This document shows, in pieces, positions 1-64,000 of a stretch of DNA of 64,000 nt. The notes under the pieces are model-generated. The model saw only the letters and a list, made by a program, of their open reading frames with translations. It did not search any database and was not told the origin of the DNA. How positions within the stretch are numbered: the stretch's first letter is position 1; every line of letters begins with the position of its first letter. Location: contig JAGIQG010000023.1 of NCBI GenBank assembly GCA_024679065.1, positions 9,982,001 to 10,046,000 of the forward strand. Direction: 5' to 3'. This DNA is from Sphyrna mokarran (taxonomy: Eukaryota). Made by a program: the position numbers and the translations under genes.

Positions 1-779
1 TTTATTTTCTACATTACAACAATGATGCTATGGAAATGCAATTCTTTCTTTCAAACACAACAACAACTTTATTCAGAGTGTCTTCTCCAATTCAACCAGC
101 AAAACGTAAACAGTCTCCAACCTCTTGTCCTTGGTCTCTGCGGCCAGTTCTGAAGGAGGATTTAGAAAGGGGAGGATCAGGCAAACGAGAGCATAGAAAG
201 GCAGAGAGCCGAGAAGGTTCAGAAATTGGAGACTGATCACTGAGTAGAACCTGGAGGGCAATAAACACAGAATCATTCCCAGTGTCATATTGTGGTCAGG
301 ATAAGAATGTTAATAAAACAAAAGAAGTAATTTTTCAGGCAAGATGATTCATGTGAAAGTGCCCAAATTCCTGACATGTTGGACCGAAGTATGGAAATGG
401 ACCAGCCTGAGGAATGGGTGAGCTTGACCTGAAGAGATATTGGACCAATGGCTTTTGCGGCTGGGTGGCCAATGGCAGCAGCAGCAACAGGAATTGTTCA
501 GTGCTACAATGAAGCATGCTGGGAATTTTAGCCAAGCTGAATTAAACTTGACCAAAAGAAGGTCAAGGCATTTAGAGAGGCAAGGACTGATTAGGGACAG
601 TCAGCATGGCTTCATGAGTGGAAGTCTTTTAATGAACGTGCAGATTTCGCACAGTGACCCAGGCCAGGAATTGAACTTAGATTCCTTGCACCCTGGGGCA
701 ACACTGCTAAGTGTTATGCCACCATGCCTGGAGCTTTAAACAGAGTAATTTGAGATATTCTTTATGATGATGAAAATAC

Positions 780-1910
780 TATATTTGCAGGAAATCACTT
801 AAAGAAGAAGCTTATTATGTTTTTCATCACATAAAGAAGGAAACTAAACCTAGTGTTGCTCCTACAAAAATACCTGTATCTATAGTGACACTTGTCAGGA
901 TTACAAAATGAGCTAGTATGAAGGAAAGTGGTAAAATTCTATTAACTAACGTTCTTCATGACTTAATACTTGCACTGTTAGATACAGCTGGGATTTAGCA
1001 ACCAGAATGGTGTCCCTTCTCAAATTGGGGATCTGTGTTTTCATTTTGACTCAGAAATTGTTAGAACAAGAGACAGGGAATAGTCAAAGGGAAATAAATT
1101 TACAATCAAATGGTCAGCAAAATAGGGAATTGTTCATCGACTTAGTAACAGCTTGCTGTGTAAGCACTTGGACTGTTAATAGATAAAATTATTCCAGGAA
1201 TCATCTGTGAAGGAATTGAGCTTTTACTGTAGAAATGAAATTAAAGAATAACCACAAGCCTGTGGTGAACACAACATGTTCCACCCAGGATTAAGAGGTT
1301 AATGGATTTTCTCTGGGTTCTGCTAAATTGTACAATAGGAACTAAAAATCTTGATACAATTATGACAAGGATAACACTTAAGAATGGGGGAGAATATTGT
1401 GTTACTGCTTCACTGAAGGAATATCAATGTGGTAAAGAATATGTCGTATTATTAACAGCGCTTTTTGCTTTACACCTCAAATACCAGCTGGAATAAGCTA
1501 CATGGGATTAATTGATACACATAAGGGAAAGGAAGTTTCTTTCAATGTTACAGATAATCTTAAGGGATATTGTGAAAAATATGATACTATTGAACTTTTA
1601 ACTGGGAATCTGATACAAATTAAGAAATAGTTTGCTAATGTCTATCAAACTTTTACTAAAGTAGTTCAAAGAACTGAAGAAATTAAAAGGGACATTCAAG
1701 TTATCAAAGTCACCAAGTGGTGAGGTGATTTATGGGACTGGAGTACAAATATGCACCTCCATCCATGGATTTGTCTCATGTGATATGTTGCACTGTTAAT
1801 AATATTGTGTGCTTTAACTTATTTAATATTACTTATGATTCAGTTTGTTAAATGGAATAAAGAGACAACCCAAACCTTGAACATGGAATTGATGTTACAT
1901 AAGTGAATAT
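780..1910 (+). mobile_element. env: Second, internally deleted copy of the env-like gene, TM region retained
   Basis: Homologous to 55800-57330; QQNRELFIDLVTAC; GGEYCVTASL; DLWDWSTNMHLHPWI followed by hydrophobic YVALLIILCALTYLILLMI. Confidence 0.68.
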
Positions 1911-2049
1911 TTAGTTTATTGCAAGAATATAATTATGATTATATGTTAATTGTTAGTTTGACTGGAATCTTAAGACTAACCTGTGAGAGGGAACTTGCTC
2001 ATAATTTGTGATCCAATTAACTTCATGCTTCAGGATCAAAAGGAAGGAT

Positions 2050-2367
2050 TGTAGCCAGCAACAGCAACAATGAGAATTGTTAAAAAATACAATAAACATG
2101 CTGGGAATTTTGATCAAGTTGTATTGAAGCATTGATACAGGTCAGAGAAGGCTGAAGCAAGTTGTAACCTGTCCAGTAAGACATAACCTGTGTTGACCAA
2201 ATAAAGATTGTTGTTTGGACAGGTGCAAGATATACTGGAGCAGCTGATTACCGCCTTATACTATATATGGTGATGCTGTGTGACTTGCACACACTTTGGT
2301 ATAAACATTTCGGAGTTGCTTATGAGTAACTTCATCTGCTCTCATTGAACATTGCGATTAGTTCTCA
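2050..2367 (+). mobile_element. Putative LTR of the env-bearing element
   Basis: Polypurine tract aaaaggaagga directly before TGTAG; ends in CA, followed by PBS-like TGGTATCA. Related fragments at about 470-560 and 57340-57480. Confidence 0.55.
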
Positions 2368-2499
2368 GTGGTATCATTTGCAGAATGCCAGAGAACTTCC
2401 TGGAAAGGCATGCAAAGTTTAAGATAAAAAGAGGAACTTTGAGTCATTTCCTGAGCAGAAACATGAACATTAGTTAAGTAAAGAGCGGAATAGTAATAT

Positions 2500-2800
2500 A
2501 GTGGGTAGCACAGCTCCTCACAGCAACAGGGCCCTAGGTTCAATCCTGGCCTTGGATCACTGCCTATGTGGAGTCCACACATTCTCCCAGTCTCTGTGTG
2601 GGTTTCCTCTGGGTGCTCCAGTTTCTTCCCACGGTCCAAAGATGTGTGGGTTAGGTTGATTGGCTGTGCTAAAATTGACCCTAGTATCAGGGCAATTAGT
2701 AGGTTAAATATGTTGGGTTATAGGAATGGGGCCTGGGTAGGATTGTGGTCGATGCAGACTCGATGAGCCAAATGGCTTCCTCTGCGCTGTAGGGATTCTA
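2500..2800 (+). mobile_element. tRNA-derived V-SINE (HE1-like)
   Basis: V-domain core tgtgtgggtttcctctgggtgctccagtttc..ccaaagatgtg..ggttaggttgattggc with a CR1-like tail. Confidence 0.85.
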
Positions 2801-3649
2801 GAGGTTCAGAGAAGATAGGACTTGGAGTTTGACAGTGCTTGCTCAAAAATAGATTGATTGAAAATTGTGGGAAGTTGATAATGTTGATCAAAACCTCCAT
2901 TGCAGTATAGTATTAGATAATGTTAAAATGGGCAGAAGTGAAAAATGAAATTGATAAAGTTAATGAGTTAAAAGAAAAAGAGTGGAAATATTATTATGAA
3001 CTAATTGTTTACGATAGAGGTACATTGTCTCTGACAGAATCTCATTAAATCATATCTCAACAACTGTATGTTAAACAACAGAAACTGTTGCAAACGAGAG
3101 ACATGTTCTGTTTGCAAGATTATTATCACTGCAGTTTTCAGTGTGTATTGCACACAGATAATTGGAATTTTACCACCCTGCCCGACATGGGAACAGGCAG
3201 ACAGTGAGAAGCTCCATTGACCTCAGACGGGATTTTATAATTTCAGAACAAGTGAGAATGTAAAACCTCCCCCTACAGTTTCAAACAATTACCAATTAAA
3301 GTTGGCTTCCATTTTTAAAATGTGGCTTGCCTAGATTTTTAAAAGTTAAATTATCTTGAATTTCCCATCCACAATTAATAATGCAATTTACTTTATTTGG
3401 TAAGTATATCTATGTTTTGCTAATATATTCACAAGGGGATACAATACATCATTAATATTATTCATTTATATTTGCTAAGTATTTTATGCCATTAAACTTA
3501 GCAGACTTCCCAAATCTGGAAACACATGAGGCAGTCAAAGCAAATTGTGTGTCTGTTCCCAACAGCTTGTCCTTTCTGGACCTGGTCACAAGCCTAAATG
3601 TGTAGTTGATGGAATCCAAGTGGAGAGGATCCCCAAGAAGATCACACAT

Positions 3650-3928
3650 ATCAACACAAAATCAACTTATTACAAGGCAATACACACCTCTTTAACCTGT
3701 GCTTAACCCTCTCTACACTCACATTGTCTGTACGTTTAAGACTTGATTACCTATAAAGAATTGCATTCCAACCATTATTTTGTAAATTGAGTTTGTGTCT
3801 TTAAACGCCCTCTCTGTGAACAGAACTTGCACTGACCTGATGAAGGAGTAGCACTCTGAAAGCTTGTGGCTTGTGCTACCAGATAAACCTGTTGGATTTG
3901 AACCTTGTCTTGTGAGATTTCTTACTGC
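3650..3928 (+). mobile_element. Penelope-like element terminal repeat
   Basis: Matches 49250-49504, the end of the GIY-YIG-encoding element; contains ctgatga..gaaagct. Confidence 0.8.
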
Positions 3929-4262
3929 ACAAGCCTAAAGCCAGAGGTTATCATATAAGGGACACCAGTCCACATCAAGCTTGACTGCCTGAGTATCTCT
4001 CCCTTTTACTGTCTGCTTTCAGCACATTGATGCAATGTGCAACCTGTTTGACTTTGTTAAAACTCACCCTCCATTCCCATCAATAGCAGAAGCCGAACTC
4101 GAATCTGGAGCTTCAGGCTCAGATACACATTGCAGCACAAAACTGTCTTTTGTATCTTTACAAGTCTGCAAATATTTAAACATCTCTGCCGTATAACCTG
4201 TAGACTAGAGTCAAACTAACACTCACTGATTATCTGTCTGTCCAGCTCTGGCTGTTACTCAC

Positions 4263-4299
4263 CGGGCAGAGAGCAAATGAGGAGAATCAAAACCCACAT
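4263..4299 (-). CDS. Leader exon of a paralogous receptor gene (MWVLILLICSLP); remaining exons not in window
   Basis: 37 nt; G|GTGAGT donor; homologous to 39558-39594. Confidence 0.8.
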
Positions 4300-4389
4300 T
4301 GTTCTGTTGGAGATCAGATCAATACTTGTCGTCAATCCCCCAGCTTCTGTGACACAAGTTGAAATTAGTGTCTATTATAAATTGGAGAA

Positions 4390-4435
4390 GGAATTTAAAA
4401 TGAGAAAAAGACAGAAGGAAGTTGTGTCATGAAAG
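4390..4435 (-). promoter_or_regulatory. Candidate promoter: ETS/PU.1-like AGGAAGT plus AT-rich TTTAAA about 95-125 nt upstream of the leader ATG
   Basis: The same motifs occur at 58930-58972 in the duplicate; conservation may only reflect duplication age. Confidence 0.3.
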
Positions 4436-4869
4436 CTCAGTAAACAGATGATATAGTCAGGCTCCTAAGTTCTTGAACTTCTATCAGTCATATCTAACAA
4501 AATAGCTAAACCAACTTGCATGGAAAGAATATAAAATTCTAAAAAAAAAGTGTTAAGAAGTCAGAACAATGATGAACAAGCTAGTTATTTCCACTGAATT
4601 AGGAGGCAAGTTAGGACCATCGCTTCCCATATTATATAAAGTCCACGACCCCCTCTGTAAAACAAATATTTTTGATTTGAAGAAAGTTACAGATCTGGCA
4701 AAGTGTCATCCAGACTTGAAATGATAGCTGTATTCTCTATCCACAGTTGCTGTAAGACCTGCTGAGATTTTCCAGCTTTTTTTGTTTTTCTTTCAGATTT
4801 CAGCTTTATCCCAATGAGAATATTAAACTGGCTAACACCTAGTCATCAACACTATGTATCTTGACACAC

Positions 4870-5798
4870 TATGTGCAAGGTAGTTTCCCCCATTGGAAGG
4901 GGTGTCTTTGAAACATGAGAAGAGATTGAGTCTCTGGTGAAGCTAGTGTACCTTCAAGAAATATTTTTTTAAATCATATTCTCTGCAGTTGTAAGCAGGC
5001 TGTTAGGTATCATTATTGCTGGGCTGTCTGCTAGAAATCCTTCAGTGGCTGAAAAGAGGTTTTGCTTATTTTTCTTCTGGGCCTCAGGTACTTTTTGGGA
5101 TTTGTTTTATAATCTTGCAATGTTAAGAGGAAGACTAATCGGCAAGTTATATATTTTGGACAGTTTTCTTTTCCTAGTGAATTCAGAGTTTAATTTTCAG
5201 TTTGGCTGTTGACTGCAGTTTTAATTTAGAAGAGAGTGAGTATCATATTGAAAAGTAGTGTTTTTCTCTCTCTCCCTGGTATTGGAAATTCTACTGGCTA
5301 GGTGGAAGTGAGGCTCCTTGCCTCCCTGGAGTGAAAGTTCTGTGGTTTTTGTCTTTGCTAGCTAGTATCTAGAGTCTCTCTCTCTTTCTCCCTGATGTGC
5401 CTCAAGAGAACTGCAGCATCCAGCCAAAGGACTAAGTTTTGGCATCATGTGAGCATTTGTACTTTCTGTGCGAAACTTGCAGCAAGGAATTTGTACAGGG
5501 AAGTTTGTTTTGATTGGAACATTTCATATATTTTTTGATGGTTATGCAATACCATGATTTTTTATTACTTATTTGTAATTGATATAAGTTATTGTTAATT
5601 TTCTTTTTATACATGTTAACTGTATTCTTAAATAAACTTATTAAATAAAATTGTTTGAAAGAAGCTCTCTAGTGGGTCATTTGGTACATACCTGAAGTGA
5701 AACATCTCATGCTTACCCTAGCCAAATTCAAATTGCAAAACTTAATGTCCAGGCAGGCTTCATAATACACTTTGGAGTTTCTGACCTGAATTGTAACA
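4870..5798 (+). mobile_element. Probable solo LTR
   Basis: Non-coding, with AATAAA signals and a tgtaaca end; absent from duplicate block B; left boundary uncertain. Confidence 0.35.
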
Positions 5799-8135
5799 GT
5801 CTGCTGATGTTATCTAAAACTGACCCAGCAAGATCCTCATGTGCTCTCTGTGCTGGGAAAGATACCTGGTACCCCAGATAAACTCCACTGGAACATGTGG
5901 ACATATTTAGGAGTTCAAAGCTCTTGCCTTTGTCAAGAACCTACACCCTCTGCTGCCATAACAACAGAGTGAATGTTATGAATAAAGTTTGGAATGCCTC
6001 TCTGGTGCCTGTACTTGTTTCTTGATCTTGATTTATTGGAATCATTGATTTCTGAATTCCCCTCCCTCATTCTACTCTGGCTCAAAGCGAGTCTGTTGGT
6101 GTCTTTTATTACCCCAGTTCTGAGAAGAGTCTGAGAAACTTGAATTTATGTTTTATATTCTCCTTGTACCTGTTCCCTTTCTGTGGCAGTGCTTAGATCA
6201 TGTTGTGTTGAATATTGACTCAAAGATACTAGGATTGAAGGATGTGTTCTAATGTCTTTGTTATTCAGGGGTTTGAACCGTTGTTTGAATGAGATTGAAT
6301 GCTCTGTGTCAGATAACCTGCAGTAAATTTGGAAATGTCCAAGTGTGACGTGGAGAAAGAGAATATCAATGGTTAATCTGACTGATGGTTAAAGCTGCCT
6401 CTCCACTTTCACCATCGCAGTCACATATTTCACTGGCTGATGGGGAGTTGTTTCCGAATTGTTTCTTGAGCCCTGTCCAGTTCAAGGTGAGGAATACATG
6501 GGGACTCTGTTAAAGAGATTGAAGCGGTGCTCAATGTGAGAACATTCTAGCAGCAGATCCTGGAGGAGTCACTAGGAGACAGCATCATTCTGGGTCTGGT
6601 CATCAATCCCCAGCTTTGGTTTGTATCAACCTGTGTCAAAATGATTCACTGTGTCAATCCACTGAAACATTCTCAAACACTCTCAAGTTGTAATCCCCTG
6701 ACCTCAAATACTGACAAATCATTGTGCAAGTGTTGAGCTGAAGATTCACATCTATCCTTTAGACAGAGTGCTGAGGATATTGATTACACTCACAGCTGAA
6801 GCAACTAATTCAGTTTTTATTAACAACCTGATGAACTTTTAGGGTCAAAGGGATCAAGGGAGATATGAGGATATTGAATTCGATGATCAGCCATGATCAA
6901 AATGAATGGCGGAGCAGGCTCAAAGGGCTGAATGGCCTACTCCTGCTTCTAGTTTGTATGTTACATTTGGCAAAATAGTTCAAGTTCCTATAAAGTGTGA
7001 AAAGTATCTTTATCTGTGTCAAAAACCACATTCTGGTGGTTGTGAACTGAGCTGTTTTTTAAAGTCTCTTCCTCAAAGGAACAATGACAGGACAAAATCC
7101 TGCTGTGGTGTTCCTCCCCCATTGGGATGTTGATCGTATTTGATCTGGACTGGTTCAGTGATTCACCCACGATCTCTGGGTCACCCTGACCCAGGAGTTT
7201 ACCTTCCCAGGAATTGTGCTCGGTGGGTGGGTGTTTGGTTAATGATGGTGACATGAGCTCTCAAAATTCCACCCTCACCTTCCTCTACAATGGAGCTCTC
7301 AGCTGAATTTTGTCCTCACTGTCTGTGCCAGCTTCATGCTGCTTATTGGGTCTGGTTATCCTTGCAACAGATGACACAGCCTTCTATCTGTCTCCTTGTT
7401 GACCAGTTGCTGTCAGGAGGGGGTTACAATAGATGGAATGTTCCCTTCTGGAGTTGAAGGCTGGAAGTATCCGACATTATGAAGGTGGGAATGATCGGCG
7501 GAAATTCAGAGGCCTAGGCTAATGCCAACGGAACTAAATCCAAACTTGCATATTTTCAATCTACATATCACACATCAGGACATCTATCCAGTCAGGTTTT
7601 TTTTACTTGTGTTTTAGTGAATGTGAGCTGAGAATGAAGTCCTTACCTTCCAGAGCCCTGAGAAAACAATGAGAAGCAAACAGCTTTGACCCCTGTTTCT
7701 GAATGCTATTTAGCCGTGTGTAAGCTTTTGGGAAGCTATTGTAATATCTTGAGTGTAACAGTTGATAACAATTCATTGAGTCCTGAGGAAACTGGAAAGG
7801 ACCATCAATGTTCCAAGCTGCAGGAATACAGCTTCATTTCCCAGCACAGTTTAACTGATGATGGTATCAGGATTTTTGGGAATCAATGGAAATCAATCCA
7901 TCCATTTTCCCTCAGCTTTGACCTTTCCTTTTGATTATGATGCATAAGACTTCATCCAGCTCAGTAGCGCCTTCTTCTGGGGCAAGTGATTCATGGTGCG
8001 GTTCCTATGAATCCTGTGCACCTGTTCACTGTTTCTCCATCTGTATCACATGGAGTCCAGAAATGGATTAGTAACCATGATGTTTGCCTCTAACAAGTCC
8101 TGTGACAATGCAGATCCCCTTCTCCCAATTAATCC

Positions 8136-8460
8136 AGCAGCACGGTAGCACAATAGTTAGCACTGCTACTTCACATCTCTGGGGACCTGGGTTTGATTCC
8201 CAGCTTGGGTCACTGACTGTGTGGAGTTTGCACGTTCTTCTTGTGTCTGTGTGGGTTTCCTCTGAGTGCTCTGGTTTCCTCCCACAGTCCAAAGATGTGC
8301 AGGTTAGGTTGGTTGGCCATGCTAACAATTGCCCTTTAGTGTCCTGAGATGTGTAGGTTAGGGAGATTAGAGGGTAAATATGTAGGGATAAGGCCTGGGT
8401 GGGATTGTGATCAGTGTGGACTTAATGGGCCAAATGGCCTCTTTCCGCACTATAGAGTTT
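8136..8460 (+). mobile_element. Full-length V-SINE (HE1-like)
   Basis: cagcacggtagcacaatagttagcactgct (A box), ggtttgattcc (B box), V domain, LINE-like tail. Confidence 0.88.
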
Positions 8461-11400
8461 ATATATTCTAATTGCAAACACAACCCTTTATTTATTACTT
8501 AACAGCTAATGTACATTCAGAGGTTTCTGTCATGCATCAACCTTGAGAACAGCAACACATTTTTCTCGTGGTTAAACCACCATGAGGTGCAACAAACTTC
8601 AACCTTTTTTTTCAGAGTTCAGCTGCTGGTCATCAAACATCAACTTATTTGAGAGAATAAATTGTGGTTAAACTGAGTTTCTGTTCACTTAAGATGGAAC
8701 ATTCACTGGCAGTATTCTATATTAAATAAAGTCTTTTCATCCATTGAAACCCATAAGAAAATCAGGTCTCGAACAGCAATCTGCTGCATATGGAGAAAGG
8801 AATTGACCTCTCTGTTACAATACAATGAGAGGTGGAATGGCGCTGGTGGGGGAGGGTGGTGGGGATATGGGGGAAGTTGCTGCCGTAAAGAGAGAGGGAT
8901 GCTTGGAATTCAACCATAGATACGTCTACCCCCACACAGAGAGACATCAAGGCAAGAGCCCCTGTATAAGCCCCACTCACACTGTGTACTATCAGTAATA
9001 GTCTGAGTCTCGGGTTTAGTGACAACCTGTGGGAGGGGGACCTACTGTAACCTTGACACTGAGAGTTTGAAGGAGAGAGGCCGAATTCATCCCTGAACCT
9101 GACAGACCCCATTACATACTCAATACCCCAGTACTGGTATCGCTTCCTCCCTGAATCCAAGTACAATTGATAACAGGTGCTCAAATTCCAGGTGGATTCA
9201 ATTGAAAAGCATTGTTGCCAATTCAGCAACTGGGAATCTCTATTGGAATCTGATATGTTAAGCGGAATTACCAGTTAATTGACGGTCTCCATTTAAATCC
9301 AGCAATGACCACTTCAAAACCCGTTCCTGCCAGGCCACAGGCAGTTTGATCTTGAAATGGTCTAGCTTGCTTTTTCCCCTCTGGGTAGAGTTGCATAAAG
9401 AAGCAATAATTTGCATTCATTTGGCAATTTTAACTGAGTAAAACTGGCAGAAACGTTTTGGATGAGCTTAATTTGATTCAGGGTGGACAGTGCAAAACAT
9501 TGGATGGTATTGAAATAATTGAGAATGGGGCTATCTCCAGTTTGGATGAGGACTCTGTTGGACAGAGAGGTAGAACAAGTTTCTTTTTTTGCCTTATTTA
9601 AATGACCATGTCTCTTACTCTGCAATTATAATGTTACATTGTCCCATCCTGATAAATGTGGAACGTATTATTGGAGCGATTGGTTTCTCATGAATGAAAA
9701 ATTCATGTTGCCTGTTCCTGACAGAATTAGTCTTCAAATTGACACAGAATTAAAGGAGATTATGAACTAAGAAGTGTAGACATTTAATCAGCAAACAGAT
9801 CAGTTATTGTCCACATGTAGGTATACAACTTGAAAGTCCCAGCCATTGTTTAAGTTTGTGATTCCTCCACTAATTTACTGACCAAAATTATTTAATAACA
9901 TAAAACAGGTTATTATGTTGACTTGTTATAAAAAAATGCTCAAAGCTGGATGAGTCATGATTGTTTTGAACAGAATGCAAAATGGATCTCAATTCACAGA
10001 GAAGGTTCTGAGAGAAAGGAAATTGTGATTGAATAACTGGGAGAGATTCAATTCCAAATTGAGGACACAACTATTCAATGCCCTATACATGGGGTCATGT
10101 ATTTCCCATGACAGGTGGCGATGAGTGATTCTGGTGAATGACACTTTGGTTAAACATTTTACGCTCTGGAAGTGGGTGTGTGAAGGTCCAGATCACCCCA
10201 GAAATGGCACACGGTTATATTTGGAGGCCAATATCATCACTTCATCTTGTAATATTTTGTTCAACTGAATTTGGAGAAGTATTGTCACAATAAAGGGATG
10301 CGGAGCCAATTTTGAGGACACTCAAAGCAACTCCTCCCAAAAGTATGTCAGTGTGCCATTGCTGGGTTGCCCACTGGTGGGACAGGGCATACCCAGGAGT
10401 AGTGACGATGATCATAGGGACTTACATTTCCATTTATGAGTGCGATGTGTCAGTGGTTCCCCATCACTGGCAGTTGAGTTGGAGACAGCTAGCTGACTTT
10501 GATGCCCTGTAGACTTCAATTACCTTTGGAGCCTTTCCCTAGCCAGTGGAGTCTGTGCAGGCCCCAACTGGGTGAGAAATTCCCTTGCCACTGCTGGACA
10601 CTACTCAGTAATCGTGTTCCAATTAGATACGACAGGCACTGGCTATAGATTGGAGGAGATATTACTATCATCCACATTACCCTGACAAGAAGTTGCAGGT
10701 ATGAACCATAGAACAGCCCATTCACCAACATGATATTGATTTGAACTCCCCAAATTACCATCAACTGATGGGCAACTAATTGAGTTGCTTGGTGCCTCGT
10801 TCATTAGTTACAATCTAGCATGTTGTTAGTGCCATGAACTAAATCAGGAAAGGAAACTTGGCAAGCTACCACAACTATTTTCTTTTTGTATTTTATCGCA
10901 AGAAGATACATGCACGGAAGACAGAAACCAGAAATTCCAATTGCTTAAAAATTCCAATAGCTTTACACATTATTTTCCCAGCTCACTGTGCTGATCGGCA
11001 GGTGTGGCAAGGTAGTAAAATGGGGCTTTTGTGGGGACAAAGATAATGGCTGCTCTGTTCACAATGTTCAATTGTAATTTTGAATCATCCAGGACTGGCT
11101 GTTGGATAAGAAGCTGGAATGGCTATCCCACAGCACAGAGACAGTGGAGGGGAGGAGTGAAGTGGAGCTCAGACAGGGGACAAGGCTTCATGTTTGAAAG
11201 TGGGCTTGTATTCATTAGGAAACAGGGAAACTTTAACAACTGTAGATTGCATTTGCTAAGATAAAGGTAAAATCATAACATAATGAAGTTAAGATAAAAT
11301 CAATTTTCTGGAGTAAAGGGAAATACATTCTTATATAACTCAGTGTGTCTCCAATTCTATTGCCAGACAGGCACATTATCCCATCCCTATTCAATGTGAA

Positions 11401-12144
11401 ACATATAATTGAAGTGACTGGTTTCCAGTGAATGAAAAAGTCATGTTATCTATTTTTTATAAGATGTGTTAGTGTTTAAATTGACACAGATTAAATTAAG
11501 AATATGAAATGAGAAGTCTAGACATTGGATGAGTCTTTCTGGCCGTGTTCACCCCAAAAGTGGAAAATCTTGCCCAAGGTCAATGCATTTTTGCACGATC
11601 CACATCCCCCACCCACTACTTTTCCCATGGCAGGCAAGAAGGGAAAATCCCACCCATTGAATTAGCAAACAGATCAATTATTCTTCAGATTTATATTTGC
11701 ATCTTGAAGGTCGCATCCACTAAATTTTTAGTCAAGTTCATTTAATGACAAAAACTTTTTATGATATACATTGGTTAAAAGAAATGTTCAAAGCTGGATA
11801 AATAATTAATATTTGACTAGGATGCAAAATTCTACCAATGAGGATGCCAGCAAGGAATCTTCATTTCCCATTTTGGTTCAAATTTAAGAATCGGATTCAT
11901 TGAGTGTCTGAAAAAGAAAATAATCAGATTTATTGAGATTGAGAGAACAATGCATCAATTGACATTTCAGATTTGAGCAGAATTCTGGAAATGGCAACAG
12001 ATTGAGGCAAAGGTTGGGGCAGTTTTGAGATCACATTGTTTACCCATTGCTGGGAAGAACTGGTATTTGTATTCCTCATGATGATATGTAACATTACTTT
12101 CTCATGGGTAATTGATGTTTCCCGATGGCTGTGATTAATTCTCT

Positions 12145-12875
12145 GGCGATAGAACTGAAGATTTGTGCTCCAGAACTTGCTACACCCCTGGGCAAGCTGT
12201 TCCAGTACAGCTACAACACTGGCATCTACCCAGCAAAGTGGAAAATTGCTCAGGTAGATCTCCAGAAAAAGGAGGACAAATCCAACCAGGCCAATTACTG
12301 CCCCATCAGTTAAATCTCAATGATCAGTAAAGTGATGGAAAAGGTCATCAACAGCGCCATCAAGAGGCATTTACTCAGCAATAAGCTGCTCATGGATGCT
12401 CAGTTTGGGTTCAGCCAGGGTCATTCAGCTCCTGACCCTATTATAGCCGTGGTTAAAACATAGACAAAAGAGCTGTATGCCAGAGGTGAGGTGAGAGTGA
12501 CTGCCCTTGACATCAAGACAGCAATTGACTGAGTGTGGCATCAAGGAGCCTAAACAAAACCAGAATGAATGGGACTCGGGGAGAAAGCCTTCCACTGGTT
12601 GGAGTGATGCCTGGCATAAAGGAAGGTGGTTGTTCTGGTTGGAGGTCAGCCATCTCAGCTCCAGGACATCACTACACGAGTTACAAAGGATTCTCAGTCC
12701 AACCATCTTCAGCAATAACCTTCCTTCCAACATAAAGTCAGATCTGGGATGTTTGCTGCTAACTGAAAAATGTTCAGTTCGATTCACGACTCTTTAGATT
12801 CTGAAGCCATCAACTTCCAATTGCAGCAAGATATGGACGATAGCCAGGCCTAGGCTGACAAGTGGCAAGTAGTAT
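12145..12875 (+). mobile_element. LINE (CR1/L2 clade) reverse transcriptase fragment
   Basis: ELKICAPELATPLGKLFQYSYNTGIYPAKWKIAQV..DKSNQANYCPIS; QFGF; ALDIK. Confidence 0.85.
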
Positions 12876-13139
12876 TTGTGTCACTTGGTCAGGGAAAGTA
12901 CCAGGCAATGCCGGGAGAAATTTTGGGAGTTGGGAGGACGGGTATATTGCATGATGTTTGAGGTGGGGCAGGGGGAGGGGAAGGGGTGTATGTGGGGATT
13001 GAGGTTCCATCTTAACATTCATGAATTTGGCCAGACTCTAAAAATGGCATTTCAATCTTTAGAAAACTAAGTTGCTGTCAGGGTGGGCTCAGTCACAGCC
13101 TATCTTGCCAGTGTGACACCGTGGAATTCGTTCTGAGTA

Positions 13140-13830
13140 ATATGGCAGAACAAAGAACAATGTAGGAACAGGCCCACCAAGTCTGTGCCACCACAGATGC
13201 CTCTCTAATCTAATATTTTCTTGCCTCTACATGGTCCACATCTCTCTATTCCCTGCCTTTTCATGTATCTATCCAGATGCCTCTTGAATGATGTTATAGA
13301 ATCTGATTCAACACCTCTTCTGGCCGTGCACTCACCGCCCTCTGTGTGAAAAACGTCCCTCTTACATTTCTTTTAAAAAAGCCACTAGTGGTGCCGATAG
13401 CTTTGTTTCCCCCGTGGATATTGATTTCAATGCAACCTTCTCTTTACAATATCTGCGATCAATGCATTTTTAAATAATTGATGGAGAAAATCCTATGAAA
13501 ACCAACATACTATTTGCCATCTTTACCACTTGCTGCACCTGCTGGCTTACTTTCAGTGACTGATGTACAAGGACACTCAGGTCTTATTGCACATTCCTCT
13601 TCCCCAACCCCAATCTATTCTCCAACTGAGATAATAATCTGCCTTCCTGTTTTTGCTGCCAAAGTGGATAACCTCACATTGATCCACATTACACTGCATC
13701 AGCCATGCATTTGCTTACTCACTCAACTTGTCCAACTCACAATAATGCATCTCTGTATCCCCCTCACAGCTCACCCTCTCACCCAGCTTTGTGTCACCTG
13801 CAAAGCTTTCCCCTCTTTGTCTAACTTCTT
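13140..13830 (-). mobile_element. CR1 LINE fragments
   Basis: Antisense CR1 3' end and RT C-terminal segment (ccaaagtggataacctcaca..gtgtcacctgcaaa). Confidence 0.65.
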
Positions 13831-13844
13831 TCTATTTCTAAACT

Positions 13845-13886
13845 AACACTTATTATCTGACTGTCCACCTCTGGCTGTTACTCACC
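13845..13886 (-). pseudogene. Leader-exon donor remnant truncated by a Penelope insertion
   Basis: ctggctgttactcacc matches the donor context at 4262 and 58799, followed immediately by Penelope terminal sequence. Confidence 0.6.
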
Positions 13887-14139
13887 ATAAGAAGTATCAC
13901 ACAACACCAGGTTAAAGTCCAACAGGTTTATTTGGTTGCAAAAGCTTTCAGAGCGTTCCTTCTTCTTCAGGTGAGTGAAGAGTTGCTATTCATCATTATT
14001 CACAACTTTTCCTCCACTGTTCCCCTGAACTTCCTTCTCAGCAGAGGGAACACTCTGCTCCTCATAATCACCGTTATCAAGTATATCATCCTGCTGCTGT
14101 GCCAAGTTACATCAGAGCACAGCAGACTATCACTATGTG

Positions 14140-14970
14140 GGAGACTCTCTGGGGAATGTACTGCAGAGATCCTCTGGGAACTGTACTGCAGAGATCCTCT
14201 GGGAACTGTACTGCAGAGATTCTGTGGGAAATGTACTGCAGAGACCTCCTGGGAAATGTACCGCAGAGACCTTCTGGGAAATGTATTGCAGAGACCCTCT
14301 GGAAATGTACTGCAGGGACCCTCTGGAAATGTACTGCAGAGACCTTCTGGGAAATGTACTGCAGAGACCTTCTGGGAAATGTACTGCAGAGACCCTCTGG
14401 AAATGTACTGCAGGAACCCTCTGGGAAATGTACTGCAGGGACCCTCTGGAAATGTACTGCAGAGACCCTCTGGGAAATGTACTGCAGGGACCCTCTGGGA
14501 AATGTACTGCAGGAACCCTCTGGGAAATGTGCTGCAGGAACCCTCTGGGAAATGTACTGCAGGGACCCTCTGGAAATGTACTGCAGAGACCCTCTGGGAA
14601 ATGTACTGCAGGGACCCTCTGGGAAATGTACTGCAGGGACCCTCTGGGAAATGTACTGCAGAGACCCTCTGGGAAATGTACTGCAGAGGTCCTCTGAGGA
14701 CTGTACTGCAGGGATCCTTTGGGGACTATACTGCAGGGATCCTTTGGGGACTATACTGCAGGGATCCTTTGGGGACGATACTGCAGGGACCCTCTGCGGA
14801 TTGTACTGTAGGAATCCTCTGGGGACTTTACTGTAGGACCCTTCTGTGGAATGTACTGTAAAGACCCTCTGGGGACTGCACTGCAGGGTCCATCTGGAAA
14901 CTATACTGCAAAGTCCCTCTGGGGGCTGTATTGCAGGGACTCTCTGGGAATTTACTGCAGAGACCCATTG
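14140..14970. repeat. 25-bp minisatellite (gggaaatgtactgcagagaccctct)n, about 33 units
   Basis: Direct tandem units of 24-25 bp, without spacers. Confidence 0.95.
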
Positions 14971-15617
14971 GACCTGACAAGGCAGCAGAAAGGCATCTTA
15001 ACAATCCAGATGCAGCATCTGATCACAGCCCATAGGCACTGTGAGCCTTGCTGTCACGGTCCGGTTCATTCTTTTAAAAATTAATAGCAATCTGTGCCGA
15101 TGTGATATCATGCTGGTGGGTGGGAAGATTCAATGAGGTTTGAGATTCGTCTTTAACTTCTTTAATGAAGTTATAACACATTCAAATTGATGCAAATCTG
15201 GTTCACACCCTCCCCGGGCATGGACCTGATCGCAGCATCAGGGAGAGCCCAGGAAAATTCCAATCGGAAATTTAACAGGTGCAAATTCCAAATTTGTCCT
15301 TTTGTGATATTTTGCAATGGGACTTGCACCCGGAACTAACACAGTCGCTAAATTGTAACCATTATGTTATTGGTAGGCTGGGAATGTGGGGGTAATAGAT
15401 ATTGAGCGTGATAAAAAGCTTCATATTGAGACCACTGCTATTTTTCATTTATATCAACAACCTGAAGCTCATTGTAAAACTGGAGGGAATAACTCAGAGA
15501 GTTCAGATAAATTGACAAAATAAATGTGTGAACAGTTCATTGCAGATGAAATTTAATTGCAAACTAAGAAGGAATAATGTTCATGAATATTATGAATGCT
15601 CTTCATGAATACTTTTC

Positions 15618-15893
15618 CTAATGACTTATGTTACTATATATTGCCATTTCAGATTCATCAAAGTTTGTATGTTGTTCTTTAGGGGCTATCATTGAATCTT
15701 GACACATCCTCACTGTTAACTGAGTGCCTTGACCTGGTAACTCTTCAGGCTTTTGAATCTGCAGTGCTGGATATGTGACTCCATCCTCATTGTTAGTGAA
15801 GCGGACAGTTTGCTCGCTGTGTGTTTCTGCTGAGTTCCCTCGATGGCACTTTACATTGGCATACACAATGTTCTCTTCTACAACTGCCAATTG
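15618..15893 (-). CDS. Terminal cytoplasmic exon with ITIMs (IVYANV, VTYPAL, AIYSNI)
   Basis: Acceptor ttgcag, phase 0; two I/V-x-Y-x-x-L/V motifs and a C-terminal ITIM-like tyrosine; TAG stop. Confidence 0.9.
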   Translation of the reverse strand, partial: QLAVVEENIVYANVKCHRGNSAETHSEQTVRFTNNEDGVTYPALQIQKPEELPGQGTQLTVRMCQDSMIAPKEQHTNFDESEMAIYSNISH

Positions 15894-16300
15894 CTGCAAT
15901 ATAGAAAATAAAGATCCAATTTATTTCCATTTATCTTAAATGATGATTTGTGGAGAAATCAATTTCTAGATTATTGCAAATCAGTTCACAAGTGATTGCA
16001 ACATTCGATAATCTATCTCCAGTGGTGAAACACATCATTTGTCCCAACTCCACATAAACCTGTCCAGTTAATCTCATCAAAATAACATTCAAATCCTTTC
16101 CTTCCCATGTGCTTATCCAGCTTTTGTTTGAATGTATTTCGGCTATTTGCCTCAACTGTTCCCCGTGATGGAAAATTTCAATTCTGAACACTCTGGGTAA
16201 AGATGCTTCTCTTGAATTTGCTGTTGGATGAATCTTTTTTATTCACACAAGGAATGTGGTAGTCGCTGGCTGGGCCAACATTTGTTGCCCATCCATAATT

Positions 16301-16728
16301 GGGGCATACATGCGATGGGTCGTGAGAGGGCTGCTCTTGGATCTTTTTCGAGAGTATCCTAGTGCTTCATGTCGTTAGTGTACGCTTGACCTGGACCATT
16401 TGATGGGCAACACGACAGCTCAGTGACTATCGCTGTGCTGTGCAGATACATGGATTTGGGCCTGTGTCTGTGGGAGTTTGCGCATTCTCCCGTGCTTGCG
16501 TGGGTTTTCTCCGGATGCTCCGGTTTCCTCCCACATCCCAAAGATGTGCTCTTAGGCTAATTGGCAAAACAAATTCTCCCTAAATTTGTCTCAAATTTGG
16601 TTTTTAATCCATAGATCTATAAACATGGACAGGGATCGCGGGTAAAGGTGGGAACATCGGGGTGGCGGCGCGGACTCGTTGGGCCGGAGGGCCTGTTTCC
16701 CGTGCTGTTTTGTTCTTTGTTCTTCTTT
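16301..16728 (+). mobile_element. V-SINE variant with an extended 5' head
   Basis: Full-length match to 38763-39187; V domain and (tgttctt)n tail; absent from duplicate block B. Confidence 0.75.
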
Positions 16729-17123
16729 GAATGGCTTCTTCGGCTATTTCAGGGGGCATTTATGAGCGGATGTAGGCCTGACCAAATATGGGCAGCAGAT
16801 TTCTGAAAGGAAATGTCCCTAAAGGACTTTAGTGGATGGTTTTTAATGCAATCAACAATAATTTTGTGCTTCTCATGTGACTCTTAATTCCAGTTTTTAT
16901 TGAGTTCTGCTGCGGTGGGATTTGAACTGAGGTCGCCAGAAAGATGATCCTGAATTTCTGGATTCCATTACCCCACTGCCTCCATGTTACTAATGACTAT
17001 TGTCGATTTCTGGTCACCGCTTGCATCTTTGTTATCTCTACTTGAATTTCAATCAGATCATTAGTCAAAGAGAGGCCCATCTTGCTGAATCTAGTTTTAA
17101 ATTTTAAATTTTCCAAGGCAGAA

Positions 17124-17713
17124 TGTGATATATAATTTTGCCGTCATTCAGCGAAATTGTACCTCGCATCCTCGATAGACCAAATGAAACTTCTGGGGTT
17201 TTAAATCAGCCTTTATTCACCCTTTAGCGAGGAGGTCTGCCTCCCACAAGGTGGTGTACTGGTACATGACACGCAGCATTCTATCTTTGCGTATCTTACT
17301 TATAATCCTCATACACCAATCACAAGGACACATTTGTTCAGAACTCATTGGTATCCAATTACAGCAAATAGTTCTGATATCTTCATTTATATCTGGTGAA
17401 TACAGTTAACCAGTTATAGCCTCTATATGCTTGTCTAATTATAATGATTAATTACTAACAAGGTGCGCCTACGTAGTTACACATCCAAACATCCATGCCT
17501 GCTGCTATAGCTTATGAATATCAGAGTTCTCTGTCCTGCCCCTTGGTCAGCTTGTGTGTGCTGCCCATTTGTAATTGTGGGAACCGCACTGAAACATCTT
17601 CACAGCAGCTTCCCAGTGAACTGTGCTGTAATTAATTCACAGGGGAACAGGGACTGCATTCAATGATGCAAACTCCTTCAGAATGACAGCATCTTTCATG
17701 TTACTATCTCACA
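17124..17713 (-). mobile_element. Solo LTR
   Basis: TGTGA..TCACA inverted termini; near-TSD gcagaa/gtagaa; TATAA and AATAAA on the minus strand. Confidence 0.6.
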
Positions 17714-18472
17714 GTAGAACCAGCATGAATGTCCATAGTTAATAGAAAGAAGAACATTTATCTGGAGCCTTCAACATAGTAAAAAGCCCCATAATGCATG
17801 GCAACATCATCAGGTACAAGCTGAAACTAAACCAAGGAAGAAGATATTAGTGAAGGTGAACAAAATCTTTCAAAGTTTTAAGGCAAAGATATTTTAGGGA
17901 ATGCCTTAAAGGAAAATGAAGTGATGAATTAGACAGAGAGGATTCCAGAGCTTCGGGACTAGATGATGAAGTTACAGCAAGGCCAATCTCTCATCACTGA
18001 ATATGTGGACCCATTAGCTTTTGATAGTATTTTCTTATTCTCAATTTTTGTTCTGTTTTGGCAGTAATACTTGAGACTTCACATTTCTGAGAACGTAAAC
18101 TGACAAATGTCATCAAATCCAAAGGTGGGATGAAATAATTAATGAGGACTCATTTCTGACGGTAAAGCCAAGATCTGTCTCCCTTTGTGCTCATCCAATG
18201 AGATTAATGATTGGAGCCAATCCAAGGTGTAGTTCAGTCAAACATCATCAATACATTTAAGGCAAAAGCACAGAAACAAATGTGAGGGAAAGGAACAGAA
18301 GCTTATATTGTTTGGGTTGGATAAAGAGGGATGGGAGGAGGCTTGTGTGGAGCAGCAAATCCAGCATGGACCAGTTGGCCTGAATGGCTTGTTTCAGTGC
18401 TGTAAATTCTACATCATCCAGGTTTGAAAATTTCCAGACATTAGTCAGAGAATTCATACTGAATCTCCTCAC

Positions 18473-18525
18473 CTGATTGTCATGAAGATTATCATTGTCT
18501 CCTCCATGGCTTATGTCATTTGTAT
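18473..18525 (-). CDS. Cytoplasmic exon DTNDISHGGDNDNLHDNQ
   Basis: Acceptor ttccatttttcag, donor CAG|GTGAGG; phase 1 to 0, bridging the TM and terminal exons. Confidence 0.8.
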
Positions 18526-18794
18526 CTGAAAAATGGAAATGTTAACATTGAAAATGCTTTAATTGGAATGGTTGCTATCTTAGAATGTCTCAAGGTACAT
18601 TGATTAGCATTTAAAGAAAGCCAAATGGGTTGTTATCTTTTGTTACAGAAAGGTTTGTGAATAAAATGGGAAATTGGTGAGGCTACACCTAAAGTGCAAT
18701 TTGTAGGCTTTAGCTTCAGGTAGGACACAACAGCTCACTATTCACTGCACTGATTCACAAGAAGGAAATTGTGTTATGAAGAAAGATTGAACAG

Positions 18795-19350
18795 TACAAA
18801 ACTCTAGTGCGGCCGCACTTGGAGTATTGTGTGCAGTTCTGGTCCCCACATTATAAGAAAGATGTGGAGGCATTGGAGAGGGTACAGAGGAGGTTTACCA
18901 GGATGTTGCCTGGTATGGATGGCAGGTCTTATGAAGAGAGGCTGAGGGATTTGAGGTTGTTTTCGTTAGAAAGGAGGCGGCTAAGAGGGGACCTAATCGA
19001 AACATATAAGATGATTTAGAGGTTTAGATAGGGTGGACAGTGATAGCCTTTTTCCTAGGATGGAGAAAGCTAGCACGAGGGGACACAGCTTTAAATTAAG
19101 GGGTGATAGTTATAGGACTGATATCAGAGGCAGGTTCTTTACCCAAAGGTGGTTCGGGAGTGGAATGCCCTGCCTGCAGCAGTTGTAGATGCGCCAAGTT
19201 TGGTGGCGTTTAAGAGGTTAGTTGATAAGTATATGGAAGAGAAGGGAATGGTTTAGTTTGGAAGGGCATTGCTTTTTATATTGGTCGGCGCAACATTGAA
19301 GGCCGAAGGGCCTGTTCTGTGCTGTAATGTTCTATGTTCTATGTTCTAGA
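18795..19350 (+). mobile_element. CR1 LINE 3' fragment (HER1-like)
   Basis: [52 protein letters not shown]; (tgttcta)n tail. Confidence 0.92.
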
Positions 19351-20568
19351 CCAGATGTAGCAACTCAAGGCAACTTAATGTGGTAAGTTATTAATCGAGA
19401 AGAATTCTATATAATGAAGCATTTAACATCAGAACGATACAGGTCAACTCCTAATAGTGCCTGGGCTTCAAAAGCCTCTGGAGCTGCACGCCCTCGCTCC
19501 CGATAGGCTTGTGCACTTGCGTTAGGGCCCAATCACATGACCCCTCTAGCATTGTGCATAAAGGGGCAATGGGACTACACCAAGCCGATATTCTCTGCTG
19601 TTCAGCCGGACGTGAGATGATCTCATTAAAAAAAAATTGTAATTGACTTCACAGGGCAGATATAGAGGGAATTCTTCCTTTGACTGGAGAATCTAGAACA
19701 CAGATTCTATAAGACCGTAACACATTAGATATAGGAGCAGAATTAGTGCATTCAGCCTATCGAGTCTGCTCCACCATTCAATCATGCCTGATAAGTTTCT
19801 CAACCCCAATTTTTTGCCTTTTCTCCAAATCCTATGATCCCTTCACCACTCATGAATCTATCCATCTCTGCCTTAAATCTGTCACAATCCCAGAGCACAG
19901 TGTGGATCTATTTACTGAGATTGGATGAGGTCACAGAAGGTTCTGTATCTTTGGAATTCTCTCTTGCAGAAAGCTGTGAATGCTCCACCATTGAGTACAT
20001 TCAAGTCAGATATCAATAGATTTTTGGGAGTTTGAGGAACTAGGCTATCATACTGAAAGATCATTGTAAGATTTCCCTCACATAGCTAAGCAAAGAAATG
20101 ACTTGTGGAGAAATTTTCCCATCCTGTCCACATTGTGAATCATAGCGGACGGGATAGAAAATTTGGCGGACCATCTAAAAGGTCCAATGACCTGGGATGG
20201 AATTTCCAATCTTGAGACATACACAGCCAAAATAATTCTGCCCTTGGTCATAAACAAATCTACATGATCCTATTGAAGACGCAGCAGATGGGCTGAATGG
20301 CCTACTCCTGTTCCTATTTCTGCTGGTCTTATGGTCTCTGTCATTCTAAACCCATGTTGAGTTTCACTTCCTCCAGAGTTCACAAAGTTATTTGTTGTTT
20401 CCGAACAACAGAAACAACTTCAATGTTCTTCCATGATTAACACTATATTAAAATGTGCAGGATACCAGAATCAGAGATTTTATTGATTGCAGCAAATTAG
20501 GCTCTCTTTATATACTTCAGAAAATTATTGAAATATAACAAAATGAGTCAGGAGAAACAGAAACTCAC

Positions 20569-20657
20569 CCTTGTCAATTCGCCTCCGGTACAAAAGCAGA
20601 GAAACGGCGAATACCACAAGAAAGGCCCCCAGCACCCCCAGCACAATGTAAACCAGA
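20569..20657 (-). CDS. Transmembrane exon LVYIVLGVLGAFLVVFAVSLLLYRRRIDK
   Basis: About 23 hydrophobic residues with no charge, then an RRR stop-transfer; acceptor tcacag, donor G|GTGAGT; phase 2 to 1. Confidence 0.92.
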
Positions 20658-20764
20658 CTGTGACACAGAGAATAGGAAATGAGCAGTGCTGGACTTTACA
20701 ATCAAAGAAATTTTACAGCGCAGAAAGTGACCACTTGGTCCATCATTTCTACTGTGTCTAAAAA

Positions 20765-21640
20765 TCAGCTCCCCCCCGCCACTGTAGTCCCACTCTCCAG
20801 CATTTTGTCCATTGCTCTGCAGATTATCCAAACATTTTTGAAATGAATTGAGTGTTTCTGCCTTTACCACACTTTCAGAAAACTACAGCCCTCTGGGTGG
20901 AAAGTTTTCCTCATCTCTCCTCAAATCTTTCTACCAATTTCTTTAAATTCATGCTCCTCAGTCGCTGATCTCCCTGCTAAAATAAACTGGTCCTTCCCAT
21001 CCACTCTATCCGGGCCCTTTACATTGCTGTGCATCTCAATCAATTCTCCCCTAAACCAAGCTGAACAACCTCAGCTAACCAAATTTTTCTTTTTCCAGTC
21101 CTGGCAACATCCTTGTAAGTCTCCTTTCTGATAAATCCTTTTTGTCACGAGGTGATCAGAAATGCACACAATACTCATGTTGAGGCCTAACTAATATCTT
21201 ATATTGTTCCAGCATTATCTTTCTGACCTTATATTACATATCTTGGCTAATAAATGAAAGGATTCCATGTGCCTTCTTAACCGACTTATCGATCTATCTT
21301 GCTACCTTCAAGGACCTGTGGACATTCATTCCAAGGATTTTCATTTCCTCTATATCCTCCCATTTATTGTCTAACCATTTGCTTTGTTTGACCTGCTCAA
21401 ATGCATCACCTCATACTTTTCTAGGTGGAATTCCATTTGACACTTTTCTGCCCACCTGAACAATCCATTGATATCTATCTGCAGTCGATAGCGATCCTCC
21501 TCGCTACCTGCAGCATTGGTAATTTTCATTGTATTACATATAATCATTAATATGCACCAGAGAAAGCAGAGAACCTAGCACTGAGCATTGGAACCAGCCT
21601 TCCAGTCACAAAAACAGCCATCAACAATCATCCTTTGTTT
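20765..21640 (-). mobile_element. Old CR1 LINE fragment
   Basis: Antisense, degenerate CR1 ORF2 C-terminus (MVKAETLNSFQKCLD; tgcacacaatactc). Confidence 0.6.
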
Positions 21641-21903
21641 CCTGCTATAATAGATTCTTGGCCATTTGTTTACAGAAGTGGGTTTTAAAATTATACAGCC
21701 CTTTTCGCATCCTTTGGGTGGTCTAAAGAGCTATACACTCGAGGAAATACTTTTAAACAACCACCAATGTTGTGATATAAAAGATGTGGCAACCAATTTA
21801 CACAGAAAAAAGCCTCGGGAACAGCAGTGAACATTGACCAGATCAATATTGGTCATTTCTTCAGTGTTCTCCTTGTCTGCTTTCTCTGTCGATAAGAAAT
21901 TAC

Positions 21904-22026
21904 CTGCTGTGTATTCCCAGCAGCTTTTTCATCATGTTGATGTTTAGTTGGTATTTTCTCATCGTCATCATTGTAACCTCCGTGTTTACATCGGACAACA
22001 ATTTCTGCTCTTTCTGTATGCCCCAA
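21904..22026 (-). CDS. Candidate optional second stalk exon (123 nt, symmetric)
   Basis: Acceptor catag after a pyrimidine tract; donor CAG|GTAATT; open in phase 2. The encoded peptide is not diagnostic. Confidence 0.35.
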
Positions 22027-23318
22027 CTATGTTCGGGATTGTGAGTTTTAACAGAAAAGGAAAAGACTTGGTTTGCACATGTAGATTCAAGCAAACACAA
22101 AACAGGTTTTAATGAAGAGCTGCTCTCTGCACTGCATCAAGTTGAAAACTAACAGTAACACAGCAGCCTGAGCCCGTACCTTAACAGCATCATATCAAAT
22201 CAACCCTTTTTAAAATTTGCATCTTTATTATGAAGCAAACACAACAACATCTCGCCAACATTCCTGATCTGAGAGCTATTGAAAAACAGTGCCTAGTCTC
22301 CCAGATTATCAGAGACTGGACATATGACCCAAGATGTGTGTCAGGACCCTGCAGATGACCCAACATGATGACCTCCATGAATTGCCTGGGATATTGGAAC
22401 TTCCAGTGGAAAATTCTGCTGTTCCCTGGGTCCCTCTGTGAAAATCTTCAGCTCTGAGGTAAAAGCTTCAAACAATTCATTGGGGCTTAACTGGATAATT
22501 ACCCAGGAAATATTAGACAGAAAGAATCAAGTTTAATTCCTGGGCAACCACAGAACTGACCACCGAATAATCACACTGACCCTCTGAATTCCTCCCAATC
22601 CTCTGATGAACCCGCTGACACACCACCTATCACCCCCCATCCGGAATTATCCCATCTGATTTTGTGACTATGCCATAACCTGAGCCAACCCAATTATTCT
22701 CTCTGACTAACCTTTGGACCCACCACTTGATTACCCAATGTCTGAATCTGATTAACCCTCAAACCAGGCTACCTCTGCCAACCTGATCCAATTACCACGC
22801 CATTCATCTACTGCCTCATCAACCTACTACTTCATCCAACTGCTACTCTACCCTCCTGTCACCTCATCAACTTAATATCTCACTCAACTATGACCCTTCC
22901 TATCTATCACCTCACCTATCTGCAATCCCACCCATCTCACACACCTATAATCTCACTCACCTGTATTCTCACCCATCTACCATGCCTCCGACTAACAACT
23001 CATCTATACACCTGATTCTCTCTCTATCCATCTCTCACCCTACCCACCTGTTGTCCTACAAAGTTGTGATGGAGTTCTCAGAGGATCGCTGCATTCCACA
23101 GTTCTGGAAAATTTAGACTTGGAAAATCAGACAAGAAATGTGGAGCTGAGTCGAGGATGGAAAGCTTCGAGTGGAATGGCAATCCAACAATGATTGCTGC
23201 TCTGTGACTGACCCAGGACAATAAATGATATCCATCCTTGCGCCTAAGTTGTTCAAGAGGATTTAATCACTCACACAGAATCCGTGTCATTTAAACACTA
23301 ACAATAAAAACAACATAC

Positions 23319-23397
23319 CTTTTAGCAAGTTTGGAGTTTGGAATTGAGGAATGTGTTGGCGAAACTGTTAAAACGTCACAAGAATTTTCAGGTCCGA
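23319..23397 (-). CDS. Stalk exon VGPENSCDVLTVSPTHSSIPNSKLAK
   Basis: Acceptor ttgtttcag, donor AAG|GTATGT. Phase 1 to 2, exactly bridging C2-3 (phase 1) and the TM exon (phase 2). S/T/P rich. Confidence 0.8.
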
Positions 23398-24754
23398 CTG
23401 AAACAAGAAAACAACATTCAGATCAGCCTCATTTTTATTGTCATTAACGAGAGAGTCACATTGTCAAGTGGCACTCGACCAGAGGGAGAACCTCGATGAG
23501 GGAGCACCTCACCTTAGGATGTGAGTGTCACTGTTGAAGTCAGCAATTATTGCCCATCCCCAATTGCCCTTGAGATGATAGTCATGAGATGCCTCTCGAA
23601 TCGCTGCAGTCCTTGTGCTGTAGGTACATCCACAGTGCTGTGAGTGAGGGAGCACCCATCAAATCTGTGCCATTCAAAGCCAAACCACCTGACTATTCTA
23701 ATCCCATTTTCCAAAACGTAGCCCATAGCTTTGTGCGCCTTGGCATCACGAGTGCACATCTAAATGATTCTTAAATGTTATGAGGGTCTCTAAAGCACCA
23801 GGAAAATTTGCCTAATTCTCTTGGAAGAGGGCCGTGCAATCATTTATATTTAGCTGAAAGGACATGTGGGCTCACAGTTCAACCAGACAATAGCACTGTC
23901 AACAGCAGAGCACAATCTCTGGGCTGTACAGGGATATCAACACCTTTCTCGGAAAGAGAATTTGAACTCACAACCCATTGGTTTCAGAAATCAGGCTGCT
24001 ACCAACTGAGCCCCTTCTAACACTGACACATATTAAACATTCAAACAGGTTAAAGTACTCGTTAATTCCAAACTATAATTAGTGTTTATGTTAACACTGA
24101 GGAATTTAATGTTTAGAGCATGGAATTTCTGAAAGTTTGAGCAGCACTTTGTGATGATAGAATTTTACGCAAAGAAGGAAATTTGGTCCATTTCCTTCCA
24201 TCGCTATGAGAGAATTTGCCATTTAGAATCATAGAATCCTTGCAGTGCACTAGGAGGCCATTTGGCCCATTGAGTCTACAGCGACACTCCTATTGTCGTA
24301 TCTTTTCTCCAAATTCTCCTTTATGTTTGCCCCTTTTTTTGCTTCCCCTTGTAAAAGCTATTATTGATCCTGGTTCTAATCCAGTCCATACCCTAATAAT
24401 CATTTGCATCTATAAAATTCTCCCAACTTCTCCTGTTGTCTTTGTTATGATGGTCTTAATTGTATTCTCTGTGTTATTGACTCACTTACTACTGGAAATA
24501 ATTGGTCTCAATTTTATCTTATTAAAGCCCCAAATAATTTTGAATAAATCTAGCAAATCATTTCCTTCTATTCTAATGATTCTCTGCCGGTGTCAGCTAT
24601 TGGTAGCAACCACAAGGTTCTGTATTCAAGCCTTGCTCTAGGACTCAAAAATCAAAGCTGACACTCCTGTGCAGTACCAAGGAAGTGCTGCACAGTTGGA
24701 GGTGCTGTATTTCGGACAGGATGTTGAACTGAGTCCCTAGTCTGCCTGCTCTAT

Positions 24755-25200
24755 GGGTAGCATGTTGGTACAGTGGTTAGCACTGCTGCCTTACAGCGCC
24801 AGAGACCCGGGTTCAGTTCTGGCCTCGGGTAATTGTTTGTGTAGAGTTGTGTAGAGTGTCTGTGTGGATTTCCCCTGGGCGTTCTGGTTACCACCTACAA
24901 GCCAAAGATGTGCAGGTTAAGTGGATTGGCCAAGCTAAATTGCCTCTTAATGTCATGGGGAACTACATAGAACATAGAACAATACAGCACAGAACAGGCC
25001 CTTCGGCCTTCGATGTTGTGCCGACCAAAAATAAAAAGCAATGCCCCTCCTAACTAAACCATTCCCTTCTCTTCCATATACTTATCAACTAAAAACTAGC
25101 TTGGGTAAATGCATGAGGTTATAGTGACGAGGCCTGGGTGGGATTGTTGTTGGCAGAGACTCAATGGGCTGAATGGCTCTTTCTGCACTGAAGGATTTTA
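24755..25200 (+). mobile_element. V-SINE with a nested short antisense LINE tail
   Basis: A/B boxes and V domain; (catagaa)n insert near 24965. Confidence 0.75.
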
Positions 25201-25875
25201 TGGATTCTATGAATCTATGGATGTATAAGATCTGTGGCACAAGATCTCCTGAAGAAAAACAGAAGCATTGTTCCAAATCACCCAACGATATTTATTCCTC
25301 GATCAAAAACAGGTTCCCAGTTCATTATTTTGAGTTTACTGTGTGCAAATTGGCTGCTGTGTTTCCTGCCTCGCAAGAATGACAGTGTTTCAAAAAGCTT
25401 TTCATCGGATATAAAGTAATTTGAGAAGTCATGTTACTATGAAAATAAATTTGAGACATTCTTTCATTTTGTCAGTGAGACCTGTTAAGATGTGATCGTT
25501 TTACATCAACTCTTTAACTCTCTATCCTTACCATTCATCCTAAAGCAAGAGACATCAGCTAAAGGCTGTTTTTCACAATTTGATCTCGAAGAAATGGGAA
25601 CAGGAATGGTTCATGGATACTTTATCAGTCAAGTTCTATTTAATTTTAATGGGATTACTGCAACATTTACATATGTTTGAGCAATATTTTATGATCCTGA
25701 TATTTTCAATCAATATTTTAATCAGTAACTTTTTCCGCGTGGTTGAGAGACAAAGCAGAGTGAATTTTATCATTGCAGTCATTCAGAGAGACTTTAGGAA
25801 ATAAAGCCGCAACCAGCTTATTTAAACATCAATTAATATTTCAGTGACACATTGTATGTTCATACTATCACTTAC

Positions 25876-26199
25876 CAACGCTGTTGATCTGTGTCACATA
25901 ACTGCAGTTCTCCCCTGATCTGTTGATCACTGACACTGTAACCATTTCACTGGATTTGTCTCCCTGGTTATTTGAGGCTGTGCAGTAATATTGATGATGT
26001 TGCTGTGTGAAGGATTGACAATGTAGATCCAGTTTATTGGTGTCAGAGATCTTTGAATCTTCAGACGGGGTCTTTTCATACCATGTGTACTGAATGGGAA
26101 GTGATCCCTGGACAGACTCACAGGAAATGGACACTGAACCCCCAGAACATGAGGCATTTGGTGGTGATAAAAATCTAAGTTTAGGAACAGAAATTGGTT
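25876..26199 (-). CDS. Ig C2-type domain 3 (membrane-proximal)
   Basis: EPISVPKLRFLSPPNASC..ISCESVQG..YYCTASN..NCSYVTQINSV; donor G|GTAAGT. Confidence 0.92.
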
Positions 26200-26313
26200 C
26201 TGTTGGAAAGGAACAAACATTTAGATACTGATTGAATGTTAAAAATTAAAATATTTCTATGTTGCCAATATTTATACAGCTCATCCAGCGTGTGAGGAGG
26301 AGGGAAGAATGTT

Positions 26314-26344
<31 letters not shown>

Positions 26345-26599
26345 TGGGAGCTTGGCCGATTACGAGTAGTATCTACTAATTGCTGTCTATGACAACAGAT
26401 ATTCATGACGGAAGATTAGTTAGTAACAAGCATTGGAGTGTGACCTGAGACAGACTGTGGATATTTGCTGAGATGATGGAGACTTAAATATCTTTTTAAA
26501 AGTCTTGGGATATTAGACATATCAATGTCCCCTCCAGATAAAGCATCGTTCAGACATTTCAGTTGAGAGTAATAAAGATAATCACTGAGAACAATTTAC

Positions 26600-26908
26600 C
26601 ATCAGATATTTGTAGCTTTACAGGAAATATTGAAAGTAGGCCGGGTTTATCAATACCACAGCTGTACCATCCTGCATCTCCTGGGCGAAGATCCTCTATA
26701 GTAACAACAAATACTCCTTGTGTCTTGTTATCTGTGATCGACATTCTCCCTCGCCGTCCATCTGGATCATCTGATTTTACCAAAACAGAGCACTGACGAG
26801 TCCAATATTTTACGTGTGACTGGGACAATTTGTCATAGTGACAATTGATAGTGATCGCTCTTCCCAAAACTCCTGTTACATTATTTTTTGCCCACAAAGC
26901 ACTTGTAG
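26600..26908 (-). CDS. Ig V domain 3
   Basis: ATSALWAKNNVTG..INCHY..KYWTRQC..DAGWYSCG; 309 nt; about 95% nt identical to V2 by manual comparison. Confidence 0.92.
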
Positions 26909-27579
26909 CTGAAAAGACAACAAGTGAAAAACTGAACTGGAAATAATCATTTAATTCGATACCGATATGTTTCATTAGGATTTTTCACTGTGTTCTTAAA
27001 AATCTCTCCAATGCATCTTGTAATGCAATTGAATACTTCCCTGTTTGATATCATTGGGCTCATTGAATATGTGATCCCTGAGGACTGATAATTAGACAAA
27101 CATATTGAGATTGTATACTAAGCCCTTTATAAAGCAAGACCATGAGAGGTTCCATTAATCTTTTAGTCCTGGTTGGGATTTGTTGTGTTCAGCACAGACA
27201 TGTTGTCATTGCTTATTTTAATTTTACGCAGTAAAAGCACAGCTCTTTCAGATCCACCTCCTGGAGTTATTGCATTCTCAAATATCAATTCTCAGACAGC
27301 AGATTGTCTGCTCATGATCACTTTGCTTTTTGTTGGAGCTCATTGCTCATAAACTGGTACTGAGCTTCCAACATTGCAACAATGGCTCTGAATCAGTTCG
27401 AGCATCAATCAGAACAGACTTTAAAACTGTCCTGAAGATGTGAAAAGTGATAAATAAATGCAATTCAATTTTTATTAAAATTGCTTGGAACTACCAATAG
27501 AACTAAACCCATGAGCAATTCAGACAGACATTAATTTAAAACATGAGTTGAATTTTTTGAAGCTTAAAGCGATATTTAC

Positions 27580-27903
27580 CAATGCTGCTGATTTGTGTTA
27601 AATAACTGCAATCATTCTCTGAAATGTGAATCACTGACACTGTAACCATTTCACTGGATTTGTCTCCATGGTTATTTGAGGCTGTGCAGTAATATTGATG
27701 ATGTCGCTGTGTGAAGGATTGACAATGTAGATCCAGTTTATTGGTGTCAGAGATCTTTGAATCTTCAGACGGGGTCTTTTCATACCATGTGTACTGAATG
27801 GGAAATGATCCCTGGACAGACTCACAGGAGATGGACACTGAGCCCCCAGAACATGAGGCATTTGGTGGTGATAGAAATTTCAATTCAGGAACAGACACGG
27901 GTT
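27580..27903 (-). CDS. Ig C2-type domain 2
   Basis: Near-identical to 31711-32034; 324 nt; canonical splice sites. Confidence 0.92.
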
Positions 27904-29133
27904 CTGTGGGGAAAAAACAATCATTAATGGATTTTCGCAATCGCTTCATTGCAGTGTTAATGTAAGCCTACTTGTGACACTAAGTAAAAAAAGTTTTAAC
28001 TTTAAACTTAAAAACTTTAATCATTAGAATGACCAAAAAGTTAAATAGTTTCATATTATCAATATTTCTCAACCTCACCCAGGGTATGAGGAGGAAAGGA
28101 AAGTGTTAGAGAGAGAGAGAGAGCAGAAACTTGGCTGAATGTATTTATTATCTATTGATTGTTCCCATGGACAGCAGATATTCACGATAGCAAATTAGTT
28201 AGTGACAAGTATTGGAAGTTATCTGAGATATACTGTGGATGTTTGCTGAGATAACGGAGATTCAAATACCTTTCCTAAAATCTAACCTTGACCTGAATTC
28301 TCCAATATCGAGTGATCAGCCCCCACTGCCAGTTGGAAGAGGGAATTTGGCGCTCAGGGAAATCTCCATTCACAGTGGGACTAGATAATTCCAGCTGTGG
28401 ACGAGTTTGGTGAATTCCAACCATTGTTTGTATTTGTTTTAACATTTAACATTAAGTACCATTCAACATTTAAGTGCCAATACTGTTTAAAGTCTGGGGT
28501 GAGGTTTTATGGCCTCAAATAAATGAAACTGGAAAATCCCGCCCCAGGTCAACAGACATTTCTGTTGTCTGTCCCACATCTGCTCCAATACCATGGTGGG
28601 CAAGGCAGTAAAATTCCAACGTAAGTATCATGCAAAGGACATGAGCTGGGAGATAGAAACCATCAGCTGTCAGCAACTGAAATAGTTAATTGGGGAAATT
28701 GGCTTGAACTGCTCTTTTTGTACTGAGTCCCTTAGTTTCTGAACTCAGCACTGGAGTCTGACTTCAACTGAGTGTGAAGGAATTTACTACAGAAGAAGCG
28801 AGCTGTTGGTGAGTATCTGGTGAGTATTCAAGAAATGATCACGGTCTATTCTCCAGGCATCAGGAGCATGGGTGGGGTCCTTGCCAATTTGTTAACCAGG
28901 AGAGTGTTGTCCAAGGTACAATAAATCTGCCCCCATCTCTCTGGATCATTATTCTGTGCCTCTGAATTACAATTCCTCCAATACAATCATTGTTCTAACT
29001 GCCCTCTCGCTGTCACACTTTGCACTGGCATGGAGTCTCAGGAAGTCGGAACTGTCAATGTCCCCTCCCAGATAAAGCACCGATCAGACATTTCAGTTGA
29101 GAGTAATAAAGATAATCACTGAGAACAATTTAC

Positions 29134-29442
29134 CGTCAGATATTTGTAGCTTTACAGGAAATATTGAAAGTAGGCCGGGTTTATCAATACCACAAGTGTA
29201 CCATCCTGCATCTCCTGGGCGAAGATCCTCCATAGTAACAACAAATAATCCTTGTGTCTTGTTATCTGTGATCGACATTCTCCCTCGCCGTCCATCTGGA
29301 TCATCTGATTTTACCAAAACAGAGCACTGACGACTCCAATATTTCATATATGACTGGGACAATTTGTCATAGTGACAATCGATAGTGATTGCTCTTCCCA
29401 AAACTCCTATTACATTATTTTTTGCCCACAATGCACTCGGAG
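29134..29442 (-). CDS. Ig V domain 2
   Basis: APSALWAKNNVIGVLGRAITIDCHY..KYWSRQC..DAGWYTCG; 309 nt; phase 1-1. Confidence 0.92.
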
Positions 29443-31710
29443 CTGAAAAGACAACAGGTCAAAAATTGAACTGGAAATAGTTGTTTAATACAATCAGATA
29501 TATTTCAATGGGATTTACCACTATGTTGAGAGAAATCTGTCCAGCACATCTTCTAATACAATTGAATACCTCCTTGTTAGAGGTGTTGGGAACATTAATT
29601 GAATGAGTGGAATTTTCTAGAAAAAATTCAAATTATCAGGTTGAGACTGAAAACTAGTGAGTTTCTGTCCAGAAAGACAGACAGCTTTTCACACCAGATC
29701 TCCTGACATTGTCAAAAAAATCCGGGGGCGTGGTTTGTGTTGTCACTCTAGTTGGGTGCAGCCTGATTGGGCTGGCAAGGCCGTCTCCATAGAGATTGGG
29801 TACTATTTTTAAAGTTGAAGTTAAAGAATCCGCCTGTTGCTCACAGATATCAGGCTCTATCTCATGGACTTTGGGACCTCCAATGGACAAGGGAAAATGC
29901 CCCTCACATGAAGGGTCAACCTCCCCTCAGCATCCCACCACTCAAAGAATGGGTCACCCAACACCAGCCCTTCTCTGTCAGCATTCCCACTCCCACTTCC
30001 CACAGCCTCGATACCAAACCTGCCATTCAAATTCTCTAGCACCGTGCATGCACAATTCCTAACCCTACCCCCCCCCAAACCACCCCACATTGACCAAAGA
30101 TATCAGGCCCCAGCTCATTGACATTGGAATCCCCCACCATGGACAAGCGGAACAGTATTCCAAAGAAGGACTGGGGAAAGTTTATCTCTCAATGATAAAC
30201 CTCATAATCTTCAAGGGGAACCATTAATTGACCTCCTCATTGTGTTTATTGAATATGATCTCCCTGGCCATGATAATTATCTAACCATGTGGAGTTCATA
30301 TATCAAGCTTTATATGAAGCAAGACCTTGAGAGGATCCATTAACATTTTGGTCCTGGTTTCAAGGTATTGAAACTTTAACGCTGTTTCCATCAACAGAAT
30401 GTGCCTAGCCAGGTAGGTATTGCCAGCATTTTCTGTCTTTGTTACAGATTCTATCATCAGCAGCATTTTGCTTTTGCAATTTCTTCAATTCTTTTTTATT
30501 TTCAAAAGGATTATAACACACTGTGGACTAAAAGGTACATTTACTTCTTACTATTAATTAGAACTGTACTCACTGATGCTAACTGTAATTCAAGGTTATC
30601 ACTCACATATTTGAGTCAGATGATTGTGGGCTCAAGTCCTGTTCTAGTGACTTGAGCACAACCTAGGCTGAAACTACAGTAAATACTATTAGAAATGTCA
30701 ATTCTCAGAGAGACATTACACTGACGTTCTCTTGTCTTCTCAAGTGGGCATGGAAAGTTGCATGGTATTACCTTGAACAAGGTCAAGGAGGTTGTTTCAG
30801 TTCTCTGACCCTTACTTATCACTAAAACAGATGACCTAGTTAGTGTTTGTTGACTTTGCTATTGATAACTTGGGCACTTTTTGCAGCCTGTGGAGTTCAT
30901 AGAACACGTATATGTTAACTACCATTTTCTGCATCTCCACTTTCAATTTCCATAAAAAGCCGTTTTTAGATTTTGACTGCAATTCTGTCCTATGCTGTTG
31001 ATGTTTTGGCACCCAGAGGGATAACAAGAAGGAAGAGCTAGTTAACCTGTTCCTGGGCAAGGCTAAACTTGACTTCAATAGTTCCAGTGGGCAGTCTGGT
31101 GGCAGGGAAGGGGGGCCGTGTCTTCTGATTTGGCTATTTTCCACTCTTCTTCTGCTATATTCACAGATGGGTATCCTTGGCAAGGGAACATCTAGCAACT
31201 GCCAAAGCAATCGAGGTCGTCTGTGCCCATGAGGATTAAAATGTTAATCGATCCTCTCAAGGTCTTGCTTTATACAATAGAGTTGTTGTACGAACAGCTT
31301 CATTTCGCCATCAACTTTGTGTTCACCACAGTCGTGTGGTTATTATTTATTCTCTTTTATGCATCAAAAGCACGCTTCTTTCACATCCGGCTCCTAGAGT
31401 TGTCATATTCTCAAGCAGGAATGGTCAGAGAGCAGATTGTCTGCTCATGATCAAATCGCTCTTTAAGGGATCTTATCTTTCACAAATTGGTGCTGAGCTT
31501 CCTACATCACAACAATGGCTCTGAATCAGTTCCAGCATTGACCAGAACGGACTTTAAAACTGTCCTGAAGATGTGAAAAGCGCCAAATAAATGCAATTAT
31601 ATTTTAATTCCAATTGCTTTGAGCGATTGATAGAACTTAAACTGTAAGCAATTCAGACTAAGTTAATTTACAAATTAGTTGTAATTTTTGAAGCTTAAAG
31701 TGATATTTAC

Positions 31711-32034
31711 CAACGCTGCCGATTTGTGTTAAATAACTGCAATCATTCTCTGAAATGTGGATCACTGACACTGTAACCATTTCACTGGATTTGTCTCCCT
31801 GGTTATTTGAGGCTGTGCAGTAATATTGATGATGTCGCTGTGTGAAGTATTGACAATGTAGATCCAGTTTATTGGTGTCAGAGATCTTTGAATCTTCAGA
31901 CGGGGTCTTTTTATACCACGTGTACTGAATGGGAAGTGATCCCTGGACCGACTGACAGGAGATGGACACTGAGCCCCCAGAACATGAGGCATTTGGTGGT
32001 GATAGAAATTTCAATTCAGGAACAGACACGGGTT
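31711..32034 (-). CDS. Ig C2-type domain 1
   Basis: EPVSVP..GGSVSISCQSVQGSLPIQYTWY..YYCTASN; 324 nt; phase 1-1; canonical splice sites. Confidence 0.92.
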
Positions 32035-33120
32035 CTGTGGGAAGAAAAACAATCATTAATGGATTTTTCACAGTCACTTCATTGCAGTGTTAATGTAGGC
32101 CTTCTTTGTGGCACTAAGTCAAAAAAGCTTTAACTTTAAATTTAAAAACTTTAGTCATTAAGAATGACCAAAAAGTTAAATAGTTTCATATTATCAATAT
32201 TTCTCAACCTCACCCAGGGTATGAGGAGGAAAGGAAATTGTTAGAGAGAGAGAGAGAGTGCGATGGCAGTGGAAACTTGGCCGAATGCATGTAGTATCTA
32301 TTGATTGTTCTCATGGACAGCAGATATTCACGATAGCAAATTAGTTAGTGACAAGTATTGGACGTTACCCGAGATAGACTCTAGATGTTTGCTGAGATAT
32401 GGAGATTTAAATACCTTTCCTAAAATCTAACCTTATCCTGAATTCTCTGATTTCAGGTGATTAGCCCCCACTGCCAGTTGGAAGAGGGAATTTGGCGCTC
32501 AGGCAAATCTCCATTCACAGTGGGACTGGATAATTCCAGCTGTGGATGAGTTTGGTGAATTCCAGCCATTGTTTTTATTTGTTTTAACATTTAACATTAA
32601 GTGCCATTTGACATTTAAATGTCAGTATTGTTTAAAGTCTAGGGTGAGGTTTTATGGCCTCAAATGAATGAGACTGGAAAACCCTGCCCAAGGTCAACAG
32701 ACATTTCTGTTGTCTGTCCCACACCTGCTCCAATACTATGGCAGGCAAGGCAGTAAAATTCCAACATAAGTATCATCCAAAGGACATGAGCTGGGAGATA
32801 GAAACCATCAGTTGACAGCAAACGAAATAGTTAATTGGGGAAATTGGCTTGAACTGCTCTTTTTGTACTGAGTCCCTTTGTTTCTGAACTCAGGGCTGGA
32901 GTCTGACTTCAACTGAGTGTGGAGGTTTAAGGAACTGAAGGAATTTACTACAGGGGAAGTGAACTGTTGGTGAGCATCTGGTAAGTGTTTGAGAAGTGAT
33001 CAAGGTCTATTCCCCAGGCATCAGGAGCATGGATAGGGTCCTTGCCAATTTGTTAACCAGTAGATTGTGGTCCAAAGTGCTCTGAATCCATTCCAGCATT
33101 GACCACAATGGACTTTAAAG

Positions 33121-33230
33121 CTATCCTGAAGATGTGAAAAATGCCAAGTATATGCAATTATATTTTAATTCCAACACTGGTTCTGTGGGAAAGAAACAAA
33201 CATTCAGAAACTGACTGAATATCTAAAAAT
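33121..33230 (-). pseudogene. Remnant of a deleted C2 exon (intact 3' splice site plus first codons EPV)
   Basis: tttctttcccacag|AACCAGTG matches the C2 acceptors (cf. 26199, 32034) but is fused directly to sequence matching the intron that follows C2 (cf. 31518-31614). Confidence 0.75.
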
Positions 33231-33624
33231 CAAACACTCTGTGAATTTCAGCTTGTCAACCTTTCATTCAGGGTCAGTCATGTTGCAATCTCACCAATAC
33301 ATCTTGCTTTCCATATCTCTCCATCCTCCAAATAGCCTGAACTACAATGTCTACTATTATATCAGAATATAGGAGCTCTCCAGTTCAGACCATGAAGCAG
33401 GAGACAAAGATTTAAATTAATTGGTGAATGGATTAGAGAAGATTTGGGACAATGGGTTATTTCACTCAGGGACATTGAGGATCTGGAGCTCACTGCCTGG
33501 AAGAGTGGGAGAGGGTGGGAGAGGCAGATAACCTGATCACATTAAACAAAATGAATTAAACTTGAGATGCTGTAACCTACAGGACTCTGGATCAAGAACT
33601 AGATGGTGGGATTAGATTGGACCC

Positions 33625-33770
33625 AGTGTGATTAGCACTGCAGCCTCACAGGACCCGGATTCAATTCCAGCATTGGCTGTGTGGTCAGTGTGGAGTTTGC
33701 ATGTTCTCCCCATGTCTGCATGGTTTTCCTCTGGGTGCTTCAGTTTCCCCCCACAAACAAAGATATGCAT
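33625..33770 (+). mobile_element. V-SINE fragment
   Basis: attagcactgcagcctcacaggacccggattcaattcc..gtggagtttgcatgttctcccc. Confidence 0.75.
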
Positions 33771-34309
33771 ATATCTATGGGGAGGTGGTGGTCTAGTGGT
33801 GTTCTCGCACATCCAAAATCTCAGTTAATGTTCTGAGGACCTGTCTTCGAATCCCGGCATGGCAGGTCGTGGAATTTGATTTCAAAGAAGAAAATCTGGA
33901 ACTAAGAATTTACTGATGACCATGAAACCATTGTCGGTTATTGGAAAAACCCGTCTGGTTCACTAATGCCTACAAGGGAATGAAATCTACCATCCTTTCC
34001 TGGTCTGGCCTACATGAGATGCCAGAACCAAAACAATGTGATTGATTCTTAACCATCCTCTGAAATGGCCTCGCAAGCCTTTCGGGATGGGCAATAAATG
34101 CCACCCAGCCAGCGATGCACATGTCCCCAGATGAATGAAAAACAAATACTTGCACCTCCCAACAGGCATCAGTGCCAATGTGGGTGGTGCTGCAGGGGGC
34201 AGAGGGGCTGGCATACTGGAGGGTGGGACCTATTGGGGGCTTAATGAGTTGGGAGTTTTCACTGACCCTGTGCACTGGGATCGGTAGGAGAGGGAAAGGG
34301 GAGCGTGAA

Positions 34310-34492
34310 CAGCATTGGCCATCGGGGTGGGGGGAGATCGGGGCTGGCCATCTGGGTGGGGGGAGTTCGGGGCTGGCCATCTGGCTGGGGAGAGATTGGG
34401 ACTGGCCATCTGGGTGGGGGGGAGATTGGGACTGGCCATCTGGGTGGGGGGGAGATTGGGACTGGCCATCTGGGTGGGGGGAAATCAGGGCT
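34310..34492. repeat. G-rich ~30-bp tandem repeat (gggggagattgggactggccatctgggtgg)n, about 6 units
   Basis: Direct tandem copies. Confidence 0.85.
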
Positions 34493-35329
34493 AGCCCAGG
34501 AGAGCTCTGATAGGCCAGTGGTCAGATGGTGGAGGAAGTTGAGATGGCCAGCAATCGGGAGGCCAGCTATGAGGAGACCAGTGTGCATGTACCAATATCC
34601 ACAGTGACAGATTGGTATGTGTGCAGTGGTCCACTCAGCACTACGCTGTGGCCTCTCCAGTGGGATTTGGACCCACGGACCACACTTCAGGTGGAATCAA
34701 TCAGTGTTGGAGAATCATTCTGGTCCATCACTTATGTTGTCAAATGAGCCTCTTCAGACTCTGGAATTCCAACATATCAAGGAAACTGATCAGGAAACGT
34801 GTACTCCCTGTGTTGTGGGATTGCCCATCAACGAGCTGCTTGTCTTTGTTCAATCCTTTGTCTTGAGGAGCTCAGGCTCTGTGTGGGGGAAGCAGTTGCT
34901 GCTATTGATGCTATTGGTCACCTGGGTCCTCATCTGAAGCCCAAACTAAAATAAAACAGCCTGAGATCCACCCATGCTGATCTGATAGACATAATCATCA
35001 AAACGTCATTCAGAAATACACATTCCGGCCACTGTTGTGAAAATCGACACCCTGTAAATACTGATATTAAACCTTTCACACAATCCGGCTAGAAATAAGC
35101 AGTGAGGTTCCAATCCTTTCTGGCATCTTTCCCAGTCACTTCTTCAGCCTCCCCCATTGCCTCTGTTTTCTGCCCTTGCTCAGTAACCCGAGCAGCCACA
35201 GATAGATTCCACTAATTACACTCGCTGACTGATTAATAGACTGAAACTGATAAATCATCTCTCAGCAGGTAGGGGATTTGATCACACACTGATTGACATG
35301 TTTAAAGCTTCCATGGAGATTTTTATGAT

Positions 35330-35872
35330 CATGTGGAACATTTGGAATATGGTGTCCAATTCTGGTCACAACACAACCAGAAAGATGTGGAGGCTTTGGG
35401 GAGATTGCAGAAAAGATTTACCAGGTTGTTGCCTGGTGTGGAGGGTATTAACTCTGAGGAGACTTTGAAAGAGTTGGGATTATTCACTCTGGAAAGACGG
35501 AGGCCGAGGTGCGACCTGATAGAAATTTATAAAATTATGTAAGTTATAGATAGAGTGAACAGTTGGAAGATTTTTCCCAGGGCAAAAATGACAATTACAA
35601 GGGGGCACAAGTCAAGTTCTTAGGGGAAAAGTTCAGTGGAAAGTGCAGGAGAACTTTTTTACACAGATGATGGGTGGGGATCTGGAACACACTGCCAAAT
35701 GAGGTGGTTGGAGCAGATACGTTAGCCACATTTCAGAGTTATTGTGACAGACATATAAACAAACAGGGAGGAGAGGAATATAAGCACTTGGTCTAGATCG
35801 GTAAATGTGATTGGTGCAGGCTTGGAGGGTGGAAGGGCCTGTTCCTGTGCTGTCCTGTTCTTTGTTCTTTGA
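35330..35872 (+). mobile_element. CR1 LINE 3' fragment
   Basis: HLEYGVQFWS..RRRPRCDLIEIYKIM; tgttctt tail. Confidence 0.9.
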
Positions 35873-36204
35873 TCCCTTTCAGGGGCTTTCGCCATGTTGG
35901 ATTATTTAGTTGTTAAATTTCCGATTTGTTAACTTTTAACCTGTTAGCTTCACCCTGAATTTTCACTGGTTTATTTGAAAGAAGCACAAACTGACACATT
36001 GCAGATACATACGGATGTTGGGAGTTTGACTGGCTTCCCAACATATTGTCAATTTCTGTATATTTAACCCCTCTGTGCTCCCCTACCCACCCCCAAAGGC
36101 CCACCATTCGCTGCTAAACCAACAAGGTACAATTACTACCAACTGGGTGCTCACTTCACTTTGTCAATGTCTGACTATTAGATTGTTCTGGTCTGCAAAA
36201 ATCT

Positions 36205-36475
36205 TGATGTAGAGATGCCGGCATTGGACTGGGGTAAACTCAGTAAGAGGTCTGACAACACTAGTTTTAAGTTCAACCGATTTCTTTGATAGTAAACTTG
36301 CTAGCTTTTGGCGTTTATGCCTTCGTCGTGCGAATGAGGTGTTCTTGTCTCCAAAAGCTTTTGGAAACCAGAACACCTCATTTGCCTGACGAAGGCACAA
36401 ATGCCGAAAGCTAGCAAGTTTACTATCAAATAAATCGGTTGGATTTAAAATTGGTGTTGCGAGGCGTCTTACTGC
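36205..36475. mobile_element. Penelope-derived fold-back (inverted terminal repeats, about 235-bp hairpin)
   Basis: Arms 36241-36357 and 36358-36475 are reverse complements around ccaaaagcttttgg; the start matches the Penelope start at 48487. Confidence 0.85.
36380..36419 (+). ncRNA. Minimal Penelope-type hammerhead ribozyme motif
   Basis: AUUUGC-CUGACGA-A-GGCA(CAAA)UGCC-GAAA-GC-UA-GCAAGU: intact core, helix II, helix I pairing and a palindromic AGCU helix III. Confidence 0.7.
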
Positions 36476-36788
36476 AAAAATCTGACAGTGTGATATTTAA
36501 TACATTTCAGAGACAGAAAAAATATTCTGAGCATCACAGGTAATGGCTTTCACAATATCCCATAGTGAAAGGAATTGTTTGTCCGATAATGATTGAAGTT
36601 TTTGATCACAGTGTTGGACAGACCACAAGTTGAGTTTGTGTCACAAGAATGGGATTTCCAGGCCTCTGCCCTCTAGCTGTCAGACTCTGCATTGCTCCAG
36701 AGCCTCGGGATATCTGTCAATGTTTCCTCGCGAATAAAACATGGATCCGGCATTTTAGTACTAAAGAAAATCATTGAGAATAACACAC

Positions 36789-37109
36789 CGTGAGATATTT
36801 GCAACTCCACAGTAAACTTTGGATCGAGGTGAGGTGTATCAATTCCACAGCGATACCATCCTGCATCTCCTGAGTGAAGATCCTCCATCGTAACAGCAAA
36901 TATTCCTTGTGCCTTGTTATCTGTGATCGATATTCTCCCTCGCCGTCCATCTGGATCATCCGTTCTCACTAAATATGAGCATTGGTCAGTCCAACCCTGA
37001 CACCAATATTTCACATTTTCTTTGTATTGTTCAGTATAATAGCAATTTATTGTGATCACTCTTCCCACAATTCCTGTGACTCTCTTTTCTGCCCACAATG
37101 CACCTGAAA
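36789..37109 (-). CDS. Ig V domain 1 (CD300/pIgR type)
   Basis: VTGIVGRVITINCYY..KYWCQGWTDQC..GRISITDN..FAVTMEDLHSGDAGWYRCG. The second Cys pair (KYWC-x6-C) is typical of CD300/pIgR/TREM. Acceptor tcttcag, donor gtgtgt, phase 1-1. Confidence 0.93.
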
Positions 37110-38274
37110 CTGAAGAGACAACATTTCAGCAATTGACCAAGTAAATAACTGCTTAATGCAGAGAGAAACATTTTAATAAGATTTACCACTGCTTACAGAG
37201 GGAACTCTCCAATATCTGTATTCATCATTCTCTTTCTAGTTTGTGCTGAATGAAAACATGAATATAAAGCCGTGCTGTCAGTGCTAAAGTACTTCACTGC
37301 CAATGATTTCTTGTTAATGTATAGTGGCCATAGTTATTGTGTCACCTTGTCACTGGTTCCCTGACATGGAGAAAATCCTGGGGATGGCTGGAATTTCAAA
37401 GCCCCAAGATTGACAGTGGGACTGGAGTTGGGCTGGCATCACACAGACGTGATTCGTTCAATTCTGGATTGCCTTAAATTCATCATCTGCCTCAAGTGAA
37501 ATGGGATTTTGGATGAACAGAAGTGTGTGTGGAATCTGGAATGTGCAGATTAGAATAGTGAAGAAAATAGTGAACTTCGTGGATTCTTATGGAAGCCAGG
37601 GCGCACCTTCTGGAGAGGGAAGTTACTCTTTGGGAGGGGAGAGTTACATTTTGGTATGAACTCTAGTGAGTTGTCAGGGCTGAAATGATTATTAGGTTAT
37701 TTAAATTATTTTATTTATTAACCATGGCGGTGGGGCACAGAAACAGACCTTGTGTCCAGTTCACCTCCGGGCTGAACAGCCTGTGGGTTTGTTCCTGGGT
37801 TGCTCATCACAACTTATTTTTTAATGCCTTCCCTGACTCAGTGAACACGGTCCAGGGACGGCAATCTGGGCCTCAGTCTGACCCACAGGTCAGTGCATCA
37901 GGAAAGGCGCATTACTCAGAAAAAAATACAATGAAGTTTCCCAAGGCTGGTTTCTGGGATAAGGGGATGGGATGGGAACAGGTTGAGTCCACAAGGTGCA
38001 TATTCCCTGTCTGTTCTCCAGGAGCAGTTGTTAACTATGCAGTTTTTAGCGTCAATTCAACGAGCAATCAACTGAAATCGATCTCAGGCAGCTCTTAATA
38101 TTAGGGAGAGACAATTGTTTTCAGAGAGTGTGAGGAGCAACTTTCCACAGGAACGGGGAAAGGTCAGGAGACAGATTTCCATAATCTACCACAACCAGTC
38201 TGAGGATTGAACCCTTGCCAATGGAATCATCCTGCATTGCACTCTAACAAACTGAGTGAATCAAACTCTCCAGT

Positions 38275-38660
38275 CTGCAGGATGCCACCAGGTATGGAAG
38301 GTCTGAGTTACGAGGAGAGATTAGGCAAATTGGGGCTGTTTTCCTTAGAAAGACATAGACTTAGAGGAGATCTAATAGAGGTGTACAAGATTATGAGGGG
38401 TATAGATAGAGTAAACAGGATTAAGCTTTTTCCTAGGATGGACTCGAATAGCATGAGGGGTCATGGGCTTAGGGTGAAGGAGGTAAGGTATAATTTGGAT
38501 GCTAGAAGAACTTTTTCACACAGAGGATGGTGGGGGTATGGAATGCGCTGCCAAGTAAAGTGGTGGAGGCAGGCATTCTGGAGTTATTTAAGAAATACTT
38601 AGATGGACACATGAACAGAATGGGAATGGAGGGGTATAGAAAACTGATTTAAAATAGGGA
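38275..38660 (+). mobile_element. CR1 LINE 3' fragment
   Basis: [45 protein letters not shown]. Confidence 0.9.
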
Positions 38661-38762
38661 ACATGAGCCTTGGGAATCCCTGGGAAGTGTGTAAATAGAT
38701 GATGATATTGATGTATATGTTTTTATCCTACAGGGGCTTTGGTCCACCTTGTTGTCTAACAA

Positions 38763-39187
38763 GGGGCATACACGCGATGGGTCGTGAGAGGGCTGCTTCT
38801 TGGATTTTTTCGAGAGTGTTCTCGTACTTCACTTCTAGTTAGTGTACACTTGATCTGGACCATTTGATGGGCAATACGATATCTCAGTGACTATCACTGT
38901 GCTGTGCAGATACATGGATTTAGGCCTGTGTCTGTGGGAGTTTGTGCGTTCTTCCTGTGCTTGTGTGGGTTTTCTCCAGGTGCTCCAGTTTCCTCCCACA
39001 ACTCAAAAATGTGCTCTTAGGCTAATTGGCAAAACAAATTCTCCCTAAATTGTCTCAAGTTTGGTTTTTAATCCATAGATCTATAAACGTAGTCAGGGAT
39101 CATGGGTAGAGGTGGGAACATCGGGGTAGCGGCGCGGGCTCGTTGGGCCAAAGGGCCTGTTTCCCGTGCTGTTTTGTTCTTTCTTCT
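38763..39187 (+). mobile_element. V-SINE variant with an extended 5' head (second copy)
   Basis: Matches 16301-16728. Confidence 0.75.
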
Positions 39188-39557
39188 TTAATATATTGAG
39201 CATGAAACTACATTAACAAGTTAACCTTCACTGTACTTAAGTGTGTTGTTTCTGCATTTTAATTATTTCAATTACTTCAATTATTTCAATTATTTCTTTT
39301 ATATTAAGAAAAATAAATAGGTTAATTTATATTCATAATCAATAATGTTGTTTACTATTTGCTGGGCAAATATCTCTGTAGTAAAATACTATCAACAAAA
39401 TTGCTATAAATATTATAAAAATGTCATTAATTTATTTTTGCTGAGTTATTGTCGCTTTACATGCCTCCAAGTGTTTAAATATCTCTGCAGGATAAACCAT
39501 GCACTAGACTTAATGTAACACTTAACATCTCAATATCCAGTTCTGTCCCTTACTCAC

Positions 39558-39594
39558 CAGGCAGAGAAGAGATGAAAAGAATTAAAATCCACAT
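39558..39594 (-). CDS. Leader (signal peptide) exon MWILILFISSLP, phase 1
   Basis: ATG followed by a hydrophobic run; 37 nt; donor G|GTGAGT; joins to VSGALWA of the V1 exon. Confidence 0.9.
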
Positions 39595-41039
39595 TATTAT
39601 CTTGGCAATGTTTTGATCAGTATTTATCGTCTGTCACTCAGCTCTTTGTTGCGATGTTGAATGGCGGATCCAATAAACTCTGATATGGAACTGAAATAAG
39701 ATTGAAGAAAGCAGCAAGCCAGGCCTCAGGAAATTCCACCCTTCAGAAAGCTCCGGAACAGAGGTCCCAGCTGGCCATTGCTATCACTGGGTATGCCAGC
39801 TCAGAAGATCCCTTTTAGCTGCTGATCTCCTTGTTCCAACAGGAACAGCTCTACATCTGCCTCTTTGGTGACCTGTGGACAGTTACTGTCCAGTTTTGAC
39901 AATGTTGCTCAATGTGGTTATTGATATCATGGGAGGTGTGGTTCACCCTGACCCTTCCTGCACTATTGCTGAAAACAGAAAGGCCCAGAACTTGCTGAAA
40001 ATACCACAGTGTATAAACTGGCCAATGAACTGAGACAATGAAGAGATGTCAATCTAATTACAAGTTAGTGACTACTTTTTACATCTCTTCCATTAACTTT
40101 GAGAAAATGGTATATCTTTCTTAAACCCTCCCTAACTTTGATGATATTGTGACATTTTCCAATTAATTATCCGCTAAACAGGCCACAGAGATGTTCATTC
40201 TCGTAACATCAGTCTCCCTGATCCAGAATGTGAACAATTATAAGCTCTGGAGTTTTACTCCCTCCTGGATTGAATTATTGACCTGGATTTTGCAATGAGA
40301 GAAACAGCAAAGACTATCAAACATTCAAAGTTATTATGGAGTAAATGAGGCAGTCAAGAGGGTGCGTGTGCAATTAAATTCAGAAATGTACAAATTATGG
40401 CCTTAATTCCCCAGAGGCCATGCTACGTTGATTTCTCACTGTTAGAGGCAACATGGAAACTGATATAATGGGTCTGAGTTTCACATTCCACACCCCCCTG
40501 CCACTGCCCCCACCCCCCACCCCCCACCCCCCCACTCCACCCCTCAGCAGGTGCTCAGATGGGGAGAGTGAGTAAAATTGCAGAGACAGGATTATTTCTC
40601 GGTTCCTGCCCACTCTGATCTCTCAGTCATTTTACACTGAGGCTGGCAAGGCCATGGTTGTTCTTGGACTTGGCCTCTGCGAGCAGTTCTTCTCCAGCCC
40701 ATTACAGCACTGTTATAATAGGGATAGGAGACCTGCTCTCCAATCAGGGGGTTGGCAGCTCTTCAGTCACAGCAGCGCCATCAGGAGCTGTGGTCACTGC
40801 AGGGACTGCTGTCAATTTTGGAGTGAGCTAATGATGAAGGTCCAAGCAGAAGCTAAATGGACCAGTCAGTGTTAGCACCAGAGAGGATGGTGAGTACAAT
40901 TGATGGGGGGAGGAGGGTCATGAATTGGGGATGTCCTTCCCAATTGTGAAAATTGAGGATTTGGGACTGAACTTGACTATTGTTCGATGAGCCAACTCCA
41001 GCAGAATGAGCTGAATCAACTCCTTCTGTTCCCTTTAGT

Positions 41040-41806
41040 TTCTCACGGCGGGTGGCGGGGGGGAGGTATATGGTTCTCCCACCGTGACTTGTAACTTTTC
41101 TGGTTCTTCAAGCTGAGAGAAGCGCGTTGTCAGCTTTTTCCTGGGATTTGCGCGTACACTGGGAGTGCATGCGCTTCTCCCAGAGCCAGCGAACACTAAG
41201 TCCAGGTCATGCTGGAAACTGCCTGGAAGACGGGCAAGTGATTTGAATCTTTTTTGAATATGTTTGCATGTGATTATCAGGAACTTGCCGGGTCTGATTA
41301 ATTCTCCCACCCCGCCAGGAGTACTTTATTCCGGCAGGGTGTAAGGAAGCTTCTCAAATTCGGCAAACTAGTGGGAGATCCCACCGGAATGAAAGGGGCA
41401 AAATCAGATCCCCTCGGGAGGTCAGGTACTGGGAAAGGTGCCCCCTGGGCATGCACATCCTGGCAGTGCCAGCCCGTGCCCCTGGCACTGCCCAAGGTGC
41501 AAATTGTCCATGCCCAGAGGGTGCCTTGGAGCTGCCCATTGAGCACTGAACAATGACAAGGCGTGGAGATTTGAGTGAGAAGCTGCACTGAAAAAGCAGT
41601 CATGATTTAGAACAGTTTTCCCAGCAATTCAGCACTTTTAGGAGAATTGCCCCTTGGATTTCTGATACTCATTCCCTGATGCCTCTCTCTGGGATAACTT
41701 GCCCACACCCAGGTCTGAGTAAAGTGGTCATGTGCGCTGATCCGAGCACGGATCATGTTAAAGGCCTCACACCCGACTTTACCACTCAATGGTAAAATAG
41801 GGCCCT
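41040..41806 (-). mobile_element. Non-autonomous DNA transposon (MITE-like) fragment
   Basis: Right end (41700-41805) is the reverse complement of 45055-45155. Confidence 0.6.
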
Positions 41807-41892
41807 ATATGTTCTATACAGCTGCAACACGTCTTGCAATTTTTAAACTCAATGCCCTATACAATGAAAGCAAGCATGCTGTATGCCTTCTT

Positions 41893-43847
41893 GCTGAGGC
41901 AAAGGTTAGGGGAATTTCAGGGAAAATGAGGGGGGGGAGTGGTGGTGCGGAGGGGTGGTGGAGGAGTGCACCATGTGCTGATCAGAATAAGCTGCTGGTG
42001 CTCCAGGCTGGGGTGCTGAAGTTCAGACACGGACTGTATGAAATCTGCTATCACTGGACACCCACCTGGTGCTGATTCCCTATCCCGGGACATGGACCAG
42101 CAACACTTGCCTGTAATGGATGCTGCAGTTGCACAGAGCAATGGATCAAGAGTGCGCATTGCCCACAGCTGCACACCCGCCTGTGTAATCTGTATCAGCA
42201 TTTGTCATGATAGGAATTTCACACAACCTAATCGGCACCATGGATTGTGTGGTGTTGCCAGCTCCCACAAGTGGAGGTACCGGCCCAAGTGAGGGATTGG
42301 GGCGATGCTGGGTCAGTGCAGCCAACTGATATGATCCTTGGTCATTCCTTCTTCACCCTGCACCATCTGATGTTTAACAAATATAGCAACCTTCATGCTG
42401 TTTGCCTCTAGCAAATTCCATATTAATGCTGATCTTCTCGTTGCTGCAAACACAGCTCTGCATTTGATATCTGACACCTACTGTACATTCACAGGGTTTC
42501 TATCTCACACCACCCTGAGGGCAGCAACACATTTTTCTCGCAGTTTCAAACCACGAACATTGCAAGTTGCAGCAAACATGAACCAACATTTGTTTCCAAT
42601 GTCAATCTCTCTTTTTGCCTTTCTCATCAACCATTAATGAATTTGAGGAGTTAATGGAATATTGCTGTAAATTGGTGCTTATTAAGGATGGAGTTGTCGC
42701 TCAAGAATTCTGTACTCAATAAAAAAATGATCAAACATTAGAACCATTTGGAAAATTAAGAACTCTGAGTACAATCTGTTACATGTAGGTAAGAACTTCA
42801 CTCTGAGTAAAGCTAAAGTTAGAACTTTCATTGACCACAACCTTGAGTGCAGAAACATGTTCATTTTTTATTATTAACTCATTGGTGGAATCAGCAACAA
42901 CTGCATTAACTTGCTCTTCATAAAGTATCTTTCACTCAATAAAACCTCCTCTGGCGTTTACAGTCATGACAAGTGTTGTTGCTGAGGCAAAGATTAAGGG
43001 GATTTTGGGAAAATGTGGAGGAGTGCACCATGTGCTGACCAGAATAAGCTGCTGGTGCTCCAGGCCGGGTGCCGAATTTCTGACATGGACTGTATGAAAT
43101 CTGCTTTCACTGGACACCCATCTGGTACTGATTTGCAGTTTGTTCCTGCCCTGGGACATGGACACCTGCCTGTAATGGATGCTGCAGTTGCATAGAGCAA
43201 TAGATCAAGAGTGCGCATTGCCCATGGCTGCACATCCCGCCTGTGTAATCTGTGTCAGCATTTGTCATGATGGGAATTTCACACAACCTAATTGGCACCA
43301 TGGATTGTGTGGTGTTGCCAGCTCCCACAAGTGGAGGTACCGGCCCAAGTGAGGGATTGGGGTGATGCTGGGTCAGTGCAGCCAATGACATTAATCTGTC
43401 ATTCTTTGCTCTTTGCAGATGGACCTTGAACTGATCAATTTGGAATTCTCCATTATGGTGGCGGATGAAGAGGAGGAGGAGGCAGCTCAGGAGGTAGAGG
43501 GTGTGGGGAGAACACCGCAGGAGCAGCCAATCCAAGTGCCTCAGGAAGGAGGGCAGGGGGCTGCCGCTGAGGGCCAAGAAGTGGGTGTGCAGTCTCCCAA
43601 ATGGGTGCACAGAAGGCAGAGGGTACAAAGGGCAAGGAGGTGCAAATCCTGGAATTTATTTGAGGCCCTCTCAGGGGCAATGTGCCTTCACCGGCTACAG
43701 CTCTCGCAGAGCACGGAGTGGCACCTATGTGAGGTGCTCACACCACCTGACAACTCAGGGAAGGGGCAGCCACCCGCTCCCTGTGAAGTTGAGGTGACGG
43801 CTGCTCTGAATCTTTTTACTTCTGGGTCATTTCAGGCATCTCAATGG
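41893..43847 (+). mobile_element. PIF/Harbinger transposon remnant with an internal direct duplication (41893-42345 vs 42978-43410)
   Basis: ORF 43413-43859 ends FEALSGAMCLHRLQLS..EVEVTAALNLFTSGSFQ, like the N-terminus of HARBI1-type transposases. Confidence 0.75.
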
Positions 43848-44930
43848 TGTGGTAATTAGCCTAGATATAAGGCTGATTAAATCGGATATTTTAAATTAAA
43901 GATTTGGCCAAATTAAAATCAAACACAGTCAAACCTCAGGCAGACCAGACTTGACTGAGGTCAAATATACAGAAACATGTCTGGGCCTGGCCCATCAATC
44001 ACCCATCAATAATCATCGCACTGAGACCCAGCAGCAGATCATCGCATCTATTTAAACGCTCCGGCCTATTGTTAGAAACCCAGATCAGGCCAGACTTTCT
44101 GTCACTGAGAGTTCCTGCAGTTACCTTATCTGGCAACAAGTTCTATGTAAGCAACAGCACGGAAATGGACACCTGGGGACAGGTCCTGTCAGGGGAGGGG
44201 GTCCCACTGGGTATTGGAACCTCCCTCCTGAGACCTCATTGGCTATAAGCCAGAGAAGCATCTGGAAAGGTGGAAAGGGGGGGGGAGGGAATAAAGGAAC
44301 GATTCTCAGAAACAGCAACAGCGAAGACTTGACGAAGGAAGCGGCCTTAACCATCTGGAAGTTTTGGCAAAGATCACGTGTAGTTTTGGCATCTTGCATT
44401 TGTTTGAAGTCATGAGGCTACGCTGAGGCTTCATTTGCACCAATTTTTAAAATGGCACCTCGGCCTTTTAGCTAAGATGCAGATGAGATCAAGCCTTAGA
44501 GGAGGTGCAACGCCTGCTCCAATCAGCTTGGATCATGTAGATCAAACCCAGGGCAGGAAGTGGGATGTCTGTCTTGTCAGCTTGGATCGGGAACATCTCA
44601 CTTGCTGAGACTTTGAATTGGACTTTGATTGGAGTGAATTGGATATAAATGAAAATAAAGACTGACCAGAGAAGGAGGGAAGGCAGAAGCTGCCATCGAG
44701 ATTCATCTTTGTGATGATGGACCAGAGACAGTCAGGAAATCGGGCCCGCACTTTAACCTAACCATCTTTGTGGGTAACGCACTTGAACCTGGGGCTCTGC
44801 TTGCAATTTTTAGACATGTTGTTTTGTATGTAATTTAAGGGTTAATATTATTATGAATAAAGTTATTGAACTTTTGCTTGTGTTTGTCTTTTGTCCATCT
44901 TGCAAATAAGGGCACCGGGGTAAAATATTT
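43848..44930 (+). mobile_element. Probable LTR truncating the Harbinger ORF
   Basis: Starts TGTGG; AATAAA followed by tttgtccatc, as in the 49999-50799 LTR; right end not seen. Confidence 0.5.
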
Positions 44931-45054
44931 GAGTAAGTAAACTGGTCATAAGGTGGAGAAGGTAGTTAAGAAGGCATACGGCATGCTTGCTTTCATTGTC
45001 TGGGCATTGAGTTTAAAAATTGGCAAGTCGTGTTGCAGCTTTATAGAACATATA

Positions 45055-45885
45055 GGGCCCTATTTTACCATTGTGTGGTAAAGTCAGGTGTGAGGCCATT
45101 AACATGATCCGCGCCCGGATCAGCGCAGATGACCACTTTACTCAGACCTGGGAATGGCCGCAATCAGATTCATGCCCGAAACGGATGCAACAACGATTTA
45201 AGTGCATTTGCATTTCAATCGAATTAATGAACCGCCCGCCCAACTTTATCAGCATTTCCCCTTTACCACCGCGTTCGCCGATCCGGAATCGCACTGAAAT
45301 GGACACGCTGTATGAAAGTCTGAATCGGGCGCTCCAGCTGCTGTAGAGGCAAGTTCAGAGCTTCCAAAAGCTCTCTGACTCAGATTGGTGGTGGGGATGG
45401 TGGGGATAGGGGGTGGGACGTGGGTCAGATCATTCTCAAGGAGTGGCAGGGATGGGGAAGTGAGGCCAAATCATTGTCTGATTGGAGGGGGGGAGGGGAG
45501 GGGGGGGTGGCGGGAAAGGCTGATCTTCATCTGGTTGGAGGAGAGGGATGCGTCTGATCATTCTTTGGTGAAGAGAGAGGAGGAGGTGTTCCTCGGGATG
45601 GGGGAGGGAGTCAGGCCAGATCGCTATAGAGAGGAGGTGAGGAAGGAAGCTTGTAAAATATATCTTTGGGGGAGTTTGGAGAGGCTTGATCGCTCACTTG
45701 TGGTGGTGGTGAGGGGTGGGGGGGGGGGGGGGGGATGTAGGGGAGGTCCACTACCACTCTGCAGGCTATCGGTGGGGGCGGGGTACAGACTGAGAGCATA
45801 TGGGAGCGCCTGAAAGCATATTTCCAAGTCGGATCTGAATTGTGCCCAAATTCAACACTTAGAATGAAGATGGTAAAAGCAGGCC
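45055..45885 (+). mobile_element. MITE-like DNA transposon inserted in a CR1
   Basis: Imperfect TIRs gggccctattttaccat / atggtaaaagcaggcc; CR1 sequence continues on both sides. Confidence 0.65.
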
Positions 45886-46395
45886 GATAGTGTTCAATTC
45901 TGGCCGCCACACGACCAGAAAGATATGGAGGCTTTGTAAGGAGTACAGAAAAGATTTATCAGGATACTGCCTGGTATGGAGGGCATTAGCTATGACATTG
46001 GAGAAACTTGGTTTGTTCTTACTGGAACAACAGATGTTGAGGGGCAACTTGATAGAAGTCTACATGTTTATGAAGGGCATCGACAGAGTGGATAGTCAGA
46101 AGCTTTTTCCCAGGATGTAAAAGTCAATTACTAGGGGGCACAAGTTTAAGGTGCAAGGAGCAAGGTTTAAAGGAGATATATGAGATAGATAGGTGGTGAG
46201 TGCTTGGAACTCGCTGCCGGGAGAGGTAGCGGAAGCAGATATGATAAGGGCACCTCAACAAATATATGAATAGGACAGAAATAGAGGGAAATGGTCCCCA
46301 GAAGAGTAAAGGGTTTTCGTTAAGTCGGGCAGCATGGTCAGTGCAGACTTGGAGGGCTGAATGGCCTGTTCCTGTGCTGTAATTTTCTTTGCTCA
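45886..46395 (+). mobile_element. CR1 LINE 3' fragment (continues from 44940-45054)
   Basis: LEKLGLFLLEQQMLRGNLIEVYMFMKGIDRVDSQKLFPRM. Confidence 0.88.
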
Positions 46396-47342
46396 TTGTT
46401 TTGTGCTTATCTGAGGTTTTACAGGGACAACATTTAACATCCCAAATGGGAAGAAGTAATACCTTGTTCCGAAGTCAAACCTTCAACCCCACATTCCCCA
46501 ACACTCTGTATGACCCTGAATCAAGAGGGCAGGTTACCCCACGTGATGACCAGTCTTAAGTGAATGAAGAATTAATACAGATTCGACCAATAAATTGGGC
46601 CATAAACTCGGTGTCTGTAATATCAGGTGGACAACTCTGTAGTTAGAACTAGGTTAGCCCAGGGAGATTGGTAACATTTACAGGAAGGAATTCAGTGAAA
46701 ACCAGACCCAGACACTAATCTTTACAAGGGACATGGTTCCACAGTTCCCATGTAACAAACCTAAGAAGGAAATAATTGTGGTCAGTCATGCCTATTGGAA
46801 GAAGTTCCTCTGTATATATTTGAACCATAAGTGGCCCTAATGGATACAGTGGGGTGATGTCCCCAACTGGATCTGGGATTGGGGGGAGAGAGTTGTTGGA
46901 GTTATGCCCATAAGGAAGTGGGTTTAAAGCTTCCCAAGCTTAGTAAAGCGATTGCGATTGCCTGTTGTAAGAACAGCTCGCGTGGTAGAGAAGTTGAGAT
47001 GATCTGGGTTAAGAGACAGAAAAGCCCAGGTAACCCCCCAAAATCAGGATTGGATGAGTGCTACCACGGGGAGTGGAGATAGGCACAGAAGAGAAAATGA
47101 ACCAGATTAATATGCTACACATGCACCAGTTCCAGATCCAATGTGATAAAGCCTACCAAAAGGCACAGCGGCTGTCAGTGAGAGCGAGACTTTACTGTGA
47201 TAGGTGAAGGATGTTAAACATAAATGCAGTGACCTGCAGGCTGCAGTAAAAGTTTTGCTCCAAGGAGGAAAAGAAAATACTGCCCATGCAACAGACCACT
47301 CCAAATGTCTGCGCAAGATTGAAGATTTAAATCACAACTAGT

Positions 47343-47470
47343 GGGGCAGCAGGGTGAAACAGTGGTTAGCACTACTGTATCACAGAGCCAGGGACCCGGG
47401 GTTCCAGCTTGGGTCACAGTCCGTGTGGAGTTTGCACATTCTCCCTGTATCTGCGTGGGTTTCCTCCTTG
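47343..47470 (+). mobile_element. V-SINE 5' fragment
   Basis: ggcagcagggtgaaacagtggttagcact..gtggagtttgcacattctcc. Confidence 0.75.
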
Positions 47471-48486
47471 AGTCCGAAAGAGGTGCTGGTTCAGTGCATT
47501 GACATGAAGAGGAATTGCTTCTCTTCATTCACAACTATGGGGTTCGAATCGGAGACCATGACTGCCCCCAGCCTCTCCAGTGTGGGTGTGTGTGATGCCA
47601 AGTGGAATGGTGCTGGGAGACCCCTGGTAGAAGGTGAGGTGGGAGGCCACCCTATCAAATGCCTTTGAGAAACAGTGAGTCCCTGCACTCCTTTTAACAC
47701 AACCAGAGATATTGGTTTTTCCTGGTGGAGGCAAGGGACAATTATTTTGAGTGGGTTACAGGACATTTCCAAGACAGAGTTGAAATGGACTCGATTGAGT
47801 TTAAGTTGAGGACGCAGTTTATTTTCACCTTTTTATTTTAGTCTGTCTTCCCTGAATGGCAGAGCACATTCTGGGTTTTAATGTTATTAGCAGATGTAAT
47901 CTGTCTTTTGACCTGTCACATTGTTGTATCTAGTAGATGACTGATGTGAATGAAACTCCAAATCAGATATCCTCAGGGACTTATGCAGACAGGATTTGTA
48001 CAGTTGGGGAGTTTTGGGTTAAACTTGTCAATATGTCTGAAGGTGGAATGAAACAAGAGACAATTGCTGAACATGCAACTGCATTTGTGATGCGTAAGCT
48101 TGACTGTGGTCGAATGAGAGGAGAACTAATTGGAGAGGGACCGGAGCCAAAACCTCAAGGCAGTGCAGCTGCCCTTAAAAAAGCTGAAGGGGAGATTACA
48201 AAAATAATCACGAGTCTCTTTACAACAGGGAGATTTATGACTTGTAGTTTCCACAAACAAATCATCAATTTGGTCAGTTAGGAAACCCGTTGGTTCTTGG
48301 AGACTGACAGTTGATTAGTTAAATAAATGAACTCCATTGACTTGAAAAACAGTAATCCCCAGACAACGATGAAACAGACTCCACAAAGTAAGATAAAAGC
48401 AAAATACGGGGTGCTGGAATCTGAAACAAAAACAGAATATTCTGGAAAATCTCGGCAGCTCTGATAGCATCTGTGGGGAGAGAATT

Positions 48487-49503
48487 GATGTAGAGATGCT
48501 GACATTTGGACTGGGGTAAACACAATAAGAAATCTCACAACACCAGGTTAAAACCCAACAGGTTTCTTTGGTAGCACGAGTCATTACCCAGCACTGCTGG
48601 TACTTCCCTGGAATGGAGAAGCTACGACATCTTTTCCAGAGCCTTCAACATGTCATTGATGAAGACAAATATCTCACCAACGCCATCCCCACATCCTCGC
48701 TTCTTGCCTTCAAACAACCGCACAACTTCAAACAGACAAATTGTCTACAGCAAACTATCCAGCCTTCAGGAGAACAGTGACCACAACATCATAGAACCCT
48801 GCCGCAGCAACCTCTGCAAAATGTGCCGGATTATCGACACGGATGCCATCATCTCACGTGAGAACATCATCCACCAGGTACACTACATACACTTGCATCT
48901 CGGCCAAAGTTGTCTACCTAATACACTGCAGGAAAGGATGTCCCAAATACATTGGGGAGACCATCCAGATGCTACGACAATGAATGAATGAATACTGCTC
49001 GATAATCACAAGGCAAGAGTGCTCTCTTTCTGTTGGGGAGCACTTCAGCGATCACGGGCATTCGGTCTCTGACCTTTGGGTAACCGTTCTCCAAGGCTGC
49101 CTTCACAACACACGACAATGCAGAGTCAGTGAGCAGAGACTGATAGCCAAGTTCTGCATACATGAGGATGGCCTCATGCAGGACCTTGGGTTCATGTCAC
49201 ACTACCTGTAATCCCCATTACGTGCCCGGGCTTGCAAAACCTCCTGGCTGGAGACAATACACATCTCTTTAACCTGAACTGAACCCTCTTGCCACTCACA
49301 TTGTCTGTACCTTTAAGACTTGATTACCTGTAAAGACTCGCACTCCAACCATTATTTTGTAAAGTGAGTTTGTGTCTTTATATACCTCATTTGTGAACAG
49401 AACCCCCACTTACTTGATGAAGGGGCAGTGCTCCGATAGCTAGTAACTTGTGCTACCAAATAAACCTGTTGGACTTTAACCTGGTGTTGTGAGACATCTT
49501 ACT
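48487..49503 (+). mobile_element. Penelope-like element (GIY-YIG endonuclease end) with 10-bp TSD gggagagaat
   Basis: PCRSNLCKMC..VVYLIHC..YIGET..RMNE..VGEHFSDHGHS..EQRLIAKF..GL; short inverted 5' piece; TSD on both sides. Confidence 0.9.
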
Positions 49504-49998
49504 GGGAGAGAATAGAGCCAACGCTTTGAGTCCAGATGATACTTGACTAGAACTAAGAGAAAAGAGAAGCAGCAGAGATTTATACTATTTGGGTGGGTTG
49601 GGGTGGGGGGTAGTGTGGCAAGGGGGTTTGGAATTGGACAAAGGAAATGTAAATGAGGGTACAGAAGGCTGAGAAAGTGCTAAGAGTGCCCATTCAATGA
49701 TCAGAAGTGAGAATGGCAGAACAGAGGCGCAGATGGTTAAAGGACAGCCTGAGGAACGTGGCAGTTTCACATGGAGGGGTGGACAGGGAAAGAAGGAGAA
49801 CTGGAATGGTGTATTGGAAAAATAGTAGTGAAAAAGAAAGATGATAAAATGGATGAACGAATCAAAATGAAATGGAATAAAGTAAGTAGGAAAGGAGTGA
49901 AGGTGGAGGGGAGAGTTTATGATTTGAGGTTATTGAACTCAATGTTCTGTCCGGGAGGCTGTAAAGTGCCCAATCGGAAGATGAGGCGCTGTTCCTCC

Positions 49999-50799
49999 TG
50001 TGGATAAATGTAGCATCTAAAATGGCAATTTGTAAAGCACTCTGGGACAATTGGGCAAGAACTAAAGCGACAGGTTGCAGGCTAAAAGACAGAGACAAAC
50101 AAGCTTCAACCTGATGAATGATTACATACGATAATCTCTAGGACAAGAGACTTATTGGTCAAACTATATTGTGAACCAGACATAGGGGCGCTGTAACCCC
50201 TCATTTAAGAGGAAGGTGCGTATTCTATATGCTCCCATCACCTGCAGACATGGCTGTTGGAGACACACCCAGAGATTGGTGTGGGAGCATCTGATTGGAC
50301 TTTATTGATCAGAGTGATCAAGTCCTGGAAGATTGATTGGCAATGGCCAAAAGGGGTCCAAAACCCAGTTTGGTATAAAGGGTGCTGCGCGACAAAAGTA
50401 TCCCTCTCTCTCTCTGACTCCATGAATGACCTACAACAACAGTGACCGTCATCAGCAGTGACCAGCACGAGGAGAGCCACCACACCCAAGAAGGAAGGAA
50501 GACCAGACCCAGATTGCCAAACCAGACCAAAGGACCAGACTACGCAGAGGATGACTGAGACCAGCACACAGGTAAAGGCCAAAATCTGCTTCGGTACAAC
50601 CAGTCACGCAAAGTTAAATCTTGTATTGAACTTGAACTTTAGTATTTTTTGTAAGATAACTTATTGTTGGTTGGGTGGATGGTTATTGATTGTGTGTTTT
50701 AAATAAATATTGGTTGTACTAACAAGATGCTTACGCGCATGATTCTACTTCTTTGTCCATCATATAAGAGCTAAAACAGGCTGTACGGCAGGCACAACA
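49999..50799 (+). mobile_element. Solo LTR (801 bp)
   Basis: TG..CA ends; near-TSD ctcc/ttcc; TATAAA at about 50374; AATAAA at about 50702; interrupts the Penelope sequence. Confidence 0.75.
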
Positions 50800-52299
50800 T
50801 TCCAATTTATGTTTGCTATGTTGGGGTTTGCTCGAACATTGGCAAGCGACAGGAAGATCAGGGTTCTACTTGCAGATGGACCAGAGGTATTCAGCAAAGC
50901 AGTCCCCTAATCTGCGTTTGATTTCTCCAATGTAGATTAGACTGCATTGAGAGCAGTGAATGTAATAGCCCAGATTGGAGGAGGTGCGTGTGAAGCACTG
51001 CTTCACCTGAAAGGACTTAGGACAGTGAGCAGAGAGGAGGTAAAGGGGAGGTGTTGCATCTCATATGATTGTGTGTCATGGTGGGCAGCAGGTGAGGTAT
51101 TGAGTGTGATGGAGGAATGGACAAGGGTGTCTCAGATGGGGCAGGGAAGTGGGTGTGAGTAGTGGCATCATGCTAGAGTTGACAGAAATGGCGAAGGATG
51201 ATCCTTTGAATGCGGAGACTGGTGGAATGGAAAGTAAGAACAAGGGGACTATCCTGGTTCTGGGAGGGATGGGAGAGGGTGAGAGCAGTAGCCCAGGGGA
51301 TGAGCTGGATACGGTTGACAGCCCTGTCAACCACAGTGGGTGGAAAAACACGACTGAGGAAGAAGGAAGACATATTGGCAGTGCTATTTTGGGAAGTGGT
51401 ATTATCTGAATAGATGAGGCGGAGGCGAAGGAACTGAGAGAATGGAATTGGCTCCTTACAGGATGTGGGGTGTGAAGAGATGTAGTTACATGGTCTCTCA
51501 GTTCCTTTGTCACTTACTCAGTTGCTAAGATCAGTCCAATCTGTAAAGCATATTGGACTTTAATGCTCCAGGGTCAAGATATTACAGCCAAACGGACTAA
51601 ATTGCCCAGTTACTGAGCTGACAATCTAAATTACAGCGGTGAGCCTCATAAGCATTAAATAGTGGCAACAAATGATCCCAAGGAACCATTTCTGCCAAAA
51701 CAAAAGGGAGGAGGATCCGTGAAGCCTGCTTGATCTGGTATTTATCTGACATACCTGTGCAGACACAAAATATTTTTGTTGCTGGATCCTCTGTTGTGGA
51801 GGAGTGACAGGATGTGGGATCTATGTTGAGGTTGACCAAAGAATACCTCTTGTTGATTTAGCTATAAAACTATCTAGTGGAATGAGTGCTCATGCAGCTG
51901 AGCTGACTGCTGTGGTCTATGTGGTTAGTCACCCTGGTAAGTTCCCACGCCGTGTTGATATATCTATATTCTGACAGTAGGTTTGCCTGCAATAGAGGAA
52001 CTGACTTCTTCCACTGTGCGAAGTGAGAGGTTTTGTTTCAACAGATGGGAAACCTCAATCGTCACTAAAATATATTTTTCATGTTGCCCAAGGATGGGAA
52101 TATGGGATCATGGGGCACATCCCCTCCCATTGGGAATTCTTGAGCAGATGAATTGGCAAAACAAGGTGTTCGAAAAGGGAGAATCATTGCAACTTCCAGT
52201 AGATGAACAACAATTAAAGTAAAATGTTTATTTATTAGTCAGAAGCAAGGTTTGCATTAAAACTGCAATGAAGTTACTGTGAAATTCCCCCAGTTGACA

Positions 52300-52500
52300 T
52301 TCCGGCACAGTTCAGGTCAATGCACCTACCAGCACATCTTTCAGAATGTGGAGGAAATTGGATCACCTGGAGGAAACCCCACGCAGACACAGGAGAACAT
52401 ACAAGCTCCACACAGACAGTGACACAAGCTGGGAATCAAACTCAGGTCCCTGATACTATGAAGACAGCAGTGCCAATCATTGTGTCACCGTGCTGCCTAT
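52300..52500 (-). mobile_element. V-SINE (antisense) inside pol
   Basis: ggaggaaaccccacgcagacacaggagaacatacaagctccacacagacagtgac. Confidence 0.8.
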
Positions 52501-53224
52501 GACAGATAAATGCTGTTACTGTTTGTCAGGTGAGTATGGAGGCTGGAATTCTCCCATCCCATCCCTACTGGAATTTTAGCTTACAGGTTGCGGACAGTGT
52601 GAAACCCCATTGACAGACAGGCAGGAATTATTGGCTTTTAGATCTGTATAGCCAGGGAATTCCACCTGAAGATCTTAAACAGGTTCAATGCAGTGATGAT
52701 GATTCAGAATAGGTACAAGATGGAGCATGCCTTCTAATGACAAATGGAAAGATAAGTTTCAACCACAGGATGTGTTTATTCTTATGAATGGATTGTGTGT
52801 GGTATCAACCCAAGATTGTAATCAAATCAGTTACCAATGATGTTCAGGGTCATCAGGGAGCAGAAACAACTGCTGATTAAATTAAAGGGATGCTGGTGGC
52901 CGAATGTGATGAAGGAAGTAAAGCATTATGTAGATAATTATTGAGTATGTCTTCAAAATAACCGTCAATGTAACAAAGTAAAGGGAAATTGAGGCATACA
53001 GGAGTAATTGAAGGGTCAATGACTAATTCGCAGATGTTGGTCCTTTACCACCATATCAGGGAGGATATCAATGCATCCTGGTAATAATTGACATTTCCAG
53101 TGAGTTGAAGGAATCACTACCTGTAGTAACACAACTAAAGTGACAGCTAATATTCTGGTACAGCAAGTGTTTACCAGCTGGGTACTCCCAAGTAGCACTG
53201 AATCAGATCAAAGCATTCTTTTTC

Positions 53225-53800
53225 CTATTTGATTTGATTTGATAAATTATTGTCACACGTATTGCCATGGAGTGAAAAAATATTGGATCTCTTGCACCCT
53301 GTACAGATAAAGCATACCATTTTTAGAGAAGGAAATGAGAAACTACAGAATGTAGTGTTAGTCATAGCTGGGGTGTAGAGAAAGATCAAAGAAATGTGAG
53401 ATAGGTCCATTCAATGATGGCAGCAGGGAAGATGTTCTTCAGTGGTTGGTACATGACCTCAGAATTTTGTATCTTTTTCCAGGCGGAAGAAGATGGAAGA
53501 GAGAATGTCCAGAATGCGTAGTGTCCTTAATTATGCTGACTGCTTTGCCAAGGCAGTGGTTAGTGTAGACAGTGTCAGTGAATGGGAGGCTGGTTTGCAT
53601 GATAGATTGAGCTACATTCGTGACATTTTGTAGTTTCTTGCAGTCTTGGGAAGAGCAGGAACCACACCAAGTTGCAAAACAACCAGAAAAACTGCTTACT
53701 GTGGTCCATCTGTAAAAGTTGGTGAGAATCTTGGAGATGTGCCAAATTTCCTTAGCTATTTGAGAAAGTAAAGGTGCTGGTGAGCTATTGCTCGAATTAT
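53225..53800 (-). mobile_element. LINE 3' fragment splitting the integrase core
   Basis: (atttg)n tail at 53227; integrase sequence stops at SDQ and resumes at HVAYHP. Confidence 0.6.
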
Positions 53801-55449
53801 GCAGAGTGTCATGACCTCATTTTGGATCAAACAGAAGTTCCACGTTGCCTATCATCCTCGATTGAGTGGGGTAGAAGAAAGGATGAATCATCCTTTAAAA
53901 ACACTGATTCGGAAAAGTGTAAACAAAATCATTCCACGTGGAACACATTAATACCCTTTGTTCTGATGATAACACAAAATTCAAGTGCATTTACTCCACA
54001 TGTTTTAATGACTGCACATCCCATGAGGGGAATTGAACTTCTTTTAGGATTGGACTTTTCTGAATCTGAAATAATTGCCCTCAGTCATGAGTGAATTGTA
54101 CAGCAGTAGCTGTCCAATGATCAAGCTGCCCAAACATCAGTCACTGTTAAAATGGGACATAGAAGGAAGCAGGATAAAGCTTATTTTGATGGTAAAGTGA
54201 ATCCAATAGTGAATAAAATGGGACAACAGATTTATCAACCAGGTACATTCGTCTCTTCTAGAAATTCTGGACTCCATTCCATTGTAGATAAAATGAGTCC
54301 ATCTTCGTACAAGGTATTAACAGATTCTGGAAAGGCTGGAAGGTATTATGTAAATCAAATGGAAGTGCATAATACTCAGTGTAATCATCAATATCATGTT
54401 ATATTGAAAATATGTGACCCATATGCTCGTTCCTTTTCTTTTTGGTTTGCTTCTTCTCTGCCTGATTCTTTATCAATGCAGACTTTGCAGACAGATAATC
54501 AGACAGAAAGTCAGACACATAGTCTGATATTGCATGAACCCTGTCACAGGGATCAATGAAGCTCGCTTGGGTATGAGACGAGCAAAATCGTTTTGTTAGA
54601 TTCCTCGCTGTGAACAAGGGGAGAAATGATGAGCTAACAGGTATTCAGATTGTAGAAATTCAGGGCGAGGGAAATCTGGTGAAGAATGACATGGTTGGGC
54701 AAGCTCCAAATGATGAGATGACTCCTGTTCACCATGATTAATCATTTCTGATACTCAAGAACTGATTTTCATTCTGTTTGTTTTGGCATTGAGCATTTAG
54801 CTTTTAGCTTTTGTTTTCTAGGGAAAATCTTACAGCCTCACCAGAGATGTTATCATCCTAATCCAATTCTTCATAAATATCAAGAAAGATCTAACTTATT
54901 AATATCTGCATAAATTGGTAAACATTGTATATCAACCGTTTCTGGAAATTAAAACAGTTCAAATAAGAAGCCAGTTTGGTGACTGGACAAAATAGTAGGT
55001 ACAATCTTGATTCAATTTTAGAGTGTTTTTGGATGGAGTTCTTTATGGAAATCATTCTCCTTGGATCAGTGATCAGTGCATTATTGTGGGAGATGGTGTT
55101 TTAAGATGAACATATTGAAGACCAGCTGGGAGATCTATGCTTTACTCCAAGAGAGTAGGATGTTATGAAAATGGATGTTTATGGGTTGAGTTTGATGTGT
55201 TGGTAATATTCGGGTGAGAATATCAATATGTGGGAGATTCTATTCTCAAATGGTAAAACAGCTCCTACTGTGACACGACTCAAATCCAATCTGACCCAGA
55301 TTAAAGTTGTTTTATCTTTTCATCTCCATCTTGTTTGAGATTGTATATAAAATCTGTTTTCTGCAAAATGGGAGGGCTAATCACAAAATCCTTGTATTGC
55401 AGAAGGAGATCATTCGGATCATCGAGTCTGCACCGCTGCATTCCCATGC

Positions 55450-55700
55450 AGGCCCTATCCCCTTAACCAGATGCATTTATCCCAGTTAGGCCCCCTGATG
55501 ATAAGAGGCAATTTAGGATGGCCAACACAGTTAGCCTGAACTTCTTTGGACTGTGGAAGGAAACCAAAGCACCTGGAGGAAAGCCATGCAGACACGAGGG
55601 GAGAACATGCAGAATCCGCATAGTGACGCAAGCCAGGAATTGAACCCAGGTCCCTTACGCCCTGCGGCAGCAGTACTAAGCATTGTGCCACATGCCAGTA
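55450..55700 (-). mobile_element. V-SINE (antisense)
   Basis: ctttggactgtggaaggaaaccaaagcacctggagga..ccaggaattgaacccagg. Confidence 0.8.
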
Positions 55701-55799
55701 GCTTTAAACAGGGTAATTTGAGACTTTTTTATGATGATGAACATTGGATATTTGCAGGGAATTGCTTAAAGAAGATGATTATTATGTTTTTGATTACAT

Positions 55800-57330
55800 A
55801 AAGATGGAAACTAAACCTACCACTCCTAAACCTAGTGTTGCTCCAACAACAATGCCTACATCCAGTGTGGATGCTTGTCCTAAAGTAACCTCAGGACCAC
55901 AAAATGGGTTAGTATTGGAGGAAGCTGGTAAAATTGTATACAATAATATCCATTACGAATTAATACCTGGACTGTTCGATATAACTGGGATTCAAGAACC
56001 AGAATGGTGTCCTTCTCAAATTGGGGATCTATTTTTTGTTTTGACTCAGAAGTTGTTAGAACAGGGAATAGTGAAAAGGAAATAAATTTACAATCAAATA
56101 GTCAGCAAAATAGCGAATCGTTCATTGACTTAGCGACAGCCTGCGGTGTGAACATTTCGACTATTAAAACACTTGATCCAGTCAATTTGGATAATAAACT
56201 AAGAATTTTAATACAAAAGATCAAACACACTTTAACTAATATAAATACTAAGATCAATTGAACACTAAAGAGGAGTTAGTTGAAAATCAAGTTGATAACT
56301 ATACGGTTCCAATATCAGAATGGACGTTCTCAAACTCTAAATCAAAGCACGGAAAGAAAAATAACAGATGATGTTTGACAGCAGGACAGGACTTTGTGAA
56401 GGATTTAATGGTAACTGGATGATAAAACAACTTCTGTAGAACTTCTTGAACAAGTTAACCAGGGAAAGGTTCCATCTTGGATTAATAATGTACAGTTAGA
56501 ATATTTGATTCTTGGAGAGAGACATCCAAATATATCGGGTTGTCAATTTTAACAGCTGAGGGGTTTGGCTTGAGAACAATTGTAGATAAAAAAACCTAAG
56601 GAATGATGTTAGAAATTGCAAAAATTGCAATCGATGAAATTGGTTTAAAGTTTTCTGAAGTAGAATCTGTAGGAAATATTGAAAAGTACAAGTGCATGGG
56701 GGGTCATATCTTCCCATAAGCCATTGAGAAGAAGGGTCGATTAGTAGATACTAATCTGAATCAATGTCAACAAATAGAGGAAATAATTATGTGCTCTAAC
56801 CCCATATATTCTAACAAAGAGGTTTTATGTAGTTTTAAAACAGATGTGAATTTAAGTTGCGGAATAGAAGCTAAAAGTCTTGATACAAATATTACAAAAA
56901 TAGCTTATAAGAGTAGGGGAGAATATTGTGTTACCTCCTGACTGGAGAAATATCGCTATGGTACATTAATAAGTAATATTACTAATACCCATTTTTGCTT
57001 TAAACCTCAAATACTAGCTGGAACAAGCTGTATGAAATTCATTGATACACATAAGAGAGAGGATGTTTCTTTTAATGTAACAGCTGGTCTTAAGAGATTG
57101 CTGTGTAACTATGTTTAAAAATATGAACTTTTACTAGAGATCTAATACAAATTAAAACGTAATTTGCTAATGTCCATCAAACATTTCCTGACGTGATTCA
57201 AAGAACTGAAAAATTTAAAAGGGACCAATCAAAACAACTAACTGATGGAATGAGTTATGGGACTGACATATAAATATGTAGATTCATCCATGGATTCGTT
57301 AATTGTCATGCTGAAGTGTTAATAACAGTT
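55800..57330 (+). mobile_element. env: Decayed env-like fusion glycoprotein of the same LTR element
   Basis: GLVLEEAGKIVYNNIHYELIPGLFDITG..EWCP; FIDLATACGVNISTI followed by a heptad-like run; QGKVPSWI; Cys-rich NQCQQIEEIIMCSNP..LCSF..SCG..GEYCVT; HPWI before the TM. Lies after the integrase and before the LTR-like sequence. Confidence 0.7.
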
Positions 57331-58799
57331 TGTACTTCAATTAACAACAAAAACAACGAGAATTGTTAAGAGCTACAATTAAGCATGCTGGGAATTTTGG
57401 ACAAGTTGTGTTGAAACACTGATAAAGGTCAGAGAAGATTGAAACAAATCGTGACCTGTCCAGTGAGACGTCAACTGAGACTTGGCGTGTCAATTGGGAG
57501 TTGTTTAAACTACACCAAACGCTGTGATCAGTTTCCAATGGTATTCATGGTTACCTTTTAGAAAATATTGTGGTAAGATGTGCAAAGTTTACATTAAAAA
57601 TAGGAACTTTGAATCATTTCCTTAGAGAAACTCAAGAAGGTGGAACTCAGAGTTTGTTATTGTTAGTTAGAAAATGGATCTGTTGTAAATGGTAAAGAGT
57701 TGATAATGTTGATCAAGAACTCCATTGCAGTATTACGTAGTAGTAGATAATATCAAAATGGTCAGGAGTGCAAAGTGAAATCTGGTTTAATAAAGTTAAT
57801 GAATTGAAAGATAAAGAGTGGGAATATTAATATAAACTAATTGTTTACTATAGAGGAACATTGTCTCTGACAGAATCTCATAAAATCATATCTCAGCAAC
57901 TGTACGTTAAACAGAAACTGTTGCAAACGAGAGACATGTTCTATTTGCAGGATTATTATCACTGTAGTTTTCAATGTGGATTGCACACAGATAATCTGAA
58001 TTTTACCATCCCACCCACCACAGGAATCGGAGCGGGCGATGGGCAGACAGCGAGAAGCTCTACTGAACTCGGGCGGATCAGGACATTTCAGGACAAGCGA
58101 GAATGTAAAACCTCCCCCCACAATTTCAAACAATTACCAATTAAAGGCAGCTTCCATTTTAAAAATGTGGCTTGACTAGATTTTTAAAAATTAAATTATC
58201 CTTAATTTTAACAATTAATAATGCAGTTTTCTTTATTTGCTGAATGTATCAATATGGCGCTAATATATTCACGAGGAGATACATTACATCACAAATATTA
58301 TTCATTTATATTTGTTAAGTATTTTGTGCCATTAAACTTAGGAGACTGCCGAATCTAGAGGCACAGGAAGCAGACAAAGGAAATGTGTGTGTCTGTTCCC
58401 AATAACTTGTTCTTCCCGGATCTGGTTACAAGCCTGAAGTTAGAGACTATAGCATGAGGGACAACACTCCACATCAAGACATTGCTAACTGAGTATCTTC
58501 CTCTCTTACCACCCACCTTCAGCGTATGATTGAGCCTTTGATAATCAAATAATAAAGTTTTCACTTTGATAATCAGGTTGGTCTTGTTAGAAACCACCTT
58601 CCATTCCCATCAATCGCAGAAGCAGGACTCAAACCTGGAGCTTCTGGCTCAGATACAGAGACTCTACCCACTGCAACACAAAGTCATATTTTGTGCCTTT
58701 GCACATCTCCAAATATTTAACTATCTCTGCCGTATAAGCTGAAGGTTAGAGTTAAACTAACACTGATTATCTGACTATCCAGTTCTGGCTGTTACTCAC

Positions 58800-58836
58800 C
58801 GGGCAGAGAGGAAATTAAGAGAATCAAAATCCGCAT
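58800..58836 (-). CDS. Paralogous leader exon (MRILILLISSLP) with no Ig exon of its own downstream
   Basis: 37 nt; G|GTGAGT donor; duplicate of 4263-4299. I found no V exon between it and 39594. Confidence 0.7.
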
Positions 58837-60079
58837 CGTTCTGTTGGAGATCAGATCAGTGTTTGTTACCAGTCACCCAGCTCTTGTTTCTCACACTGAA
58901 AAAAAAGACTTGAATATAAGTTGTAGAAGGAATTTAAAAAGGGAAGAAGACAGCAGGAAGTTATGTCATGAAGGCTCAATCATCCAGATGATGAAATCTG
59001 GTCCACAAGGTCTTGAACGTCTGTTAGTCGTATCTAATAAAAGAATTACACCAGCTTGCATTGAGGGAAACACTCTAGAGTCTAGGTTTGTTCATCTCTC
59101 TAAGACTCACAGAGGCAAATTTCCCATTCTGCCTGTCACGGGAATTGTGACAGGCAAGAGTCAGACCAGGGAAGCTTTGTTAAATTCAGGTGGGATTTTC
59201 CAGTTTCAAGGTGAGCACAGTCAGAAAATCTTTGACATTAAGTCAGAGATCTGAACATGGGAGAGATAATTGATAGCCATAAATATAGATATAAACTGGG
59301 TGTTAAGGATAATGTGCAAGGTCACCTAGCATATTCAAACATTTACACTGATTGGTTATTATAATTAAGCAGGTGTGCAGAGGTCGTGACTAGTTTTTAA
59401 CATTTGTATCTCATGCATGATGTAACCTGAATCAAGAATTGTGAATGGACAGAGATAATTCCTATAGAAATTGATACTTCTGATTGGTATGTGTTAATTA
59501 CGTATAATCAAACCTGGAAGTATATTTGTTTGTGCATTCATTGTTCTAGCTTGTCACTAGCTGGCATGCTAGGGCTGTTACTATAACTACTAATAAATAG
59601 CTGATTCAAAACCTGGTCTGGCTACCTGAAGGGAACAAAATCTCCAGCAAGACAAAGGGTTGAGCAAAAACAGCCCCACTACAGTTTTATGAAAATAACT
59701 TAAACATAAAGTTTCATTGACAATTTGTTTTAATTTGCTTAATGTCAATCTTGTTGTTGGTGATGAGGAACAATTCTGTCAGGATGAGGAGACCTGATAT
59801 TGGGTGGAACAGTCTTCGCTGCTCCATGAATCAGATCCACAAACAAGTTTTGAGGCAGATTTCAGGCAGGAAATGAGCTCAATTCACAGAGAAAATTCTC
59901 TAAGCAAAAGTAAATTGTGATTGAGTAACTGGGAGGCAGAGTCAATGTAAGGACATCTCTGTTCAACTCCCTGAAATGGGGCTGTGTATTTCTCTAGACA
60001 CAGTTGGTGGTGAGTGAAGAAGGAGAATGACACTTTCTTCAAACAATGAATACATTAAGTTAGCGAACCTCGAGTCCTA

Positions 60080-60820
60080 AATGGTTTACCCTGTTTCTTT
60101 GTGCTCTGACCCCTGGTTCTGGACATCCCCACCATTAGAAAATTCCTTCATGCATTTATCTTGTCCAGTCATGTTAGAATTTTACAGCTTTTTATGAGAT
60201 TCCTCCCTTATTCTTTGAAACTCCAGGTATTGGAATCCTAACCAATTCAGTATTTATTCAATTATCAGTCCTGCCATCTCAGCTTTCAGTTCTGTTTAAC
60301 CTTCACTGCACTCCATCCATAACAAGAATATCCTTCATCAGATAAAGACACTAAATCTGCACACAGTATTCCCAGTATTGTCTCATCAAGGCCCTGTATA
60401 ACTGCAGCAAGACATTCCTTTTCACAATAACTTCATTGCAGTGTTAAAGTAAGCCTACTTGTGACATTAATAAATAGACTTTAAACTTTAAATTGCTGTT
60501 CCTATACTCGAATCCTCTTGCTATGAAAACCAACATACCATTTGCAATCTTTACCATTTGCTGAATCTGCTGCCTCACTTTCAGCGACTGGTGTACAAGA
60601 TCTTGTTATACATTCCCCTCCCCCAATCTATAACCATTCAGATAATAATCTGCCTTCCCCTTTTTGTACCAAAGTGGATGACTTCACGTTGATCCACATT
60701 ACACTGCATCAACCATGCATTTGCTCACTCATTCAACTTGTCCAAATCACAGTAATGCATTTCTGCATCCTCCTCACATCTCACCCTCCCATCCAGTTTT
60801 GTGTCATCTGCAAAGCTTTC
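60080..60820 (-). mobile_element. CR1 LINE fragment
   Basis: Antisense ctgcacacagtattcc and aaagtggatgacttcac..gtgtcatctgcaaa. Confidence 0.75.
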
Positions 60821-61419
60821 CTCTATTTATCTAACCCTTTTCTATTTCTCCCCTCCTTAACTATTTATTCAGCTTCCCCCTGAATGTGTTTATTTCCTTC
60901 AATTAACCTTTTATTGCAATGAATTCCAGATAGTAACCCTATTTGGGTGAAGATCTTTCTCCTGTGTTCCTTTCCCTTCCCTGTAAATTGAGTCATTTAG
61001 CATTACTGCATTACAGGGAAGGCCAGATAATCACAAAAGGGAGGGAGAGAAGAAGGATATGCAGATAGTGTGAGATGGAAAGGGGTGGGAGGAGACTCAA
61101 ATGTAGCATAAGACGAGCATCGAGCAGGTGGTCTAAATGGCCTGTTCCTGCTGCAAATTCTCAGCAAATTCTCTATCATCCAATTTTGGACATTTTCAAT
61201 TACTCATGTTCATATTTATTATCCTTAACAGGTTATCATGCGGAGTCTTGTCTCCTTGATACATAGAACATCTATTGAGACTGAAAAATGACAATATAAC
61301 CTCTGGCTCAGTTACAGATTCTGAAATTTTCCAGCTGTTCATGTCCTCCAACCACTGCCAAATTTCAGATCACTGCTGTGGGACAGGAGAATCCTGGTTT
61401 TAAGCAAGGTTGAAGATTC

Positions 61420-61565
61420 TGCCTCAGAGACTCTACCCACTGCAGCACAAAGTCTTCTTTTGCACCTTTACATGTCTTAAATATTTAAACATCTGCCATA
61501 TAAGCTGTAGACTAGAGTTAAACTAATGATTGTTTCTGACTATTCAATTCTGGCTGTTACTCACC
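61420..61565 (-). pseudogene. Leader-exon donor and intron-1 remnant truncated by a Penelope insertion (duplicate of the 13.87 kb site)
   Basis: Matches intron 1 at 58640-58800 up to the donor, then taaggagtctcacacaacaccagg. Confidence 0.6.
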
Positions 61566-61819
61566 GTAAGGAGTCTCACACAACACCAGGTTAAAGTCCA
61601 ACAGGTTTATTTGGTTGCAAAAGCTTTCAGAGCATTCCTTCTTCTTCAGGTGAATGAAGAGTTGTTATTTGTCATTATTCACAACTCTCCCTCCACTGTC
61701 CCCCTGGACTTCCTTCTCAGCAGAGGGAACACTCTGCTTCTTATGATCATCATTATCAAGTATGTCATCCTGCTGCTGTGCTAAGTTACATCAGAGCACA
61801 GCAGACCATCACCATGTGG

Positions 61820-62250
61820 GAGATTCTCTGGGGACTGCACTGCAGAAACCCTCTGGGGACTGCACTGCAGGGACCCTCTGGGGACTGCACTGCAGGGACC
61901 CTCTGGGGACTGCACTGCTAGGACCCTCTGGGGACTGCACTGCTGGGACCCTCTGGGGACTGCACTGCTGGAACCCTCTGGGTACTGCACTGCTGGGACC
62001 CTCTGGGGACTGCAGTGCAGGGACTTTCTGGGGACTGCACTGCTAGGACCCTCTGGGGGCTGCACTGCTGGGACCCTCTGGGGACTGCACTGCTGGAACC
62101 CTCTGGGGACTGCACTGCTGGGACCCACTGGGGACTGCACTGCTGGGACCCTCTGGGGAGTGCACTGCAGACACCCTCTGGGGACTGCACTGCTGGGACT
62201 TTCTGGGAACTGCACTGCAGGGACCCACTGAGGACAGTGTTGCAGGGACC
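61820..62250. repeat. Paralogous 25-bp minisatellite (ggggactgcactgcagggaccctct)n, about 17 units
   Basis: Tandem units at the position equivalent to the 14.1 kb array. Confidence 0.95.
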
Positions 62251-62931
62251 CATTGGACTTGTCAAGGCTGCAGAAAGACATCTTAACCATCCTGATGCAA
62301 TATCTGATCATAGACATATAGGCACTGCGAGCCTTGTTGTCGCGGTCCTGGTTCCTTCTTTGAAAAATTAGTAGCAATTCGTGCCCATGTGACAACATAC
62401 TGGTGGGTGGGAAGATTCAATGAGGTTTGAAGATTTGACTTTACCCTCGCCAATGAAGTTATAATGCATTCAAATTGATGCAAACCTAGTTCTCACCCTC
62501 CCTGAGTATGGACCAAATCACAGCATCAGGGAGGGATCAGAAATCTAACAGGGGCAAATGCAATTTTTGTCCTTTTGTAATATTTTGCGGACATGACAGG
62601 ATTTGAGCCTGGAGCTAACACCGTCGCTAAATTGTACCTGTTATGTTATTGGTAGGCTGGGAATGTGGGGGTGATGGATATTGAGTGGGATGGAAAACTG
62701 CATATTGAGACCACTGCTATTTCTCATTTATATCAATAACTCGGAAGCTCATTGTTCACTGATTAAATATGACAATGATACCAAATAGGAAACGGCAGTC
62801 AATCTGGAGGGAATAACTTAGAGTACAGACAAGTTGACAAAGTAAGTTCATGGACAGTTCATTGCAGATGAAATTTAATTGCAAAGTAAGAAGGAATAAT
62901 ATTCATCACGTGCTCTTCATAAATATTTTTC

Positions 62932-63206
62932 CTAATGAGTTATGTTATTATATATTGCCATTTCAGATTCATCAAAGTTTGTGTGTTGTCCTTTATGAGC
63001 TGTCATTGAATATTGACACATCCTCATTGTTAACTGAGTGTCTCAACCTCTTAACTCTTTAGGCTTTTGAATCTGCAGTGCTGCATATGTGACTCTTTCC
63101 TCATTGTTAGTGAAGCGGACAGTTTGCTTGCCATGTGTTTCTGCTGAGTTCCCTCGATTGCACTTTACATTGGCATACTCATTTTCTCTTCCAGAACTGC
63201 CAATTG
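62932..63206 (-). pseudogene. Paralogous terminal ITIM exon with a 1-nt deletion and a premature TGA (gene continues beyond the right edge)
   Basis: Aligns with 15618-15893 but is 275 nt. Phase-0 reading gives QLAVLEEKMSMPM*. The shifted frame gives EYANV..VTYAAL..ELRG* with TGA at 63043-63045. Confidence 0.8.
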
Positions 63207-64000
63207 CTGCAAGATAGAAAATAAAGATCCAATTTATTTCCATTTAACTTGAATGGAGATTAATGGAGACATTAATTTCTAGATTATTGCAAATCAATTC
63301 ACAAGTGATCGCAGCATTTGGTAATATATCTCCAGCAGTGAAACACATCATTTGTCCCAACTCCATATAAACCTGTCCAAATAATCTCATCAAAATAACA
63401 TTCAAATCCTTTCTTCTCATTGCTTATCCAGCTTCTGTTTGAATGCATTTCAGCCATTTGCCTCAACTGTTCCCTGTGGTGGAAAAATCCACATCTGAAC
63501 ACTCTGGATAAAGATGTTTCTCTTGAATTCGCTGCTGGATGAATCTTTTTTATTCACACATTGAATGTGGGCATCACTGGCTGGGCCAACAACTGTTACC
63601 CATCCATAATTGGATTGAGAGGGGGAATTTTTGAATTGTATGTAGGCCAGACCAGGCACAAGCAGCAGATTTCCTCAGGGAAATATCTCTAAATGACATT
63701 AATGAAATGGAGTTTTTACTGGAATCAGCAATAGTTTTATGATCATCATTAGATCTTTAATTCCAGACTTTTATTGAGTTCTGCCTTGGTGGGATTTGAA
63801 CTCAAGTCCCCAGAGGATGATTCTGCATTTCTAGATTACTAATACAATATCACTTCATCAGTACCTGTTATCAATGACTATCCACTATTTATGGTCACTG
63901 TTTTTGGTCTTGCCTGCAATTGGAAACATCTTTGTTATCTCTTCCTGAATCTTGAAGATCTCAATCAGATCATTAATCAGAGAAATCCAGCTTGCTGAAT

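Follow-up and report, generated by a model that had tools for sequence, protein, structure and literature searches.

The window analysed here, a stretch of 64,000 nucleotides of Sphyrna mokarran DNA, holds a minus-strand gene in which V and C2 immunoglobulin (Ig) exons alternate three times, and it raises the question of what kind of receptor such a gene encodes and what its repeated V-C2 modules would do. In sharks and skates, the relatives of CD300, pIgR, and FCRL are the MDIRs, and domain similarity places the three-module gene in this family, as a likely inhibitory member.

Exon structure and product

Assembled from the sequence, the 11 exons yield an 814-aa product with no internal stop. 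GT-AG sites are found at 10/10 introns, and each of the six Ig exons is phase 1-1. This reproduces the initial annotation, in which the exons were joined in phase into an 814-aa type I protein with alternating V and C2 domains. The layout is signal peptide, (V-C2)x3, stalk, uncharged transmembrane (TM) segment, and a tail with two strict ITIMs and one ITIM-like motif. The features, numbered on the window, are as follows:

39558..39594, minus strand: exon 1, signal peptide, 37 nt, ending in phase 1; the same 37-nt exon heads the other cluster genes
36789..37109, minus strand: V1, a CD300/pIgR-type V with four Cys (C-C' pair present) and an FG-loop Asp (Pfam V-set; PDB match to CD300f)
33079..33196, minus strand: relic of a deleted fourth module in intron 2, with an intact C2 acceptor and the first 9 nt of a C2 exon
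31711..32034, minus strand: C2a, an FCRL-like C2 that has five Cys and is extended at its C-terminus (Pfam; best PDB match FCRL5)
29134..29442, minus strand: V2, an internal V, 4 residues shorter, with three Cys and without the FG-loop Asp (Pfam; sequence comparison)
27580..27903, minus strand: C2b, sister of C2a, 96.9% DNA identity (DNA identity; tree)
26600..26908, minus strand: V3, an internal V, 94.8% DNA identity to V2
25876..26199, minus strand: C2c, a terminal-type C2 that clusters with the last C2 of neighbouring genes (tree)
23319..23397, minus strand: stalk exon, 79 nt, one Cys, matching the stalk of Mustelus proteins P0003 and P0082
20569..20657, minus strand: transmembrane exon, uncharged helix (splice assembly; residue check)
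18473..18525, minus strand: first cytoplasmic exon, 53 nt (splice assembly)
15618..15893, minus strand: last exon with two strict ITIMs, one ITIM-like motif, and the stop (motif scan)
62914..63228, minus strand: frameshifted last exon of the 10-module gene D, whose other exons lie to the right of the window

The Pfam scan, which covered V1, V2, C2a, C2c, and the last exon, identified V-set in V1 and V2 (E 4e-12 to 9e-12) and Ig_3/Ig_2 in C2a and C2c (E 3e-7 to 2e-6); it gave no domain match in the last exon, which encodes the cytoplasmic tail. The TM segment is uncharged, as previously described, with zero D/E/K/R/H across 23 residues. All three tyrosine motifs first reported are present, and two of them, IVYANV and VTYPAL (residues 732 and 762), fit the strict ITIM pattern [ILVS]xYxx[LV], whereas AIYSNI falls outside it.

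Splice signals and relatives suggest that the three modules would be joined in one mRNA. The intact three-module frame exceeds chance expectation: in a simulation of neutral point mutation, stops were expected in 2.7 of the 5 duplicated exons and only 41/2000 runs were stop-free, while none was observed in the gene. The dN/dS values are 0.41 for the V and 0.48 for the C2 exons.

Proposed ligand-binding head and repeated unit

The best single-domain PDB match of V1 is CD300f (E 2.6e-20). Scored per domain, the V reaches 75.7 bits against CD300f vs 39.4 bits against pIgR, the whole-chain rank of pIgR being the sum of several weak domain matches. In CD300lf, the Cys36-Cys44 disulfide forms the floor of the lipid pocket, the metal is held by Asp98, and the lipid/metal pocket residues are Cys36-Cys44, Tyr34, Trp89, Asp98, and Met100 (PMC6166816). 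The V1 Asp falls on CD300lf chain position 98, the pairing with CD300lf 58-107 being read from equal-length stretches. By the same offset, the Cys pair, Tyr, and Asp are all present in V1, which carries Arg at Trp89 and Lys at Met100. Since V1 retains the C-C' disulfide and an equivalent of Asp98, we infer that it binds via a CD300-type Ca2+/head-group pocket; a lipid ligand would be a guess, because the equivalents of Trp89 and Met100 are replaced. The V1 pocket is a concrete prediction of a ligand site, in a family for which the portions of the literature examined name no ligand.

The internal V domains are of another type. V2 and V3 are 62-65% identical to V1 vs 87% to the internal V of one Mustelus protein, and in the V tree (143 domains, FastTree) they share a clade (support 0.908) with internal V domains from six further genera of sharks. 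The initial annotation took the internal V exons for copies of the N-terminal one; being nearer to the internal V domains of other sharks than to V1, they do not bear this out, and recent copying of V1 into internal positions was rejected. That proposal relied on a signal-peptide remnant at the start of the V exons, of which about the first three residues stand, whereas the Trp of "ALWA" belongs to the V domain, because it corresponds to residue 5 in the D1 chain of pIgR. The internal V domains of skate MDIR3 and MDIR5 likewise begin VSGALWA.

V2 and V3 share a 4-residue deletion in the CC' loop and have lost one C-C' Cys and the FG-loop Asp. Identity ranges from 49 to 95% (mean 66) among first V domains and from 83 to 97% (mean 90) among internal ones. 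A loose FG-loop Asp pattern was found in 12/13 first V exons of the cluster and 87/107 first V domains of the database set, and among three-Cys internal V domains in 0/25 of our own and 2/23 of those in the database. In this comparison, the repeated unit is a C2 plus a specialised internal V, and the repeats are bounded by a V1 and a last C2 that are each unique. The three-Cys internal V is likely a spacer, because the C-C' disulfide and the Asp aligned with CD300lf Asp98 are lost. In the AlphaFold model of a stand-in, P0035 (pLDDT 75.5, pTM 0.44), the three-Cys V is still a beta-sandwich, and the extension of the C2 adds one more strand; the model fixes no inter-domain geometry. With this model, the top Foldseek matches were pIgR, teleost pIgR-like, and other Ig chains, at a TM-score of only ~0.2.

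We weighed these data against a reading in which each V is a binding site and more repeats mean higher avidity, as with pIgR and FCRL5; the target would be polymeric, such as shark IgM/IgW polymers or a microbial surface of repetitive structure. Although the whole-chain best PDB matches are indeed pIgR (V) and FCRL5 (C2), the former rank is the sum of weak matches discussed above, and CD300f scores higher domain by domain. Purifying selection acts on the internal V exons (dN/dS 0.28-0.43), yet the internal V domains here are uniform from gene to gene, carry the CC' deletion, and have lost one pocket Cys and the Asp, which makes this reading unlikely. Both disulfides and the Asp persist in many internal V domains that fall outside the three-Cys clade; the four-Cys internal V domains of other species retain the Asp in 66/124 cases, and therefore repeats there may add binding sites.

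The explanation we consider probable is that the gene encodes a type I MDIR, likely an inhibitory immune receptor, with a likely ligand-binding V1 held out on a predicted C2-V spacer. V1 would be the head, acting through the CD300-type Ca2+/head-group pocket, and the internal V domains, without the C-C' disulfide and Asp, are proposed to serve as a rod, a geometry left undefined by the P0035 model. ITIMs recruit SHP-1/2, and by analogy the phosphorylated ITIMs of this tail would do the same. Unequal crossing-over between phase-1 modules would lengthen and shorten the rod, and rod length would set reach or avidity, leaving head and signal unchanged.

Module number in the cluster

The neighbouring genes have 1, 2, 3, 10, and 14 modules; those with 10 and 14 (genes D and H) lie mostly outside the window and do not figure in the initial annotation. 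ITIM-type tails occur in genes A, C, E, J, M, and N, and Arg-containing TM exons in G, K, and L; the same exon type lacks the Arg in B and contains a stop in F. Gene F is broken, and the tails of D, H, and I are damaged. Flanking synteny offered only further V-only genes and repeats.

The earlier proposal that ectodomain length changes in whole modules agrees with this range of 1 to 14 and with the three-module gene itself, which shows both module gain and module loss. Gain is recorded by C2a and C2b, sisters in the tree (support 0.93), and loss by the relic in intron 2, where the 9 nt of C2 exon are followed by a piece of the C2-to-V intron fused to the V-to-C2 intron. The orphan acceptor at 33183 is intact and might draw splicing away from the true C2a acceptor; an exon starting there would contain an in-frame stop.

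The giants D and H comprise 20 and 28 Ig exons, for about 2100 and 3000 aa. Their TM and tail exons have decayed, and D and H may be secreted, because no membrane anchor is left. The head of D is 96% DNA-identical to that of the short activating receptor G. A possible alternative terminal exon, located ~315 nt downstream of internal C2 exons and used by one Mustelus model, was rejected, having a poor pyrimidine tract, a variable frame, and stops in several copies.

Could the extra modules be tolerated by-products of an unstable array, their length functionless and the TM-less neighbours young pseudogenes? Phase-1 symmetric exons do duplicate without damage to the frame, and the cluster contains the broken genes listed above. 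However, all exons of D (21/21) and H (29/29) are open with canonical splice sites, at dN/dS 0.28-0.51, whereas neutral simulation placed stops in 11.4 of the 19 internal exons of D and 18.4 of the 27 of H, with 0/2000 stop-free runs. The lesions are confined to the 3' exons (six in D and four in H over ~500 nt), with none in the ectodomain exons (6.4 and 8.9 kb). Long forms also recur in skates and rays, and we hold the by-product explanation to be quite improbable. That the tandem modules result from misassembly, or from the merging of several genes into one, is hardly credible: near-identical blocks do exist in database relative P0003, and several database models with a mid-protein TM are fused neighbours, but no two modules of D and H are identical (77-97% whole-module identity), their arrays are not interrupted by any signal, stalk, or TM exon, genes C, D, and H contain no N gap, and assembly duplication of the three-module gene was rejected given a window without N, V2/V3 at 94.8% and C2 exons at 91-97% DNA identity, and repeated introns of unequal length (1230 vs 400 nt, 2268 vs 671 nt).

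Returning to the head-and-spacer reading, we tentatively extend it to the whole group: sharks and rays may run a length-tunable system, with a variable CD300-like head on 1 to 14 C2-V spacer modules, a possible C2-to-V disulfide, between the Cys of the C2 A' strand and that of the V C' strand, replacing the lost C-C' bond, and the longest members, one of which (D) shares its head with G, as anchor-less giant secreted decoys or opsonins under continued selection. The cluster provides natural constructs that separate head from spacer: near-identical heads are combined with 1, 2, 3, 10, or 14 modules, and the tail may be inhibitory, activating, or missing. Heads on differing module numbers and tails therefore make receptor reach versus avidity directly testable.

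Spread of long forms and comparison with known families

The three-module form had been thought lineage-specific, a view contradicted by 9 of the 120 relatives listed, which have the exact (V-C2)x3-TM plan (6 with ITIMs; automatic gene models) and come from seven genera: Mustelus, Mobula, Leucoraja, Hypanus, Rhinoraja, Heptranchias, and Chiloscyllium. Runs of at least three modules occur in 26 of the 120 relatives listed, again in automatic gene models, as are the module counts of the long proteins P0121 and P0003. That long forms arose separately in several lineages is indicated by V clades made up of a single gene each, in Pristiophorus (support 0.975), Hemitrygon (0.995), and Cetorhinus (0.912). 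No description of three-module or longer MDIR forms was found in the open literature searched, in which PMC3031540 alone carried text on MDIRs. By automatic annotations the three-module gene alone is an ordinary family member, and interest lies in the length range and the TM-less giants.

The search with the C2 exon found MDIR3 and MDIR5 (E 1e-64 to 1e-66). Skate MDIR3 (ABC86797.1, P0060) and MDIR5 (ABC86800.1, P0055) have the same V and C2 types, at 48-58% and 50-67% identity, and have in common with the shark gene the C2-to-V junction, which begins VSGALWA in the skate proteins. The MDIR family is described with a CD300/TREM/pIgR-type V carrying an extra C-C' cysteine pair (PMC3031540), and the N-terminal V1 is of this type. 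The modules are homologous to the deposited MDIRs (domain identities 48-67%), and in the skate MDIRs as in the shark cluster, ITIM tails are paired with Arg-containing TM forms, so that the multigene set holds inhibitory and activating members. These identities, the ITIM tail, and the clustered neighbours support the original placement in an MDIR cluster as an inhibitory-type member. The skate proteins differ in plan (MDIR3 is V-V-C2-V-C2 and MDIR5 V-C2-V-C2, against three modules here and 10 and 14 in the neighbours) and in their internal V domains, which keep four Cys where the shark gene has three. In the V tree, skate MDIR domains lie in a batoid clade apart from those of the shark gene, with no named ortholog.

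Mammalian CD300 genes, like those of the shark, are clustered, with inhibitory members paired to activating ones, and CD300f (CMRF35-like molecule 1) is the best single-domain relative of V1, with the C-C' disulfide and the Asp at position 98 in common. CD300 proper was rejected: its ectodomain is one V with no C2, while the shark protein has six domains, three of them C2. The pocket residues Trp89 and Met100 of CD300 also differ in V1. pIgR and teleost pIgR-like proteins have tandem V domains of the same subfamily; pIgR, however, transports Ig and consists of V domains only, with no C2 and no comparable ITIM pair, and pIgR proper was rejected on the alternation of V and C2. The FCRL5 repeats are the best match of the shark C2 (best domain 31 bits), but FCRL ectodomains contain C2-type domains only, whereas the FCRL5-like C2 here alternate with V-set domains, and FCRL proper was rejected. 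Siglec-1 carries one head on a long Ig stalk; FCRL5 and Siglec-1 repeat a single C2, in contrast with the two-domain C2-V pair repeated 1 to 14 times per gene in this one cluster. Carp SITR, a soluble, TM-less relative of the CD300/MDIR group with only two Ig domains (PMC3031540), is a precedent for secreted forms, which in D and H would reach 20 and 28 Ig domains.

Gene model and history of the modules

The main gene is encoded by the minus strand within the window (G000:C805:9982001-10046000; G000 is this genome, of 2.77 Gb, and C805 the contig). The initial annotation was right in describing an intact six-domain gene: 11 exons, with introns all canonical GT-AG, assemble into 814 aa without internal stop, in the order signal, V1, C2a, V2, C2b, V3, C2c, stalk, TM, short cytoplasmic and last exon. 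Pfam returned V-set for both V exons tested and Ig_3/Ig_2 for both C2 exons tested. The TM is uncharged, and the three tyrosine motifs previously reported are present in the tail, two of them as strict ITIMs and the third not. The modules are diverged copies of each other and not the assembly duplication named earlier as a risk. Among database proteins, those of Mustelus asterias come closest (84-92% per matching domain), which makes a ground shark the likely source.

A minisatellite with ~25-nt units lies downstream of the last exon in the main gene and gene D (window 13840-14970 and 61820-62260), and generates long spurious ORFs in several frames.

The internal V exons had been read as copies of the N-terminal V exon. 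They are 12 nt shorter than V1, have no C-strand Cys for the CD300-type disulfide (three-Cys V, against the four-Cys V that keep the pair) and are 62-65% identical to V1. Furthermore, in a tree built on 143 V domains (33 selected database proteins plus 18 of the 42 own V exons) and weak at its deep nodes, they group with internal V of Mustelus, Carcharodon, Cetorhinus, Stegostoma, Hemiscyllium and Chiloscyllium (support 0.908). A recent origin from V1 is therefore ruled out. C2a and C2b are sisters, and C2c sits with the terminal C2 exons of other genes. As for the proposed tandem duplication of a V-C2 pair, whole-module copying holds; the repeated unit, on the basis of intron homologies, is instead C2 plus internal V, with breakpoints within the V-to-C2 intron.

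At 33196-33174, intron 2 retains a C2 acceptor, still intact, together with 9 nt of the C2 exon; beyond these, part of a C2-to-V intron runs into V-to-C2 intron. This relic shows that a fourth module was once present and was deleted; the array has therefore contracted as well as expanded. The remaining acceptor poses a risk to the gene model, because an exon opened there would contain a stop.

The cluster and its giant genes

Matches in the same genome comprised at least 41 C2 and at least 50 V, all of them in the 9.94-10.56 Mb stretch of C805. The suggestion that ectodomain length changes by whole modules is borne out by the 564 kb annotated, which hold one- to 14-module genes:

Genes A, E, M and N: one-module inhibitory
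Gene J: V-C2-V
Gene I: two modules, truncated tail
Gene K, G000:C805:10298900-10320800 (stretches L026-L028), plus strand: three V-C2 modules, four-Cys-type V, activating-type TM with Arg
Gene D, G000:C805:10044900-10084700 (L001-L004 and window 62914-63228), minus strand: signal exon and (V-C2)x10, 20 Ig exons
Gene H, G000:C805:10151300-10203800 (L011-L016), minus strand: signal exon and (V-C2)x14, 28 Ig exons

Gene K, one of the activating-type genes, is thus a separate three-module form within the same cluster.

The window's minus strand also carries three signal-peptide-like exons. The one at 4241-4310 is the head of gene B, the rest of which lies left of the window; those at 58769-58847 and 61411-61566 are not followed by any Ig exon and appear to be orphans. 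Window 634-16700 and 55600-64000 are 75-83% alike, a whole-gene duplication. Nine V-only exons of CD300/pIgR/TREM type (G000:C805:10454000-10595000, L051-L065), some with activating-type TM exons nearby, extend the cluster to 10.60 Mb. Two long minus-strand ORFs of 904 and 841 aa (L066:299-3010 and L066:4074-6596) look, by eye, like retrotransposon proteins.

All exons of D (21/21; 2123 aa) and H (29/29; 2965 aa) have canonical sites and an uninterrupted reading frame; neither array contains a signal, stalk or TM exon. Whole modules within them are 77-97% identical; with one shorter C2 exon per gene excluded, dN/dS is 0.43/0.51 for D and 0.28/0.39 for H. Simulated neutral mutation, at half of the pooled dS and assuming a star-shaped history, gave stops in an expected 11.4 of 19 internal exons in D and 18.4 of 27 in H, and none of 2000 runs was stop-free. 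At the 3' end, D has lost the TM acceptor and a donor, carries a 5-nt deletion, lacks the cytoplasmic exon and has a frameshift and a stop in the last exon; H has a stalk stop, deletions of most of the TM exon and of the cytoplasmic exon, a frameshifted last exon and neither ITIM tyrosine. That ~500 nt carry several lesions and 6-9 kb carry none argues for continued selection on the ectodomains after anchor loss. By this distribution, D and H more likely encode secreted products than represent pseudogenes, a very recent death being possible. The V1 of D is 96.3% identical in DNA to that of gene G, a one-module activating-type gene.

Predicted binding head and spacer

According to PMC6166816, the lipid head group bound by CD300lf rests on the Cys36-Cys44 disulfide, flanked by the CC' and CDR3 loops, and Ca2+ is held through Asp98. 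V1 retains this Cys pair and, by equal-length stretches, its FG-loop Asp falls on position 98; neither Trp89 nor Met100 is conserved in it. A loose Asp pattern occurs in the first V of 12/13 exons here and 87/107 in the database set, in 66/124 four-Cys internal V, and in three-Cys internal V in none of 25 own and 2 of 23 database cases. We therefore read V1 as the predicted binding head; the C2-V repeats would form a spacer. ITIMs signal via SHP-1/2, and the tail would do likewise.

A three-Cys V is preceded by a C2 bearing an additional A'-strand Cys in 20/21 database and 23/25 own cases, a four-Cys V in 35/85. This suggests a C2-to-V disulfide, as a hypothesis only, since the Cys cases share one origin (and are non-independent) and the stand-in protein model leaves domain orientation unfixed. 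In gene I, an 8-residue insertion gives the internal V (G000:C805:10238573-10238905, L020) back a second CC'-region Cys, and the preceding C2 has lost its A'-strand Cys through a 3-residue deletion; this single case fits the disulfide idea.

Tentatively, and with the odds somewhat against it, these would be length-tunable shark and ray receptors, with a variable CD300-like head on 1-14 C2-V spacers, possibly disulfide-stapled, the longest being anchorless, under selection and acting as giant secreted decoys or opsonins, D sharing its head with G.

Relation to known receptors

For V1 the best match was CD300f by single domain and pIgR by whole chain; for C2 it was FCRL5. A search with the C2a exon gave 216 candidates, including 131 longer proteins; the 120 matches listed all belong to sharks, rays, skates or a chimaera. 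Skate MDIR3 and MDIR5 are among them, confirming the proposed membership in the already known MDIR-like family. Under profiles built from exons of this cluster, MDIR3 resolves into V-V-C2-V-C2-TM and carries three ITIMs, and MDIR5 into V-C2-V-C2 and a charged TM. We take both sequences to derive from cDNA.

Among the 120 matches listed, the maximum number of consecutive V-C2 modules was 0 in 4, 1 in 51, 2 in 39, 3 in 16, 4 in 5, 5 in 2, 6 in 2 and 9 in 1, and a second search added P0121 of thorny skate (19 domains, MDIR3-like tail); long counts are provisional because these are automatic models, some fusing adjacent genes (P0005, P0006, P0011 and others have a mid-chain TM). In the Rhinoraja model P0061, C2-V-C2-TM is joined to TRIM-type Pfam families, which points either to a TRIM gene flanking the skate cluster or to a mis-joined model. 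Contrary to what had been supposed, the three-module form is not lineage-specific: 9/120 matches listed, across sharks and rays, are exactly (V-C2)x3-TM, six with a strict ITIM. Three modules being common in unexamined shark and ray annotations, the finding is less singular than initially held.

In the literature searched, where most subscription papers are absent, no description of three-module or longer MDIR forms was found, and the available part of PMC9321927 gave nothing further on sharks. PMC3031540 describes the MDIRs as a multigene family with activating and inhibitory members, related to CD300, TREM, FCAR and pIgR, and gives a two-domain soluble relative in carp. The main gene belongs to this known family, as a new variant marked by its specialised internal V, its gain and loss of modules and its 20- and 28-domain anchorless neighbours.

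Follow-up and report, generated by a model that had tools for sequence, protein, structure and literature searches.

The 64,000-nucleotide stretch of Sphyrna mokarran DNA analysed here (the window) carries on a single strand, in the order protease, RT start, RNase H, integrase and env, the remains of a provirus (Table 1). It is long dead: stops, frameshifts and deletions have broken it, as have inserted host repeats, and it most likely has no function today. The first-pass annotation had described RNase H, integrase, env and an LTR-like segment, in that order, within 51865..57480, and both the motifs and their order were found where it had placed them. The element is larger than that span, however: the tether, RNase H, integrase, env and LTR start occupy 51.5-57.6 kb, and decayed remnants of a probable gag, the protease and the RT start lie upstream at 46.8-48.3 kb (46840-48339). 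The statement that no RT was seen must therefore be revised, the 54-residue RT start lying outside the annotated span. Could the decay be an assembly error? This is unlikely, since low-copy stretches of the window show 0 differences from four contigs listed for a single public DNA run, which may derive from the window's own sample. Related contigs are few in that run, which we count as a sign of age and death, and a further paralog, 85-89% alike, spans the regions of both the gag-protease-RT and the tether-to-env halves.

Table 1. Proviral remnants and inserted repeats, in window positions
Feature	Position	Strand	Basis or detail
Copy A: env remnant with middle deleted, TM, purine tract, LTR-like start	634..2462	+	
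Probable gag remnant, N-terminal part (tentative)	46840..47560	+	By eye from translations and position; low-copy in DNA run
Protease remnant	47615..47920	+	Snakehead retrovirus Pol residues 14-33 match 47615-47674 (55% identity, 26 bits)
RT, N-terminal 54 residues, 2 frame pieces	48177..48339	+	PDB and reference-Pol matches
Later host repeats where RT core expected	48380..51480	.	Summed contig depth 1e3-1e6 vs 43-150 in viral parts
Unrelated solo LTR inside host repeats	49999-50799		TG...CA ends, CTCC/TTCC flanks
Tether (connection) domain, C-terminal part (tentative)	51518..51697	+	By eye vs snakehead and Loki tethers
Retrovirus-type RNase H, 5 frame pieces	51769..52170	+	Pfam RNase_H, E 0.12
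SINE-type insertions separating RNase H from integrase	52194..52497	.	Many window matches elsewhere; depth above 1e5
Integrase, 7 frame pieces scored	52510..54380	+	Pfam, PDB and reference-Pol matches
Integrase zinc finger	52830-52980		
Integrase core, followed by C-terminal part	53030-53223 and 53790-54055		
pol-env region	54400..55410	+	Low-copy to about 55060; pyrimidine tract ending AG near 54770-54822
SINE-type insertion within env	55411..55695	.	Common to copy A; A/B alignment (634-1179 with 55603-56167) starts inside repeat
Probable F-type env core, copy B	55822..57323	+	Four collinear frame pieces match shark-only Env profile, E 6e-14, 5e-4, 2e-36, 4e-4
LTR-like segment, start of inferred 3' LTR	57345..57631	+	82% and 70% matches to 2059-2190 and 2348-2462

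The locus lacks the RT core, and the repeats in its expected place are presumably LINE and Penelope elements. The gag remnant has a coiled-coil stretch near 47090-47330, and a SINE-type repeat cuts into it at 47344-47473; Pfam did not match it, none of 6 reference Gags did so significantly, and the capsid part, not found within the window, is apparently missing. The protease remnant is without Pfam or PDB support. A high-copy repeat (about 53224-53770) splits the integrase. The pol-env region probably holds an N-terminal extension of env, and matched neither Pfam nor the N-terminal domain of the intact Mustelus Env P0012.

Envelope copies and their shark relatives

Copy B of env runs through a Thr/Pro linker, a first strand, a decayed cleavage-site position, a fusion-peptide and heptad region, GKVPSWI (located at 56463-56483, as previously claimed), a Cys-rich block, a second heptad and the start of the TM. 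A deletion of ~250 bases has cost it the last part of the TM along with the env tail and polypurine tract, all of which copy A retains; there the LTR-like sequence starts with TG at 2050, after a purine tract at about 2038-2048. The C-terminal TM described earlier is thus present in copy A, copy B keeping its start alone, and what had been called LTR-like is the start of one LTR-like segment; no upstream (5') LTR partner and no target-site duplication were found for it, possibly through loss by decay. The cleavage segment reads QQNR-ELFIDLVTAC in copy A (from 1115) and QQNS-ESFIDLATAC in copy B (from 56103), in the frame piece matching profile positions 243-383, where P0012 has its RSKR site. 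The decayed RxKR proposed for copy A was correct as to position, but the R-x-K/R-R motif itself is kept in neither copy. We agree with the first-pass annotation that CX6CC and immunosuppressive motifs are missing: neither CX6CC nor an LQNR-type motif occurs in the 3 frames of either copy, weak as such a negative is in decayed DNA, and CX6CC is absent from intact P0012 whereas two gamma-type controls have it.

The env similarity exceeds chance: of 1.84 billion proteins, 9 reached E <= 1e-3 (best 2e-24), and the piece at 55822-56070, which lay outside that query, matches the intact relative at E 1e-13. The relatives come from six shark species and the coelacanth. Those of the unannotated shark Env family, from Mustelus asterias (XP_078074422.1), Heptranchias, Heterodontus, Chiloscyllium and Rhincodon and including P0001/P0002/P0010, are 22-42% identical to the locus over the Cys-rich block. 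Copy B is 42% identical to P0010 and 25% to P0012 over about 125 columns, and the window env groups with P0001/P0002/P0010 at 84/95. The Mustelus cluster (7 members) contains several full-length, near-identical Envs, in contrast to the dead locus. P0012, with 714 aa, has a signal peptide, RSKR cleavage site, fusion peptide, heptad coiled coil, Cys block and TM, of which the locus keeps collinear remnants without an intact RxKR; the Mustelus N-terminal domain has no match in the corresponding region of the window. The locus is likely a dead member of an apparently undescribed shark retrovirus family with a probably F-type Env.

A provirus of this family would have inserted and later been interrupted by host repeats; the env, already interrupted, was duplicated with its host flanks. 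Copy A (env/LTR, 0.6-2.5 kb) is part of a segmental duplicate of 55603-64000, and the SINE shared within env indicates that the duplication took an already-interrupted env together with its flanks. The copies differ by K2P 0.14-0.31 (7 segments), pointing to an old duplication, and the locus gives a minimum age: it is older than a duplication now 14-31% diverged.

Fold class of the envelope

The env probably belongs to the measles-type (paramyxovirus-like) fusion (F) class, not the usual retroviral kind. A shark-only Env profile run against 229 reference ORFs gave 12 matches at E < 3, namely 2 Loki, 9 foamy and 1 WDSV Env (domain E 0.003), with no gamma or delta Env among them; the top single match was a Loki Env (E 9e-4), and Loki and foamy Envs scored about equally (11.1 and 9.1 bits). 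Pfam PF00523 did not match any of 13 relatives, intact P0012 included (E <= 1), nor 6 window frames, unlike two Loki Envs (E 1.2e-5 and 2.2e-3). The Foldseek comparison proposed in the first-pass annotation gave weak fold support: paramyxovirus F filled the first four ranks and 18 of the 44 rows listed, but all at E > 0.001 and with low-confidence query models. In BFVD, WEHV1 and WDSV Env ranked 1 and 3 (E 0.1-0.25, the first at 0.099). The nearest ESM Atlas clusters, which are language-model look-alikes (score 0.91-0.94, 198-208 shared features), are labelled Gypsy env (38-46% of members), Baculo_F (11-28%) and Fusion_gly (21% and 80%).

The top Atlas clusters are arthropod Gypsy env, as might be expected of an env-bearing, errantivirus-like Ty3/gypsy element that is not a retrovirus at all, and the integrase tolerates grouping with gypsy (p 0.20). 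Against this, the RNase H belongs to the second, retroviral type, the RT trees set the locus apart from gypsy at 100/100, and Chary and Hayashi report no intact elements with an invertebrate-type env from vertebrate genomes. Ty3/gypsy membership is largely refuted by the RNase H type and the RT tree, leaving this reading scarcely credible.

A shark foamy-like or epsilon-like endogenous retrovirus would also carry a non-gamma Env of the sort that the shark profile detects. In foamy viruses the Env adopts the F fold (PMC11468914); like paramyxo- and pneumovirus F, it shares with the shark Env a probable F core of cleavage site, fusion peptide, heptads, Cys-rich beta domain and TM, and epsilon is nearest by RNase H identity. 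The fold match is below significance, however, and Pol grouping is rejected both with foamy viruses (AU p 0.017 and 0.011; mammalian-type references only, fish foamy-like ERVs having been compared by eye) and with epsilonretroviruses (WDSV/WEHV; p 0.037 and 0.015). The intact shark Env, 714 aa with an N-terminal signal peptide, is also shorter than foamy Env (about 990 aa) and the WDSV Env ORF (1229 aa). We regard this origin as highly improbable.

Placement of the polymerase

The polymerase likely groups with canonical retroviruses, close to snakehead retrovirus, and not with lokiretroviruses. The X-read RT piece matches 12 of 20 reference Pols at E <= 3e-4 (best 6e-9), and a PDB search with the RT start gave foamy protease-RT as the top 5 of 7 matches (best E 0.039). 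The RT fragment, on 51 columns and with two close Loki references, is identical to snakehead retrovirus at 25/51 and to Loki at 22/51; a G-S-W motif read by eye is common to the locus, snakehead and HERV-L and occurs in 0 of 24 Loki rows. All three RT-containing trees place it among canonical retroviruses (98/98, 94/98, 96/98), nearest to snakehead retrovirus or ERV-L/S; it is sister to snakehead retrovirus at 82/75 with RT, tether and RNase H combined, and without a resolved sister in the other two. By sequence the RNase H is of the second, retroviral type, because it is 29-30% identical to epsilon rows (gamma 25-29%, snakehead 25%, Loki 20-22%) as against 11-12% to gypsy rows; the SAHAAEL, YSDS and RGFVSTDGKP motifs reported for it all lie within its five frame pieces. 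Its best tree sets it opposite the Loki/foamy group I (61/88; AU p 0.15 for group I).

The integrase matches known ones (zinc-finger half, Pfam Integrase_H2C2, E 9e-4; core piece against solved integrases, best E 7e-4; X-read matches to 20 of 20 reference Pols, E 5e-27 to 1e-5), and it speaks for Loki. Its two best matches among the 20 references are both Loki (100 bits, the next 84), as is the best match of the tether (12/43 columns; E 0.29). Might the element then be a divergent lokiretrovirus or a sister lineage, the first in cartilaginous fishes and missed by RT-only screens? The two are alike in their gag-pol-env layout, with a probable tether and a second RNase H, and in an Env that joins a probable F-like core to a signal peptide, an RxKR site, a fusion peptide, a coiled coil and a TM, as in the intact relative, and no test rejects the grouping (AU p 0.053, 0.070 and 0.43 in RT-containing trees; 0.26 for integrase). 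On the other hand, the best RT-containing trees place it outside Loki, integrase and Loki form no clade in 2 trees, the RNase H leans canonical, and by eye the YWKKV-type RNase H strand (24 rows) and the GNxYxLTxT-type integrase strand (7 rows) of Loki are absent. The shark Env is about 21-23% identical to Loki Env, lacks the PF00523 match, and carries about 130 extra residues at its N terminus as well as a Thr/Pro stalk, both wanting in the Loki Envs examined. The lokiretrovirus-like assignment of the first-pass annotation therefore keeps the integrase on its side but not the RT, RNase H or Pfam evidence, and we consider it possible but doubtful; its fallback, a related unclassified lineage, fits best.

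Snakehead retrovirus resembles the locus in RT and in the start of the protease, and its Env, also without CX6CC, shows by eye a Thr/Pro stalk followed by a similar CPK-x-GP start. Integrase grouping with it is nevertheless rejected (p 0.025), and its Env (1134-aa ORF) is missed by the shark profile. SnRV-like ERVs correspond to clade Huo of Xu et al. 2018 and CmiERV lineage I of Han 2015, the latter differing from the locus in a gamma-type Env, judged by eye. That nearest relatives differ among domains could also mean a composite, in which gag-protease-RT and tether-RNase H-integrase-env, divided by 3.1 kb of repeats, are two insertions, or an old recombinant of Loki-related integrase and env with canonical RT and RNase H; Wang and Han report repeated replacement of RNase H and integrase in retroviruses. 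But the halves are same-strand, in the expected order and similarly low-copy, the 85-89% paralog covers both regions, and the RNase H, contiguous with integrase, leans canonical too, which makes a composite improbable.

The reading we prefer, at a probability of roughly 0.6, is a dead provirus of a shark retrovirus family with a probable F-type Env and a polymerase likely on the canonical side near snakehead retrovirus, not within Loki. The earlier claim is supported as far as it concerns the remnant of a provirus, in a cartilaginous fish, whose RNase H is retrovirus-type and whose env is non-gamma and probably F-type.

Meaning for retroviral envelope origins

Wang and Han found lokiretrovirus in 0 of 6 chondrichthyan genomes, with neither Rhincodon nor the two Chiloscyllium genomes yielding a Loki RT (PMC7947760, PMC9040795), so the host range given for Loki in the first-pass annotation was fair. 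Rhincodon and Chiloscyllium nonetheless carry the shark env family, which gives a further sampling point in the only class of jawed vertebrates from which Loki was missing. The locus itself is a poor study object, and its value rests with the intact relatives. An F-like Env is not a Loki marker because foamy viruses carry one too, and a shark family that pairs an F-type Env with a non-Loki polymerase would say the same.

Wang and Han left undecided whether env was gained once, with later replacement, or separately, and the preferred scenario of Wang and Han 2022 has two origins. We suggest, tentatively and as a possibility on the less likely side, that the family is an old, still recently active shark retrovirus lineage near the Loki/canonical split, combining a Loki-like integrase and F-type Env with canonical-type RT and RNase H. 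If that is true, then with the Envs of Loki, foamy, walleye and probably snakehead viruses being F-like, the F-type fusogen would be the ancestral retroviral envelope, and the gamma- and beta-type Envs would be later replacements, contradicting the two-origin scenario.

Remnants of a dead provirus

The element is a real, dead provirus, and its Env is probably F-type. The analysis drew on the window together with reference loci, public proteins and published papers. The motifs that the first-pass annotation described for RNase H, for integrase and env and for the LTR-like end were recovered, in heavily broken reading frames. The integrase identification is secure on sequence grounds, with its zinc-finger domain matching Pfam Integrase_H2C2 (E 9e-4), solved integrases matched at E 7e-4, and the X-read integrase domain matching 20/20 reference Pols. 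RNase H scores are weaker (Pfam E 0.12; best BLAST E 0.017); its motifs occur in the correct order, and its identity is 29-30% to epsilon rows versus 11-12% to gypsy rows.

The provirus extends further upstream than first reported, on the same strand, into protease, RT-start and probable gag remnants, and an RT that had not been seen was located by its start, which matches reference Pols with a best E of 6e-9. The probable gag remnant gave no significant match in Pfam or among reference Gags. Where the RT core would be expected it is absent, and repeats of high copy number fill 3.1 kb there; a weakly matched tether remnant sits before RNase H. In copy A, the second env/LTR copy, the LTR-like 3' segment begins with TG and is preceded by a purine tract; in copy B, the main remnant, a deletion of ~250 bases fuses the TM start to this segment. 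No 5' LTR partner was found within the window.

Features of the provirus and its surroundings, in window positions
Feature	Position	Strand	Observation
Gag remnant, probable	upstream	same as provirus	recognised by eye alone
Protease remnant			snakehead retrovirus Pol 14-33 matched at 55% identity
RT start	48177-48339	+	top 5 of 7 PDB matches are foamy protease-RT, best E 0.039
Solo LTR	49999-50799		unrelated high-copy family, within host repeat inside provirus; TG...CA ends, TATA-like and AATAAA signals, CTCC/TTCC flanks
RNase H, integrase, env, LTR-like end	51865-57480
Ig-like frame	~55150-55200		one frame loosely resembles end of Ig V domain; no Pfam support
Env core, copy B	55822-57323
Env piece	56240-57121		9 proteins at E <= 1e-3 in a search of 1.84 billion
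Copy A	634-2462		belongs to segmental duplicate, host flanks included
LTR-like start piece	476-546		further 70-base piece, upstream of copy A env
LTR resemblance	1-460	-	by eye resembles another LTR
Old segmental duplication	634-17090 / 55603-64000		75-87% identical
Tandem array	~14127-14975 and ~61731-62330		25-base unit, in both duplicates
Younger local duplications	25832-33174		86-95% identity; maximum length 1.7 kb

Placement of the pol pieces

To which retroviruses does this Pol belong? The RT, RNase H and integrase phylogeny proposed earlier gave a divided answer. Reference loci were retrieved by RT motif patterns; snakehead retrovirus (L001), WDSV (L047) and two percomorph lokiretroviruses (Loki; L003, L008) were recognised by match to rows of the Loki paper alignments, and foamy, gamma, delta and gypsy references were labelled from their position in the trees, their motifs and the sizes of their genes. 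Over 51 columns, identity of the RT fragment was 25 for snakehead, 23 for two other fish or ERV-L/S-like rows and 22 for Loki, a small margin. In trees limited by the long branch of the decayed element, an RT alignment of 51 columns and two near-identical Loki references, and computed from sets excluding fish foamy-like and CmiERV rows, the fragment fell inside canonical retroviruses in 3/3 cases (branch support 98/98, 94/98 and 96/98), and constraining it to Loki was not rejected (AU p 0.053, 0.070 and 0.43). The concatenated run made it sister to snakehead retrovirus (82/75). Visual comparison of RT motifs shows G-S-W in snakehead and HERV-L and in 0/24 Loki rows. RNase H was placed apart from Loki and foamy with weak support (61/88; p 0.15). 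A non-Loki RT is further supported because Rhincodon and both Chiloscyllium species, which carry the shark env family of the window, came up empty in the RT screen of Wang and Han, which reports no Loki in 6/6 chondrichthyan genomes.

The integrase is closest to Loki by BLAST against reference Pols (100 bits, next best 84). Its trees gave no resolved position; grouping with snakehead was rejected (p 0.025), and grouping with Loki (0.26) or gypsy (0.20) was not. In the PMC7947760 supplement, the integrase rows compared were those other than snakehead and foamy. A Pol inside the epsilon or foamy clades, which would have spoken against the original proposal, was rejected both in the concatenated run (p 0.037 and 0.017, respectively) and for integrase (p 0.015 and 0.011). 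Two metagenome contigs (L002, L006) hold an intact fish-type ERV with SnRV-side Pol and gamma-type Env.

The envelope and its relatives

The reported lack of CX6CC and of an immunosuppressive motif held, neither CX6CC nor LQNR occurring in three frames each of copies A and B. An intact 714-aa relative from Mustelus asterias (P0012, XP_078074422.1) shows a class I fusogen layout. The cluster around it counts seven proteins encoded on several large contigs, five of them 699-722 aa long; this family, whose Env is intact, has been active recently. A Latimeria protein (P0005), matched by the shark query and by a Loki Env profile (E 3e-5), may on these matches bridge the shark and Loki Env groups. 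The snakehead Env (L001 6131-9532) is without CX6CC. By eye it is laid out like its shark counterpart, the two having in common heptads, a basic cleavage site, a Thr/Pro stalk and a CPK-x-GP start, and part of the snakehead protein close to the N-terminus looks Ig-like; Pfam gave no F or Ig match. The profile built from shark Envs also matched WDSV Env (L047 5962-9648), and in a BFVD search the first rank went to Envs of walleye viruses, hinting that epsilonretrovirus Env may also be F-class.

In its envelope the element would work as Loki does, but it is a candidate rather than an established Loki member; PF00523 similarity, one listed Loki feature, fails for the shark Env, and the RT trees point to canonical retroviruses.

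Duplication, age and likely function

Copies A and B differ by K2P 0.14-0.31 across seven segments. They share a presumably SINE-type insertion inside env, so env was already interrupted at duplication. A distance of ~0.18 corresponds to ~40 million years at 2.2e-9, the rate of Wang and Han, and to a tenfold older date at 2.2e-10, as assumed in Han 2015, so that the age is only bracketed. Copy number was judged from the one public DNA run listed as containing the stretch. Among the matches listed, four contigs are identical to low-copy parts of the window (0 differences) and four more represent a paralog ~85-89% alike; with summed contig depth of 43-150 in viral parts versus 1e3-1e6 in repeats, this argues for few close copies of the provirus. 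The run also contains at least one additional paralog of the segmental duplication. Judging by the named relatives, the host is probably a shark.

Searches of open-licence literature turned up no description of a shark ERV family whose Env is F-type. The papers drawn on were PMC7947760, PMC9040795, PMC4422223, bioRxiv 2021.11.23.469661, PMC11673190, bioRxiv 2023.10.26.564294, PMC11089739, PMC12440569, PMC10435555, PMC6001957, PMC4977317, PMC12583693, PMC11521997, PMC11468914; bioRxiv 2023.10.26.564294 announces a separate later report of its vertebrate analysis.

The locus shows gene order, decay and duplication, and the intact relative shows the layout of a class I fusogen. In F proteins, furin cleavage releases the fusion peptide, two heptad regions fold into a helical bundle, and membranes merge. 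By analogy, an intact shark Env would fuse membranes through cleavage, fusion peptide and helical bundle, its N-terminal extension being a likely, putative attachment part. The locus itself is most likely inert today, and the provirus likely comes from a shark retrovirus family that seems to be undescribed in print.
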